Origin: Planctomycetota bacterium
GTDB taxonomy: Bacteria; Planctomycetota; Planctomycetia; Pirellulales; Lacipirellulaceae
Length of the DNA stretch: 32,000 nucleotides
Assembly (NCBI GenBank): GCA_029781135.1
Contig: JAKOXH010000031.1
Location: 112,697 to 144,696, forward strand
Direction of reading: 5' to 3'
Part shown: piece by piece, positions 1-32,000 of the stretch
How the letters are laid out: each line of letters opens with the position of its first letter
Position numbering within the stretch: the stretch's first letter is position 1
Position numbers and translations under genes: made by a program
The notes under the pieces: model-generated
Database searches by the model: none
The model's input: only the letters and a program-made list of their open reading frames with translations
Told to the model about the DNA's origin: nothing

Positions 1-816
1 AGCGAATTGAATCGCCTGTACGACCGGGCCGCGGACCTCGACGTGCGTATCGCGCCAGGGGCCAAACACTGGGTGCCGCCCCATGTATTCGTCGCCCACG
101 TTAAGGCCCCCCACGTAGGCGACCGTACCATCGACGATGACGATCTTGCGGTGGTTGCGGAAATTGATTTGGAAGCGGTTGCGCAACCCCTTCGACGTGC
201 GGAACGGCAGAATCACGACGCCGGCCGAAGCCAGTTCGCGTTTGTAAGCGCGCGTCAAGTAGTAGCTGCCGATCTCATCATACAGCACATACACGCGGAC
301 TCCCTCGCCGGCTTTGCGAAGGAGGATTTCCTTCAATTGTTGGCCAAGTGCGTCATCGCGGATGATGTAGAACTGCACGATGATGTACGACTCGGCCGAC
401 TCGATGCCGGCAAAGATGGCTGGAAACGCTTCGCTGCCGTTGACGAGCAACGTGGCATCGTTGTGGTTGGTAAACGGCATTTCGGCCAGTTCCTCGAGGG
501 CCACGAACGTGGGGTCGGCTTCTTCATCGCGCACGCGGAAGAGCCGCATCTTCTTTTCGAGCGCCCGGGCCAGGTGGTCGATTTGCGAGTCGCCAGCCCG
601 ACGGGCTTTCACGTAGCCCTGAAACTTGCCGCGGCCGAACAGGGCGTAAAACGGCAGCGTGAAATAGGGCAACAGAGTAAGCAATAGCGCCCAGGCAATC
701 GCCCCTTGCGACGTCCGCGCCGTCATCAGCGCATGCACGGCCGTCAGCAACCCCAAGGCATGCATGGCAAAGCCGATGAGACCGATGAGCTCGAGCAGGG
801 AAAGGTCAATGGTCAT
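1..816 (-). CDS. cls: Cardiolipin synthase / phospholipase D family, N-terminal part (3' end lies outside the window)
   Basis: My own reverse-strand translation from ATG (814-816) reads MTIDLSLLELIGLIGFAMHALGLLTAVHALM... It has two N-terminal TM helices and the HKD motif FRNHRKIVIVDG. It is open to position 1 and absent from the ORF track because it runs off the edge. Confidence 0.85.
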   Translation of the reverse strand, partial: MTIDLSLLELIGLIGFAMHALGLLTAVHALMTARTSQGAIAWALLLTLLPYFTLPFYALFGRGKFQGYVKARRAGDSQIDHLARALEKKMRLFRVRDEEADPTFVALEELAEMPFTNHNDATLLVNGSEAFPAIFAGIESAESYIIVQFYIIRDDALGQQLKEILLRKAGEGVRVYVLYDEIGSYYLTRAYKRELASAGVVILPFRTSKGLRNRFQINFRNHRKIVIVDGTVAYVGGLNVGDEYMGRHPVFGPWRDTHVEVRGPVVQAIQFA

Positions 817-893
817 GGGGGAGGGGACGGGATACGGGGACAGGGGACAGGGTTGCGAGTGCGGAATTGGGAATGGGGAGTGGGGAATTAAGA
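817..893. repeat. G-rich tandem-heptamer tract (GGGGACA / GGGAATG / GGGAGTG units) abutting the cls start codon
   Basis: Sequence is ggggaggggacgggatacggggacaggggacaggg...ggaattgggaatggggagtggggaatt. It is complementary to the tract at 1226-1262. Confidence 0.8.
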
Positions 894-967
894 AAACGTG
901 TTTAGCGGCGGCGGCAACGCCGTCCTATCGCCAAGGGCGCTTGCAGTACAATCGTTTCGGGAATAAG

Positions 968-1003
968 TGACGAATGGGGAATTGGGAATCCGGAGTGGGG
1001 AAT
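968..1003. repeat. Second G-rich copy of the GGGGAAT/GGGGAGT tract
   Basis: Sequence gaatggggaattgggaatccggagtggggaatat, in the same orientation as 866-893. Confidence 0.7.
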
Positions 1004-1225
1004 ATGACCTAAATGAGAACTGTCTGGTCAATGGCACACAAAAACATCAACGAATGCCGCCCCCTTTCCAGTATCGTCTGCGATTTGCTCCTTCACAAAA
1101 AGGCCGATTACTCCCAAAATAAGTGAGTATTGCTGTGACGATGAACCAGCGGTCCGCGCTCCGCTGGCGCGTCGCGGCTAAACGGCCGATCATTAGCGAG
1201 GCAAGAAACGACGATTGAATTGTCT

Positions 1226-1262
1226 TGATTCCCCACTCCCCACTCCCCATTCCCCACTCGCC
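1226..1262. repeat. C-rich arm (reverse complement of the GGGGAGT/GGGGAAT tract) abutting the queD start codon
   Basis: Sequence gattccccactccccactccccattccccactcgcccc, followed directly by ATG at 1265. Confidence 0.8.
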
Positions 1263-1264
1263 CC

Positions 1265-1726
1265 ATGTCCCTCACCATTATGCGTCGAATTCGCTTCTGT
1301 GCGGGGCACCGGCTCCACCGGCACGGTGGCAAGTGTGAGTATTTTCACGGGCATAATTACATCGCCGATTTCTACGTGACCGGCGACGCGGTCGACGCCG
1401 TGGGCCGGGTGATCGACTTCGCCGAACTGAAAAAGCTCTTCAAAGGCTGGCTCGACGACCACTGGGACCACGGGTTCGTGCTCAACGAATCGGACGAGAA
1501 CGGCCTGGCGGCCGTGAAGATGGTCGAGCCGTGCCGCTATTACGTGCTGCCGTACAACCCAACATCGGAGAACATGGCCAGCTACTTGCTGCACGAAGTG
1601 TGCCCGAAGTTGCTCGCGGGCAAAGGCGTCACCGCGACGAAGGTGGTGCTATGGGAGAGCGACGAATCGTTCGCCGAGGCGGCACTCGACCGGCCGACTG
1701 TTTCTAGTAGGACGTGTGGAAATTAG
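1265..1726 (+). CDS. queD: 6-carboxy-5,6,7,8-tetrahydropterin synthase (6-pyruvoyl-tetrahydropterin synthase family)
   Basis: 153 aa. Contains FCAGHRL...GKCEYFHGHNY (Cys plus His triad region typical of QueD/PTPS) and a C-terminal VVLWESDESFAE. Confidence 0.9.
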   Translation: MSLTIMRRIRFCAGHRLHRHGGKCEYFHGHNYIADFYVTGDAVDAVGRVIDFAELKKLFKGWLDDHWDHGFVLNESDENGLAAVKMVEPCRYYVLPYNPTSENMASYLLHEVCPKLLAGKGVTATKVVLWESDESFAEAALDRPTVSSRTCGN

Positions 1727-1882
1727 TTGCATTCTCATATGCTTCAGATTCTGTCGACGCGGGTGGCACGGACAGTCGGCGGCGGAAGGCGTTGTCACCG
1801 AATGCGTCTCATTCGGCCGATTGTCCGCTTTCGTACGTCAGGCTTTAACCTGACCGCTCCATGGCGATTGACCGTTCCGATG

Positions 1883-1924
1883 GTCAGACTAAAGGCCGAC
1901 CTACGACGTGCGTTCCGCAAATAT
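1883..1924. repeat. REP-like palindromic element (gtcagactaaaggccgac family)
   Basis: Similar to the second half of the elements at 16111-16229 and 16925-17043. Confidence 0.6.
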
Positions 1925-2071
1925 CGTCGGTTGATGGGCGGTGATGCCCCCCGATCGGCTTAATTGACGCGCTATCGGTGCCGGTGGGAATCTAATGTGA
2001 GAAGCCCAATATCGCGAACGGCCTGTGGGAGGCCACTCTGAGGCCGATGGCGTGTTGCAGTGGTTAACGTT

Positions 2072-2104
2072 ATCGGCGTCGGAGACGCCTCCCACAGAGC
2101 CGAT
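2072..2104. repeat. REP-like element atcggcgtcggagacgcctcccaca
   Basis: The same 25-nt core recurs at 23463-23486 and inverted at 23397-23415. Confidence 0.65.
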
Positions 2105-2138
2105 TTTTGCCACGTCACCAGATCCCTAGGAAGTTGCC

Positions 2139-3551
2139 ATGTCTGCCAATCGAAAGTGGACCCGAAGACAAGTGCTCCAAGCGACCGCGGCGGCTGGTGC
2201 GGCTCCGCTCTTTGTTCCGTCGCGGGTGCTTGGCCGGGGCGGCGCGGGGGCGAACGAGCAATTGAATGTCGGGATCATCGGCCTCGGTGGGCGGGCTCGC
2301 GACATCGCGAAGACCGTCCACACGACGCCGAACATCCGCATCGTAGCGGTGTGCGATTGCTTCAAGCCTCGATGGGATAAGTTCATCGAGGATGTATCGA
2401 ATGGCCAAAAGTGGAAGACGTACGGCGATTTCCGCCAGATGATCGAGCGCGAGAAACTCGACGGCGTGATGGTCGAAACCACGACGCACGCCCGGGCGTG
2501 GATCGTCATTCAGGCGATGCAGGCCGACATGGATGTGTACATCGAGAAGCCGATGTGCCTCACAATTTCCGAGGGGCGGCAAATGGTGAAGGCGGCCCGG
2601 CATTACAAGCGGGTGACGCAGGTCGGCACGCAGCAGCGGTCGATGCCGATCAATAATTGGGCCAGCGACTTGGTGAAGAACGGGGCGATCGGCAAGGTAC
2701 ACACGGTGCTCGCGCCGAATTTCATCGGCCCCGATGATTGGCCAGGCAAACCGGAAGAGAAAATGCCGGAGGGCGGCGACGGCAAATGGTGGGACGTGTG
2801 GACGAACCAGGCGCCGCTCCGGCCGTATCATCGCGATATTCATTACGGCTGGGCCCGCTGGCGCGACTACGACGCGGGCGGGTTGTGTTTTGGCGTGAGC
2901 GGCTGGGGCACGCATTCGTACGACCAGATCAACCGCGCGCTCGGCACCGACGAAACGGGGCCGCTGGAAATACTGCTGGAGGAGCCGGTGGCGGTGCGCG
3001 AGTCGGGCAAGTTCGCGGCCCGCACGTCGGTGGGCGGCGTGACCGTGGGCGAAACGGGCGACATCGACACGGGCGTCGATTATTTCTCGATGGCCAAGCT
3101 CAGCGGCCCGCGGGCGAAGGTGACGATGACGTTTGCCAACGGCACGAAGGTGAAGTTCCACCTGGATGGCGATCGCGGACCTGGGTTAGGCGCGATTTTT
3201 ATCGGCGACAAGGGCAAGATCGAAATCAATCGCAACAAGCTGGCCAGCAACCCGCGCGAGATTGTGCGTTCGCCGGAGAACCCGGGACCAAACAAGAAGC
3301 CGGAGACGCAGTATCACATCGAAAACTGGGCGGAGTGCATCAAGTCACGAGGTCGGTGCAACGCGGATATTGAGTACGGCCAGCGGGCGACGTCGTTGTG
3401 TGAATTGATCAATATCACGCGCAACGTGGGCCGCGTGGGCGAGGCGTTAAAATGGGACCCGGTGGCCGAGCGATTCACGAACTGCGACGAGGGGAACGCG
3501 ATGCTGAGCCGCGAACGGCGAAAGGGTTATGAGTTGCCGGCATTGGGCTAA
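2139..3551 (+). CDS. Gfo/Idh/MocA family oxidoreductase with Tat signal
   Basis: 470 aa. Twin-arginine signal WTRRQVLQATAAAGAAPLF, then a Rossmann-type GIIGLGGRA motif and EKPM. Confidence 0.85.
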   Translation: MSANRKWTRRQVLQATAAAGAAPLFVPSRVLGRGGAGANEQLNVGIIGLGGRARDIAKTVHTTPNIRIVAVCDCFKPRWDKFIEDVSNGQKWKTYGDFRQMIEREKLDGVMVETTTHARAWIVIQAMQADMDVYIEKPMCLTISEGRQMVKAARHYKRVTQVGTQQRSMPINNWASDLVKNGAIGKVHTVLAPNFIGPDDWPGKPEEKMPEGGDGKWWDVWTNQAPLRPYHRDIHYGWARWRDYDAGGLCFGVSGWGTHSYDQINRALGTDETGPLEILLEEPVAVRESGKFAARTSVGGVTVGETGDIDTGVDYFSMAKLSGPRAKVTMTFANGTKVKFHLDGDRGPGLGAIFIGDKGKIEINRNKLASNPREIVRSPENPGPNKKPETQYHIENWAECIKSRGRCNADIEYGQRATSLCELINITRNVGRVGEALKWDPVAERFTNCDEGNAMLSRERRKGYELPALG

Positions 3552-3656
3552 GGCGCGGGTAGCCTAAGGCGCGGGTAGCCCCCGGCTCTACCGGGGGTTT
3601 GAAGTGGCTCGCCCAACATAGAGCAACGCACTTTGTACCCCCGGCAGAGCCGGGGG
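3548..3656. repeat. Tandem 16-mer (ctaaggcgcgggtagc x2) plus two cccccgg-N5-ccggggg hairpins
   Basis: Tandem copies at 3548-3563 and 3564-3579, overlapping the stop codon. Hairpins at 3579-3597 and 3638-3656. The first is followed only by TTT, so terminator function is uncertain. Confidence 0.7.
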
Positions 3657-3704
3657 CTGACGGCAACAGAAGTGTTGAATTATTCGTTAGGAGCAAATCA
3701 TCCC

Positions 3705-4352
3705 ATGCATCTTGTTCGTCGTTCCGTAAACCGACTGGTTTATTCGCAAGCTTTACTTCTAGCTATTTGCTTAATCGTCGGTGTTTCCCACCCGCAATGT
3801 GCCGCCGCAGATGAGGCGAATGGCACGAGCAGTCTTTTCAATGGCCGCGACCTCACTGGTTGGCAACCGGAAGGCCATGCGGTTTGGGAAGTCAAGGACG
3901 GGTTGCTCGTCGGCAAGCAGGATGAGCAGAACCGGCCAGGCGATCTGTTGACCAAGGAAGAGTTCAAGAACTTCGAACTTACCGTTGTGTATCGCATGGT
4001 GTGGCCGGGGAATAGCGGCGTGTGGTATCGCTATCAAACGGCCGACAAGGCGTTTCAGGCCGATATTCTGGAATACAAGAATCCGCTGGCATACAGCGGC
4101 AGCCTGTATTGCACGGGCAAGATGTTTTTGGCCCGTAATACGGACCCGAAACTTGAAAAGCACGACGGCTGGAACACACTCGTCATTCGGTCAGAAGGCG
4201 ACCACCAACAGATCACGCTCAATGGCAAACTCGTCGCCGATGTCCACGACGACACCAGCGATCATGGCCGCATCGGCTTCCAGGTGCATCCAGGCAAGGA
4301 ATTCGCCAAGATGCAGATCATCGTGAAGTCGGCGCGCATCAAGCGGCTGTAA
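3705..4352 (+). CDS. DUF1080 (3-keto-disaccharide hydrolase-like) secreted protein
   Basis: ATG at 3705 with aggag upstream. Signal peptide MHLVRRSVNRLVYSQALLLAICLIVG, then LFNGRDLTGWQ...W.V.DG.L and a C-terminal GRIGFQVH, typical of DUF1080. The track start at 3633 lies inside a REP hairpin. Confidence 0.8.
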   Translation: MHLVRRSVNRLVYSQALLLAICLIVGVSHPQCAAADEANGTSSLFNGRDLTGWQPEGHAVWEVKDGLLVGKQDEQNRPGDLLTKEEFKNFELTVVYRMVWPGNSGVWYRYQTADKAFQADILEYKNPLAYSGSLYCTGKMFLARNTDPKLEKHDGWNTLVIRSEGDHQQITLNGKLVADVHDDTSDHGRIGFQVHPGKEFAKMQIIVKSARIKRL

Positions 4353-4354
4353 GT

Positions 4355-4499
4355 GTGCCCATTCGCAGGCGTGCCATGCCCACAGCTCGCCGTGGGCATG
4401 GTATCCTCACGACGGCACGCATGGCCACTCCGAGCAGTGGCCATGGCACCCATGCGAATCCAGGGCATGGCGACCCCGTAGGTAAGGCTTCAGCCTGAC
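4355..4499. repeat. Cluster of REP-like hairpins
   Basis: Hairpins ccatgcccac-N8-gtgggcatgg (4374-4401), catggccact-N6-agtggccatg (4420-4445) and gtaaggcttcagcctgac (4482-4499). Confidence 0.7.
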
Positions 4500-4607
4500 C
4501 CGTTGTGGATGTTGGTCGCCCCACACGGCCTGACATACTCAGCTATAATAGGGAGAATTCAACAGCTTCCATGCGCGTCGTTACCTGGCGAGAAAACCCC
4601 TTGGATT

Positions 4608-6212
4608 ATGTACGAACCGATGAACGCCTTTCGAGTGTTTTTTTGTTTGAGTCTATACCTGATCCTGCCCGAGTTTATTCCCGCCGCACATGCCATGCCG
4701 CCGCACGGGGAGAAGGCAGCTGAGAAAGAGGCCAAGACCGAGGATCGCCCGGGGGAGGGAAAGAAGGACGACGACAAGGATAAGAAGGACGAACCGAAGG
4801 ATACGACGTTCGTCACGCAGCATTCGACGACGATTGGCGGAAAGGAGATCAAGTACACGGCGACGGCCGGCAAGCTGGTGATGAAGGATGATGAGGGCAA
4901 GGCCAAGGCGACGATATTCTTTATCGCGTACACGAAGGATGGCGTATCTGATTTGAGCCAGCGGCCGGTGACGTTCGCATTCAACGGTGGGCCGGGGTCA
5001 TCGAGCGTATGGCTGCATTTGGGAATGCTGGGACCGCAACGCGTAAAGGTGCCGGATGATGCCTCGCAGTCGCCGCCGCCATATGAATTGCAGGCGAATC
5101 CGCACTCGCTGCTCGATATCACCGACCTCGTCTTCATCGACCCGGTGAGCACGGGGTTCAGTCGTCCGGTGAAGGGGGAGAAGGACGATCAGTTCCACGG
5201 CTACCACGAGGATTTGGAAAGCGTCGGCCAGTTCATTCACGATTATGTGACGAAGTACGGCCGGTGGCGGTCGCCCAAGTTTCTCATTGGCGAAAGTTAC
5301 GGCGGGCTGCGAGCGGCGGGGCTGAGCGGGTACCTGCGCGAGCGGTACAACATGACGCTCAACGGCGTGCTGCTCATTTCGCCGGCGATCAATTTCGAGA
5401 CGATCGGTTTCGCGTTCGGCAATGATCTGCCATACATTTTGTTCGTGCCAGGCTACACGGCAGCCGCGTGGTATCACAAAGCGTTGCCGGGCGACCTACA
5501 GGCGCTCTCGCTCGAAGAAGTCGTGAAACAGGCGACGGCGTTCGCTTACAACGAGTACACGCTGGCCATGATGAAGGGCCAGACGCTCGGCGAACAAGAG
5601 CGAAATGCTGTGGCCGAAAAGCTGGCCCGCTTCACGGGCCTTACGAAGGAATTCGTGCTGCAATCAAAACTGCGGATTGACATGCAGCGGTTTGCCAAGG
5701 AGCTATTGCGCGGCCGTAGTAAGGTCATCGGCCGCTACGACAGTCGTTACACGAGCACCGATGCGGATGACGCCGGCGAAAATCCCGAGGATGATGCCAG
5801 TGCCGCCGCGGTGTTCGGACCGTTTACGGCCGCGATCAACGACTACTTGCGGAACGACCTCAAGGTGAGCGACGACCACGTGTACGAGATCATCACGGGC
5901 AAAGTGCAGCCCTGGAATTACGGGCGGTACTTGTCGCGCTACCCGGACGCCACCGATACGCTGCGGCAATCGATGTCGCAGAATCCGTACCTGAAGTTGT
6001 TCGTGGCCAGCGGTTACTACGACTTGGCGACACCGCCGGCGACCGTAAAGTACAGCGTCGACCACCTGCGGCTGCCGCAGGAATTACTGAAGAACATCGA
6101 CCACCAGTATTACGAAGGCGGCCACATGATGTACATCTACGAGCCGGCGATGACGAAGCTGCGGAAAGACGTGGCGGCGTTTTATGAGCGGGCGCTGGGG
6201 CGGCGAAAGTAA
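4608..6212 (+). CDS. Peptidase S10 (serine carboxypeptidase) family, secreted
   Basis: Contains NGGPGSSSVWLHLGMLGP and the catalytic GESYGG. Signal peptide MYEPMNAFRVFFCLSLYLILPEFIPAAHA begins at ATG 4608. The track start at 4503 is GTG within a repeat. Confidence 0.85.
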   Translation: MYEPMNAFRVFFCLSLYLILPEFIPAAHAMPPHGEKAAEKEAKTEDRPGEGKKDDDKDKKDEPKDTTFVTQHSTTIGGKEIKYTATAGKLVMKDDEGKAKATIFFIAYTKDGVSDLSQRPVTFAFNGGPGSSSVWLHLGMLGPQRVKVPDDASQSPPPYELQANPHSLLDITDLVFIDPVSTGFSRPVKGEKDDQFHGYHEDLESVGQFIHDYVTKYGRWRSPKFLIGESYGGLRAAGLSGYLRERYNMTLNGVLLISPAINFETIGFAFGNDLPYILFVPGYTAAAWYHKALPGDLQALSLEEVVKQATAFAYNEYTLAMMKGQTLGEQERNAVAEKLARFTGLTKEFVLQSKLRIDMQRFAKELLRGRSKVIGRYDSRYTSTDADDAGENPEDDASAAAVFGPFTAAINDYLRNDLKVSDDHVYEIITGKVQPWNYGRYLSRYPDATDTLRQSMSQNPYLKLFVASGYYDLATPPATVKYSVDHLRLPQELLKNIDHQYYEGGHMMYIYEPAMTKLRKDVAAFYERALGRRK

Positions 6213-6279
6213 GTCGAGTTTTGGCCTGGCTTGCAATGAACAACTCATTCAACGAGCGACTGCAGGATGTAAACTGGCT

Positions 6280-6310
6280 TTGACAAATTGCCACTGGACT
6301 AGTGTATAAT
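6280..6310 (+). promoter_or_regulatory. Sigma70-like promoter (TTGACA-19 nt-TATAAT), probably giving a leaderless transcript
   Basis: TTGACA at 6280-6285 and TATAAT at 6305-6310. The ATG at 6317 is 7 nt after the -10 box and has no room for an SD. Confidence 0.45.
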
Positions 6311-6316
6311 TCCAGC

Positions 6317-6577
6317 ATGTCGACAGTCGCCAGTATTCTTGATTATTACCTCGAACCGTTGGCGTCAATGATCAATCGCGAAATGGCGGAAGCGATTATT
6401 AATCGGACGCCGGATCCGCAACTTGTTGCGCGGATCGCGGTTTTGGGACAGAAAGCTGAACAGGGCACGCTGACCGATGTCGAACGCGATGAGTATCGAG
6501 ATTTGATCGATGCCGGGGACCTGATTTCACTGTTGAAGTCGAAAGCGCGACGGTTCCTCGACGAGAATCCCGCGTAG
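6317..6577 (+). CDS. Small helical protein of unknown function, translationally coupled to the HNH gene (antitoxin-like partner)
   Basis: 86 aa from ATG 6317. The stop is 3 nt before the HNH start. I recognise no domain. Confidence 0.6.
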   Translation: MSTVASILDYYLEPLASMINREMAEAIINRTPDPQLVARIAVLGQKAEQGTLTDVERDEYRDLIDAGDLISLLKSKARRFLDENPA

Positions 6578-6580
6578 CTC

Positions 6581-6976
6581 ATGGAGACATCGGGACGAGA
6601 ACTTGTGCGGCAGCGTGCCGGCGGCAGGTGTGAGTATTGCCGGCTGCCCGAAGAAGCCGACGAGTGGCCATTCCACTTCGAGCATGTGATTGCGAAACAG
6701 CACGGTGGAACCGATTCGGCCGATAACCTATGCTGGTCGTGCAGTCGCTGCAACTTCTATAAAGGTCCGAATATCGCCAGCATTGACGTTGCCACCGGGG
6801 TGATGGTCGGACTCTTTCATCCTCGCCATGATGTTTGGAAAGAGCATTTTGACGTTCGTGGCCCGCACATCATTGGATTGACTGCTAGGGGCAGGGCAAC
6901 AGTTCGACTGCTCCATATGAATGACGACCGACGTTTGGATTTACGACGTGATTTGATCGAGCGGGAAATCATTTAG
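6581..6976 (+). CDS. HNH endonuclease
   Basis: 131 aa with CEYCRLPE...FHFEHVIAKQHGGTDSADNLCWSCSRCNFYKG, a Cys4 plus H-N-H core. Confidence 0.85.
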   Translation: METSGRELVRQRAGGRCEYCRLPEEADEWPFHFEHVIAKQHGGTDSADNLCWSCSRCNFYKGPNIASIDVATGVMVGLFHPRHDVWKEHFDVRGPHIIGLTARGRATVRLLHMNDDRRLDLRRDLIEREII

Positions 6977-7011
6977 GTTTCGACCAGGCTCAAAGTTGAA
7001 AGGACGCTGTA

Positions 7012-8859
7012 ATGCCGCCGGAGGACAAGAGTGCTTCGCGCAACTTCATCCAGCAAATCATCGACGCCGACCGGGCCGCCGGGAAGAACGGTGGGCGGGT
7101 ACACACGCGGTTTCCGCCGGAGCCGAACGGGTATTTGCATATCGGCCATGCGAAGAGCATTTGTCTGAACTTTGGCCTCGCGCAGGAGTTCGGCGGTAAG
7201 TTCAACCTGCGGTTCGACGACACGAACCCGACGAAGGAAGAGCAAGAGTACGTCGACTCGATTGTGGACGATGTCAATTGGCTCATCGCGGCGTTTGGCG
7301 AGACGCAAGGGTTCAGGGCTCAGGGTTCAGAGTCGACATCGGCGGCGCGAACTGAACCCCGAACCCTGAATCCTGAACCCTTGTACGCTTCGGATTACTT
7401 TCAGCAGCTTTACGATTGGGCAATCCAGCTTATCAAAGAAGGCAAGGCATACGTGTGCGACCTATCGGCGGAGGAAGTGCGCGCCCATCGCGGCACACTG
7501 AGCGAGCCAGGCAAGAACAGCCCGTATCGCGATCGCAGCGTGGCTGAGAACTTAGAACTGTTCGAGCAAATGAAGAAGGGCGAGTTCCCCGACGGCACGC
7601 GCACGTTGCGGGCAAAGATCGACATGGCGTCGCCGAACCTCAACCTGCGCGACCCCGTGATGTACCGCATCAAGCATGCGTCGCACCATCGCACGGGCGA
7701 CAAGTGGTGCATCTACCCGTCCTACGATTACACGCACGGCCAAAGCGATTCGATCGAGGGCATTACGCACTCGATTTGCACGCTGGAGTTTGAGAACCAC
7801 CGACCGCTGTACGATTGGTTTTGCCGCGAGTTGCGGATTCATCACCCGCAGCAGATCGAATTCGCGCGGCTCAACCTCACGTACACCGTGATGAGCAAGC
7901 GCAAGCTATTGCAGTTGGTGCAAGAAAAGCACGTGGCCGGTTGGGATGATCCGCGGATGCTCACGATTCGCGGCCTGCGCCGCCGTGGCTACACGCCCGA
8001 GGCAATTCGGGCATTCTGCGAGCGGATCGGCGTGGCGAAGTTCGATAGCACAATCGAAATGACGTGGCTCGAAGACGCCGTCCGCGAGGATCTCAACGAG
8101 CGGGCCCCGCGAGTGATGGCCGTGCTGCGGCCGCTCAAGGTGGTCATCACGAATTATCCCGAGGGGCAAGTCGAGCAGTTGGAAGCGGCAAACCACCCGC
8201 AGAACGCCGCGATGGGCACGCGGCAAGTGCCGTTTGCACGCGAGTTGTACATCGAGGCCGACGACTTCATGGAAGACGCGCCGAAGAAATTCTTCCGGCT
8301 CGCCCCCGGGCGCGAAGTGCGGCTGCGGTACGCGTATTTCATCACTTGCAACGAAGTGGTGAAGGATAAGGCCGGTAACATCATAGAGCTACGCTGCACA
8401 TACGACCCGGCCACCCGCGGCGGCAATGCCCCGGATGGCCGCAAGGTAAAGGGCACGATTCACTGGGTGGCGGCCCCGATGGCTGCGACGGCAGAAATTC
8501 GCGTGTATGACCATTTATTCAAGACCGAGTTTCCTGATGAGGTCGAGGGTCAAGGGTCGAGCGTCGAGGGCCAGACCAAAGTGACCAGCGCTGTATCCTC
8601 ATCCTCTGTCCCTCGACCCTCGACGCTCGACCCTCGACCCCACAGCTTCCTCGACAACATCAACCCCAATTCGCTGACCATCGTCCACGACGCCAAGCTC
8701 GAACCCTCGCTTGCTGCGGCACAGCCTGGCCAGCATTTCCAGTTCGAGCGATTGGGCTACTTCTTCACCGACCCGGTTGCTTCCAAGCCCGGCACCGCCA
8801 TTTTCAATCGCACGGCAACGCTCCGCGATACATGGGCAAAAGAAGCTGGAAAGGAATGA
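7012..8859 (+). CDS. glnS: Glutamine--tRNA ligase
   Basis: 615 aa. HIGH motif [21 protein letters not shown] (KMSKS-like), and class I GlnRS-type sequence throughout. Carries two extra low-complexity segments. Confidence 0.95.
7306..7383. repeat. In-frame hairpin element inside glnS (GGNTCAG heptamer arms)
   Basis: Arm caagggttcagggctcagggttcag, loop, then ctgaaccccgaaccctgaatcctgaacccttg. It is 78 nt, exactly 26 codons ([26 protein letters not shown]). Confidence 0.85.
8541..8640. repeat. In-frame hairpin element inside glnS (GGTCGAG heptamer arms)
   Basis: Arm ggtcgagggtcaagggtcgagcgtcgaggg, a 39-nt loop, then ccctcgaccctcgacgctcgaccctcgacc. Encodes [11 protein letters not shown]...[10 protein letters not shown]. 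Confidence 0.85.
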
Positions 8860-8987
8860 ATTCCTTGTACGGCGCGCGGTGGTAAAAGCCTCACGGCACC
8901 ATTCGAGCCGACGCGGCGGACTGGTGAGACTCGGACAATTTGGCTGGAAGGCTTGTAATTTGGTAGGGCGCGGTTACATTGCCGCCT

Positions 8988-11501
8988 ATGGATACCACCC
9001 GAATGTCACGCGCGGCATTGGCAGCGATGTTCATCGTCATCGGGTCATCGCACATTGCGACCACCTTCGCGCAAACCTTCTGGACCGCTGGCACCGGTGA
9101 CTGGAACACGGCGAGCAATTGGAGCCTCGGTGTTCCTGACGCGGGTGGCGGAACCGCGTTCGATGCGGTGATTGAAAACGGCGGTACCGCGCAACTCCTC
9201 GGCCTGCCGGCCGGCAGCGTACGACGGCTCCGCGTGGGGCGCACCGCCGGCGGCGGTCATTTGGTCGTCGATGGCGTGCCTTTGACCGTGACCGAAAACC
9301 TGCATCTCAACGAAACCAGTTCCGCGCCGGCCTCGGTGACCGTGCAAAACGGCGCCACCGTATCGTCGCCGAGCACGATCGTGGGCTATTCCAGCACTCC
9401 CAACACTGATTTCACGATCACCGGAGCAGGCACCACATTCAACGCGGCAACGCAATTTATCGTGGGAAACTCGGGCGCGGGAACTGCCTCGCTCACCGTC
9501 GACGCAGGGGCCGTGCTCACCAGCGGCACGGGCTGGGTCGGTAACGGCTCGGGAGCAACGGGTGTGGCGCTTGTCCGCAACCCCGGCTCCACGTGGTCGA
9601 CCGCCACCACGCTCACCGTGGGCAACACCGGGACCGGCACACTGACGATTGAAGACCAAGGCGTGGTATTCGTTGGTACGGCCCTTGGAATCAACAGCGC
9701 GAGCACCGTCAATCTCAACGGGGGCACGCTCCGCTTCAATACGGTCGGCGGCGCCGGCGGCCTGAGCCGCCTCAATTACACCGCCGGCACGATCCAGCTT
9801 GCCGGCAACCGCGAGATGCTGTTCGATACCACCATTCTTGCCATTTACGGCTCGTCGCCGGTGATTCCCACGGGGAAGGAACTGATTGTCGAAGGAACGA
9901 CCACGGTCCATCAGGATAAGACGCTGAGTGTGAATGGCGGTAGTTTCATTTCACAGGGCCTGCTAACCGTTGGAGCCATGAATTCCGGCAGCGGCACGTT
10001 GCTTGTTTCCTTGGCCGGTACCGCCCAGGCGAAATCTGGTGCGGTCGTCGACCAGTTCGGTTTTGTCCGCGTGAACGGTGCAGGATCGAGTTGGAACGTC
10101 ACCGGCAATCTCAACATCGCTTCCGTCACCCGCGGCGACCTGGTAATCGACAACCAGGGCAGTGTCTACGTCACCGGTGCACTGACACTTGGCTTTTCCA
10201 GCCATTTCACGCTCAATGGCGGCACGATCCGCTTCAACGGCTACAGCCGCACCATACCGTCATCATTGTTCTTCTATCCGGCGGGCACGGTTCAACTTGC
10301 CGGGGATAGGACGATTGGAGGCGATGCGGCGATCCAGGACTTCTTTGGTGCGGCACCCAACATCCCAACGGGCAAAGCGCTCGTAGTGGAAGGCACGGCC
10401 CTGCTAACCTCCACGACGCCCGTGATACTTTCGGGCGGCACCCTCGGCGCGGATACACTACTGCTCTCGCCCGCTAGCCATTTGACGACCGTGCAGCCGT
10501 CCCAAGTATCGGGGGTGGTCCTCGCCCTGGCCGGCTCCGTGATCGATACGACGAACCAGAACCTTTCGCTCGGCGATGCGGCCAAAGTGAACGGCTTTTA
10601 CAGTAATGGCACGTTGCGCGTGGGACAGTCCACTGTGACGCTTCTCGACGCCAACGACGCGGTGTTCGACTCGGCCGCGCTCGTCACGCTCGGTTCCGGG
10701 GGTAGCCCGGGGACAATGGACGCGGCCAACGGCCTGACGCTCGACTTCGGCGGCAACATCCTCGGGACGGGTACGATCAGCACGCCCAACGACATTGCCA
10801 AGCCGCTCATCGTCAATGGCCACATTACGGGCGACAGCGTCGCGCAGTCCATCACGCTCCCCGGCTACGTCAAAGGCGTTGGCACATTCGACAACGTAAA
10901 TTTCACGGGTACGTTTTCACCGGGCCTGTCGCCGACGATTCTCGCCGTGGGCAACGTCGCACTCGCGCCCACCAGTACGCTCGTAATGGAACTAGGCGGC
11001 ACAACGCCCGGCGGCGGCTACGATCAAATCCGATCCTCCGGCGCACTTGCGTTGGGCGGCACGCTGCAGGTGTCACTGATAAATGGCTTCACGCCGGCAG
11101 CCGGCGAGTCATTTAACCTGTTCGATTGGACCGGCACGAGTGGGACATTCGCCACACTCGCCCTGCCGGCGCTTGGCAGCGGCCTCGCCTGGAACACCGC
11201 GCAGCTCTACGCGACCGGCGTCCTCAGCGTAATCGGTGTCGGGCTGCCCGGCGACTACAACAACAACGGCGTGGTCGATGCTGCCGACTATGTACTATGG
11301 CGCAAGAGTCCCAGCTCTTATGGCGGCAGCCCGGCCGGCTACGACACCTGGCGCGCTAATTTCGGCCGAACTGCGGGCAGCGGCGCCAGTTCCGCGCTCT
11401 CCGTCGACACTGCGGTTCCCGAACCAACGAGTTGCGTGTTACTTTTGCTCGCCGCCTTCGTCGTAGGCGGCGTTCATCGATTGAAGAATTTCTTGGCTTG
11501 A
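8988..11501 (+). CDS. Repeat-rich beta-helix-type surface protein (autotransporter/PEP-CTERM-associated repeats) with dockerin-like module and PEP-CTERM anchor
   Basis: Signal peptide MDTTRMSRAALAAMFIVIGSSHIATTFA and an N-terminal W..GTGDWNTASNWS. Has repeated G.GTLTI..QG.V.V...L.....TVNLNGGTLRFN units, GDYNNNGVVDAADYVLWR, and a C-terminal VPEPTSCVLLLLAAFVVGGVHRLK. Confidence 0.8.
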   Translation: MDTTRMSRAALAAMFIVIGSSHIATTFAQTFWTAGTGDWNTASNWSLGVPDAGGGTAFDAVIENGGTAQLLGLPAGSVRRLRVGRTAGGGHLVVDGVPLTVTENLHLNETSSAPASVTVQNGATVSSPSTIVGYSSTPNTDFTITGAGTTFNAATQFIVGNSGAGTASLTVDAGAVLTSGTGWVGNGSGATGVALVRNPGSTWSTATTLTVGNTGTGTLTIEDQGVVFVGTALGINSASTVNLNGGTLRFNTVGGAGGLSRLNYTAGTIQLAGNREMLFDTTILAIYGSSPVIPTGKELIVEGTTTVHQDKTLSVNGGSFISQGLLTVGAMNSGSGTLLVSLAGTAQAKSGAVVDQFGFVRVNGAGSSWNVTGNLNIASVTRGDLVIDNQGSVYVTGALTLGFSSHFTLNGGTIRFNGYSRTIPSSLFFYPAGTVQLAGDRTIGGDAAIQDFFGAAPNIPTGKALVVEGTALLTSTTPVILSGGTLGADTLLLSPASHLTTVQPSQVSGVVLALAGSVIDTTNQNLSLGDAAKVNGFYSNGTLRVGQSTVTLLDANDAVFDSAALVTLGSGGSPGTMDAANGLTLDFGGNILGTGTISTPNDIAKPLIVNGHITGDSVAQSITLPGYVKGVGTFDNVNFTGTFSPGLSPTILAVGNVALAPTSTLVMELGGTTPGGGYDQIRSSGALALGGTLQVSLINGFTPAAGESFNLFDWTGTSGTFATLALPALGSGLAWNTAQLYATGVLSVIGVGLPGDYNNNGVVDAADYVLWRKSPSSYGGSPAGYDTWRANFGRTAGSGASSALSVDTAVPEPTSCVLLLLAAFVVGGVHRLKNFLA

Positions 11502-11521
11502 TCTTCGGCCTCGGAAGGAGC

Positions 11522-11644
11522 TTTCAATTCGAGCCTTTAGGCAACTTCTTTACGAACCCGGCTGCTTCCAAACCTGGCACCCCCATTTTCAATCGCGCTG
11601 CGACATTACGCGACACTTGGGCGAAGGAAGCTGGGAAAGACGAG
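11522..11644 (+). pseudogene. Detached second copy of the glnS 3' end (last 40 codons)
   Basis: Translates [40 protein letters not shown] versus the glnS C-terminus [40 protein letters not shown]. The stop is replaced by gag. Confidence 0.85.
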
Positions 11645-11695
11645 GAATTTCGGCCAATTTCATCGGCAATTTTCGTGGAACTCCCTCCCGTCGAG

Positions 11696-11704
11696 TGGTA
11701 TAAT
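11696..11704 (+). promoter_or_regulatory. Extended -10 promoter element (TGGTATAAT) upstream of the second surface-protein gene
   Basis: tggtataat is a perfect TGnTATAAT, 64 nt upstream of ATG 11768. The -35 is weak (tggaac). Confidence 0.4.
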
Positions 11705-11767
11705 CACCACCCGCTAGTGTACCGCAGCGGTAACTCGCTTTCTCGCTTTGGGAGGCAGTGGTTGGCA

Positions 11768-14700
11768 ATGATTCGTCGGCAAATGACTCGCAGTTCCGTT
11801 TTCGTAGTTATGGCATTTGCTTCGTCGCTCCTGCTGCCGAATTCGGCTCGCGCCACCAAGTTCTGGAAGAACAGTGTCACGAGCGGCAACTGGTCCAATG
11901 GAAATAACTGGAGTGCCGTCTCCGCCGCTGGGGCCGATAACGGCGGCGTGCCGGTGGCAAGTGAACAAACGCGGATCGTAAATACGGATGGCGTGGCGCG
12001 CACGGTAACGCTCGATACGAATACACCGTCGCTCGGACTCGTAGCCATCGACCTCACGGGTGCCGGTACAACAGCCAACACGCTCTCAATTCCTAACAAC
12101 AACACAATGACCGTGGGTGCCATGGCAGTGGGTGGCCACAATGGCGTCACGACCACCAACGGTCGAGGCGCGCTGACGCAAGCCAACGGCTCCGTCACGA
12201 TTAGTTCGGGGCTCGACCTGGTGGTTGGCTGGGGCGCGGGCTCCACCGGCACATACACCTTAAGCGGCGGGTCGCTCACCGCGCCACAATCGGAATTCAT
12301 CGGTTCCTCGGGAACCGGCACGTTCAATCACTCCGGGGGCACGAACACAATTTTGGCCGGCGCAATCGGCTATTTGAATGTTGGCACGTCCTCTGGCGCC
12401 ATGGGGAATTACAACCTTAGCGGCACGGGACAGCTCATCTCGAACAAATCGGAATACATCGGCGACGCCGGCGCTGGCAACTTCGTTCAAACCGGTGGTT
12501 CAAACACCATTGTGGGCACTGGCAACAGCCTGTATCTCGGATACAGCACAACAAATACTAGCCCTACCGGTGGCACGTACGCACTTAGCTCCGGCTCGCT
12601 CACGGTTAGTGGCCAAATGTACGTCGGGTATAACAAGGTGGGGGCATTTAACCAAAGTGGCGGCACAGTGAATATAAATGGCCATACCACCGAAGATCTC
12701 GTAATTAGCGGTGCGGGAAGTGCAACTGGCAGCTTTAATCAAACCGGGGGAACATTCCATGCCGAGGGACTCGTGAAGGTCGGCTACACGGGACTTGGAA
12801 GCCTCGTCATCGATGGGCAAGATTCGGACTTTTCAGCGCTTTTCATCGAAATCGGGCAGTATGGTACTGGCAATATGGTTGTTAGTGGAGGAGCTTCGGC
12901 AACTTTTAATCTGGACGTCGATCTTGCTTTCAACGGCACCGCCCATGTTACGGTGAAGGATCCCGGATCTCTCCTGCAAACAAACAGCTATCTAGTGCTT
13001 GGCAATGGCGGAGTGGGTACCTTGGATATTCAAAATCAAGGCGTTGTCAGCATTGGGACGGATTTGATTGTTCATCTCAATAGTGCGGTCAATGTGATTG
13101 GCGGCACGCTACGCCTCAACAGCATTGATACTGGAGACATGGACCGAGTGAACTATTCGTCTGGAACAATCCAGCTTATCGGTAACCGTACGGTTGGCAG
13201 CGCGTCGGGCGATGCGATCGTTTCTCACTTTTTTGGCGGCGCTCCTACGATTCCGATTGGAAAAGGGTTGACTGTGGAGGGTACGGCGACGCTTCTGACT
13301 TCTACCGTGATCGACGGCGGCACATTTTCCGTCGGTCAACTGGCGAACGCAGCCAACTTGGGAATGAATCGGGGTACATTCAACCTCACCAACCAAGCCC
13401 TGACGATCGGTGCGGGCGGAACATTCGGCAGCACGCTCGATATTAACACTGGCATGACCGTCAACGTGACCCTCGGCACCACGAACCAAGGCCTCGTCAC
13501 GGGCGACGGCGAAATCGGCGGTACGTTCACCAACGCGGCGGCCGGCGAGCTGCGCGGCGAGCCGGGAAAGTCGCTGAAGTTAACGGGCGCAAGCAACACG
13601 AACGCCGGTCAAATCAACTTGCTCGGTGGGCTCGTCGAATACACGCAAGGACTGACCAACAACGCCGGCGGCTTTATCTCGGGCAATGGCACACTGAAAA
13701 CGAACGCTCTCACCAACAGCGGTACGATGAATTTCAGCGGCCTCGCGAACATCGTCGGCGATGTCACGAATAACGCCGGTGGGAAAATCATCTCTTCCGG
13801 CGGTGGACCTACGACGTTCTTCGACGATGTCACGAATAACGGCGAGATTCGAACGACGTCCGGCTCTTTTACGGTCTTCTACGGTGCTGCCACGGGTTCT
13901 GGCACGTACACCGGGCTGGGCACGGTGAACTTCGAAGGTGATCTCAAGCCAGGGAACAGCCCGGCCGCTGTCCACTTCGACGGAGACGTCGTTCTTGGCA
14001 CAGCGTCGACACTTCGTATGGAATTAGGCGGCAGTACCGTTGGCAGCCAATACGATCAAATCAATGTGGCGGGCAAGCTCACGCTCGGCGGCACACTGGA
14101 AATAACACTGATCAATGGTTTCATTCCCACCCTAGGTCAGTCGTTTGATTTGTTGAATTGGGGAACCGTGGCCGGTGCCTTTGCATCGCTCCAATTGCCC
14201 TCGGTGCCCGGCCTCGTCTGGAACACGTCGCAGCTTAGTGCTGGAATTGTAAGTATTGTGGCAGCCGGCATTCCTGGCGATTACAACAACAACGGCGTCG
14301 TCGATGCAGCCGATTATGTGCTGTGGCGCGAGAATCCCAGCGCCTACGGCGGAAGCCCGGCGGGCTACAACACGTGGCGTACCAATATTGGCCAAACCGC
14401 GGGAAGTGGTACTGGGTCGTCCCTTGGTTTCACAGACACTTCCGTTCCCGAACCGGCTGGAATCGTGCTACTCGCAGTCGCTGCCGCCAGCCTGCTTGGC
14501 GCCCGAAAGGCATTCAGCATGTTAAGAACTGCTGCGCTAGCGTGCCTGGTTTCCTTATTGGTAACGTCGCGGTTAACGTTCGCCGGAACGGTAATCACTG
14601 CCAACTTGCCGCCCAATACGGCCATCGTCAACATCGATGCGAAGCAGGATGGCGCGGCAACTTGGAACAGCGGCCAAGACAGTTGGTTCCATCCATTCTT

Positions 14701-15637
14701 CACAGGCGGGGCCACGGGGCTGCTGCAGTACGCCATCGCCCCAGGAACGTATCAATTCCGCTTGACGAACCCTTCGCTGGCCGCAACGCAGTTTCCTGCG
14801 CTCACCGCTGGCCAACTCTCCCAAATTTTCACGGCATGGACGTATAACTCACCGTGGATCACCGACTACTTCGTTTTCGACAGTGCCGGCGCCACCAATT
14901 TTTCCGTTCCGCAAATTTTCGCGGGAGCGATTCGGCCGAGCGGACTCACCGGAGGAACCGGCTCTGCCACCGAGGCCTTCAACTTGGCCACCACGTACGA
15001 ATTCGACGATGTGATCGTCAAACAGCCCGGTGGGCGAATTACCGGCGTTCGCACGACGCTCTATACGTTCACCGCACCAGAAACGCTCACCTTTGCCGTT
15101 CCCGACAATATCCTCTCCGATAATAACGGTGGAATATCAGTCGTTATCAGCCAGGTCGCAGGCGTCGGCGTCCCCGGCGACTACAACAACAACGGCGGCG
15201 TCGACGCGGCCGACTACGTTCTGTGGCGCAACGGCGGCCCGTTAGCGAATGAAGTTGATGCACCGGGGACTGTCAACGCGCAGGATTACATGGAATGGCG
15301 AAACCGCTTTGGCAACACGAGCGGCAGCGCCGCGCTCGCGGGTCATTCAACAGTCCCTGAGCCGGGAATTGGCGGCCTCATATTCGTGCTCTGCGTTACG
15401 CTGGGAATATTCAATCGCACGGCGACACGATGCGATACGTTAGCGAATGAATTTGGAAGGAAACCAATGGCCTGCCATCGACAAAGGATACGTAAAACCA
15501 CGGGACGCGTCCTTCCGTCAACCCCTTCGAAAGCCAGCCCTTCCGTAGCTGCGGCGAACTCTCGTCTCTTAAAGCCAACGTCGAACGCGCGCTCGGTATT
15601 CATCGTACTGGATGCCGAACGTTCCTTGGAGTTTTGA
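11768..15637 (+). CDS. Dockerin/PEP-CTERM surface protein ORF: two gene-like units fused without a stop (unit B 11768-14518, unit C 14519-15637)
   Basis: GGGAGG lies 12 nt before ATG 11768, followed by signal peptide MIRRQMTRSSVFVVMAFASSLLLPNSARA. Unit B is a paralog of 8988-11501 and ends in VPEPAGIVLLAVAAASLLGARKAFS. It is followed in frame by a new signal-like MLRTAALACLVSLLVTSRLTFAG. Unit C has its own GDYNNNGGVDAADYVLWR and VPEPGIGGLIFVLCVTLG. Confidence 0.7.
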   Translation: MIRRQMTRSSVFVVMAFASSLLLPNSARATKFWKNSVTSGNWSNGNNWSAVSAAGADNGGVPVASEQTRIVNTDGVARTVTLDTNTPSLGLVAIDLTGAGTTANTLSIPNNNTMTVGAMAVGGHNGVTTTNGRGALTQANGSVTISSGLDLVVGWGAGSTGTYTLSGGSLTAPQSEFIGSSGTGTFNHSGGTNTILAGAIGYLNVGTSSGAMGNYNLSGTGQLISNKSEYIGDAGAGNFVQTGGSNTIVGTGNSLYLGYSTTNTSPTGGTYALSSGSLTVSGQMYVGYNKVGAFNQSGGTVNINGHTTEDLVISGAGSATGSFNQTGGTFHAEGLVKVGYTGLGSLVIDGQDSDFSALFIEIGQYGTGNMVVSGGASATFNLDVDLAFNGTAHVTVKDPGSLLQTNSYLVLGNGGVGTLDIQNQGVVSIGTDLIVHLNSAVNVIGGTLRLNSIDTGDMDRVNYSSGTIQLIGNRTVGSASGDAIVSHFFGGAPTIPIGKGLTVEGTATLLTSTVIDGGTFSVGQLANAANLGMNRGTFNLTNQALTIGAGGTFGSTLDINTGMTVNVTLGTTNQGLVTGDGEIGGTFTNAAAGELRGEPGKSLKLTGASNTNAGQINLLGGLVEYTQGLTNNAGGFISGNGTLKTNALTNSGTMNFSGLANIVGDVTNNAGGKIISSGGGPTTFFDDVTNNGEIRTTSGSFTVFYGAATGSGTYTGLGTVNFEGDLKPGNSPAAVHFDGDVVLGTASTLRMELGGSTVGSQYDQINVAGKLTLGGTLEITLINGFIPTLGQSFDLLNWGTVAGAFASLQLPSVPGLVWNTSQLSAGIVSIVAAGIPGDYNNNGVVDAADYVLWRENPSAYGGSPAGYNTWRTNIGQTAGSGTGSSLGFTDTSVPEPAGIVLLAVAAASLLGARKAFSMLRTAALACLVSLLVTSRLTFAGTVITANLPPNTAIVNIDAKQDGAATWNSGQDSWFHPFFTGGATGLLQYAIAPGTYQFRLTNPSLAATQFPALTAGQLSQIFTAWTYNSPWITDYFVFDSAGATNFSVPQIFAGAIRPSGLTGGTGSATEAFNLATTYEFDDVIVKQPGGRITGVRTTLYTFTAPETLTFAVPDNILSDNNGGISVVISQVAGVGVPGDYNNNGGVDAADYVLWRNGGPLANEVDAPGTVNAQDYMEWRNRFGNTSGSAALAGHSTVPEPGIGGLIFVLCVTLGIFNRTATRCDTLANEFGRKPMACHRQRIRKTTGRVLPSTPSKASPSVAAANSRLLKPTSNARSVFIVLDAERSLEF
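15407..15466 (+). pseudogene. Third, more degraded copy of the glnS 3' end (last 20 codons), fused to the end of unit C
   Basis: IFNRTATRCDTLANEFGRK versus gln[23 protein letters not shown] atattcaatcgcacggcgaca versus attttcaatcgcacggcaacg. Confidence 0.65.
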
Positions 15638-16045
15638 TTCTTCCAGCGGAATCACGATCCAGTTAACGTACGCGATCGCCACGGGCAGAAAAACGATCGG
15701 CCAGAAGTGGCTTAACAGCAGAGCCTCACCGAGGTACGCGATTGTGAGACCGATATACATGGGGTTCCGCGTGAAGCGATACGGGCCCCAAGTGACCATC
15801 TGCGAGGAAATTTTACCGGGAACCGTCGTCGTGTGAGCCCGCCAGAAAGTCACCAGTCCCCAACCGGCGACGACAACACCGACGCCTAAGGTGACGCCAC
15901 CGACGATGCTTACATCGGGCACTTGTTCCACAATTCGCAATGGGTACGCTCGTTCCACGGCGAAGCCGATCAGGTACACGAGCACGAATATCCACGGCAC
16001 GGGAAGACGTAACAGAAATCGGATTGGGTTGCGAGTGGGCTCCAT
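15569..16045 (-). CDS. Isoprenylcysteine carboxyl methyltransferase (ICMT/PEMT) family membrane protein
   Basis: ATG at 16045. Multi-TM protein with TWGPYRFTRNPMYIG and a C-terminal EE..L...FG..Y..Y...V.RW pattern. Confidence 0.8.
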   Translation of the reverse strand: MEPTRNPIRFLLRLPVPWIFVLVYLIGFAVERAYPLRIVEQVPDVSIVGGVTLGVGVVVAGWGLVTFWRAHTTTVPGKISSQMVTWGPYRFTRNPMYIGLTIAYLGEALLLSHFWPIVFLPVAIAYVNWIVIPLEESKLQGTFGIQYDEYRARVRRWL

Positions 16046-16110
16046 GATTGCGACTTCGATATGCCTGGTTCGCGGCGACACTTGGCAAGCTTACCATGGC
16101 TGAGCAATGC

Positions 16111-16229
16111 TTCGCAGGCGTCAGGCTTCAGCCTGACCAGTTTTGCGGCGGGATGCCCTATCGTCAGGCTAAAGCCTGACCTACGTTGCGTTACCAATAC
16201 TCGTACCGCAGGAACAGTTCTTGTTCGCG
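16111..16229. repeat. 119-bp direct repeat, copy 1 (two REP-like palindromes plus a remnant of the ABC gene's last 13 codons and stop)
   Basis: Over the 110 nt I aligned base by base, I counted 9 mismatches against 16925-17043, at a constant 814-nt offset. The reverse strand of 16191-16232 reads NREQELFLRYEYW*. Confidence 0.8.
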
Positions 16230-16242
16230 GTTGTAAAAGCGA

Positions 16243-16587
16243 CTAGAGTCGTTCTGCCCCAAGGATAAGCGCCAGTTGGTCGCGGAGCGTGGGAACCTTA
16301 TTCACGACGACATCCCAAACGATGTCGTAATCAACGGCAAAGTAGCCGTGAATGAGCCGGTCACGCATGCCTACGACGGTTTGCCAAGGTACTGTCGGGT
16401 GCTTATCCCGAAATGACTGCGGAATCCCCTTGGCCGCATCGCCGAGAATTTCAATACTGCGGACGAAAGCCCGGCGGCGAGTCTCATCGGCGAGAAACTG
16501 TTGCCGGTCGATGCGTTGAGATTCGACGACGAGATACTCCGTTTCGTCGAGCATGTGTTGCGCCAAATCAGTCACCGAGTTCGACAT
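16243..16587 (-). CDS. hepT: HepT (DUF86/HEPN) ribonuclease toxin of a type VII TA pair
   Basis: ATG at 16587 overlaps the mntA end by 20 nt. RX4HXY motif in GMRDRLIHGYFAVDYDIVWDVV. Confidence 0.85.
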   Translation of the reverse strand: MSNSVTDLAQHMLDETEYLVVESQRIDRQQFLADETRRRAFVRSIEILGDAAKGIPQSFRDKHPTVPWQTVVGMRDRLIHGYFAVDYDIVWDVVVNKVPTLRDQLALILGAERL

Positions 16588-16884
16588 CCTCGACCTCGGC
16601 AAGAATTCGTGGGCCGATGTAAGGGCTTAGCGACTCGGTTGTCACAAGTTCCACGCGTCGCTGCAACACGCTTTCCAGCAAATCGGCCAGGGCCATGAAG
16701 TTATCGAACGTCTTTTCACCCGCGCGAAATTCGACCAACAGATCGACGTCGCTATTTGGCTCGCATCGTTTCGCGCGAACGAACCGAATAGCCCGAGCCG
16801 GCGAACGCCGTGGGACCGGATTCGCCTCGGCTCCTGGGCGAGGCGTTGCAGCAAATCGTGTTTTTCGGTGACGGCTGCGACCAT
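16568..16884 (-). pseudogene. mntA: MntA-type nucleotidyltransferase antitoxin, interrupted by a 1-nt frameshift
   Basis: The N-terminal frame (ATG 16884) gives ...GVRRLGLFGSFARNDA. The C-terminal frame gives EPNSDVDLLVEF...RRVELVT. The frames join only if one base is added near 16762/16763. Confidence 0.75.
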
Positions 16885-16924
16885 ATCTTGATTCTAGCAC
16901 GTAACATCTGGACTTTCACGTCCC

Positions 16925-17043
16925 GATTCGTAGGTCAGGCTTCAGCCTGACCAGTTTTGCAGTGGGATGCTGTATCGTCAGACTAAAGCCTGACCTACGT
17001 TGCGTTACCAATACACGTATCGCAGGAACAGCTCTTGTTCACG
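16925..17043. repeat. 119-bp direct repeat, copy 2 (overlaps the true 3' end of the ABC gene)
   Basis: See 16111-16229. Contains gtcaggcttcagcctgac and gtcagactaaagcctgac hairpins, plus codons EREQELFLRYVYW*. Confidence 0.8.
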
Positions 17044-20000
17044 TTCGGGCAGGGCTTCGACGTCGGGGACCAGGTAGCGGTTGTCGTCGAGATCAAGGAG
17101 GATCTTGCCGCGTTCGCCGAAGTCTTGCACCTGGCTTTGGCTCCAGCGCATCGTGAATTGGCGCGGGCCGTGGGCGGTGCGGACGTCGAGCGTCAAGTGC
17201 CCAAGCTCGAGCTTGATCGAATCGACGCCCGTGACGGTTTGTAGCCAGTAGCGGCGGTTGAGGGCCTCGCGCACGAGCACGCGGGCTTCCACGGGCCACT
17301 CGTCGAGGCGCCGCACGATGCCGATTTCGTGCTCGGTGCCGTCGCGGTTCCACACGCGGAGGCTGATGTAGTCGTCCGGGTTGGTGGCCGGGAAGAGGTT
17401 GACGGCGAACACACCACGCCACGTGGTCGAGTCTCTCCGAGACTCGAACGAACTGTTAAAGTCTGGCGGTGATTTGGAATCCGCGTCTCGGAGAGACGCC
17501 GCCACATGCACTTCCATGCCGCCGAGGCGGGCGGTGTGGATACGTGTATCGTTGGGCGTGAGCCAGCGTAGCTGACTTGATTGGTTGATGGCCGACGACT
17601 CGGCCGCCAATTCGTCGGTTGAGCGAGCTTCGCCCTGGAGACGCACGAGGTTCGCGTACTGGCCGCCATGAGCGATCAACAGTTCGTGGGTGCCTTGCTC
17701 GACGAGCCGACCGCGATCGAACACCAGAATGCGATCAGAATCGCGCAAGGTCGATAGCCGATGGGCGATGGCGATGGTGGTTCGCCCGCAAGTGAGGGCC
17801 TTGAGGGCTTGCTGAATCGCCTGCTCACTTTCGGCGTCGATGTTGCTCGTCGCTTCGTCGAGCACCAGGATCGGCGGATCGTACAGAATCGCCCGGGCGA
17901 TCGACATCCGTTGCCGTTCGCCGCCAGAAAGTCCGGCACCGCGTTCGCCCAGCCAGGTATCGTAACCCAGCGGCGAGTTGAGAATGAAATCGTGAGCCTG
18001 GGCAGCCTTGGCCGCCGCGATGGCTTGTTCCGGTGTGCTTTCCGGCATCCCGTACACAAGGTTCTGCCAAATCGTACCGCGGAACAGGAACGGGTCTTGG
18101 AGCACGACGCCGATGTGCCGACGCAGCTGCCCAGAAGGCAGCCGTCGCACATCAATGCCATCGACCAACACGCGGCCTTCGCAGACGTCGTAGAACCGGC
18201 AGAGCAAGTTGACGAGCGTCGTTTTGCCGCTGCCGCTTTTGCCCACGATACCGATCGTCTCGCCGGCGCGAATTTCGAAGTCGATATCGCGCAGCACCGG
18301 CTGATGCCGCTCGTAGCCGAACGTAACGTGGTCGAAACGGATATGACCAAGGGCGGAGGGAGTGGGAGAATGGGAGAGTGGGAGAGTGGGAGAATCAGGT
18401 GAGCGGTCGTTCGAAGGGTCTCCCCCTCTCCCCCTCTCCTTGTCTCCCCCTCTATTCATCGAAGTAATTTCGGGTAAGTTCAGAGGATCGGATGGCTCCA
18501 TCACTTCCACCGGCGTATCGAGCAATTCAAATACACGTTGGCAACCGGTAAGAAAGTTAGTCAGCCACGTGGTGAATTGCGAAAGCGTAGCCAACGGCGT
18601 GTAGAACATCGCCAAGTACGCCAGGAACGCCATCAGCGAGCCGAGAGACATGGTGCCGGCAAGAACATCGCGACCGCCGACATACCAGACGATCAGGCCA
18701 CCCAAACTGAAAATGAGTTGCATTGTCGCGGAAAACGCGGCCGTCGAATAATCAACGTGCATGCGACAGGCACGCAGGTAATCGCTAATTTTGTTGAACC
18801 GGGCGAACTCGCGGTCCTCCTGGGCAAAGGCCTTCACGACGCGAATGCCGGAAAGCATGCCGGTGAGCATGCCAGCTTGTTTGGCGCTGGAATCCCAGTA
18901 GCGATAGTGCTTGGGATGGACGTGCTTCCAAAAGAACCAACTGCCGGCGATCACAAGCGGCGCTGGAATTAGCGTGAACAGCGCAAGTTTCGGGTTGAGC
19001 GTCGTGAGCATAATGCCCACAGCTGTCACCTGAACGATTTGTAGCAAGAAACCGCCCGTAATTTGGTGCAACAGGCTTTGAATGACTTCGCTGTCGTACG
19101 CCACGCGACTGGTGATCGAGCCGACTTGATGGCGGTCGTAATAGCCGAGACCCAGCATGTGGAGTTTTTCCACGAGCTTGGCGCGTAGATCGAAGGTAAG
19201 CGCCACGCCGACGCGAGTCGCCATCCGGCCTTTGGCAAAGTTGACCGCACTCAACACGAGCCGAGCGGCGGCGAGCGACGACACGACCACGAACAGGCCG
19301 AAGAACAGGCCGGGGGTGTCGGGCGAGCGTTGACCACTCTTGAGAATGTGATCGACCAGGTATTGCTGCAACTTGGGTGGCGTGAGTTCGGCGGCCACGG
19401 CCAAACACATGAGGCCGCACATCACGAAAGCAGTGACACGATACGGCCACAACATTTGCACGAGCCGAGCAAGGATGGCCTTGCGGGGAATACAGCGCGG
19501 ACAAGCTTCATTCGGCACGGGCAAGCGCTGTCCGCACTTTTCGCAGTGTGTTTTCTTGGGAGTCGCGTCTTCCTGAAACTCGACCTTGCCGTCAGTGCGC
19601 AGGTCTTCCAGGTACTTAGCCAGGCGACTGAAGCGATCGGCCTCAGTATTGGGAAAGCGGGCCAGGTCGACCCAATAGTCGTCGACGTAGGCTTGAAGGA
19701 AGCCGGAGCCAACCGCGTTTTGCGTGCGGAACTCGCGGACCTGGGAAACGGGCACATGCACAACGACGCTTGGCGCCGCAGCGCCGTTTGGTTCACCAGA
19801 TGGCGAGAGGGGGAGAGGGGGAGAGGGGGAGGATCTTGAGTGGAGCGTTTTCGACGGAATCTCCCCCTCTCCCCCTCTCCCATTCTCCCGCTCTTTGGCT
19901 GCCTCGCCCTCTTTGATCGCGGCCACATTTTCGCGCGTGGCCACGATCCAGTTCCGCTCTGGCTCGCCAGACAGCGAGAGCTCGCTGCTGGCACAGAGCA

Positions 20001-20073
20001 GCACGGGCACGCCGTTGAGACCACGACGGTCCAGTTCTTCATGAACATCCACCGGCAATTCTTCAGTAAACAT
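17005..20073 (-). CDS. Multidomain ABC exporter: N-terminal cytoplasmic domain + zinc ribbon + type I exporter TMD + NBD + C-terminal DUF1854-like domain
   Basis: 1022 aa. Contains HCEKCGQRLPVPNEACPRC, six-TM region, Walker A GKSGSGKTT, signature LSGGERQR, and Walker B ILVLDEATS. The roughly 190-aa C-terminal extension ends in ...DDNRYLVPDVEALPEREQELFLRYVYW. Confidence 0.85.
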   Translation of the reverse strand: MFTEELPVDVHEELDRRGLNGVPVLLCASSELSLSGEPERNWIVATRENVAAIKEGEAAKERENGRGGEGEIPSKTLHSRSSPSPPLPLSPSGEPNGAAAPSVVVHVPVSQVREFRTQNAVGSGFLQAYVDDYWVDLARFPNTEADRFSRLAKYLEDLRTDGKVEFQEDATPKKTHCEKCGQRLPVPNEACPRCIPRKAILARLVQMLWPYRVTAFVMCGLMCLAVAAELTPPKLQQYLVDHILKSGQRSPDTPGLFFGLFVVVSSLAAARLVLSAVNFAKGRMATRVGVALTFDLRAKLVEKLHMLGLGYYDRHQVGSITSRVAYDSEVIQSLLHQITGGFLLQIVQVTAVGIMLTTLNPKLALFTLIPAPLVIAGSWFFWKHVHPKHYRYWDSSAKQAGMLTGMLSGIRVVKAFAQEDREFARFNKISDYLRACRMHVDYSTAAFSATMQLIFSLGGLIVWYVGGRDVLAGTMSLGSLMAFLAYLAMFYTPLATLSQFTTWLTNFLTGCQRVFELLDTPVEVMEPSDPLNLPEITSMNRGGDKERGRGGDPSNDRSPDSPTLPLSHSPTPSALGHIRFDHVTFGYERHQPVLRDIDFEIRAGETIGIVGKSGSGKTTLVNLLCRFYDVCEGRVLVDGIDVRRLPSGQLRRHIGVVLQDPFLFRGTIWQNLVYGMPESTPEQAIAAAKAAQAHDFILNSPLGYDTWLGERGAGLSGGERQRMSIARAILYDPPILVLDEATSNIDAESEQAIQQALKALTCGRTTIAIAHRLSTLRDSDRILVFDRGRLVEQGTHELLIAHGGQYANLVRLQGEARSTDELAAESSAINQSSQLRWLTPNDTRIHTARLGGMEVHVAASLRDADSKSPPDFNSSFESRRDSTTWRGVFAVNLFPATNPDDYISLRVWNRDGTEHEIGIVRRLDEWPVEARVLVREALNRRYWLQTVTGVDSIKLELGHLTLDVRTAHGPRQFTMRWSQSQVQDFGERGKILLDLDDNRYLVPDVEALPEREQELFLRYVYW
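18355..18453. repeat. In-frame hairpin element inside the ABC gene (TMD-NBD linker)
   Basis: Arm ggagggagtgggagaatgggagagtgggagagtgggagaat, loop, then tctccccctctccccctctccttgtctccccctct. Encodes RGGDKERGRGGDPSNDRSPDSPTLPLSHSPTPS. Confidence 0.8.
19805..19894. repeat. In-frame hairpin element inside the ABC gene (N-terminal domain)
   Basis: Arm gagagggggagagggggagagggggagg, a 27-nt loop, then tctccccctctccccctctcccattctccc, with about 20 bp of perfect pairing. Encodes GRGGEGEIPSKTLHSRSSPSPPLPLSPS. Confidence 0.85.
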
Positions 20074-20128
20074 GGCTATCCGTGAGGCAAATCAATGCGA
20101 GTAATAAGGGAAGAACCGAGCGGCTCCC

Positions 20129-20150
20129 CGGCAACAACGTGTTGTTGCCG
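20129..20150. promoter_or_regulatory. Perfect 22-bp palindrome upstream of the ABC gene (candidate operator)
   Basis: cggcaacaacgtgttgttgccg, 56-77 nt upstream of the ABC start codon. Confidence 0.3.
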
Positions 20151-20395
20151 CGCGGCCCGGTGCCCAGAAAGTAAGTACGCCGCACTAAGCTAGCGAACGG
20201 CGGTTATCGCCTGTGAAGGTGCGATTCATAGCAAACTGGCCCGCATGCGAAAAGGGCAGTGATGCCAGCAGCAAATAACGCCATTACATCGGATGGGGCC
20301 CTTCAAGAACGCAGTGGTGGCGAGCTTGTTGGGAGTACCTGGATTAGCCCCCGCTGCTCGCTACAAGCCGTGGCAATTATTTCAGTCCGTACAAC

Positions 20396-21310
20396 ATGGA
20401 CAATATGCCGCGGAGAAAAATTTTTCTAAAATCTCTTGGGGCGGCATGGCTAGTCGTCGCCACCGAGTTCGCAACCCGCGAATGTGTCCGAGAACTTGTG
20501 GAATTGAAATTGATGAATTCGCTTCGAGCTGTTCTTGCCACTTTCTTAGTTCTTCTGCCGCAAGCAGTTGTTTCCGGTACAGAACCCGTGCTTCGCGACA
20601 GCGAGGGCGGCATCGTCCGCGGCGATTTGAAAACGAAGTCGCTTGCTCTGGCTTTCACCGGCGACGAACAAGGCGAAAGCACCGCACCCATTCTGGATGT
20701 GCTCAAGCAGCGGAAACTCCGCGCGTCGCTGTTTGTAACGGGGAACTTTCTGCGGCAGCCCGCCTTGCGGCCGTTACTAAAGCGCGCTCTTGCCGAAGGG
20801 CACTACGTCGGGCCGCACTCCGACCGGCATTTGCTTTACGCGGCGTGGGAAGATCGCGGTAAATCACTGGTGACGCGCGATGCGTTTACATCGGATCTTC
20901 GCCAGAACATTTGTGATCTGCACGCAATTGGCGCGTTGCGCGGTAACGGCCCGATTTACTTCATTCCGCCCTATGAGCAGTTCAACCGCGAACAGGTGGC
21001 TTGGGCGCGGGAATTAGGCGTGACGCTAATCAACTTCACGCCGGGCAGCGGTTCAAATCGCGATTATGCTCCGGAAGGCGATGCCCACTTTGTCACCTCG
21101 CAGCGAATCTATGACGACATCCTCACGTATGAACAGCGCGACCCGCACGGGCTGAACGGGTTCATCCTCCTGCTGCATCTGGGTTCAGGTCGGAAAGACC
21201 CGTTTCACCCGCGGCTTGGCCCGCTGTGTGATGAACTCACAAAGCGGGGCTACACGTTCTTACGCGTCGATGAACTGCTGCCCATGCCCACCCCGCAGAC
21301 TCCGAAATGA
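20396..21310 (+). CDS. Polysaccharide deacetylase (CE4/NodB-homology) family protein, exported
   Basis: Contains LALAFTGDE...ASLFVTGNFL and GPHSDRH (HSxxH-type motif). There are two candidate signals: Tat-like MPRRKIFLKSLGAAWLVVA from ATG 20396, and Sec-like MNSLRAVLATFLVLLPQAVVSG from ATG 20513. Confidence 0.75.
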   Translation: MDNMPRRKIFLKSLGAAWLVVATEFATRECVRELVELKLMNSLRAVLATFLVLLPQAVVSGTEPVLRDSEGGIVRGDLKTKSLALAFTGDEQGESTAPILDVLKQRKLRASLFVTGNFLRQPALRPLLKRALAEGHYVGPHSDRHLLYAAWEDRGKSLVTRDAFTSDLRQNICDLHAIGALRGNGPIYFIPPYEQFNREQVAWARELGVTLINFTPGSGSNRDYAPEGDAHFVTSQRIYDDILTYEQRDPHGLNGFILLLHLGSGRKDPFHPRLGPLCDELTKRGYTFLRVDELLPMPTPQTPK

Positions 21311-21328
21311 CCTGCCGTGGGGGAAGTT

Positions 21329-22105
21329 CTACTTTTTCGCGTGGGCAGCGGCGGGCACCTTTGGCACACTTGGGAGTGCCGGTGCCGTGCCCGGCGCTTT
21401 GGCTGAAGTTTCTGTGAGTAGGAAGATCTCGACGCAATCATTTTCGTTCTGCATCGACGCTTCGAGGTCCGTCGTCAAGGGGTCATTCGCGCCCGATTGG
21501 CTTAAGCGGACACGTTCCGGCTCAATCTTGTTGCGGAGCAGGAAGTTCATCACTTCTACGCTGCGCGCGTAGCATAATTTCCAATGATCGCCATTGTAAG
21601 GGCCGTTAGTAGCCAGCGGTCGGCGCGTCGAATGGGCGCGCAGCTCGATCCGGTTTTGTTTGCCTTGGATCGCGGGCAACAGGTCGCTCAATCGTTGCTT
21701 GGCGACCTTGTCTAACTCCGCGGAGCCATTCGCGAATTGCACTACCAACGCGGGTACGCTGCGATCGTTGCTGTTAATGATGTACACCTTCTGGCGTTGC
21801 TGCCAAACCGAAGCGGCCCCAGCTTCTTTTTCGGTAGCATTTTCCTGGTTGGATTGTGGCCAGCGGTTTGGCAACATGCCATTCGAAGCGTCTCCGAACG
21901 GAGCACTTCCACTGATGCCCGAGGGCGACATCATCGTGGGCGTGGAGCTTTCTTGCGTGGTGCCCCAAGGATCCTGAAAGTAGCCGCCGATGGCTTCCTT
22001 GACTTCCTCGCTTTGCGCGGTGAGCCACATGACCATGAAGAAGGCCATCATCGCCGTGACGAAGTCCGCATAGGCCACTTTCCATGCACCGCCGCTGCCA
22101 GCCAT
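21329..22105 (-). CDS. motB: Flagellar motor stator protein MotB (OmpA-like C-terminus)
   Basis: AWKVAYADFVTAMMAFFMVMWL plug/TM signature with the conserved Asp. Has a C-terminal OmpA-like region. Confidence 0.9.
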   Translation of the reverse strand: MAGSGGAWKVAYADFVTAMMAFFMVMWLTAQSEEVKEAIGGYFQDPWGTTQESSTPTMMSPSGISGSAPFGDASNGMLPNRWPQSNQENATEKEAGAASVWQQRQKVYIINSNDRSVPALVVQFANGSAELDKVAKQRLSDLLPAIQGKQNRIELRAHSTRRPLATNGPYNGDHWKLCYARSVEVMNFLLRNKIEPERVRLSQSGANDPLTTDLEASMQNENDCVEIFLLTETSAKAPGTAPALPSVPKVPAAAHAKK

Positions 22106-22170
22106 TGCTTGCCTCTGTTCGCTTCACTGAAGGTTGAAATCTATCTGCTCCGTTAGCCCGTTCTCGATGC

Positions 22171-22256
22171 GAGACAAGGAGACAAGGAGAGGGGGAGACA
22201 AGAAGATCGCGATTCACACTTGTCTCCTTGTGTCCTTGTCTCCTTGTCTTCCTCTC
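22171..22256. repeat. Hairpin element (GAGACAAG octamer arms) between motA and motB
   Basis: Arm gagacaaggagacaaggagagggggagacaag, a 13-nt loop, then cttgtctccttgtgtccttgtctccttgtct. The right arm touches the motA stop codon (22255-22257). Confidence 0.85.
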
Positions 22257-23115
22257 ACGCTGCTTCCGCTTCCTTAAACCAGGCATCCAGCTCTTCGCGT
22301 TCCGGGCGGAACTCCGTCGACACGCTGCGGCGTGCCATTTCGATCGCCACTTTGGGGGGCAAGTTGTTGGCAAAGCCGACAATGGCCGACGCAATTACCT
22401 TGAAGAACGCCCCTTCCTGTAAACCCATGTTATGCAAGCGCACTGAAAGCGGGGCCGCGAAACCGTACGACAACAAAATCCCCAAAAACGTACCTACCAG
22501 GGCCGCCCCCACTTTGTGACCAATCTCGGCCGGTGGGCCATCGATGTGCGCCATCGTGATCACGATGCCCAGCACGGCTGCCACAATCCCAAACCCGGGC
22601 AACGCATCGGCCACCGATTGCAGAGCGTGCGACGGCGCATGGTGCTCGTCTTCCATGATCCGCAGTTCGATTTCCATCAGGTCGGCGATCTGTTCGGGCT
22701 TTACCGTGGCGTCGACCAGCGGCCCCATGCCGCCACAAATGAAGTGCAGCAGATGGTGGTCGTGCGCGACCTTCGGATACTTGTTGAAAATGGTGCTGTC
22801 GTGAGCTTTCGAAAGGTGTGGTTCCAGGGCGAGCATGCCGTCGCGGCGGGCGAGCCGCAGCAAGTCGTAAAGGCATTTGAACGACGCTTCATACGCCGCT
22901 TTGTTGTAGGGTGATCCTTTCAGTGCGCCGATGAGGCCCTTGACCATGTCGATCAAGACCTTCTTGGGCGTGGCGACGATCATCCCGCCCAACGCCGCGC
23001 CACCGATCGTCACGAACTCAGAAGGGTGAATGAGCGCGCCGATCTGCCCGCCGGCCATCATGAAGCCGCCGAGTACCGAGCCAATGACAACAAGAATACC
23101 AACGATTACAAGCAT
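22255..23115 (-). CDS. motA: Flagellar motor stator protein MotA
   Basis: 286 aa, collinear with my memory of E. coli MotA: MLVIVGILVVIGSVLGGFMMAGG..., LPGFGIVAAVLGIV, ALVGTFLGILLSYGF. Confidence 0.9.
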   Translation of the reverse strand: MLVIVGILVVIGSVLGGFMMAGGQIGALIHPSEFVTIGGAALGGMIVATPKKVLIDMVKGLIGALKGSPYNKAAYEASFKCLYDLLRLARRDGMLALEPHLSKAHDSTIFNKYPKVAHDHHLLHFICGGMGPLVDATVKPEQIADLMEIELRIMEDEHHAPSHALQSVADALPGFGIVAAVLGIVITMAHIDGPPAEIGHKVGAALVGTFLGILLSYGFAAPLSVRLHNMGLQEGAFFKVIASAIVGFANNLPPKVAIEMARRSVSTEFRPEREELDAWFKEAEAA

Positions 23116-23396
23116 GGGTCAGCCGATCTATGGTGCCTACAGGGACGCAGCGAGCGCTTTGCATCCGACGCCAAGCCAGCACAACGTGTAGTGCTGGCGC
23201 GGTGGCACGTGGATGCCTGAGCAAACATAGCTTGGGGAAAGCGCAAAAACGTGGCAAAAAACCGCGATTTGTACGGCCTTCATGGATCGTTTACACGGCC
23301 TCGCGGCATGTGGTGGCACCGCTATAATCGGCCCGTAGAGAACGCAAATCCGCTAGAATCGGCCTGACAAGGAAACGAAGGGAAGCTGGAAAGACT

Positions 23397-23504
23397 TGTG
23401 GGAGAGGTCTCCGACCCCGATGGGACGCCGTGCTTCAATCCGTTCTCGAAGTTGGCGCGAAATCGGCGTCGGAGACGCCTCCCACACAGCTCCCACACAG
23501 CTCC
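23397..23504. repeat. Inverted REP-like pair plus tandem 11-mer
   Basis: tgtgggagaggtctccgac (23397-23415) pairs with gtcggagacgcctcccaca (23468-23486). ctcccacacag is tandemly repeated at 23479-23500. Confidence 0.7.
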
Positions 23505-23566
23505 GCCAATTTGAAAAAGTGATCGGCCCTGGTGGGCCATTGGTAGGCACCCAGCAATTCCCACAA

Positions 23567-26500
23567 TCAGGTTTCCGTCTTTGCAACCGGGCGGCCGTGT
23601 CCCCACCATTCGCTCACGCTTTGCGTAACCACGAAGAACGCCGGCACAAAAAACACGGCGAGAACCGTCGATGCCAACATGCCGCCGAACACCGCCGTTC
23701 CAATCGCTTGCTGGCCCGCGGCGCCCGCGCCATGCGCGAACATCAAAGGCATGACACCGAGAATAAACGCGAAGGACGTCATCAAAATCGGTCGGAAACG
23801 CAGCCGCGCGGCATGAGCGGCCGCCTCGCGAATCGACTCGCCGCGGGCTCGCAGATCGCGGGCGAACTCGACGATCAAAATCGAGTTCTTGCTGGCCAGT
23901 GCGATGATGAGCACGATGCCGATTTGCGTGAAGACATTGTTATCCTTGCCGCGGATCGCGACCGCCGCGACCGCACCCAACAAACCTAGCGGCACGACCA
24001 GGATCACCGCCCACGGCGTGAACCAGCTTTCGTATTGCGCCGCGAGAACCAAGTACACCAGCAGCACCGCCATCGCGAAAATCCACACCGCCTCACCGCC
24101 GACTCGCTTCTCCTGAAACGCCATGCCGGTCCATTCGAAGCCCATGCCTTCCGGCATATTGCGGGCTGCGATCTGTTCCATGAGATCGAGCGCTTCGCCC
24201 GTGCTCTTGCCCAGCGCCGGCTCGCCGGTAATCGTGGCCGAGGGATACATGTTGTAGCGATTGACGATCTGGGCGCCGAAGGACTTCCGAATGTTGGCCA
24301 ACGTGCCAAGCGGGACCATGTCCCCCTCGCGATTGCGCACTTCGAGCCGGCGGATGTCATTGGCTTCCGCCCGATATTTGGCCTCCGCCTGCACACGCAC
24401 TTGATAGACACGGCCAAACTTATTGAAGTCGTTGACATAGCTCGACCCCAGATAGGCCTGCATGGTCCCGAACACGTCGCTGAGCGGAATATCCATCAAC
24501 TTCACTTTTTCACGATCGATATCGACATACAGTTGCGGAACGCCCGGCCGGAAAGTCGAATTCATGGCCGCCAAGCCAGACTGACTGCGCGCATCCTCCA
24601 AGATTCCGCTGAGAACTTGGAAAAGAGTCGCACGCCCCAGGTCGGCCCGATCTTGCAGCTGCATTTCAAAACCGCCCCGCACGCCCAGGCCGCGAATCGC
24701 GGGCGGAGCGAAGGGCAACACCACCGATTCCTGAATCGTGCCGAACTTCATGCGCATGGTGTTTAGCAGCGTGTCCAGCGTTAGCCCCTTGTGCAGCCGT
24801 TCCTCCCACGGACTGAACGTAACGAACAGGGTTCCCGTGTTCGGCGCGGAACTAAAGTCGAGAATCGAGAGGCCGCCGATGGTGATCCAGGTTTCGATGC
24901 CGTCGGTGTTCTTGAGAATCTGATCGATCTTGGCCATGACGGCTTTCGATCGTTCTTGCGAAGCGGCATCCGGCAGTTGCACCAGCACAAAGCAGTAGCC
25001 TTGGTCTTCGGTGGGTAAAAAGCCTGTCGGCAGACTGCGATACCACCAGACCGTAAGCCCCATCAGCACCGCGAACAGCAACATCATCAGGCTGGGCACG
25101 CGCACGATCCCCCGCACGATCGCCGCGTAGGCCGACTCAAACCAGCCATACACGCGGTCGAAACTGCGCGTAAAAATGTTCTTCTTGCCGCTCGGCGGAC
25201 GGAGCCACAACGCACATTGGGCCGGCTTCAACGTAACGGCGTTGATCGCGCTAATGAACGCGGTGGCCGCAATCGTGAGCGCGAACTGCTGATAAAGCTG
25301 ACCCGTGATTCCCGCCAAAAATGCGCTGGGCAAGAACACGCTCATCAGCACCAGGGTGATGCCGATGATCGGCCCCAACACTTCGCTCATCGCTTGAATG
25401 GTCGCTGGTTTTGGCGCGAGGCCTTCTTCAATGTGATGCGTCGCGTTCTCGACGACCACGATGGCGTCATCCACGACGATGCCAATCGCCAGCACCAAGC
25501 CGAACAGCGTTAGCATGTTCACGCTAAAATTCAGTAGCCACATGGCGAAAAACGCGCCGATAATCGTGACCGGCACGGTCGTGGCCGGCACGAGCAAGGC
25601 CCGCCAATCTTGGAGAAACACGAGAATTACGAGCAGCACCAAAATGCCCGCTTCGATCAGTGTTTCATAAACGGCGTGAATCGACTCATCCACGAACTTG
25701 GTCGTATCGAGCGGAAATTCATATTTCATGCCGGCCGGAAACGATTTGCTCAGGCGCTGCATGGCCGTACGCACTTCGCGAGCGACTTCCAACGCATTGC
25801 TGCCCGGCAACTGATAAATGCCGATATTCGCCGTGGGCTGACCTTTGATCAGGTTGTACTGGTCGTAAGTCTGGGCGCCAAGTTCCACGCGCGCAACGTC
25901 CTTCAACCGCGTAATCCGCGTTCGATCGGTCGCCCGCACGATGATGTTCTCGAATTGCTTGACATCGCTCAAGCGGCCGAGCGTGTTGACCGTGTACTGA
26001 AAATCGAGGTGGTTGCCGCTGCCGATCGGCGGCTGACCAACTTGACCGGCCGCAACCTGTACGTTCTGCTCGCGCAAGGCATTGGCCACGTCTTCCGTCG
26101 TCAGGCCACGTGCTTTCAGCTTCTCGGCATCCAGCCAAATCCGCATGCTGTAGTTGGCCGTTCCGAATACAGTCACTTCGCCCACGCCGGGGAGGCGGCT
26201 CATTTCGTCGCGCAACGCCCGCGTCGCGTAATTGGCAAGAAAGAGGCTGTCGAACGTGTTATCGGGCGACGTCAGCGAAACGACCAAGATGATATTGGTC
26301 GATTGCTTCTTCACGGTCACACCCTGCCGGCGGACTTCTTCCGGCAACTGCGGTTGAGCAATGGCAACGCGGTTCTGCACGAGAACTTGAGCCGCATCCA
26401 AGTTCGTGCCAATTTCAAACGTAACCGTGAGTGCATAGCCGCCATCGCTCGACGACGTGGACGACATGTACAGCATGTTCTCCACACCGTTGACCTGGGT

Positions 26501-26701
26501 TTCGATGGGCGAAGCGACGGTCGCGGCGACAACGTCCGCATTGGCTCCCGGATAGTTGGTATTCACGCGAACTGTGGGCGGCGTGATTTGTGGATATTGT
26601 TCGACCGGCAAGCGCCACACGGAAATGGCGCCCAGCAAAATCGTCACTAGAGCGATGACGTTTGCAAAAATGGGCCGATCGATGAAAAACCGAGAAATCA
26701 T
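23567..26701 (-). CDS. RND efflux pump inner-membrane transporter (HAE1/AcrB-like)
   Basis: 1044 aa starting MISRFFIDRPIFANVIALVTILLGAISVWRLPVEQYPQITPPTV, with 12-TM AcrB architecture. Confidence 0.92.
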   Translation of the reverse strand: MISRFFIDRPIFANVIALVTILLGAISVWRLPVEQYPQITPPTVRVNTNYPGANADVVAATVASPIETQVNGVENMLYMSSTSSSDGGYALTVTFEIGTNLDAAQVLVQNRVAIAQPQLPEEVRRQGVTVKKQSTNIILVVSLTSPDNTFDSLFLANYATRALRDEMSRLPGVGEVTVFGTANYSMRIWLDAEKLKARGLTTEDVANALREQNVQVAAGQVGQPPIGSGNHLDFQYTVNTLGRLSDVKQFENIIVRATDRTRITRLKDVARVELGAQTYDQYNLIKGQPTANIGIYQLPGSNALEVAREVRTAMQRLSKSFPAGMKYEFPLDTTKFVDESIHAVYETLIEAGILVLLVILVFLQDWRALLVPATTVPVTIIGAFFAMWLLNFSVNMLTLFGLVLAIGIVVDDAIVVVENATHHIEEGLAPKPATIQAMSEVLGPIIGITLVLMSVFLPSAFLAGITGQLYQQFALTIAATAFISAINAVTLKPAQCALWLRPPSGKKNIFTRSFDRVYGWFESAYAAIVRGIVRVPSLMMLLFAVLMGLTVWWYRSLPTGFLPTEDQGYCFVLVQLPDAASQERSKAVMAKIDQILKNTDGIETWITIGGLSILDFSSAPNTGTLFVTFSPWEERLHKGLTLDTLLNTMRMKFGTIQESVVLPFAPPAIRGLGVRGGFEMQLQDRADLGRATLFQVLSGILEDARSQSGLAAMNSTFRPGVPQLYVDIDREKVKLMDIPLSDVFGTMQAYLGSSYVNDFNKFGRVYQVRVQAEAKYRAEANDIRRLEVRNREGDMVPLGTLANIRKSFGAQIVNRYNMYPSATITGEPALGKSTGEALDLMEQIAARNMPEGMGFEWTGMAFQEKRVGGEAVWIFAMAVLLVYLVLAAQYESWFTPWAVILVVPLGLLGAVAAVAIRGKDNNVFTQIGIVLIIALASKNSILIVEFARDLRARGESIREAAAHAARLRFRPILMTSFAFILGVMPLMFAHGAGAAGQQAIGTAVFGGMLASTVLAVFFVPAFFVVTQSVSEWWGHGRPVAKTET

Positions 26702-26733
26702 AGCCGCTCAAACGCAATGCGATGCAAATTCAA

Positions 26734-28107
26734 CTATTTTGGGGGGCCAGAAGCAGCGGGTGGTTTGGGTTGCGTGGTTTCGGCAACTGGTGGTTTCGCG
26801 CCAGTGGATTCGCTCATCTTCGGATTTGCGGCGTTCGCTGCCGCCGCGGACGGCGACGTCTCCGCCGCTTGCGACTTAGGAGCGGCTGCCGACGACGGTG
26901 CCGCCTCCGCTTTGGCCGGCGTGGGGGTTAGTGTGGGATCCGAAGGCGGAGTCGCAGCCCCCTTATCGGCCACCGCCGTCGCCGCCGGCTTTGCCTGTTC
27001 CGGAGTTACCGGCGTGCCCGGTCGCGCACGCTGCAAACCATTGACGACAACTTGATCCGTCGCTTGGATCCCGCTTTCCACAACACGCAAATCGTTCACG
27101 TGGATGCCGAGTTGCACGGGCCGATACTCAACCACTTTCTTCTCATTGACAACCAGCAGATAGTCGCCGCGTTGGTCGGAGCCGATGGCGCGCTCTTCGA
27201 CGAGCAGCCGCGGTTTCGGATCGCCGATCGACGCTTGAATTCGCACGAACATGCCGGGTATTAACTGCCAGCCGGGATTTGGGAAAATGCCGCGGCGCTT
27301 CGAGGTGCCGGTTGCCGTGTCGACACCCAGTTCGCGAAAATCGACGTGCCCTTCGTGCGGGAAGCCTTGTTCATTGGCCAATCCCAAATGGAGCAGCGGC
27401 GGATTCTTTTCGGGGTCGGGCAGCTCGTGGTTGCGCAGCATCGCCATGAAACGCAACAAATCGTTCTCGCTCACGTCGAAATAGGCGTAAATCGGATCGA
27501 TCGCTTGAATTACCGCCAGTTGAGTCGTTCCCGATTGCACGAGGTTCCCGATATCGACCATGTGCCGACCGATGCGGCCGGAAATCGGCGCCGTGATCTG
27601 GGTGTATTTCAAATCCAATTCCGCTTTGCGGATCGCGGCCTGGGCTGCCGAAACATCGGCCTTCGAAGTCGCCACTTGAGCCGCCTGGACATCAAGCTCT
27701 TCTTGCGTCACGACGCTGTTGCGTAACAGCGGTTCCATTCGGCGATACTGGCTTTGCGCAAGTGCGAGCGACGCCGTCGCCTTTTGCTCGGCTGCACGGG
27801 CCGCATCCAGCACCGATTGGTACGGCGCTTGTTCGATGAGAAACAATGGATCGCCCGCTTTAACGATCGAGCCATCTTCAAATTGAATCTTCTCCAGATA
27901 GCCGTTCACCCGAGCCCGTAAATCGACGATTTGCGTCGGCTGCGTGGTGCCGACGAATTCGATCGTATCGGCAACGGCCCGCTCGACTGGGTGGGCCACG
28001 GTCACCGTCGGCGGCGGAGGAGCGACGAATTTATTCGCCTGCCGACAACCGGCAATCCCTAAGAAGACAAACAGCCATAACACGCGGAATCGGATCAATT
28101 CACTCAT
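26734..28107 (-). CDS. RND efflux periplasmic adaptor (membrane fusion protein) lipoprotein with Ala/Pro-rich C-terminal tail
   Basis: Lipobox LGIAGC, HlyD/AcrA-like coiled-coil and barrel regions, and a roughly 100-aa low-complexity tail. Ends 32 nt upstream of the pump gene. Confidence 0.88.
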   Translation of the reverse strand: MSELIRFRVLWLFVFLGIAGCRQANKFVAPPPPTVTVAHPVERAVADTIEFVGTTQPTQIVDLRARVNGYLEKIQFEDGSIVKAGDPLFLIEQAPYQSVLDAARAAEQKATASLALAQSQYRRMEPLLRNSVVTQEELDVQAAQVATSKADVSAAQAAIRKAELDLKYTQITAPISGRIGRHMVDIGNLVQSGTTQLAVIQAIDPIYAYFDVSENDLLRFMAMLRNHELPDPEKNPPLLHLGLANEQGFPHEGHVDFRELGVDTATGTSKRRGIFPNPGWQLIPGMFVRIQASIGDPKPRLLVEERAIGSDQRGDYLLVVNEKKVVEYRPVQLGIHVNDLRVVESGIQATDQVVVNGLQRARPGTPVTPEQAKPAATAVADKGAATPPSDPTLTPTPAKAEAAPSSAAAPKSQAAETSPSAAAANAANPKMSESTGAKPPVAETTQPKPPAASGPPK

Positions 28108-28364
28108 GCGAAACTTTCAAGATGCCGCGCGGGCCGCTCAAAAATCAAGGATGGAACGACCCCATGGCGGCGGCACTTTCGGCGGGATAACCGGCTAGGA
28201 AGGAATTGTTCCGCGTAACGTCCCAAGGGGCTAGGTGGGGAATCCCGCGTCGCGCAGCGGAATTTCATGTATTTTGGTTCACGGCTGTGCCGCCTACCTC
28301 TTCACAAACTTAGTTCCTATTATGCCTGGCGACGAAGCAGTTTTTTAGGCCTTTTCTTGCAAAA

Positions 28365-28394
28365 TTGACGACGCACAATTGTCGCCGTAAGCTG
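28365..28394 (+). promoter_or_regulatory. Candidate promoter (TTGACG-18 nt-TAAGCT) with an imperfect palindrome in the spacer
   Basis: TTGACG at 28365-28370, palindrome cgacgcACAATTGTcgccg at 28369-28387, TAAGCT at 28389-28394. AAGAGGA lies 7 nt before ATG 28469. Confidence 0.3.
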
Positions 28395-28468
28395 AATCGT
28401 CATCGGTAGTTCCGTTAGACACTCCAAAAATTGGCGAGACCGACCGATTCAACAAAGAGGATTGTGCA

Positions 28469-29815
28469 ATGTCGATGCGGCTCAGGGAAAATCGGGGGGT
28501 TCACCGAATTCTAGTTACCGTCGTGGTCTTGGCTTCGGCCGCGATCTCGAGTTCGCCTGTTTTCGCGCAAGGTTTCGGAGCCATCCAAGCCGTGAGACAA
28601 CGCGCCTCCGGACTTCAAGATGCCGGCGGTGGACCAGGTCCCGGCCCGCCGAGACCCGCGGAGGCACCGCCGGGGCCAGGTTCCAGAGGCGGGGAGCAGC
28701 CAGCGTCGCCCGGCACCGCGGCGAAATTGGATCTCACTTTTGTTTCACCATCGGCCCTGCTCGTGGCGGTGATTCGGCCAGCACAGATCATGGCAGCGCC
28801 CGTCGTTCAACTCTTGCCGACGGAGGTCGCATCGGCGGCCAGCCGCGAATGGCTGGGTGTTGAGCCTTCCGAAATCGACGAGGTCGTCGCATTTATCGAA
28901 TTTGGCAATCCCACCCAACCCATGCTGGGGTTCACCTACGGTTTGACGTTCAGGTTCAAGTCGCAATTTCGTGCCGCCTCGATTCCAGAAAAAGTCCGCC
29001 CGATGGTGCAGTTGGCGGAACTGAATAGCAAGAAATACTTGAAGAGCGCGCATCCGCTGTTCCCCAGCTTTTACGGCCCGAACAACAAAACGCTCGTCGC
29101 GGCGCCCGATGCGATGATTCGCAAGATCGTCGAGGCCAGCACGCTGCCGAAAACGGGGCCGCTCATGGAGAAGGCCCAGCAGGCGTCGGCGGGCAGCGAT
29201 CTTTACTTGGCAATTGACGGCGCGCGAGCTCGTGGCCTCCTCCCCATCGTTTTGGGAATGGGCGGCGTGCAGATACCCGAGCAAGCCAAGCCACTCATCG
29301 AGACAATCATCGCGGCGGAGCTGACATTGAATCTCGTGTCACGCGGGCCGATCAGCCTGGTGGTCCATTGCAACGACGAAGCGGCCGCCCAGCAGATTGA
29401 AACCGTACTCGCGGAGCAACGGCAAAAGATGATGGCGGCTCCCGAGACGCCGCCCGCGGTCAGTGAACAGCCGACCCCAGGTCCGGCGCCAGCGCCATCA
29501 CCTGCGGGCGGTAAGTATGCTCAAGAAATGCAGCAGTTCAAAGATCGGCTGAATCAGCGATTTCAGCCGCAGCGCGCCGGCGCCAGCATTACGCTCTTTC
29601 AAATCGCGGCCGATGATCCTTTGCAGCAGCAACTCTTTGGAATCGTCGTTGGTGCGGCAGCCACGGCAGCGTCGATGAAATCGCCAATGCCGGCAAAAGC
29701 AGGACCGCCCTCGCCCGGAACAGCACCGGCGCCGCCCGAGAACGGCGTACCGACATTTACGCCGCCGGCCGCGCCAACCGAGAGCGCCTCCCCGCCACCA
29801 GCGCCGAACAAGTAA
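28469..29815 (+). CDS. Secreted hypothetical protein with Pro/Gly-rich N- and C-terminal regions
   Basis: 448 aa. Good SD and signal peptide HRILVTVVVLASAAISSSPVFAQ. I recognise no domain. Confidence 0.65.
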   Translation: MSMRLRENRGVHRILVTVVVLASAAISSSPVFAQGFGAIQAVRQRASGLQDAGGGPGPGPPRPAEAPPGPGSRGGEQPASPGTAAKLDLTFVSPSALLVAVIRPAQIMAAPVVQLLPTEVASAASREWLGVEPSEIDEVVAFIEFGNPTQPMLGFTYGLTFRFKSQFRAASIPEKVRPMVQLAELNSKKYLKSAHPLFPSFYGPNNKTLVAAPDAMIRKIVEASTLPKTGPLMEKAQQASAGSDLYLAIDGARARGLLPIVLGMGGVQIPEQAKPLIETIIAAELTLNLVSRGPISLVVHCNDEAAAQQIETVLAEQRQKMMAAPETPPAVSEQPTPGPAPAPSPAGGKYAQEMQQFKDRLNQRFQPQRAGASITLFQIAADDPLQQQLFGIVVGAAATAASMKSPMPAKAGPPSPGTAPAPPENGVPTFTPPAAPTESASPPPAPNK

Positions 29816-31637
29816 GCACTTCCAAAGCCAATATCGCGTCCGATGGCTCCGGCACATTCGCGCTTCCCAGGGCTGCTCCACCGCCGATCGCCGTATTGCC
29901 GAAGTGCGTTCGCCACACCTCAAGGTCAGCGGCGTCAATGAGCCCGTCGCCGTTGCCGTCGGCCCCGCTGTAGGCAATGACCGCTGCGCCGATGCTGCTG
30001 TGCCACACCACGTAGTCCGCGGCGTCGACGACGAAATCGCCGTTGTAATCGCCGGCCAGATAGGTCATTCCCGCGAGATTCAAAGTAATCGATTTGCTGA
30101 GCGCCCCGGCGATGTTCTCGTCCGAGAAATTCAAGACGTAACTGGCTGAATACGATCCAACCGTTGAGGCCAATAACGCAGCAGAGAACGTGTTGCTCGC
30201 GCCGCCCGCGAGGACGAGCGAGCCGGCCGATGCGGCTAAGTCGGTAGTGAACGCCGGCGCATCGCCCGAAGGCGTGACACTATCGAAATCCATATTCGCC
30301 GTGTAGCCCGCCGTGGCCAGTAAGTTGCTGATATCGAAATTAAACGGGGATACAGGATCACCAATCGCGACATGGCCGAAGTCATGACTTAGCGTGTTCA
30401 CATTCGAGCCCGCTGCAAACGACGGAGTCGCGTGGTCGAGCACGGTCAGGCTGATATTGAATGTGTCGTTGGCGTCGTTGCCGCCATGGCCGGCACCGCC
30501 CTGCGTGGTGATGTCCAGGTTATCAATGGTAACCGTGCCGCTCTTCAAACCTGCCGCTGATGTCGTAGTGCTCAACCCTACGGTAATCGACTTACTGTCG
30601 GTTTGGCTGGAGCGCATCGCGTTGTAGTGCCCCGAGAGCGAACTCGTGGCGGCGCCGCTGGTCGTCACTTGAAAATACGTCCCATTCGTGCCTGTCTTAT
30701 TCAACGTAAACGCCGGCAACGCCGGCACGGCGGCATCCACCAACACGCGTCCCAGGTCGACATTTCGACTTGAACTGCCATCCGAATTGACCGTGACGCC
30801 CGCGATCGATACTTGGCTGTTATTTGCCTGATTCACGAAAATCGACCAGGCGTATTCGGGATGATCCGTAAACGGATTGCGATTGTGCTGGAACTGATCG
30901 TAGATGATCTGGTTGCGGCGACGCTCAAACGTGTCGGGCGGGGCGGCGTAATTCCACTCGATGAGACGATTCAAATTTCCCAACTGGGGTGGCGGATCCG
31001 TATCACCCGTGGGATTGGCAACGTCACCCGCCGCTAGTTCAAGGTCTAAAGTGCTCGCATCCGCGCCATCGTAGCGCACGGCCATATAAAACTCTTGACG
31101 AGCAATCATGCCCGCGTCGGCATCCCCGGGATACCAGTAGGTTGCTCCGGCATCGACCACTGTCCCAAACGGCTGCGCGCCAAACGCGCCGCCGAAGTTG
31201 AGCGAACCGCGATCACCGTTATTCGCGTTGATTGCTGGCCGCAACTCGAACATGTCGCTGTCGTCCATGCCGCTGGAACCGACGCCGCGGCTGCGCGGCC
31301 AGGTATGTTCGCGGTTCCACACCGTGCCATCCCAGCCTGGGATGCCGCTCGCATTGAGGCCAGTCACATCCAGTGAGGTGCGATCATAGACGGTGATGAT
31401 ATGTCCGGGATGCGCCGTATCCGCATCGGAAATCTGCAGATTCGACCGAGCGGCATCGTACGACAATACCGTGTGGTTATCGATGATGTCGTTGAGCTGC
31501 TGTTTCAGCGTACTACCAGTTCCAGTTGCGGTGTTGTAGTAGCCGGCGGGTGGATCGTACGCGTCGGCTACCGCGCGACCCGCTGAAAACAAAATGGCTG
31601 ACCAACCGATCCAAGAAATCAGACGAACCCGTATCAC
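29757..31637 (-). CDS. Extracellular endonuclease I family nuclease with beta-rich middle region, dockerin-like module and PEP-CTERM anchor
   Basis: Signal peptide, then YYNTATG..G..LKQQLNDII and WNREHTWPRSRG...DMFELRPAINANNGDRGSLNFG (Endonuclease_1-type motifs). Also GDYNGDFVVDAADYVVW...DGNGDGLIDAADLEVWRTHFGN and VPEPSDAILALEVLTCSALVAGRRSR. Confidence 0.8.
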   Translation of the reverse strand: MIRVRLISWIGWSAILFSAGRAVADAYDPPAGYYNTATGTGSTLKQQLNDIIDNHTVLSYDAARSNLQISDADTAHPGHIITVYDRTSLDVTGLNASGIPGWDGTVWNREHTWPRSRGVGSSGMDDSDMFELRPAINANNGDRGSLNFGGAFGAQPFGTVVDAGATYWYPGDADAGMIARQEFYMAVRYDGADASTLDLELAAGDVANPTGDTDPPPQLGNLNRLIEWNYAAPPDTFERRRNQIIYDQFQHNRNPFTDHPEYAWSIFVNQANNSQVSIAGVTVNSDGSSSRNVDLGRVLVDAAVPALPAFTLNKTGTNGTYFQVTTSGAATSSLSGHYNAMRSSQTDSKSITVGLSTTTSAAGLKSGTVTIDNLDITTQGGAGHGGNDANDTFNISLTVLDHATPSFAAGSNVNTLSHDFGHVAIGDPVSPFNFDISNLLATAGYTANMDFDSVTPSGDAPAFTTDLAASAGSLVLAGGASNTFSAALLASTVGSYSASYVLNFSDENIAGALSKSITLNLAGMTYLAGDYNGDFVVDAADYVVWHSSIGAAVIAYSGADGNGDGLIDAADLEVWRTHFGNTAIGGGAALGSANVPEPSDAILALEVLTCSALVAGRRSRLARPAA

Positions 31638-31888
31638 TTCTAAATGCCTCTACCTTTCCTCAGAGCCAAAGCAGCGGCGCGACCCGGGCCGGTATTCAGT
31701 ATCGCGGCACATCTTCCGTCGCCAAATTCTTAGAATAGCTGCTGGACGGAGATTCGACGAGGAATTGTCCGCGAAATTGAACCGCATGGCGGGCCGTCGG
31801 AATACCGCACCCTTGCAGACGGGCAGAACGCTGCCGATAATCGCCCCGTCTTTGCTTCTGATATTTCGCCCCCAGATTGGTTGGATCC

Positions 31889-32000
31889 ATGCCGCTGCTC
31901 GTTGTTGGATCGGTCGCGATTGATAACGTCGAAACCCCGCAGGATCGTCGGGATAACTTGCTCGGCGGCTCGGCCACGCACTTTTCCTACGCCGCCAGCT
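31889..32000 (+). CDS. PfkB/ribokinase-family sugar kinase, N-terminal fragment (continues beyond the window)
   Basis: MPLLVVGSVAIDNVETPQDRRDNLLGGSATHFSYAAS, an N-terminal pattern typical of PfkB kinases. Confidence 0.6.
   Translation, partial: MPLLVVGSVAIDNVETPQDRRDNLLGGSATHFSYAAS

Follow-up and report, generated by a model that had tools for sequence, protein, structure and literature searches.

Within 32 kb of a planctomycete genome, six loci (A–F) each consist of a G-rich tandem array of 7- to 8-nt units, then a spacer, then a complementary C-rich array, and four of the six (B, C, D, and E) lie in frame inside genes, several of these in essential ones. What kind of element is this, and how could copies of it come to occupy coding sequence? 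Our reading of the source genome covers this 32,000-nt stretch, hereafter the window, together with a further 9.6 kb (about 42 kb in all). The best explanation, which we hold at slightly better than even, is that these loci belong, without any cargo, to a widespread hairpin-forming class built from convergent, purine-rich arrays of 7- to 8-nt units.

Paired arrays of a single polarity

An earlier note on this DNA had described six such loci, each with a G-rich arm, a loop, and a C-rich arm made of tandem 7- to 8-nt units. A repeat search and TRF recovered all six where it had placed them (Table 1). The inverted pairs in the window are 28–44 nt long with 76%–96% complementarity, and both arms of each locus form an array, of period 7 for A, B, and C (at 2.4–4.6 copies) and of period 8 for D, E, and F. 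The window holds 15 period-7/8 arrays, compared with a mean of 1.6 and a maximum of 5 in 100 dinucleotide shuffles, and 14 of the 15 stand in the paired G-then-C arrangement. The single polarity that the note had remarked on, with the G-rich arm 5′, holds at 6/6 loci. Its one short-loop architecture describes the five short elements, whose RNA folds are long hairpins with energies from −45 to −69 kcal/mol and z-scores from −2.4 to −7.5, but not locus A, where three G-rich blocks lie 224–341 nt from a single C-rich block. G-quadruplex (G4)-type tracts (at least four runs of three or more Gs), which it had attributed to the G-rich arms, are found by sequence reading in A, D, and E only among the six loci.

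Table 1. Positions in the window of loci A–F and of the genes that host elements B–E
Feature	Position	Strand	Description
Locus A, outer G-rich heptamer blocks	817..890	none	two blocks (817-852, 863-890); units GGGGACA and GGGAAT/GGGGAGT; abut cls start codon (CAT at 814-816, + strand)
Locus A, second G-rich heptamer block	960..1003	none	complementary to the C-rich block too
Locus A, C-rich heptamer block	1228..1275	none	unit TCCCCAC; runs into PTPS start codon at 1265
glnS, carrying B and C	7012..8859	+	inserts between blocks aligning to solved GlnRS structures
Element B, G-arm	7309..7329	+	(GGGTTCA)x3, read as GFRAQGS
Element B, loop	7330..7352	+	23 nt; equal length in three genomes, 43%-70% diverged
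Element B, C-arm	7353..7380	+	(TGAACCC)x4; unit 2 is CGAACCC, removing in-frame TGA
Element C, G-arm	8538..8575	+	GGTCGAG units
Element C, loop	8576..8604	+	3′ part CCTCAT CCTCTGT resembles C-arm units of L082 same-site element
Element C, C-arm	8605..8642	+	CCCTCGA units
ABC exporter with DUF1854 tail, carrying D and E	17005..20073	-	
Element D	18355..18456	-	on + strand, GGGAGAGT/GGGAGAAT arm 18355-18395, loop 18396-18418, TCTCCCCC arm 18419-18456
Element E	19798..19894	-	GAGAGGGG arm 19798-19831, loop, TCTCCCCC arm 19860-19894
Element F, motA/motB junction	22169..22260	-	GAGACAAG arm 22169-22206, 16-nt loop, CTTGTCTC arm 22223-22260

The arrays of locus A span the divergent cls/PTPS spacer, and both start codons abut an array. 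Element F extends over the stop codon of motA (22255-22257), with the motB start 64 nt downstream of F. Adjacency to a stop or start codon fits A and F; B to E are inside ORFs. At least five unit types, some of them 8 nt long, occur in these 32 kb: besides those of locus A, there are GGGTTCA, GGTCGAG, GGGGAGAG, and GAGACAAG.

That chance low-complexity linkers should merely resemble hairpins is the least probable reading of all. Low-complexity peptides in variable loops would suit it, but DNA-level complementarity of this extent, with z down to −7.5, the same architecture at the noncoding loci A and F, and orthologues that are without the peptides all speak against it.

Insertions in glnS and an ABC exporter gene

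As the earlier note had read them, the four genic copies are in frame and leave their hosts open (B and C in glnS; D and E in the ABC exporter). Pfam domains cover GlnRS on both sides of B and C and the exporter on both sides of D and E. A 562-aa baseline GlnRS has neither insert; most Pirellulales GlnRS orthologues are without inserts, and so are most Pirellulales ABC exporter orthologues at the D and E sites. In glnS, site 1 (element B) is filled in about eight of 120 close homologues, and site 2 (element C) holds at least five unrelated insert types among homologues; the D and E sites of the exporter follow the same pattern. On these alignments B, C, D, and E are derived, lineage-specific insertions in variable loops. 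Ordinary low-complexity linkers, which the earlier note had allowed for, were rejected, since the orthologues show lineage-specific additions to variable loops, with arm complementarity. The same alignments make its comparison with Rickettsia palindromic elements (RPEs) an apt one.

Reading frames with inserts are open in all orthologues. In B, as three genomes share it, and in the D-site element of L081, the sole unit that would give an in-frame TGA has mutated, and restoring the consensus unit at that position yields a stop codon in each. Because the frames are open and this unit is mutated, the genic inserts can be taken as translated.

Divergence at site 1 amounts to 6%–12% in the arms, 36%–44% at 4-fold degenerate sites, and 43%–70% in the loops. 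Conservation in the arms exceeds that at 4-fold degenerate sites 3- to 6-fold, element E is kept in orthologues down to 74% identity, and comparable G-rich heptamers adopt G4 structures in vitro (PMC4692102). These observations would favor a function of the genic copies in place, with a DNA or mRNA hairpin or a G-quadruplex regulating glnS and the ABC exporter, for instance by pausing ribosomes or by mRNA cleavage, or with a role in the protein for the encoded Gly/Arg/Glu and Pro/Ser/Leu peptides; we nevertheless judge this quite improbable. Most orthologues are without inserts and otherwise conserved, close relatives have the corresponding site empty or filled by another element, and the loop peptides change at least as fast as neutrality would predict. 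A wobble-pair test on the window elements gave 1 sense versus 11 antisense, with no sign of selection for sense-RNA pairing, and the mismatches are of the kind that weakens a sense-RNA stem. Element D has one mismatch in every 8-nt unit, and the site-2 element of L082 likewise has one per unit. The B-arm changes are not compensatory, and arm conservation may have array homogenization, rather than function, as its cause.

A comparison of occupied with unoccupied alleles at both glnS sites gave no target-site duplication; instead, ancestral codons have been replaced or put out of frame. This counts against ordinary MITEs, whose arms would be TIRs for a transposase encoded elsewhere and whose several units would be several families. 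Dispersed copies do share sequence (D, E, and F; a phage GGGTTCA family), a size of 70–110 bp is suitable, RPEs and REPs offer precedents for in-frame copies within genes (PMC3733652), and the genome has other palindromic families, one of them GTAG-tagged. The six loci, however, have no conserved terminal motif and, by sequence reading, no GTAG or CGTC tag at a palindrome end; gene and domain annotation gave no transposase gene in the 32-kb window; and the arms vary in unit number and sequence to a degree intolerable for a sequence-specific transposase. No signature of spreading, whether a target-site duplication, a conserved terminus, or a transposase in the window, was found for the elements. 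MITEs thus seem improbable.

Family relations and turnover of units

Only D, E, and F are alike in sequence; B, C, and the D/E/F group have none in common. The G-arms of D and F share GAGACAAGGAGAGGGGGAGA, and D and E have arms in common, with weak loop similarity. D, E, and F are one dispersed family. The six loci are neither one conserved MITE nor made independently at each site. The earlier note had left a choice between diverged subfamilies and a process that generates the structure: the evidence favors the former, with the twist that the arms act as simple-sequence repeats.

Within a lineage, variant units expand and displace older ones, so that the unit drifts. The loop of element C keeps remnants of L082-type C-arm units at glnS site 2, and the 90%-identical orthologue L081 has the unit AGGTGTC at the D site instead, with an old C-arm remnant adjacent. 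Expansion and replacement by variant units, with each arm homogenized separately, is the reason that the unit differs even between related loci such as D, E, and F. The distribution of insert types over the tree is scattered, and the glnS genes of L081 and L083 are 96%–98% identical apart from a patch of ~140 nt around site 1, a pattern that points to exchange of filled and empty alleles by short-patch recombination.

Units that differ from locus to locus and turn over in place are also what an origin in situ would give, with each hairpin growing out of a small inverted repeat already at the site: replication slippage would duplicate a 7- to 8-nt unit in one arm and intrastrand template switching (quasi-palindrome correction) would copy it to the other arm, with no mobility. 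The arms can be unequal (4 versus 20 units in L101), variant units stand in the same order in both arms of L225, as in an inverted copy, and the empty glnS site 2 has CCCGAGGGG, which resembles the GAGGG core of both units found there. We regard this origin as possible but unlikely. It does not account for the arm sequence shared by D, E, and F at three loci, for a phage contig with at least five copies of identical unit and loop motif GGACGCGCAAGCGG, or for the same element type at the same site in scattered lineages; nor does it give any reason for a single polarity. Around PF05635 homologues only 50%–55% identical to the protein encoded near the window (see below), moreover, the unit type RGCAKRG is kept.

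Phage contigs, other phyla, and PF05635 cassettes

The same architecture occurs beyond this genome and phylum, in phage contigs and other phyla. Controls from other phyla gave four array pairs in ~1.2 Mb, versus seven in the 32-kb window, and none was found in the Pirellulales loci L001, L006, L007, L009, L013, and L035. On 63 viral contigs, two of which encode phage capsid proteins, the pairs number in the dozens, and the units within a contig are many and varied. Their anatomy, on crude gene calls in which the longest ORF wins, runs from a stop codon through the G-array, loop, and C-array to an ATG. Nongenic elements sit from a stop codon to the next start codon. In a wider sample of short-loop pairs, the purine-rich arm comes first in 55 of 60 and second in four; one unit searched in both orders had six sites in the purine-first order versus none in the reverse. 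Repeats of this class, to which the window loci belong, are widespread in bacteria and phages and have received very little study.

A gene-carrying form lies outside the window. Some 0.8 kb past its end, a PF05635 gene (23S rRNA intervening-sequence protein) has similar flanking arms, with a unit (GGAGCAN) unlike those of the six window elements. An ortholog of this cassette is found in L230, L038 has two PF05635 cassettes (one with a frameshifted gene), and a PF05635 ORF is present in most of L150–L229. Of 72 evaluable metagenomic PF05635 homologues, 68 have one or more flanking arrays; complementary period-7 arrays lie on both sides in 39/72, and a one-sided array in 26/72. All 37 PF05635 loci scored for polarity are purine-first, and six short hairpins near metagenomic PF05635 loci have the cassettes' unit type. 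The wobble-pair test on the cassettes (49 sense versus 42 antisense) gave no sign of selection for sense-RNA pairing. The window hairpin loops contain no PF05635 remnant, and none of the six loci has the ORF. Since the window units also differ from GGAGCAN, derivation from the cassettes stands only as an association.

PF05635 proteins are homologues of Avd, a reverse-transcriptase cofactor (the bAvd match is weak), which would fit break-repair scars: a reiterative or telomerase-like polymerase would extend both 3′ ends of a double-strand break with one and the same G-rich repeat, and the joined ends would then read G-arm, filler, and C-arm on both strands. This is the sole model to yield strict polarity directly, and it is in keeping with the flanking ancestral sequence lost at both glnS sites and with the recurrence at the same hairpin-bearing sites. 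We consider it extremely improbable all the same: no such enzyme is known or was seen here, each unit would need a separate template, and copies that share loop sequence, or cassettes that keep their gene across deep divergence, are left unexplained.

Proposed history of the elements

What the comparisons show of this class of convergent arrays is as follows. By convergent orientation, the purine- or G-rich array precedes its complement on either strand. The arms evolve as simple-sequence repeats, becoming unequal in copy number as variant units displace older ones and each arm is homogenized alone. The usual sites are the interval from a stop codon to the start codon that follows it, or the sequence just upstream of a start codon (A, F, and the phage copies), with a longer form holding a PF05635 gene between its arms. 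Short hairpins may derive from PF05635 cassettes or share their spreading mechanism. Elements B–E occupy loops of GlnRS and the ABC exporter that vary in length and that many orthologues fill otherwise, and are read through by the ribosome and selected for frame; they are probably tolerated passengers without a function of their own. Alleles with or without an element pass among lineages by short-patch homologous recombination, and the loops are repeatedly refilled by different elements. A nongenic stem may act on the transcript, as an rRNA-like processing or stability stem or by coupling translation of its neighbors. The polarity might be kept because the purine-rich arm gives a ribosome-binding leader for the loop contents, or because the C-rich arm is then never exposed unpaired in nascent RNA.

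Comparison with described repeats

The earlier note could not say whether the hairpins had been described. Paired convergent arrays had been reported: the GGGAATC repeats of Xanthomonas and GGGGAYT repeats of Nostoc consist of 7-nt G-rich units, repeated in tandem from twice to a few tens of times (Rehm et al. 2015, PMC4692102). Architecture and polarity at the window loci match the Xanthomonas repeats, in which two neighboring arrays on opposite strands are likewise convergent. X. campestris pv. campestris has 70 convergent pairs and X. axonopodis pv. citri 75, repeat length and sequence differ among close relatives, and 89%–93% of the repeats are intergenic and 7%–11% intragenic (PMC4692102), a tendency rather than a rule, as against four of six in frame inside genes here. 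The unit of locus A (GGGAAT/GGGGAAT, GGGGAGT) is close to GGGAATC/GGGGAYT, whereas the other window units are not, and one unit dominates each Xanthomonas genome compared with at least five in 32 kb. The Xanthomonas study centered on G-quadruplexes, which many window units are unable to form, and reported no PF05635 link.

RPEs and REPs inside genes add in-frame, translated peptide segments even to essential genes, and some insertion sites are used in several species (PMC3733652). Like the genic copies in the window, RPEs are short palindromes in frame within functional ORFs. They keep a consensus, however (about 100–150 bp for RPEs), while B, C, and D/E/F are unrelated in sequence; here the architecture is kept, unit and loop change, and the arms are tandem arrays. 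REPs carry a GTAG or CGTC tag, unlike the six window loci.

Intervening sequences of 23S rRNA with a PF05635/S23p ORF are known from Leptospira and Coxiella (PMC4990558). As here, a PF05635 gene is bordered by terminal inverted repeats forming a long stem, occurrence is sporadic, the same permissive sites are reused, essential genes stay functional, and mobility is suspected. The cassette flanking the window and its relatives occupy protein-gene intervals rather than rRNA (no rRNA was found in the window or the fetched loci), their stems are tandem heptamer arrays, and the six window loci differ in being without the ORF. Excision by RNase III, shown for the rRNA intervening sequences, is inapplicable to genic copies that undergo translation.

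Foldback (FB) transposons of Drosophila have long inverted terminal repeats built of short tandem units in variable number. They are eukaryotic and kilobase-sized, with recognizable termini, so that the likeness is architectural only.

TAACTGA heptamers form direct repeats with a patchy distribution across phyla (Beggiatoaceae, Cyanobacteria, and Bacteroidetes), in 169 direct sets versus one inverted pair of a single conserved unit (PMC4679880). They are tandem heptamers that end a few bases from a start codon and break assemblies; in contrast to the paired window arrays, they are almost always single direct arrays. The window also contains a separate GTAG-tagged palindromic family, among the other palindromic repeat families of the genome.

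Paired arrays in the window

At all six loci that an earlier note had described as a G-rich arm, a spacer, and a complementary C-rich arm, inspection of the sequence finds a run of G-rich 7- or 8-nt units, a spacer, and then a complementary C-rich run. These loci are real: The repeat finder returns inverted pairs of 28–44 nt with 76%–96% complementarity, and Tandem Repeats Finder reports both arms of every locus as period-7 or period-8 arrays. The window has 15 period-7/8 arrays, whereas 100 dinucleotide-preserving shuffles of the same sequence average 1.6 and never exceed five; 14 of the 15 fall in a paired arrangement. Single-strand folding of the five short elements (B and C in glnS, D and E in the ABC exporter/DUF1854 gene, and F at motA–motB) gives long hairpins, at −45 to −69 kcal/mol (z = −2.4 to −7.5). 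The motA stop codon falls within element F, and motB begins 64 nt downstream of the element.

Locus A, supposed earlier to be a compact hairpin, consists instead of three G-rich blocks and one C-rich block that together span the entire divergent spacer from cls (cardiolipin synthase; minus strand, ATG at 816) to PTPS (ATG at 1265). Both start codons touch an array, C-rich on the sense strand of its own gene. No remnant of a PF05635 gene (which encodes the 23S rRNA intervening-sequence protein) and no Pfam domain was found in the 340-nt interior of this locus, and the window gave no match in Rfam or tRNA scans. In the orthologous spacer of a related genome, L082, each start codon is likewise touched by an array, with units GGTGTCR at cls and CTATCCA at PTPS that are not mutually complementary; between the two genomes, the arrays are conserved in position but not in sequence or pairing. 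An independent short-read assembly of the window's own genome (L086) starts at window position 1157 and thus breaks inside locus A, which fits the arrays being repeated elsewhere in the genome.

Several known structures were considered. Integron attC sites are ruled out by the lack of RYYYAAC/GTTRRRY cores, intrinsic terminators by the lack of a T-run and of matches in a terminator search, and translational bypass elements by frames that are open and stop-free. Intrastrand-triplex BoxC motifs (PMC4666352) were set aside since their architecture differs.

Coordinates of the arrays, cassettes, and other repeats discussed in the text
Feature	Sequence	Position	Remarks
Locus A, G-rich blocks	Window	817-852, 863-890, 960-1003	
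Locus A, C-rich block	Window	1228-1275	
cls-PTPS spacer, ortholog	L082	6744-6935	
PF05635 cassette	L085	8403-8849	789-1235 nt past window position 32000
Frameshift-split PF05635 gene	L038	11725-11955 plus 11804-12124	
Region with twelve period-7/8 arrays	L038	9800-16010	
REP-like palindrome GTAGGTCAGGCTTCAGCCTGAC	Window	1833, 4478, 16163, 16930, 16977	GTAG-tagged
HepT/MNT toxin-antitoxin pair	Window	16243-16900	
Palindromic family with arms TGTGGGAGGCGTCTCCGACGCCGAT	Window	2023-2097, 23397-23486	
GFO/IDH/MocA-family oxidoreductase gene	Window	2139-3551	
Region with CTAAGGCGCGGGTAGC repeat and palindrome	Window	3548-3658	
Palindrome arms in this region	Window	3577-3606 / 3629-3658	

Distribution and polarity

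Scanning for complementary pairs of period-6-to-9 arrays, we found seven in the 32-kb window versus four (in L038, L040, L051, and L074) in ∼1.2 Mb of control glnS neighborhoods from other phyla. The control loci come from a GlnRS search of genome contigs; among the matches listed, most belong to other phyla, and the best has 70% identity. An exact search of viral contigs for (GGGTTCA)x3 gave 63 stretches, and many of these contigs, mostly of 60%–70% G+C, are dense in paired arrays, with several units per contig. Phage capsid proteins are encoded on two array-bearing viral contigs (L120 and L136); a search with the capsid returned relatives at ≤33% identity only and indicated no host. One viral contig has at least five GGGTTCA hairpins with a common loop motif, GGACGCGCAAGCGG, all in a strict order: stop codon, a few bases, G-array, loop, C-array (of up to 20 units), and the next ATG. 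Hairpins occupy many intergenic gaps of the high-GC IMG/VR contigs L095, L109, L120, L124, L136, L144/L128, and L101/L104. Some viral contigs have a single unit and a conserved loop mini-hairpin (CGC-GCAA-GCG), others a new unit per gap; the loop motif of L101 runs in the opposite orientation to that of the other copies.

The single polarity first noticed at the six loci extends well beyond them. A set of 60 short-loop pairs was drawn from the window, from its relatives, and from the viral contigs; 55 of them lead with the purine-rich arm, four have it second, and one is a tie. One unit searched in both arm orders gave six purine-first sites and no reversed site. This near-universal rule is a concrete constraint on any model of origin or function and is experimentally testable. 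The GGGAATC repeats of Xanthomonas, described as having no known function, form 70–75 "convergent" pairs in each genome, in which the G-rich array follows a stop codon and the C-rich one precedes a start codon (PMC4692102); arrangement and polarity are as here, and the locus A unit is nearly identical. The basic architecture and polarity are therefore already in the literature (PMC4692102). We found no account of such elements in Planctomycetes in the literature covered, which is incomplete and leaves most subscription journals outside. What the present analysis adds is the presence of such elements, with many units, in planctomycetes and phages; the large fraction of copies that lie in frame in essential genes and avoid stop codons; the replacement of units and swapping of alleles at hot spots; how strongly the purine-first rule holds; and the association with PF05635 cassettes, that is, PF05635 genes enclosed by paired arrays.

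In-frame copies in glnS and the ABC exporter

The window comes from an uncultured planctomycete of the Pirellulales, which to judge by how the nearest homologs are named probably belongs to the Lacipirellulaceae. Among the 120 closest homologs of the window's GlnRS, the usual length is 562 aa, without either insert. At site 1, the loop with B, the element stands in place of a conserved loop, GGNWEDRL; only six of these sequences, that of the window included, have the GGGTTCA element, and two have another insert. Site 2, the loop with C (FPDD-AP-EGK-TFLDNIN), has at least five unrelated inserts across lineages, mostly palindromic in DNA, and judged by these alignments it is an insertion hot spot. 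The ABC exporter has a baseline of ∼930 aa, and the elements that fill its sites D and E vary among lineages. Both GlnRS inserts sit exactly between blocks aligned to solved GlnRS (5bnz). They are probably surface exposed, to judge only from this placement and from length variation among orthologs; an AlphaFold model of GlnRS (shallow alignment, mean pLDDT 40) was not used.

Reading frames are open in all GlnRS and ABC-exporter genes with inserts. The array (TGAACCC)n passes through three frames, producing an in-frame TGA every third unit; in element B, the unit due to give TGA reads CGAACCC in the window and in the related genomes L081 and L082. Similarly, the unit due to give a stop in the site-D element of L081 (unit AGGTGTC) reads CTCACGC. 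By computation, putting the consensus unit back creates a stop codon in both elements. Most other units have no stops in any of six frames, which partly explains the survival of such units inside genes. The alignment with insert-free orthologs and the mutated TGA-bearing unit thus bear out the view of the genic copies as inserts with open frames: B to E are insertions and, as far as the conserved frames indicate, translated. The analogy with in-frame palindromic elements drawn earlier holds.

Other in-frame palindromic inserts occur at GlnRS site 2 and ABC sites D and E in orthologs (P0008, P0012, P0016, P0114, P0125, P0132, P0170, and others), for example SRSGEPSR...AARLAAPTG, RSHAERGNK, and PPLPPGEGRGEG...PNPLPxGEG. 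The last type is found in GlnRS and in the ABC exporter of different genomes and so looks like a mobile family.

Turnover of units and exchange of alleles

Element B is common to the window, L081, and L082, with an identical imperfection of the C-arm in all three, and on this shared feature is evidently one old insertion. The three genomes differ at 36%–44% of fourfold degenerate sites and at 43%–70% of the 23-nt loop, but at only 6%–12% of the arms, where the few changes include none that is compensatory. The insertion site has no target duplication, and a piece of the ancestral loop is apparently read in a shifted frame. The glnS genes of L081, with B, and of a further relative, L083, without it, are 96%–98% identical outside a ∼140-nt patch around site 1, in which L081 resembles the window allele. 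Together with the GlnRS tree, in which element types are scattered, this patch indicates that filled and empty alleles have been exchanged by short-patch recombination.

The units themselves change in place. At glnS site 2 the unit is GGTCGAG in the window versus GGCGGAG in L082, and the loop of the window's element C keeps CCTCAT CCTCTGT, similar to the C-arm units of L082. At ABC site D, the window and L083 have one element in common; L081, with a protein 90% identical, has another unit, AGGTGTC/CTGACAC, next to what remains of the old C-arm. Element D and the site-2 element of L082 have one mismatch per unit in each, so that each arm has evidently been homogenized independently. The exact string GAGACAAGGAGAGGGGGAGA is common to D and F, and D and E have arms in common and weakly alignable loops; on this evidence, D, E, and F form a single dispersed family, and different variants of the unit have expanded within it. 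The arms evolve in the manner of simple-sequence repeats, and a unit does not stably identify a family, which accounts for the change of unit between copies. Given the kinship of D, E, and F and the turnover in place, the diverged subfamilies proposed in the earlier note are nearer the truth than its other suggestion, a process that generates the structure. Growth in place through slippage and template switching is less likely as the source of new copies but a serious rival. No target duplication or conserved end was seen at the elements, and no transposase in the window.

Sequence drift in a repeat class can thus leave both polarity and architecture intact. Such elements escape consensus-based search tools, and short-read assemblers break at them. 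They are tolerated in essential genes such as glnS, with loops refilled repeatedly and alleles swapped between lineages.

PF05635 cassettes

An exact protein match (L085) gave access to the sequence past the right end of the window. The cassette there consists of a purine-rich GGAGCAN array directly after the stop codon of PfkB, a complete PF05635 gene (122 aa), and a complementary array; the gene that follows encodes a LigT/2′-5′ RNA ligase family protein. PF05635 proteins ("23S rRNA intervening-sequence protein") are four-helix bundles. An orthologous cassette is present in the related genome loci L230 and L231. In an unrelated bacterium, Bacterium BMS3Bbin08 (L038), there are two PF05635 genes, one frameshifted, each inside its own array pair, with units CGTTAAT and GAAGATAA. 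This neighborhood has twelve period-7/8 arrays in ∼6 kb, with a different unit per intergenic gap.

We sampled 80 metagenomic loci (L150–L229) with homologs 50%–55% identical to the window-adjacent protein, 72 of which were evaluable, contig ends being distant. The gene lies between complementary period-7 arrays in 39 of the 72 and has an array on one side in 26; three have arrays on both sides without detected complementarity, and four have no array. The purine-rich array leads in all 37 scored loci. This subfamily has the unit type RGCAKRG in common, and six gene-less hairpins of this type lie close to PF05635 loci. Many homologs are on ∼1-kb contigs, as expected if flanking repeats break assemblies. 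Two PF05635 copies occur within 2 kb in five of the sampled loci.

Searching the surroundings of the PF05635 loci for 23S rRNA motifs gave no match. Classical rRNA intervening sequences with a PF05635 ORF have inverted repeats at their borders, forming a stem cut by RNase III, and are distributed sporadically, always in the same few helices (PMC4990558); these few helices are a close parallel to the hot spots here. We found no paper tying PF05635 genes to tandem-heptamer arms in the literature covered, which is incomplete. The findings connect the heptamer repeats of Xanthomonas and Nostoc, the small inserts that enlarge planctomycete proteins, and the inverted repeats at PF05635 intervening-sequence genes.

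Possible role and origin

Between genes the order runs stop codon, G-array, C-array, start codon; this order and the elements' kinship to intervening sequences suggest a stem that acts on the transcript, perhaps one that stabilizes it or directs its processing, or one that couples the translation of adjacent genes. The polarity might be explained in two ways. The purine-rich arm may serve as a ribosome-binding leader for the loop content, as in AAGGAGCGAAGTC ATG of the window-adjacent cassette; GGAG, GAGG, or AGGA lies 4–12 nt before the chosen start in 34 of 80 PF05635 homologs, and the others have purine-rich leaders. Alternatively, with the G-arm first, the C-rich arm would never be unpaired in nascent RNA from either strand and would offer no Rho loading site.

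The non-Watson–Crick positions in the stems of B to F comprise one of the G-U type on the sense strand versus 11 of the A-C type, a small sample; the PF05635 cassettes have no such bias (49 sense versus 42 antisense). Mismatches unable to wobble-pair in sense RNA count against an RNA-level role of the genic copies, and we regard B to E as passengers that are tolerated.

A single class of cassette that rides on transcripts could embrace three kinds of element, namely short hairpins, PF05635 cassettes, and classical rRNA intervening sequences, although taken as a whole we consider this reading improbable. In such a cassette, the stem would be a register-tolerant zipper of simple-sequence repeats, and any transcribed region (rRNA helices, gaps between genes, or protein loops) would be usable. 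The cassette would spread either through an RNA intermediate or by short-patch recombination resembling homing, its own factor being the Avd-like PF05635 protein. If this reading is correct, rRNA intervening sequences, the Xanthomonas and cyanobacterial heptamer repeats, and in-frame hairpin inserts would share an origin, and a very large family of uncharacterized four-helix-bundle proteins would gain a first function.

Other repeats in the window

Two sequence-conserved palindromic families also occur in the window. The first, a REP-like palindrome in five copies, has copies on both sides of a HepT/MNT toxin-antitoxin pair. Peptide signatures related to the second, the TGTGGGAGGCGTCTCCGACGCCGAT family (RGSHDPA and RGSPDPA), are found as in-frame inserts in ABC-exporter orthologs. 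After the GFO/IDH/MocA-family oxidoreductase gene, a 16-nt tandem repeat in two copies is followed by a palindrome with 30-nt arms.

Follow-up and report, generated by a model that had tools for sequence, protein, structure and literature searches.

A palindromic insert with tandem heptamer arms in the glnS gene of a Lacipirellulaceae planctomycete

The glnS locus and the structure of the site-B hairpin

The window (the whole 32-kb stretch of Lacipirellulaceae DNA that was analysed) carries a glnS gene whose product retrieved GlnRS structures from the PDB (E = 2.7e-229) and contains the Pfam domains PF00749 (residues 30-362), PF03950 (365-465) and PF20974 (482-587). Two hairpins lie within this reading frame, referred to here as site A (7306-7383) and site B (8541-8639); the latter is the main subject of this report. 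The features of the gene are as follows.

7012..8859, forward strand: glnS open reading frame, 615 aa, GlnRS, host of two in-frame hairpins (identified from the ORF list, PDB and Pfam)
7306..7383, forward strand: site-A tandem-arm hairpin, a 72-nt insert in the part of glnS that encodes the catalytic domain, with units GGGTTCA / TGAACCC
8538..8642, forward strand: whole site-B hairpin, 38-nt arms, 87 nt or 29 codons net relative to the empty site
8541-8570, forward strand: G-rich arm of site B, ggtcgagggtcaagggtcgagcgtcgaggg, (GGTCGAG)x4.3, period 7, read as GGTCGAG GGTCAAG GGTCGAG CGTCGAG GG
8568..8577, forward strand: inner-stem core GGGCCAGACC, pairing with TCTGTCCC at 8605-8612
8571..8609, forward strand: 39 nt between the two site-B arrays
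8610-8639, forward strand: C-rich arm of site B, ccctcgaccctcgacgctcgaccctcgacc, (CCCTCGA)x4.4, read as CCCTCGA CCCTCGA CGCTCGA CCCTCGA CC

TRF assigned a period of 7 to both site-B arms, with 4.3 and 4.4 copies, and the heptamer set of the C arm is that of the G arm shifted by one unit. A repeat search extended the pairing to 8538-8575 and 8605-8642, giving 38-nt arms with 33 of 38 positions paired (87% complementarity, and 96% in a 24-nt core) around an apical loop that is unpaired over about 29 nt (8576-8604). The RNA fold of 8531-8650 has a predicted energy of -64.6 kcal/mol, compared with -37.8 +/- 3.7 kcal/mol for 200 dinucleotide shuffles (z = -7.2), none of which reached the stability of the native sequence. 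The element ends at ...GATGA/GGTCGAGG on one side and CTCGACC/CCACAG on the other. Site B is a palindrome predicted to form a stable hairpin, as are the RPE-like elements considered below.

An in-frame hairpin in the anticodon-binding region of glnS had been proposed in a preliminary description of this DNA, and the sequence, the 38-nt arms and the 615-aa GlnRS frame all agree with it. The arms and 39-nt loop it gave also stand, but its end coordinate lay one base too far, the C-rich array ending at 8639. It was right that the repeat unit of site B (GGTCGAG) is unlike that of 7306-7383 (GGGTTCA), and the sister hairpin it placed there is real, with 23-28-nt arms and z = -4.7.

Distribution among relatives and reading frame

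When the window GlnRS is aligned to the structures from P. aeruginosa and E. coli, two segments, at about residues 92-121 and 517-544, are additional. The second of these is site B, where the net gain is 29 codons (87 nt) compared with the empty site, DDAPEGKT, of the nearest relatives. The short native loop PDDAPEGKT occurs at this position, as PDDAPEGKTFLD, in about 75 of 120 close homologues (75-89% identity), and the window protein is 29 residues longer there. The short loop was also found in all 160 loci examined from other phyla and in the E. coli and P. aeruginosa enzymes. Site B is empty in P0001 and P0122, the sole other members of the 90% cluster of the window protein, and in the syntenic loci L081 and L083. 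Loci at 57-66% identity, among the matches listed from a metagenome scan with the GlnRS protein, serve as controls. Judged from these alignments, the site-B segment is an insertion into an ancestral short loop, and its distribution is restricted to a lineage. Protein-level conservation of the segment in distant GlnRS homologues, which the preliminary description had named as the observation that would speak against its proposal, was looked for, and the segment was absent both there and in the closest homologues. The best reading is that the insert occupies a permissive loop, at about residues 481-487 in the numbering of the E. coli enzyme, on the surface of the second anticodon-binding domain. 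Long GlnRS matches in L005, L011 and L073 proved to be tblastn read-through past a stop codon, not inserts, and an AlphaFold model from 49 close homologues was set aside for localising the insert (mean pLDDT 52, with the insert below 50, as is more than half of the protein).

The insert is in frame, a multiple of three and free of stops, and (GGTCGAG)n has no stop codon in any frame on either strand. Because the period of 7 is not a multiple of 3, the encoded peptide is not repetitive at the level of the unit. Sister elements show how stops are avoided: the site-A unit that would give an in-frame TGA reads CCGAACC in 4/4 genomes, CTGACAC is changed to CCTCACG or CCGACAC in L081 and L173, and TAA is changed to TAT in L171. 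In L082, L086 and L171 a G arm complementary to the C arm would contain stops, and there the G arm uses another unit. GlnRS is an essential, single-copy aaRS, and all orthologous or homologous versions remain in frame despite varying unit numbers. The avoidance of in-frame stops implies that such inserts are read through, and the best reading of the coding sequence is that site B would be translated as a low-complexity extension of about 29 residues. Purifying selection on the reading frame would then decide which units survive in each arm.

Three other kinds of intragenic insert were considered and rejected. An intein, self-splicing intron or IStron does not fit a 29-aa low-complexity peptide, which is too short for an intein, or the stop avoidance, which implies translation; programmed translational bypass of the T4 gene 60 or mitochondrial byp type does not fit an insert that is stop-free and a multiple of three, with sister elements in which stops have been mutated away; and a phase-variable contingency locus does not fit an essential aaRS host in which the frame is kept in all versions. 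An Rfam search with the insert returned no family at threshold, the sub-threshold hits being miRNA-like or generic long-hairpin look-alikes only.

Tandem-arm hairpins and the positions they occupy

Site B belongs to a wider class, for which we introduce the name tandem-arm hairpin (TAH), in which 3-5 tandem G-rich units of 7/8 nt make up the 5' arm, the complementary C-rich units make up the 3' arm, and the loop between them is not conserved. With at least three tandem 7/8-nt units in its 5' arm and the G-rich arm first, site B fits this definition. Further arrays of this kind in the window are listed below.

836..1259, no strand assigned: heptamer arrays, G-rich at 836-888 and 972-1003 and complementary at 1230-1259, flanking the region upstream of the PTPS gene
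18363..18453, reverse strand: tandem-arm hairpin in frame in the TMD-NBD linker of the ABC transporter ORF 17005-20073, 8-nt units GGGAGAGT / TCTCCCCC
19798..19894, reverse strand: in-frame tandem-arm hairpin close to the N-terminus of that ABC transporter ORF, units GAGAGGGG / TCTCCCCC
22169..22260, no strand assigned: tandem-arm hairpin filling the motA-motB spacer, units GAGACAAG / CTTGTCTC

The arrays at 836..1259 look like a long-loop version of the same architecture, and a comparable element, with unit CTGGATG, lies at this position upstream of PTPS in L173. The window also contains GTAG-tagged REPs at 16929-16999, which are unlike the tandem-arm hairpins.

We found 19 TAHs in 177 kb of Lacipirellulaceae DNA versus 8 in 1.37 Mb from other phyla, an enrichment of about 20-fold. 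Their periods are 7 or 8 nt only, and their polarity is strict, 18 of the 19 being G-first and none C-first. The preliminary description had argued that two such elements in one gene were no accident, a view that this count supports, both being part of a dense genome-wide class. The units GAGACAAG, AGGTGTC and GAGAGGGG were found again at other loci, units from different sites are only 1-3 substitutions apart, and the loops of non-orthologous TAHs are unrelated to one another. TCGA, found in 6 of 11 loops, was considered as a common loop motif and rejected, since this tetramer is frequent in these genomes (p = 0.05). Slippage had been suggested earlier, to be recognised by heptamer copy number varying between strains or reads; variation was seen at the level of genomes only, where orthologous or homologous hairpins vary in both copy number and unit sequence.

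The positions themselves are used repeatedly. Among relatives, site B of GlnRS holds at least 6-7 different kinds of palindromic insert, including a GTAG-type REP doublet with a clean insertion point at CCGA^GGGG; doublets of this type were found in the same GlnRS loop in L169, P0114 and P0115. Of 103 homologues of the ABC transporter, 34 have a filled linker, their inserts being of at least 8 kinds, and L169 carries a 145-nt palindromic element twice within one gene. The motA-motB spacer contains a TAH in 4/4 genomes, with a different unit in each. At the identical position of the ABC linker the sister genomes L081 and L083 have hairpins of period 7 and period 8, respectively, which points to replacement, not gradual change. 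On these comparisons, permissive positions have evidently been reused by many unrelated palindromic elements.

At site B, part of the stem is shared although the outer units differ. In the inserts of L082, L086, L087 and L171 the G arm is followed by the motif G[GA][GT]CCAGA[AC], and in L085 the complement, TCTGGCCC, stands before the C arm. An inner stem G[GA][GT]CCAGA...CTGGCCC is common to six genomes (the window and five others). The C arm of L085 equals that of the window at 30/35 positions. An opposite orientation of the L085 insert was considered and not adopted; the same-strand C-arm match (30/35) and the reverse-complemented G-arm match (32/36) are about equally good, L085 aligning both ways because the arms are self-complementary.

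Origin of the insert and comparison with known elements

The explanation we favour, at a probability of roughly 0.55, is that site B is a selfish or neutral palindromic insertion at the DNA level that landed in frame and is tolerated and translated. A small palindromic element would have entered the site, probably by hairpin- or ssDNA-dependent transposition or by a template switch, and such elements may favour existing hairpins as targets. Replication slippage and templating of one arm by the other would then lengthen and shorten the arms and alter their units, and no host function would be required for the insertion.

The usual marks of mobility were looked for, and their absence counts against a selfish or neutral insertion. 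Neither the 32-kb window nor 177 kb of DNA from relatives yielded a second copy of the site-B element, the 37-aa insert peptide had no relative among 1.84 billion representatives, and a query with idealised arms recovered just short spurious ORFs over single (GGTCGAG)n arrays, many of them in eukaryote-like contigs. With no copy sharing the loop, no peptide relatives and unrelated loops, the multi-copy, conserved-sequence signature of MITEs and REPINs is missing. Neither a target-site duplication nor a flanking direct repeat was found at site B or the other TAHs, no conserved terminal motif is visible at TAHs, and no transposase gene lies within the 32-kb window. Acquisition of site B through a long recombination tract was rejected, the window gene being closest to L081 and L083 in every 150-nt window; this also counts against the favoured explanation, as does the finding that site B in the window shares its inner stem with distant relatives, yet its nearest relatives are empty.

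Local de novo origin is possible, though we think it unlikely. Here the native loop sequence would be duplicated by slippage and an inverted copy made via template switching or snap-back repair, after which the palindrome would grow or renew itself in place, each position making its own hairpin with no mobile element. At its inner end the G arm carries CGAGGGCCAGACC, which is similar to the native CGAGGGGAAGACC. Only 2% of other 19-mers in the gene match equally (p about 0.02), and the similarity would fit a local origin and speak against a selfish or neutral insertion, but the same test at site A was not significant (p = 0.2). Loops unique to each position, the failure to find dispersed copies, and the persistence of positions at which units differ (the motA-motB spacer in 4/4 genomes, upstream of PTPS in 2/2, and the inner stem of site B) are consistent with hairpins arising where they stand, and the G-first polarity (18 to 0) could reflect a directional mechanism of synthesis. 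Such an origin does not readily accommodate identical units at unrelated positions and in different genomes, the 1-3 substitutions that separate the units of different sites, the replacement of period 7 by period 8 or the reverse in the ABC linkers of L081 and L083, or the bona fide multi-copy REP-like elements that occupy the same sites.

It is more doubtful that the hairpin is kept for a function, whether as an mRNA structure (slowing ribosomes at domain boundaries, or stabilising or partitioning the transcript as REPs do between cistrons), as a binding site for a protein that recognises the unit, or as a useful encoded peptide. Conservation speaks in its favour: the site-A insert, for which orthologous hairpins were found in L081, L082, L170, P0005 and P0006, is 70-76% identical versus 56-64% at fourfold sites, its arms being almost invariant and its loop impossible to align, and between the window and L083 about 4/66 positions of the ABC-linker arms differ (counted by hand) versus 37% at fourfold sites. 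This excess of conservation in the arms over fourfold-degenerate sites is unexpected for purely neutral junk and counts against the favoured reading. The motA-motB TAH in 4/4 genomes and the very stable folds (-48 to -70 kcal/mol) also suggest function. The site-B insert, however, is missing in the nearest relatives and most of the family, from which it follows that GlnRS does not need it. Covariation is close to nil over 22 pairs (1 compensatory, 4 one-sided and 5 broken pair cells; term +0.19), arm complementarity is lost in the site-B relatives L082, L086, L171 and L085, no Rfam family matched, and the 7/8-nt period speaks against selection for a peptide repeat.

That the hairpin arose artificially during assembly or amplification, as a fold-back chimera in a metagenome-assembled genome, is highly improbable: the exact insert is present in only one assembly (a 199-kb NCBI contig), but its arms are imperfect (87%), with variant units and a shifted register, it is stop-free and in frame, hairpins with the same inner stem occupy the same site in five independent assemblies, and orthologues of site A were found in at least six assemblies from NCBI, JGI, ENA and Logan.

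Palindromic repeats lying in frame within ORFs have been documented, including in the PVC superphylum (PMC3733652), and RPEs are cited in that paper as palindromic repeats in frame in protein-coding genes. The same paper describes REP dimers that fold into larger hairpins, some of them inside ORFs where they add 20-30 residues, with two insertions per ORF possible, as well as intragenic REPs in the PVC superphylum and the many tyrosine transposase genes of R. baltica (PMC3733652). Site B shares with RPEs a small hairpin-forming palindrome, in frame in a functional and often essential gene, with a tolerated, translated loop and sometimes several elements in one gene; it is likewise an in-frame insert in a functional ORF, and its nearest relatives and all distant homologues have the empty site. 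RPE families are reportedly about 100-150 bp long, with a conserved sequence and many copies per genome. TAHs differ in that their arms are tandem 7/8-nt units and their loops are not conserved, with no second copy of site B found, and in that they belong to another phylum, the planctomycete hosts being free-living with large genomes. The two inverted arms and loop of site B resemble a REP dimer, or REPIN (GTAG-/CGTC-tagged and RAYT-mobilised), but the arms are tandem 7-nt arrays instead of a unique 20-40-bp palindrome, and site B has no GTAG or CGTC end tag, CGTC occurring inside one variant unit per arm. MITEs are likewise small and non-coding, with inverted terminal arms and presence/absence polymorphism among relatives; site B differs in that its internal sequence is not conserved and in that neither a target-site duplication nor a parent IS in the 32-kb window was identified.

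The STRR heptamers of heterocystous cyanobacteria, which are said to be dispersed tandem heptanucleotide arrays, resemble the arms of TAHs as tandem heptanucleotide arrays in a bacterial genome. To our knowledge, STRRs are described as direct, mostly intergenic arrays, and not as obligate G-first inverted hairpin pairs or in-frame inserts in essential genes, in which they would differ from TAHs. Sponge mitochondrial RHEs and yeast byps are repetitive hairpin elements that have repeatedly invaded organelle genomes, sometimes within coding regions, features that they share with TAHs. Byps are skipped by the ribosome; inserts of the site-B type are instead read through, as stop avoidance indicates, and host and architecture differ too.

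The novelty of site B is lowered by the fact that comparable in-frame palindromic repeats, the Rickettsia RPEs and intragenic REPs, are already known. Literature searches found no description of the TAH architecture in Planctomycetes, and TAHs are apparently an undescribed form of a known phenomenon. Rather unlikely, in our estimate, is the stronger proposal that TAHs are an undescribed kind of bacterial element or the product of an undescribed mutational process. It would tentatively be characterised by telomere-like G-rich 7/8-nt arrays 5' of their C-rich complement, with hypervariable loops, and perhaps by fixed positions (loops of essential proteins, the motA-motB spacer) that are re-occupied or overwritten by new units. 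This would fit either a hairpin-homing element that replaces earlier hairpins or enzymatic repeat addition or snap-back repair at both 3' ends of a break; neither would be an ordinary transposon family.

If the favoured explanation is correct, free-living planctomycetes with large genomes carry in-frame palindromes in essential genes on a scale so far seen mainly in Rickettsia, with a distinct architecture in which the tandem arms are built of heptamers or octamers, the polarity is strictly G-first and the loops do not persist. The persistence of positions combined with the turnover of units would make these loci a natural system for studying the birth, maintenance and replacement of palindromes in bacterial chromosomes, and for asking whether very stable intragenic mRNA hairpins are really neutral. 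The inserts complicate MAG annotation and phylogenetic alignment, and they flag permissive loops that could be used in protein engineering. They also enlarge and diversify housekeeping proteins: within one family, the length of GlnRS varies between 561 and 615 aa and that of the ABC transporter between 923 and 1057 aa.

A hairpin inserted in the glnS anticodon-binding region

The hairpin at 8541-8639 (site B) lies in an open reading frame (7012-8859) that encodes a 615-aa GlnRS (E = 2.7e-229 to the P. aeruginosa enzyme), within the second anticodon-binding domain (PF20974, residues 482-587), where the preliminary description had placed it. Its account of the arms also held: both share heptamers, with the order shifted by one unit, on either side of a 39-nt gap.

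Arms of the site-B hairpin
8541-8570, G arm (G-rich 5' array): GGTCGAG GGTCAAG GGTCGAG CGTCGAG GG
8610-8639, C arm (C-rich 3' array): CCCTCGA CCCTCGA CGCTCGA CCCTCGA CC

TRF gave a period of 7 with 4.3 and 4.4 copies, and a repeat search extended the pairing to 8538-8575 and 8605-8642 (87% over 38 nt, 96% in a 24-nt core). The folding energy of 8531-8650 as RNA is -64.6 kcal/mol; shuffled sequences gave -37.8 +/- 3.7 (z = -7.2; 0 of 200 shuffles matched), a stability far beyond chance.

The site-B segment is a lineage-restricted insertion. Compared with the P. aeruginosa and E. coli enzymes of known structure, the window GlnRS carries two additional stretches, near residues 92-121 and 517-544. 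Among the 160 other-phyla loci listed, the gene is about 1650 nt long and free of the insert; conservation in distant homologues, which had been proposed as the observation that would speak against an insertion, was thus not seen. Three seemingly longer other-phyla matches were rejected as inserts, being read-through past the stop codon. In a set of 120 GlnRS homologues from Lacipirellulaceae / Pirellulales (75-89% identity, 561-612 aa), about 75 have the native loop PDDAPEGKTFLD, where the window protein is 29 residues longer. Its 90% cluster otherwise contains only the protein P0001 and the fragment P0122, each with the native loop, and the syntenic loci L081 and L083 show the empty site as GAT GAT GCG CCC GAG GGG AAG ACC TTC. 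Even these "close" relatives are well diverged (fourfold-degenerate-site identity 0.59-0.64). Window glnS contains no long recombination tract that could explain a filled site B beside empty nearest relatives.

Tandem-arm hairpins in Lacipirellulaceae

Both glnS hairpins belong to a class, here called tandem-arm hairpins, in which a G-rich array of 7- or 8-nt units is followed by a loop and the complementary C-rich array. With a detector requiring arms of at least 18 nt, pairing of at least 78% and periodicity of at least 0.7 in both arms, we found 19 in 177 kb from twelve Lacipirellulaceae loci, versus 8 in 1.37 Mb from other phyla, an enrichment of about 20-fold. This agrees with the earlier argument that the glnS elements are not a single fortuitous insertion.

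Other tandem-arm hairpins and related arrays in the window
7306-7383, glnS catalytic domain (site A): GGGTTCA / TGAACCC
18363-18453, minus strand, in frame in an ABC transporter gene: 8-nt units
19798-19894, in frame in the same ABC transporter gene: 8-nt units
22169-22260, motA-motB spacer: GAGACAAG / CTTGTCTC
836-1259, upstream of the PTPS gene: split heptamer arrays

Periods were 7 or 8 nt only. The G-rich arm lay 5' of the C-rich arm in 18 of the 19 hairpins and the reversed order occurred in none, independent of the strand read; restricted to 13 independent hairpins, the probability of this order is 2^-13. Units vary by site yet look alike (GGGTTCA, GGGTCGA, GGTGTCA, GGCGGAA; GAGAGGGG, GAGACAAG, GAGAATGG), and three octamer hairpins in a 4-kb part of the window have mosaic units in common and unrelated loops.

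Tandem-arm, G-first hairpins are seen now and then outside Planctomycetes (L040 1100-1214; L154 7364-7443 and 8019-8078), so the architecture is not exclusive to Lacipirellulaceae; examples are (GGAGTAAT)n in a MAG of Deltaproteobacteria and a pair on a single unclassified metagenome contig. Also found were G-rich heptamer arrays with their complement 200-340 nt away, flanking the stretch upstream of the PTPS gene both in the window (836-1259) and at locus L173 (9894-10218), with units GGGGAGT/GGGAATG versus CTGGATG; these resemble the same architecture with a long loop that would enclose a probable promoter region. Long perfect single arrays of (GGTCGAG)n or (CCCTCGA)n were called as short ORFs (P0244-P0276) in cryptophyte data and in very large ENA contigs whose flanks are AT-rich and eukaryote-like, so this heptamer also exists elsewhere as a simple satellite that has nothing to do with the hairpins.

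Reuse of sites and turnover of units

The same positions are filled repeatedly by different elements. The GlnRS site-B loop holds at least 6-7 insert kinds among the 120 homologues; at locus L169 the VPSRSGEPSRT kind consists of a GTAG-type REP doublet with a clean insertion point, CCGA^GGGG.

Insert kinds in the GlnRS site-B loop
GGGRKAEGG...PQPSAL or LPPSAFPLPPS: 11 sequences
VPSRSGEPSRT...AARLAAPTG: 10 sequences
PPLPPGEGRGEG...: 9 sequences
GTRSVPAT-type REPs
Further inserts: P0117, P0110 and the window

A third GlnRS loop (residue ~398, window ~8200), empty in the window, carries GTAG-type REP inserts (VAGTLRVPS...DGTRSVPAT) in P0057, P0118 and P0119, and the VAGTLRVPS REP lies inter- or intragenically at L082 8080-8159 and L173 8606-8685. 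Directly 5' of glnS is an HNH endonuclease gene (PF01844, 6581-6976), an arrangement matched in the genome encoding P0066; in L081, L083, L087 and L170 two small ORFs (71 aa and 102-106 aa) take its place. HNH presence showed no clear correlation with site-B occupancy in the genomes compared.

The ABC transporter gene (17005-20073, minus strand, with a DUF1854 tail) contains three in-frame hairpins, the two tandem-arm elements and a third, at 17420-17508, without tandem arms. At least eight element kinds expand its native linker PVDLPKVEGHIKFEDV, in 34 of 103 homologues. An N-terminal site (17/103) and two C-terminal sites (30/103 and 40/103) are expanded as well; homologue length ranges from 923 to 1057 aa because these same sites hold many different palindromic inserts. 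In the L169 gene a palindromic element of about 145 nt (arms GGGTGCCACTGGC..GCCAGTG, 98-nt loop) occurs twice in frame (9863-10008, 10905-11048), yielding two homologous peptides of about 50 aa; this type is also present in P0156, P0160, P0164 and P0221. At an identical linker position, L083 and the window have the 8-nt GAGAGGGG type and L081 the 7-nt AGGTGTC type (also in L173, P0141 and P0154). Since L081 and L083 are sisters, with a fourfold identity of 0.74-0.76, their different units indicate replacement. The motA-motB spacer has a tandem-arm hairpin in all four genomes with DNA (window 22169-22260, L086 17015-17102, L087 6606-6723, L172 ~3560-3640), built from four different units (GAGACAAG, GGTGAGTA, TTAGCTA, GAGTTGA), and could be either a structure conserved between the two cistrons or a target that insertions strongly prefer.

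All site-B tandem-arm hairpins have an inner stem in common: the motif G[GA][GT]CCAGA[AC] stands after the G arm in the window, L082, L086, L087 and L171, with its complement (e.g. CTGGCCC) before the C arm. In L085 the complement is present on the C-arm side, and the C arm, TCTGGCCCTGGACCCTCGACTCTTGACTCTCGACC, matches that of the window at 30 of 35 positions, but the G arm is a different one, (GGAATGC)4; the outermost stems of L085 resemble the GGCGGAA type, suggesting a composite. Outer units are genome-specific around this conserved inner hairpin, so the arrays turn over, sometimes in both arms concertedly (window, L087).

Units of site-B hairpins
Window: GGGTCGA / TCGACCC
L087: GGCGGAA / TTCCGCC
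L082: GGGCGGA versus CCCTCAG
L086: C arm CCCTCAA
L171: C arm CCCTAAG

The site-A hairpin is orthologous in L081, L082, L170, P0005 and P0006 and missing in L083, the sister of L081. G units number three in three genomes and four in L170, a difference between orthologues, seen between genomes only, that slippage would predict.

Translation, origin and known palindromic repeats

The insertions keep the reading frame, with net gains of 72 nt (site A) and 87 nt (site B), both multiples of 3, and (GGTCGAG)n is stop-free in all frames on both strands. Where C-strand units bear TGA (CTGAACC at site A; the AGGTGTC family), precisely the unit with TGA in frame is changed, to CCGAACC at site A in the window, L081, L082 and L170, and to CCTCACG in L081 or CCGACAC in L173. 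The in-frame TAA of the L171 CCCTAAG array is replaced by TAT, and in L082, L086 and L171, where the complement of the C arm would bring stops, the G arm uses a different, stop-free unit. Intergenic elements use stop-containing units freely. This frame filtering favours read-through translation of the inserts over splicing or ribosomal bypass. Because a 7-nt period yields no peptide repeat, the origin is placed at the DNA rather than the protein level.

The site-B element is most likely a palindromic insertion, selfish or neutral, that is tolerated and translated within a permissive loop. It may have entered by hairpin- or ssDNA-dependent transposition or by template-switch, possibly with existing hairpins preferred; its arms would turn over through slippage and arm-to-arm templating, presumably with no benefit to the host. 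A purely local origin would fit the resemblance of CGAGGGCCAGACC to native CGAGGGGAAGACC (p ~0.02), the unique loops and the persistence of hairpin positions, but units recur at unrelated loci and hairpins are replaced wholesale. Selected function is a further alternative. The site-A insert is 70-76% identical where fourfold sites are 56-64%, with almost invariant arms and an unalignable loop, and between the window and L083 the ABC-linker arms show about 4 differences in 66 positions (hand count), against a fourfold-site difference of 37%. Yet hardly any covariation was seen over 22 pairs (1 compensatory, 4 one-sided and 5 broken pair cells), and several site-B relatives have lost arm complementarity. 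The arms thus change less than neutral decay would predict, though not in the pattern usual for a selected RNA helix. Their conservation would be compatible with a functional or self-maintaining reading. Homologous hairpins in independent assemblies make an artefact very unlikely.

As an in-frame palindromic insert, the element resembles in mode of action the Rickettsia RPEs, established within functional genes, and the GTAG/CGTC REPs, which occur in frame in genes of several species, among them Opitutus terrae, which belongs to the PVC group; tyrosine-transposase genes are numerous in R. baltica (PMC3733652). Unlike REPs, site B has no GTAG or CGTC end tag, and the multi-copy family that is a hallmark of RPEs and REPs was not seen, with no second copy in the window or 177 kb of relatives. 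The element showed no target-site duplication and matched no Rfam family. In-frame palindromic inserts are thus already known, and the tandem-arm, G-first build, of which we found no description in the literature searched, is apparently a new variation. Ordinary REP-like palindromes are also present in the window (2023-2097 and 23397-23486; 16120-16180 and 16929-16999; 3577-3658; 4361-4459): two copies have a common arm ATCGGCGTCGGAGACGCCTCCCACA, two others have GTCAGGCT..AGCCTGAC in common, one of these two being GTAG-tagged (CGTAGGTCAGG...), and that at 3577-3658 is conserved in L083 (1552-1630).

Follow-up and report, generated by a model that had tools for sequence, protein, structure and literature searches.

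The 3' end of glnS, the gene for glutaminyl-tRNA synthetase, is probably an insertion hot spot at which cassettes have been inserted serially. We consider it very likely, as a general model, that each insertion replaces the tail of the gene. Foreign segments of 0.9-3.7 kb would recombine into the final ~40 codons of the gene, and each would bring cargo genes along with a glnS tail of its own, drawn from another glnS lineage. The incoming tail would become the working end of the gene, while the previous end would be pushed downstream as a dead copy; since every insert would come with a replacement end, glnS would never be broken. New cassettes would enter next to glnS, so that an array would read from youngest to oldest. 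In the 32-kb stretch of DNA analysed here (the window), this order would be copy 1 of the tail, cassette A, copy 2, cassette B-C and copy 3.

Three copies of the glnS end in the window

The glnS gene (7012..8859, + strand) is an intact open reading frame whose translation is a glutaminyl-tRNA synthetase of 615 aa, and a protein search gave 120 GlnRS proteins with Pfam tRNA-synt_1c domains and 75-89% identity to it. Self-comparison delimits copy 1, the working last 40 codons plus stop (attL-like; 8737..8859, +), whose C-terminal peptide agrees with the GlnRS family consensus over a 23-residue stretch. Copy 2, a displaced 40-codon tail (attR-like; 11522..11644, +) identified by sequence comparison and by its tail counterparts in relatives, begins 20 nt past the stop of gene A (11501). 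It aligns to copy 1 without gaps at 79% identity over 119 nt, far beyond chance (tblastn E = 1.6e-20), and the longest identical run shared by the window copies is 14 nt. GAG stands in place of its former stop, and the invariant FERxGY motif contains two changes, R to P and Y to N. Two relatives have tails of their own in the corresponding place upstream of their B orthologues (L081, 12323-12412; L082, 8912-9031); one still has TAG where the stop should be, and in the other TAG is one base out of register. Copy 2, too, formerly had a stop at its end. Copy 3, apparently the oldest displaced tail, is of a short type that starts from IFNR (15407..15466, +) and encodes the C-terminus of gene C, in frame. 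Its alignment to copy 1 (15407-15466/8) gives 73% identity over 62 nt; taken alone it is weak (tblastn E=0.003), but the orthologous C genes of two relatives back it up with the same glnS-like stretch, reaching the glnS stop position. On re-measurement, the coordinates and counts of an earlier note on this DNA hold, the 20-nt gap after gene A included, as does its observation that the last ~20 codons recur, more degraded, at the end of C. It had also described an 11-residue run as unchanged despite silent differences in 8 codons: the protein is indeed unchanged, but the silent changes fall in 7 codons (8 nucleotides).

Between copies 1 and 2, 26 of 120 bases are different, 19 of them at third codon positions. 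By codon, 17 are identical, 16 are synonymous and 7 change the amino acid, in addition to the stop (TGA to GAG), with differences by codon position of 6/3/20. Synonymous sites are saturated (pS 0.65), yet first and second codon positions are only 9% different (pN 0.087, dN/dS 0.06). We simulated a null in which one copy decays neutrally, and it was rejected for this pair (P=0.0005) as well as for three further tail pairs from other genomes (P=0.0045, 0.0055 and 0.028). For working versus displaced long tails, dN/dS was 0.14 in L085, 0.08 in L166 and 0.095 in L162, and a fifth pair, from L173, presented the same bias (pS 0.61, pN 0.033). Divergence between tail copies is of the kind found between working glnS genes. 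The earlier note had argued that most of the divergence between copies 1 and 2 arose in functional coding sequence and that it reflects two glnS lineages instead of a local duplication decaying neutrally; the low dN/dS now estimated for the tail copies bears out the first point, and the rejected neutral pattern the second. Third-position identity does not tell which tail of a pair is native: nearly all pairs are saturated at synonymous sites, so that 120 nt are too few for the purpose.

Cassette 1 (8860..11521, +), which on comparison with L081 and L082 occupies the position that varies among relatives, consists of spacer 1 (8860-8978) and gene A (8979 or 9003-11501), encoding a T5SS/PEP-CTERM-associated repeat surface protein. 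It is followed, after copy 2, by spacer 2 (11645..11767, +), which a three-way alignment shows to be orthologous in L081 and L082, and by cassette 2 (11768..15406, +), which orthologue comparison shows to be common to these two genomes. Cassette 2 contains the PEP-CTERM surface-protein genes B (11768-14518, +) and C (14519 onward, +), with 55% and 82% amino-acid identity, respectively, to their L081/L082 orthologues. Spacer 2 holds a conserved TGGTATAAT (11696-11704) and a GGGAGG ribosome-binding site; the former is probably the B promoter, although a simple sigma-70 scan did not call it. Scanning 8600-12000 for sigma-70 promoters and terminators gave nothing above shuffles. On comparison, the two spacers proved unrelated, in line with the earlier note, which had seen no similarity between them.

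Behind copy 3 lies a window-specific insert (15464..17004) where L081 and L082 have only 108 nt. It carries a PEMT/ICMT gene (15569-16081, -) and a HepT/MNT toxin-antitoxin pair (16243-16900, -), the latter between REP-like hairpin doublets (16120-16186 and 16934-17000). By synteny, the variable interval is bounded on the right by a conserved anchor, an ABC transporter/DUF1854 gene (17005..20073, -). On the other side, just 5' of glnS, there is a small free-standing nuclease gene, of the HNH type in the window and GIY-YIG in L172.

Cargo and tails at related loci

We collected related loci by protein search plus exact-protein look-ups, which gave 10 lineages with DNA. Among the matches listed by a contig search with full-length GlnRS, none was closer than 70%, and among those listed by a metagenome search with the tail peptide, only L139 and L162 were added as double-tail loci. 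Detached-tail arrays are present in 7 of the 10 related Lacipirellulaceae loci, with direct repeats of the glnS 3' end flanking inserts in the window, L081, L082, L085, L166, L173 and L174. The cargo between detached tails is unrelated from case to case and found in both orientations: surface proteins, phospholipid genes, toxin-antitoxin pairs of the HepT/MNT and HicAB types, a methyltransferase and a nuclease/phosphatase. At the position of gene A, L081 has a 41%-identical paralogue and L082 three unrelated genes, not paralogous to A, including phospholipid-synthesis genes. In L085, L166, L173 and L174 the tails surround the methyltransferase, toxin-antitoxin and nuclease/phosphatase genes, unrelated to surface proteins. 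L167 represents an empty site, with glnS followed by a 137-aa ORF and MotB/MotA and no extra tail; L171 and L172 are also free of tail copies. The conserved downstream anchor in the relatives is either the ABC/DUF1854 gene or MotB/MotA. Two lengths of displaced tail recur, one of ~120 nt starting near (PG)QHFQFE and the other of 45-60 nt starting from (V/I)FNR.

The order of the units is consistent with entry next to glnS. The B-C cassette and copy 3 are common to three lineages (the window, L081 and L082), while the cassette adjoining glnS varies. In L085, a 0.9-kb methyltransferase cassette between 29-bp perfect repeats lies in front of an older toxin-antitoxin cassette of the L173 type (72.7% over 952 nt); the working glnS of this genome has an atypical end, EQVRP, and the displaced copy retains the family-typical EAAKD. 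Besides, the Exo_endo_phos cassette shared by L174 and L166 has a pS of 0.40, below those of the flanking glnS (0.55), MotA (0.52) and MotB (0.64), which points to horizontal movement of that cassette. The synteny check proposed earlier therefore speaks for insertion, given the different cargo in close relatives, the empty site and the nested insertion with its perfect repeat. The earlier suggestion of nested copies with the oldest most decayed is also borne out: copy 3 is the most decayed and the glnS-proximal cassette the variable one. To the question of whether glnS is directly followed by ICMT anywhere, the answer is in no relative, the ICMT gene itself being part of the window-specific insert.

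These comparisons leave little room for a local tandem duplication of glnS tail, spacer and surface-protein gene in which the redundant tail decayed neutrally. It would account for the tail-spacer-gene-tail-spacer-gene layout as the product of an unequal crossover, and A and B are indeed paralogues (40% amino-acid identity over their C-terminal halves), so that an old tandem duplication contributed to the surface-protein gene family. That a glnS end can duplicate in tandem is shown by L005, an unrelated genome with a plain 302-nt tandem duplication of it. Nevertheless, we consider this explanation improbable in the extreme, as it is already contradicted by the substitution pattern (the simulated P value and the saturated synonymous sites beside 9% change at first and second positions), by the unrelated spacers, and by the cargo of the relatives: phospholipid-synthesis genes replace A in L082, and four other lineages carry genes that have nothing to do with surface proteins. 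Neither outcome that the earlier note had named as refuting insertion, neutral tails or a tandem tail-plus-gene duplication, was found.

The protein-like conservation of displaced tails could also arise if they were functional, either translated or acting as regulatory DNA or RNA elements, and kept by selection. dN/dS is low in five pairs, copy 2 reads in frame into B with no stop between, and the displaced tail of L005 lies within an ORF. Against this, copy 2 has lost its stop and altered R and Y in a universally conserved motif, the orthologous displaced tails of L081, L082 and L174 are full of frameshifts and indels, and the one called L085_c comes after an in-frame stop and is without a start codon. 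Moreover, downstream of copy 2, B is equipped with a ribosome-binding site, a start and a signal peptide of its own, and there is no Rfam match. Selection on displaced tails is hence a very unlikely source of the pattern, and we keep to insertion with tail replacement.

Exchange of working tails and possible routes of insertion

The sister genomes L081 and L082 carry different first cassettes, and their glnS tails differ by 24.2%, compared with 8.3% for the gene body (Fisher p=5.6e-7), with the jump starting at FQFE. Working tails were swapped along with the first cassette. Between these two genomes dS is 0.46 for glnS and 0.09 for B, and the synonymous divergence of the tails is extreme (pS 0.85). 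Horizontal exchange affects the final 40 codons of glnS, whose synonymous sites are saturated even when sister genomes are compared; this part of a common phylogenetic marker consequently fails to track the organism.

One way to explain such divergence would be a nuclease encoded 5' of glnS that makes double-strand breaks and leads to repeated repair-linked replacement of the glnS 3' region, synonymous change in the tail then reflecting selection for cleavage-resistant target variants. A variable nuclease gene does adjoin glnS in several lineages, and the tail pS of the sister genomes would fit. The case is entirely circumstantial: 1.8 kb separate the nuclease gene from the tail, and L081, L082 and L085 have arrays and lack the gene. 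We therefore give this explanation hardly any weight.

For insertion by site-specific recombination, the crossover would lie in or near the codons of a 10-residue candidate core (8815..8843, + in copy 1), at the same position as the 29-bp perfect repeat of L085. Within a genome, the core is nearly or fully identical between working and displaced tails (34/36 in L081, 28/29 in L082 and 29/29 in L085), and in L081 and L082 the displaced tail is badly decayed outside it. The putative core is, however, not conserved at synonymous sites across lineages, which is awkward for a sequence-specific recombinase. A single clean crossover between L081 and L082, whether at the core or at the left edge, does not fit by itself, because the entire working tail differs and not just its core-distal part, as do the displaced tail and ~15 nt beyond its stop; this model needs later homologous exchange. 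Looking by eye for a shared motif just after working stops or just before displaced tails, we found nothing convincing.

The gene for such a recombinase would lie at another place in the genome or on a helper element. A Pfam scan of all large ORFs in the window, together with searches for tRNAs and Rfam families, found no integrase, transposase, tRNA or Rfam family, in agreement with the earlier note, which had seen no integrase in it. The same scan of all ORFs in ~10 cassettes from 7 lineages found no integrase, resolvase or transposase. Integrases were also absent from the best 25 of 165 families among 137 ORFs downstream of glnS in ~100 diverse genomes, a scan of the commonest families that a single integrase could escape; pre-screening for tyrosine recombinases by regular expression proved unreliable. 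No cognate integrase-bearing element occupies the same site in the 10 related loci, and viral contigs, GenBank phages and PLSDB plasmids gave only complete glnS genes (e.g. in D6-like phage-plasmids), with no bare tail adjoining an integrase. The attL/attR-like pattern of serial insertion with a replaced 3' end that the earlier note had proposed is thus supported, with 'integrative element' deduced from anatomy, since no cassette yielded an integrase.

Much of the pattern could come from homologous recombination through the tails, and the main rival dispenses with a dedicated recombinase altogether. The conserved glnS tail would serve as portable homology. A tail-cargo-tail structure, once founded by illegitimate joining or by a short tandem duplication, would spread between related genomes through RecA-type recombination, either by Campbell-type integration of circles excised between the repeats or as linear DNA whose two arms both pair with the recipient tail in a double crossover. 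Several observations suit it: the tails are homologous over their full length, divergence forms a gradient into the glnS body (the contrast in dS between glnS and B), the entire working tail is replaced, no integrase was found in the window or the cassettes, and a plain tandem duplication of the glnS end exists in L005. Core identity within a genome could likewise mark a crossover or heteroduplex region. On the other hand, the homology is short (<=125 nt, and ~60 nt for the methyltransferase cassette), 15-25% diverged and saturated at synonymous sites, which makes for poor substrates; this scheme does not predict two recurrent tail lengths or the glnS-proximal entry rule, and it needs an unexplained founding event for each new cargo. 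While we regard it as a possible but doubtful route, our best guess, held with slightly less than even confidence, is a site-specific recombinase acting in trans on cassettes that would be integrase-less, CIME-like or satellite-like units.

The glnS locus would offer an essential gene as a safe, conserved landing pad, at which displaced ends record the order of arrival. Mobile elements of planctomycetes are poorly known, and our literature search found no paper treating glnS as an attachment or integration site. If cassettes move in trans or by homology alone, they would form a gene-capture platform without a resident integrase, of a kind missed by integrase-based annotation pipelines.

Comparison with known insertion systems

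The closest parallel is the icd 3' end of E. coli, where e14 and phage 21, as recounted in PMC13626634 (citing Hill et al. 1989), supply a replacement end, leaving the icdC pseudogene at the far end and ends that differ mostly synonymously. As in that account, the glnS arrays have the 3' end of a housekeeping gene as target, a supplied replacement end and a C-terminal fragment left at the far side; we find the direct repeats, the intact target with mainly silent end differences and the unoccupied site. In contrast to e14, a 15-kb prophage with its own integrase, the glnS inserts measure 0.9-3.7 kb, are stacked two or three deep in a planctomycete host, and contain no integrase or recombinase gene, as is also true of the window.

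The cassettes also resemble CIMEs and the tandem accretion at ICE/IME sites (the ICESt1 family, at the fda 3' end), in which integration genes are lost and attL/attR kept; att-bounded elements without integration or transfer genes are what we observe. For CIMEs the cognate integrase-bearing ICE/IME is known, whereas none was found in any of the 7 glnS arrays, and the glnS repeats are long coding tails of up to ~125 nt instead of short cores.

SCCmec and pseudo-SCC islands of staphylococci insert serially at the 3' end of rlmH (orfX), with direct repeats of ~15-20 bp that include the last codons; some of their units lack recombinase genes, and the serine recombinases responsible, ccr, are known. 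The glnS arrays share the serial 3'-end insertion, the repeats with last codons and the recombinase-free units, but no counterpart of ccr was found in their cassettes.

Integron arrays and CALINs are made of small units of one or few genes, with toxin-antitoxin cargo and the newest unit at the proximal site, and the glnS arrays are alike in all three respects. In an integron, intI and attI stand beside promoterless cassettes that share one orientation and end in attC hairpins. The glnS arrays differ in having neither intI nor attC-type structured sites, in cassettes that face both ways and have their own promoters or upstream regions, and in repeats made of the coding sequence of an essential gene; we accordingly rejected an identity with integrons.

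The glnS arrays would be a variant of the 3'-end insertion with tail replacement already known from other systems. Tentatively, they may also represent an undescribed cassette system, in which small integrase-less cassettes with cargo such as toxin-antitoxin pairs, a methyltransferase or surface adhesins use a spare glnS end of 45-125 nt as attachment module and are added, stacked and traded among Lacipirellulaceae genomes in trans or by homology. Such a system would be a functionally integron-like gene-capture platform on the coding end of an aminoacyl-tRNA synthetase gene.

Organization of the region downstream of glnS

In the window, an intact glnS (7012-8859, plus strand), encoding a 615-aa GlnRS, ends in the functional tail (copy 1, 8737-8859) and is directly followed by spacer 1 (8860-8978) and gene A, which starts at 8979 or 9003 and ends at 11501. 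After A comes a displaced tail (copy 2, 11522-11644), separated by spacer 2 from gene B (11768-14518), whose reading frame carries on into gene C (from 14519). Another displaced tail (copy 3) lies at 15407-15466. Next, all on the minus strand, are a PEMT/ICMT gene (15569-16081), a HepT/MNT toxin-antitoxin pair and an ABC/DUF1854 transporter gene. The segments between glnS tails are called cassettes here, spacer 1 plus A being cassette 1 and B-C cassette 2. A, B and C present signal peptides and PEP-CTERM-type ends, and homologues of the three are annotated as T5SS/PEP-CTERM-associated repeat proteins. Judging by the homologues of its GlnRS, the organism belongs to the Lacipirellulaceae, a planctomycete family. 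No tRNA gene, Rfam family or recombinase was found in the 32 kb, in agreement with the earlier note, which had seen no integrase there.

Gene B has no stop codon (14480-14520). Compared with two syntenic relatives, the loci L081 and L082, a deletion of about 160 nt has removed its last ~17 codons, the stop and the intergenic region, bringing B in frame with C; the outcome is either a fused B-C protein or a damaged B. The frame of C runs through copy 3 and then ~60 codons past the stop of its orthologues (15440-15637), where it overlaps the convergent PEMT/ICMT gene at its 3' end. This gene and the HepT/MNT pair form a 1.5-kb segment unique to the window (15464-17004) that separates copy 3 from the ABC gene; L081 and L082 have 108 nt there. 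Two 67-nt REP-like doublets (16120-16186 and 16934-17000, 93% identical) flank the pair, and the REP-like hairpin GTCAGGCTnnAGCCTGAC occurs six times in the window (1837, 4482, 16120, 16163, 16934 and 16977), with none expected by chance. Regarding spacer 2, the extended -10-like TGGTATAAT (11696-11704) is kept in the window, L081 and L082, as is the surrounding GAGTGGTATAATCACCACCCG. This region is likely the promoter of B; a simple sigma-70 scan did not call this candidate in spacer 2.

Cassette content in relatives and order of insertion

We retrieved ten related loci with DNA by exact-protein look-ups of the closest GlnRS matches. L081 (GlnRS at 89% to the window) carries a 973-aa paralogue, a decayed tail and the B-C orthologues. 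At the same place, the likewise syntenic L082-84 (86%) have three unrelated genes, namely a small ORF, a CDP-alcohol phosphatidyltransferase-like gene (a weak, sub-threshold match) and a CTP_transf_1 cytidylyltransferase, followed by a decayed tail and B-C. In L085 (85%), a methyltransferase precedes a 17-codon tail, a HepT/MNT pair homologous to that of the window and a 40-codon tail; such a pair also forms a tail-bounded cassette in L173 (80%), ending in a long tail. L166 (82%) has a trypsin-like gene with HicAB, a short tail, an Exo_endo_phos gene and a long tail, and L174 (78%) has an Exo_endo_phos gene and a long tail. Extra tails are absent from L171 (82%) and L172 (79%), the latter with a Y1_Tnp gene adjoining the ABC gene, and L167 (81%) is an empty site with a 137-aa ORF followed by MotB/MotA. 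The right-hand anchor kept across relatives is the ABC/DUF1854 gene or MotB/MotA. The earlier note had raised the question of whether the ICMT gene directly follows glnS elsewhere, and it does so in no relative. Outside Lacipirellulaceae, two related metagenome contigs, L139 (819-1712) and L162 (6001-6909), have a 142-aa ORF between two 91%-identical tails, and in an Ignavibacteriota genome (L005, 3871-4292) the glnS end is simply duplicated in tandem over 302 nt.

Since B-C and copy 3 are common to the window, L081 and L082, they are the older unit, and the variable position is the one adjoining glnS. The toxin-antitoxin cassette of L085 can be aligned to the L173 type at 72.7% over 952 nt, and L085 is an L173-type structure to which a methyltransferase cassette was added next to glnS. 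A 29-bp perfect repeat, GCCACGCTCCGCGACACCTGGGCCAAAGA, flanks this newest L085 cassette on both sides. Rightward of it, the functional gene ends in an atypical EQVRP-stop and the displaced copy in EAAKD-stop, the family norm. The equivalent position in the window (8815-8843) is the candidate crossover core. Between the functional and displaced tails of the same genome, the core matches at 34/36 positions in L081 and 28/29 in L082; outside it, the displaced tail is ~55% identical, with indels. Displaced tails fall into a long class (~120 nt, starting near the (PG)QHFQFE codons) and a short one (45-60 nt, starting at the (V/I)FNR codons).

Divergence and origin of the tails

The gap-free alignment of copies 1 and 2 shows 79% identity in 119 nt; for copy 3, the identity is 73% in 62 nt. 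The codon tally of the earlier note was reproduced (17 identical, 16 synonymous, 7 replacements), plus a stop-to-Glu change in copy 2, where GAG corresponds to a former TAG stop by alignment with counterparts in two relatives. Among the 26 differences across the 40 sense codons, 19 are at third positions, and the Nei-Gojobori values are pS 0.65, pN 0.087 and dN/dS 0.06. In a simulated null that started from identical copies, one evolving neutrally and the other under strong purifying selection, the mean number of third-position differences was 11.3 of 26, and 19 was reached in only 0.05% of the runs. Tandem duplication is a minor alternative. A synonymous bias was found in all long-tail pairs amenable to scoring: L085 (dN/dS 0.14, P=0.0045), L166 (0.08, P=0.0055), L162 (0.095, P=0.028) and L173 (pS 0.61, pN 0.033). 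In the 40-codon tail, synonymous sites are saturated for almost all genome pairs. The tails very probably derive from different glnS lineages and move together with their cargo.

Because replacements in copy 2 fall at positions invariant among 120 GlnRS (R to P plus Y to N within FERLGY, as well as D to N and T to A), we take it to be a dead copy, only slightly decayed; that the displaced tails are functional is a minor possibility. Copy 3 is weak on its own; the C orthologues of two relatives have the same glnS-like stretch, which there extends to the glnS stop position.

The sister genomes L081 and L082 have 93-95% identical flanks and different first cassettes. Their functional tails differ by 24.2%, vs 8.3% for the glnS bodies (Fisher p=5.6e-7), the jump beginning at FQFE. 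Besides, dS is 0.46 in glnS vs 0.09 in gene B; the whole glnS, beyond the tail alone, looks to have been swapped by recombination in one of them. The Exo_endo_phos cassette shared by L174 and L166 has a lower pS (0.40) than the surrounding glnS (0.55), MotA (0.52) and MotB (0.64), which indicates movement of the cassette between these lineages after their split.

Possible mechanisms and known systems

No recombinase gene was found in about ten cassettes or within 10 kb of glnS at any locus, the core is not kept at silent sites between lineages, and one clean crossover does not account for the L081/L082 comparison. Hence, we consider two alternatives. In the first, to which we give slightly less than an even chance, the cassettes would be moved by a site-specific recombinase acting in trans; the 29-bp repeat, which has hardly any homology around it, and the two recurrent tail lengths fit it. 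In the second, which we consider less likely, homology between the tails would itself drive the recombination; the divergence gradient into the glnS body between L081 and L082 agrees with it.

The 5' side of glnS is a second variable spot. The gene directly upstream is a small nuclease, HNH in the window (6581-6976, within the stretch 6302-6976) and L173 (9567-9968) and GIY-YIG in L172 (9397-9738); in its place, L081 (6883-7393), L082, L171 and L174 have unrelated ORFs of 71 and 102 aa. This spot might be linked to tail turnover, and nuclease-driven turnover is kept as a minor explanation. Within glnS, two in-frame palindromic insertions (7306-7383 and 8538-8642; arms of 28-38 nt, 86-87% complementary, with heptamer-like GGGTCGA units) contribute ~50 residues to GlnRS. 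They come and go, given that GlnRS lengths among relatives span 561 to 615 aa, and they resemble the palindromic elements whose insertion into coding genes preserves the frame.

Accretion arrays are already known, as is insertion at the 3' end of a gene by elements that supply a substitute for it. For instance, e14 integrates in the 3' end of icd with a replacement end, leaving an icdC fragment (PMC13626634), and CIMEs are decayed, integrase-less elements that accrete in tandem at gene 3'-end sites (PMC5704250). In their anatomy, the glnS arrays match the former in the insertion in a 3' end with its replacement, and the latter in the stacked accretion of integrase-less units. Several features are new compared with these systems: glnS is the target and the host group is a new one, the small cassettes of one to three genes consistently lack an integrase, and the tail modules are long and coding, with the consequence that an essential gene exchanges its final 40 codons horizontally.

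Follow-up and report, generated by a model that had tools for sequence, protein, structure and literature searches.

The locus studied here raises a simple question: how did a small toxin-antitoxin cassette come to lie between two copies of the end of a neighbouring housekeeping gene? The DNA analysed, called the window below, is a stretch of 32,000 nt that seems to derive from a Lacipirellulaceae-type planctomycete. The features that bear on the question are the following:

7012-8859, forward strand: glnS
15569-16045, reverse strand: gene of a PEMT/ICMT-family methyltransferase, 158 aa (Pfam PEMT 2.7e-12, ICMT 5.5e-7), the native downstream neighbour of the ABC gene; called ICMT here
16046-16110, reverse strand: native upstream region of ICMT, still joined to R1, 94% identical to the spacer of the related locus L128
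16111-16229, no strand: repeat R1, read as the displaced copy, with REP doublet (16113-16185), 5 nt (16186-16190) and orphan ABC end of 12 codons plus stop (16191-16229)
16230-16242, no strand: junction of 13 nt from the hepT stop to R1
16243-16587, reverse strand: hepT, HEPN RNase toxin, 114 aa, intact (Pfam HepT-like 1.8e-25; identical to P0121, 114 aa)
16568-16884, reverse strand: mntA, MNT nucleotidyltransferase antitoxin, a frameshifted pseudogene (tblastn, NTP_transf_2)
16891-16919, reverse strand: promoter-like site of the cassette (GTGAAA, 17 nt, TG-TAGAAT), its TAGAAT region conserved in the cassettes of loci L117 and L119
16925-17043, no strand: repeat R2, the copy that now terminates the ABC gene, with REPIN (16929-16999), 5 nt (17000-17004) and ABC end (17005-17043)
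17005-20073, reverse strand: ABC transporter gene with C-terminal DUF1854, 1022 aa (Pfam ABC_membrane, ABC_tran, DUF1854; 100% match to P0001)

The duplication is real and lies far beyond chance. A repeat search of the window returned 16120-16229 and 16934-17043, 110 nt with 92% identity at an offset of 814 nt. Our base-by-base recount gave nine mismatches over 110 aligned nucleotides (16147, 16149, 16157, 16158, 16168, 16201, 16206, 16218 and 16227; G/A, C/T, C/T, C/G, G/A, T/A, C/T, T/C and G/A), the number given in the first-pass annotation, and the same distance of 695 bp between the copies. That annotation had described an indel-free repeat of 119 bp, which holds for the 110 nt but not for the leftmost 9 nt (16111-16119 against 16925-16933): here one of nine positions is identical at constant offset, and the two ends, TTCGCAGGCG and TTCGTAGG, can be aligned solely with a 2-nt indel. 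Each unit is composed, in this order, of a REP doublet that makes up a REPIN hairpin, 5 nt, and the end of the ABC-DUF1854 gene, its final 12 codons with the stop. The claim that the distal copy retains a remnant of the ABC C-terminus was borne out as well. Translated, the orphan end in R1 reads NREQELFLRYEYW and the ABC terminus in R2 EREQELFLRYVYW, both closed by a stop; five codons differ, three of them synonymously, and R1 carries glutamate at a residue that is valine in the orthologs read. The longest identical runs measure 32 and 27 nt. Divergence between the copies is 8% overall and 12% outside the REP cores and 5-nt linker, with one mismatch in 41 nt of REP core and four in the 25-nt spacer.

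The gene-specific part of the unit is longer than the 16-25 nt first estimated. It spans 44 nt (16186-16229), and the REP consensus stops at CCTACG. We compared the unit with REP-bearing loci of other genomes, 836 kb in all, and with the remainder of the window. Both its 25-nt spacer and its 44-nt gene end turned out to be private to R1 and R2, and elsewhere a REP core of 23-29 nt was all that matched, which separates the REP consensus from locus-specific sequence as had been proposed. A dispersed REP composite that includes the EQELFLRY-coding part, the outcome that would have spoken against a locus-specific repeat, was not seen in the window, where this part occurs twice and no more. In R2 the REPIN arms (16929-16951 and 16977-16999) enclose the spacer and form a doublet hairpin of 23 bp (dG -46.2 kcal/mol, z -9.0) whose outer end bears the canonical REP extension CCTACG, and in R1 the outer arm of the doublet is degenerate. 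The REP pattern matches the window six times at four loci, against 0.00 expected. Cores of about 23 nt are dispersed over more than 110 loci in other genomes from many phyla among the matches listed, and they flank RAYT-like Y1_Tnp genes at three loci (L069, L085 and L104; Y1_Tnp 1e-5 to 7e-12); no RAYT was found in the window. The REP copy at 1883-1924 had been thought to resemble the unit up to about the stop-codon region. We reject this, as the 23-nt core alone aligns significantly and the 3' flanks of 133 REP copies from other genomes show no conserved position.

The DNA between the repeats carries the two toxin-antitoxin genes reported before, but the antitoxin gene is not intact, a defect that the first-pass annotation had missed. 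Within the GSX10DXD motif, the loss of 1 nt at about 16762/16763 has put GS and DVD out of frame with each other, and tblastn with the intact 105-aa MntA of L117 and L119 places the N-terminal part (ATG 16884, holding GS) and the C-terminal part (holding DVD) in different frames. The motif is not present in a single frame, and GS-X10-DVD is recovered only after frame repair, which improves the NTP_transf_2 match from 3e-5 for the ORF as encoded to 2e-13. Neither of the two mntA ORFs is present in the protein collection. The upstream mntA is overlapped at its end by 20 nt of hepT, whose product scores 89.4 bits against a cut-off of 23.5 for HepT-like and contains RX4HXY as RDRLIHGY, the motif that comprises the RNase site and the AMPylated tyrosine (PMC7641770). 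The NCBIfam equivalogs HepT_toxin (NF047751) and MntA_antitoxin (NF047752) reach 41 and 47.5 bits, below their cut-offs of 60, so that these scores suggest family-level membership only. By its sequence the cassette appears to be a type VII toxin-antitoxin pair of the HEPN/MNT class I, and it has a promoter-like site of its own. HepT would act as an RNase, which MntA would normally neutralise by poly-AMPylating the tyrosine of RX4HXY. Since mntA is frameshifted, the module seems to be decaying. DNA homology with the cassettes of L117 and L119 extends from about 30 nt before the start codon of mntA to the hepT stop, and the cassette thus looks like a compact unit. The 13-nt junction at 16230-16242 is homologous neither to ABC nor to what follows hepT in L117, L119 and L129, and at the cassette junctions of the window and these three loci we found no convincing microhomology or shared motif.

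The state of the site without the cassette can be seen in relatives. ABC orthologs at 57-90% identity are named Lacipirellulaceae or Pirellulales, and the close ones that were read (77-90% identity) terminate in FLRYVYW and stop. The check proposed for relatives, a search for ABC followed by ICMT without the toxin-antitoxin pair, came out positive at two loci: L128, with 82% nucleotide identity to the window, has the ABC end, 5 nt, a single REP, the ICMT upstream region and ICMT, and L113 has ABC, 120 nt and ICMT with neither a REP nor the pair. The core of the ICMT upstream region, CATGG.AAGCTTGCCA, is recognisable in L113 too, and ICMT itself is syntenic in L002, L113, L115 and L128. Other cargo occupies the same place elsewhere, a HicB/HicA-like pair in L115/L116 and a 277-aa gene with DUF1328 in L002, and these arrangements mark the ABC-ICMT site as a hotspot. 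No direct repeats of note surround the HicBA-like pair of L115, the cargo of L002 or the toxin-antitoxin pair of L119. A metagenome scan with the ABC C-terminal domain yielded seven loci, two of them already known, none with remnants or toxin-antitoxin genes. Four-fold sites of the ABC gene differ by 43% from the nearest ABC relative, L001, compared with 8-12% between R1 and R2, and hence the insertion seems to be lineage-specific.

The comparison with L128 also suggests which copy is the native one. The outer end of R1, GACGCCTGCGAA, and the sequence downstream of it match the native ABC-REP-ICMT junction of L128, and R1 agrees with L128 at three substitutions and the 2-nt indel, R2 at two; this argument for polarity rests on about six sites. 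R1 would then be native, and R2 would be incoming or derived.

The first-pass annotation had also proposed that cargo is acquired at gene 3' ends in a common way, with the same geometry at glnS, and our data are in good agreement with this. Two cargo genes of the window are each followed by a copy of the glnS end, at 11513-11641 and at 15407-15463. L117 has a homologous mntA-hepT between glnS-end remnants (48-nt repeats, 94% identity) that are free of REPs, and its glnS has received a methyltransferase gene 5 codons ahead of the stop, accompanied by a duplication of about 40 nt. In L129 hepT abuts the real glnS end, which is the state before the later methyltransferase insertion. L117 holds an orphan ABC-end remnant as well. 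In a control of 836 kb of unrelated loci no gene-end remnants of this kind were detected at E<0.1. Across the insertions the repeats measure about 40, 48, 57, 110 and 130 nt.

How could such an arrangement have arisen? We give about an even chance to the reading that the 814-bp segment is an insertion made by a single crossover with a donor that carried a homologous ABC end, with a long target duplication in which the REPIN was a passenger. The segment would comprise one repeat plus the cassette and would have entered the short spacer between ABC-DUF1854 and ICMT, where the order had presumably been ABC stop, 5 nt, REP element, about 65 nt and ICMT. The event would have doubled a target of about 115 bp, in which the 12 terminal codons of ABC and their stop are joined through the 5 nt to the resident REP doublet. 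R2 would keep ABC whole and R1 would remain on the native upstream region of ICMT, so that neither neighbour was damaged. The most likely route would be one reciprocal exchange, a Campbell-type insertion-duplication, between the resident site and DNA in which the mntA-hepT cassette of about 690 bp lay beside a homologous ABC end and a REPIN copy. Such a donor might have come from a relative with the cassette in the same ABC-glnS variable region. The same product might be obtained from a linear fragment that is anchored by homology, joined illegitimately and bridges two sister chromosomes; PMC3784515 describes how a donor fragment bridging two chromatids in transformation leads to duplications. 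Host recombination would carry out the exchange, with no element-encoded recombinase, and in fact neither the scan of the window ORFs nor the called genes listed for the relatives' loci yielded an integrase.

Several observations weigh against a single crossover. Such an exchange is inefficient over about 110 bp that are 92% identical and contain no longer perfect matches than 32 and 27 nt, and the donor arrangement of ABC, REPIN and mntA-hepT without R1 was not found. The HicBA-like pair of L115 and the mntA-hepT of L119 have no flanking repeats, so the mechanism cannot be universal unless the older repeats have since decayed. The glnS tail of L117 after insertion, EQVRP and stop, is unlike any other glnS end seen, and a homologous donor explains it no better than does a blunt insertion whose duplication resembles that of a staggered cut, or a replacement end borne by an element.

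The element-borne end leads to an alternative that we regard as unlikely. The cassette would in this view be a miniature integrative element or what is left of one, similar to a cis-mobilisable element. Its attP would carry a replacement for the 3' end of ABC; a recombinase of the tyrosine or serine type, active in trans or lost by deletion since then, would have joined it to an attB in the ABC end, and R2 and R1 would be attL and attR. The hallmark of such islands is a pair of direct repeats that take in the target gene's 3' end and keep this gene intact, as in SGI1 at trmE (PMC8409611). The cargo arrays at glnS, split by gene-end copies, resemble tandem accretion at one att site, the altered tail of L117 resembles a replacement end supplied by an element, and both the ABC end and the glnS end have been reused in several genomes. 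However, neither the window ORFs scanned nor the genes listed for the relatives' loci include a recombinase, the repeat lengths are heterogeneous, and inserts are as small as 0.7-0.9 kb. The viral contigs gave no matches to the ABC end, a collection that may simply lack the element, and they hold no relatives of HepT. Their two glnS-pattern matches lie within glnS ORFs (one full-length, one reaching the end of the fetched stretch) and are not orphan attP-like fragments.

Quite improbable, in our opinion, is local copying of the REPIN. The order ABC-REPIN-TA-ICMT would have come first, and the REPIN with 44 nt of ABC flank would later have been copied to a position 13 nt downstream of hepT, either by a RAYT-type (Y1 HUH) transposase or by a replication template switch at the hairpin; the bracketing would then be incidental. 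The repeat has one of its boundaries at the REPIN's outer end, as REPIN-based copying would also lead one to expect, the REP family is mobile and tied to Y1_Tnp at the three loci named above, and the REP cores are better conserved than the spacer (1/41 against 4/25 mismatched). Yet the native outer end and the L128-like downstream sequence are found on R1 and not on R2, so that the native upstream neighbour of ICMT seems to have been R1-like, the opposite of what this copying predicts. Furthermore, the bracketing at the glnS of L117 occurs without REPs, and none of 133 other REPIN instances carries flanking gene sequence. Our best reading is that the REPIN was a passenger in the duplication and not its agent.

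Still less probable is capture at a staggered break, where the two strands would be nicked at positions some 115 nt from each other, in one case at the base of the extruded REPIN hairpin. The long overhangs left by these nicks would take up the cassette by ligation, and fill-in would duplicate the target. Such a capture would account for a geometry like that of a target-site duplication, in which the left copy is complete and the right copy begins exactly at the start of the duplication, for the boundary at the hairpin foot, and for the methyltransferase in the glnS of L117, which resembles a blunt insertion with a duplication of about 40 nt. But to our knowledge no bacterial process routinely yields duplications of 40-130 bp, and the 8-12% difference between R1 and R2 calls for a long residence or a diverged donor copy, neither of which a staggered break supplies. 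That the repeats are not real, being a chance composite of independent REP insertions or an assembly artefact, is barely credible: REPs are dispersed and about 46 of the 110 nt are REP core, but the spacer and the gene end are common to R1 and R2 only, the differences at nine sites argue against a collapsed or duplicated assembly, and an independent assembly (L127, a Logan contig of run SRR15686344), identical at 100% to window positions 7210-16198, reproduces R1 exactly up to its end within the 32-nt run common to both repeats.

Two further candidates were discarded. A diversity-generating retroelement (VR/TR) does not fit, as the mismatches are not adenine-specific and the ORFs scanned include no RT. 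Nor is there an integron cassette with attC: we found no IntI and no RYYYAAC/GTTRRRY cores at the boundaries ..CCTACGAA/TCGGG and ..TTTTACAA/CCGCGAA.

With the empty site in relatives and similar scars at two genes, the locus bears a genuine mark of gene acquisition, if a fairly ordinary one. A wider reading, which we offer tentatively and consider rather unlikely as a whole, is that Lacipirellulaceae genomes have a general means of capturing genes at the 3' ends of the convergent core genes ABC-DUF1854 and glnS. Each acquisition would duplicate 40-130 bp of gene end and give rise to arrays of cassettes between decaying copies, an integron-like platform without integrase or attC. The cargo would include toxin-antitoxin pairs, a methyltransferase and giant surface-protein genes, and the repeat-flanked cassettes might excise and re-integrate via their repeats by host recombination or a not-yet-recognised recombinase. 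If such a process were general, small cargo could enter chromosomes without obvious mobile-element machinery, via conserved gene ends that flank a variable region; the scars would order the insertions in time and might keep cassettes mobile through repeat recombination. A REPIN that was carried along in a duplication and did not cause it would matter wherever repeats serve to infer a mechanism. At the ABC-ICMT locus itself the consequence seems modest, with both neighbours intact and the toxin-antitoxin pair already decaying.

How does the locus compare with known systems? Chromosomal integrons carry toxin-antitoxin cassettes between structured attC repeats of about 120 bp. The small cassette with its own promoter and the hairpin-capable repeats of about 110 bp are reminiscent of these, but IntI and core sites are lacking and the repeats derive from a neighbouring housekeeping gene. 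As in REPINs and RAYTs (PMC3116915, PMC3337134), two inverted REPs and a spacer form a long hairpin, and the REP core is dispersed and adjoins Y1_Tnp genes in other genomes. In contrast to them, the duplicated unit reaches 44 nt past the REPIN into a gene, its spacer is common to two copies only, the window has no RAYT, and an identical 23-mer is found in several phyla, which is unusual for REPs. Like HepT/MntA type VII systems (PMC7641770), the cassette has neighbouring PF01909 and PF01934 genes, of which mntA comes first and overlaps hepT, and it shows RX4HXY in HepT and a recoverable GSX10DXD in MntA; it differs in the frameshift within that motif and in equivalog scores below the NCBIfam cut-offs. 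Islands and cis-mobilisable elements at gene 3' ends, such as SGI1 at trmE (PMC8409611) and tycheposons at tRNA genes (10.1101/2020.12.28.424599), likewise have terminal repeats that include the target 3' end, leave the target gene intact and through repeated use of a site build cargo arrays between decaying gene-end copies. Here, however, the insert measures 0.7 kb, an integrase was found neither in cis nor in the relatives' loci read, and the repeats are 110 nt long, 92% identical, variable in length from event to event, and include a REPIN. Compared with Campbell-type insertion-duplication and the transformation merodiploids of PMC3784515, the donor at our locus is hypothetical and the homology short and diverged, but the likeness lies in the outcome: a single exchange over short homology places an insert between two copies of a segment, and no element-encoded enzyme is needed.

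The mntA-hepT cassette, a type VII toxin-antitoxin (TA) pair, lies between an ABC-DUF1854 transporter gene (ABC) and a methyltransferase gene (ICMT), and is bracketed by two direct repeats, R1 and R2. The four genes are all encoded on the minus strand, and the names on the best protein matches belong to Lacipirellulaceae and Pirellulales (Planctomycetota).

Features of the ABC-ICMT locus, in transcription order
17005-20073, minus strand: ABC transporter gene with C-terminal DUF1854 domain (Pfam), first in transcription order
16925-17043: repeat R2, between ABC and the promoter-like site of the cassette
16919-16891, minus strand: promoter-like site GTGAAA-17-TAGAAT, 5' of mntA
16884-16568, minus strand: mntA, 5' of hepT
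16587-16243, minus strand: hepT, 114 aa, identical to P0121 of the protein collection
between hepT and R1: segment of 13 nt
16229-16111: repeat R1, 3' of the 13-nt segment
between R1 and ICMT: spacer of about 65 nt
16045-15569, minus strand: PEMT/ICMT-family methyltransferase gene ICMT (Pfam), last in transcription order

The bracketed insertion is real. A repeat search aligned 16120-16229 with 16934-17043 (110 nt, 92% identity, spacing 814), and our base-by-base recount returned exactly the 9 mismatches that the first-pass annotation had counted. The same annotation described an indel-free repeat of 119 bp, which holds for these 110 nt and fails for the outermost 9 nt, alignable only with a 2-nt indel. 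The longest runs identical between R1 and R2 measure 32 and 27 bases. An independent Logan assembly (L127, run SRR15686344) is 100% identical to the window over 7210-16198 and reproduces R1; it stops within the 32-nt run common to both repeats, as a k-mer assembler is expected to do at a true repeat. The repeated unit consists of a REP (CGTAGGTCAGGCTnnAGCCTGAC), a 25-nt spacer, that REP again in inverted orientation, 5 nt and the last 12 ABC codons with the stop. Translation of the ABC end gives NREQELFLRYEYW before the stop in the orphan copy R1 and EREQELFLRYVYW in the resident copy R2, a V-to-E change being present in R1 only, and it is R2 that supplies the functional ABC C-terminus. The REP doublet forms a 23-bp hairpin (dG -46 kcal/mol, z -9) with the architecture of a REPIN (PMC3116915, PMC3337134). 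Such hairpins occupy the ABC-mntA and hepT-ICMT spacers, in neither of which an intrinsic terminator pattern was found.

For the REP core, with 0 occurrences expected, the window contains 6 matches distributed over 4 places.

Other REP-family members in the window
1832-1905: degenerate doublet lying in intergenic DNA after the PTPS gene; its 29-nt spacer is a different one
4477-4507: single REP, a short distance upstream of the S10 peptidase gene

The first-pass annotation had considered that the full unit might be dispersed, and had placed its gene-specific part in the last ~16-25 nt. The locus-specific part proved larger: the window contains no copies of the 25-nt spacer and of a 44-nt flank beyond those in R1 and R2, and both repeats match 836 kb of REP-bearing loci over 23-29 nt only. 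The 3' flanks of 133 REP copies contained no conserved position. In the sequence covered, dispersal is limited to the REP core, and the dispersed full units that would have spoken against the bracketed insertion did not appear. R1 and R2 are thus true duplicates of a composite segment and do not stem from separate REP insertions.

The cargo shares DNA homology with two relatives' loci, L117 and L119, from ~30 nt upstream of the mntA ATG (TAGAAT box included) to the hepT stop, so that the mobile unit would comprise ~690 bp. HepT has a good Pfam HepT-like score and contains RDRLIHGY, which fits RX4HXY; in Shewanella, MntA poly-AMPylates the Tyr of this motif (PMC7641770). Matches to the NCBIfam equivalog models of HepT and MntA were below the cut-offs. 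The mntA gene is broken by a frameshift, which the first-pass annotation had missed. MntA of L117 and L119 (105 aa) aligns to the window in two frames: residues 1-41 fall in the one that opens at 16884, the remainder in a second one. The break, at ~16762/16763, falls within X10 of GSX10DXD and not in a homopolymer, and a one-base repair restores a full NTP_transf_2 match. Neither mntA ORF of the window was found in the protein collection. Judged from its sequence, the antitoxin as encoded appears inactive and the TA module decaying, consistent with the divergence of R1 and R2. A sequencing error might also account for the frameshift.

An ABC gene followed by ICMT without the TA pair, as sought in relatives, was found twice. 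In L128, a Logan contig with 82% DNA identity to the window across ICMT, the ABC end (..EREQELFLRYVNW, stop) is separated by 5 nt from a single REP, after which come the ICMT upstream sequence known from the window and ICMT itself; TA genes are absent. In L113 (ABC 86% identical), 120 nt without a REP separate ABC from ICMT. This ENA long-read contig has motA, a deacetylase gene and ABC each split in two, probably by indel errors; its gene calls are unreliable, the empty junction is clear at the DNA level. In L115 and L116 (ABC 82% identical) the ABC-ICMT spacer is filled exactly by another small gene pair (8979-9379), which matches HicB-like and HicA families below threshold and lacks flanking repeats; toxin-antitoxin genes have thus landed in this spacer repeatedly. 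The same spacer holds a 277-aa gene and a DUF1328 gene in L002, and L001 (ABC 91% identical) has lost ICMT. Because the window and L128 have it in common, the REP at this position is older than the TA insertion, and because the spacer is the same in R1 and R2, the doublet is older than the duplication. Divergence between R1 and R2 is 8% overall, and 12% once the REP cores and the 5-nt linker are set aside; the window's ABC diverges from that of its closest relative by 43% at four-fold degenerate sites. The duplication is confined to the window's lineage. The outer end of R1 (GACGCCTGCGAA) and its downstream sequence are those of the native L128 junction, and R2 ends outwardly in the canonical REP extension GACCTACGAA, followed by the cassette. 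At readable sites differing between the repeats, R1 agrees with L128 in 3 substitutions and the indel, R2 in 2, one being a functionally constrained Val codon. These ~6 sites speak weakly for R1 being the native copy, now displaced, and R2 the incoming or more derived one.

A common route by which cargo is acquired at gene 3' ends, as first proposed, is supported in its general form by glnS-end copies in the window and L117 and by the earlier state seen in L129. ABC and glnS are convergent core genes that bound a variable region in the Lacipirellulaceae, and the glnS 3' end (8677-8856) is repeated after each of two large surface-protein genes.

Features of the glnS side
7012-8859: glnS
8979-11501 and ~11756-15400: paralogous surface-protein genes
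11513-11641: glnS-end copy 2, 43 codons, 79% identity
15407-15463: glnS-end copy 3, 19 codons

Copy 3 reads in frame as the tail of a PEP-CTERM-like anchor of the second surface-protein gene. Both copies have counterparts in L001, and the copy-3 region aligns with L128 too. Directly upstream of glnS we noted a 131-aa ORF (6581-6976, plus strand) with an HNH endonuclease domain (Pfam 9.5e-9), overlapping an antisense ORF (6346-6753, minus strand) that is the positional counterpart of an unannotated 127-aa gene in L114.

L117 has a HepT with 73% identity to that of the window, and its mntA-hepT pair lies between 48-nt repeats (94% identity) that are glnS-end remnants. The array (3100-5950) reads, in glnS direction, glnS, a methyltransferase gene, a remnant, hepT and mntA, a second remnant, PIN and ParD, and a third, weak remnant. 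The methyltransferase gene entered glnS 5 codons short of the stop, duplicating ~40 nt. In L129 (HepT 85% identical to that of L117, glnS 85%) the hepT stop lies 9 nt from the real glnS stop (2400-3100); L129 shows the state before this insertion, and from L129 to L117 the glnS tail changes from EAAKD-stop to EQVRP-stop. L117 also carries an orphan ABC-DUF1854 3' end (ALLDLHDNRYLVPDVKALPVHDSDLFQRYVNW, stop) at 1061-1156, a 32-codon remnant with its stop, which follows a glycosyltransferase gene at a distance of 62 nt; upstream of it the contig breaks off, leaving the parent ABC gene outside. No gene-end remnants turned up at E<0.1 in 836 kb of unrelated loci searched as a control. The bracketing geometry is thus recurrent, and since no REP matches occur in L001, L002 and L113-L119, it does not require REPs.

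These cases show insertion with a long target duplication (~40 to 130 bp by case) that leaves the gene upstream and the promoter region downstream intact. The simplest route to the R2-cassette-R1 product, to which we give roughly an even chance, would be a single exchange through a short homologous segment, requiring no element-encoded enzyme. The partner might be a circularised fragment, or a homology-anchored fragment bridging two sister chromosomes, which PMC3784515 documents for transformation-induced merodiploids. As ABC and glnS are conserved, DNA from relatives with other cargo would always bring the homologous segment. A site-specific recombinase acting in trans, with the repeats as attL and attR, would account for the cassette arrays and for the replacement of the glnS tail, and we consider it unlikely. 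Neither the scanned window ORFs nor the genes listed for the relatives' loci include a recombinase gene. Local copying of the REPIN plus 44 nt of flank matches the repeat boundary at the REPIN end but misfits the native context of R1 and the REP-free cases, and is quite improbable. Slightly less probable again is capture of the cassette at a staggered break. No ABC-end copy was found in the viral collection.

Identical runs of 32 and 27 bases are near the lower limit for RecA-dependent exchange, so cassette loss, or release of a circle with one repeat, might still occur. Such loss would have been counteracted by a working TA pair; with mntA broken this brake is probably gone, unless something silences HepT or neutralises it in trans. 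Taken alone, the locus is an ordinary TA insertion in decay. The part worth pursuing is the recurrent gene-end duplication at two convergent core genes with no visible recombinase.

Hairpin elements of a second kind, inverted repeats of ~34 nt with 8-nt periodic units (GGGAGAGN / CTCTCCCN), are also present in the window.

Second-kind hairpin elements
18360-18452
19798-19894
22169-22260

Two fall within the ABC ORF, where they are read in frame as low-complexity stretches (..GRGGEGE..SPSPPLPLSPS..), and one is located between motB and motA; positions 856-1003 contain related repeats, G-rich and likewise with an 8-nt period. Such elements may account for the length differences of ABC orthologs (923-1057 aa). 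The REP core itself occurs, among the matches listed, in >110 loci of the genome collection, mostly of Planctomycetota and also of proteobacterial, acidobacterial, Thermoanaerobaculia and other MAGs and one isolate, Thalassotalea profundi; the exact 23-mer CGTAGGTCAGGCTnnAGYCTGAC is common to the listed loci L003-L112. In three loci REPs flank Y1_Tnp (RAYT-like) transposase genes (L069 3987-4619, L085 2328-2780, L104 2131-2826). REP/RAYT systems are described as vertically inherited, and a single REP sequence across phyla is unusual for such systems.
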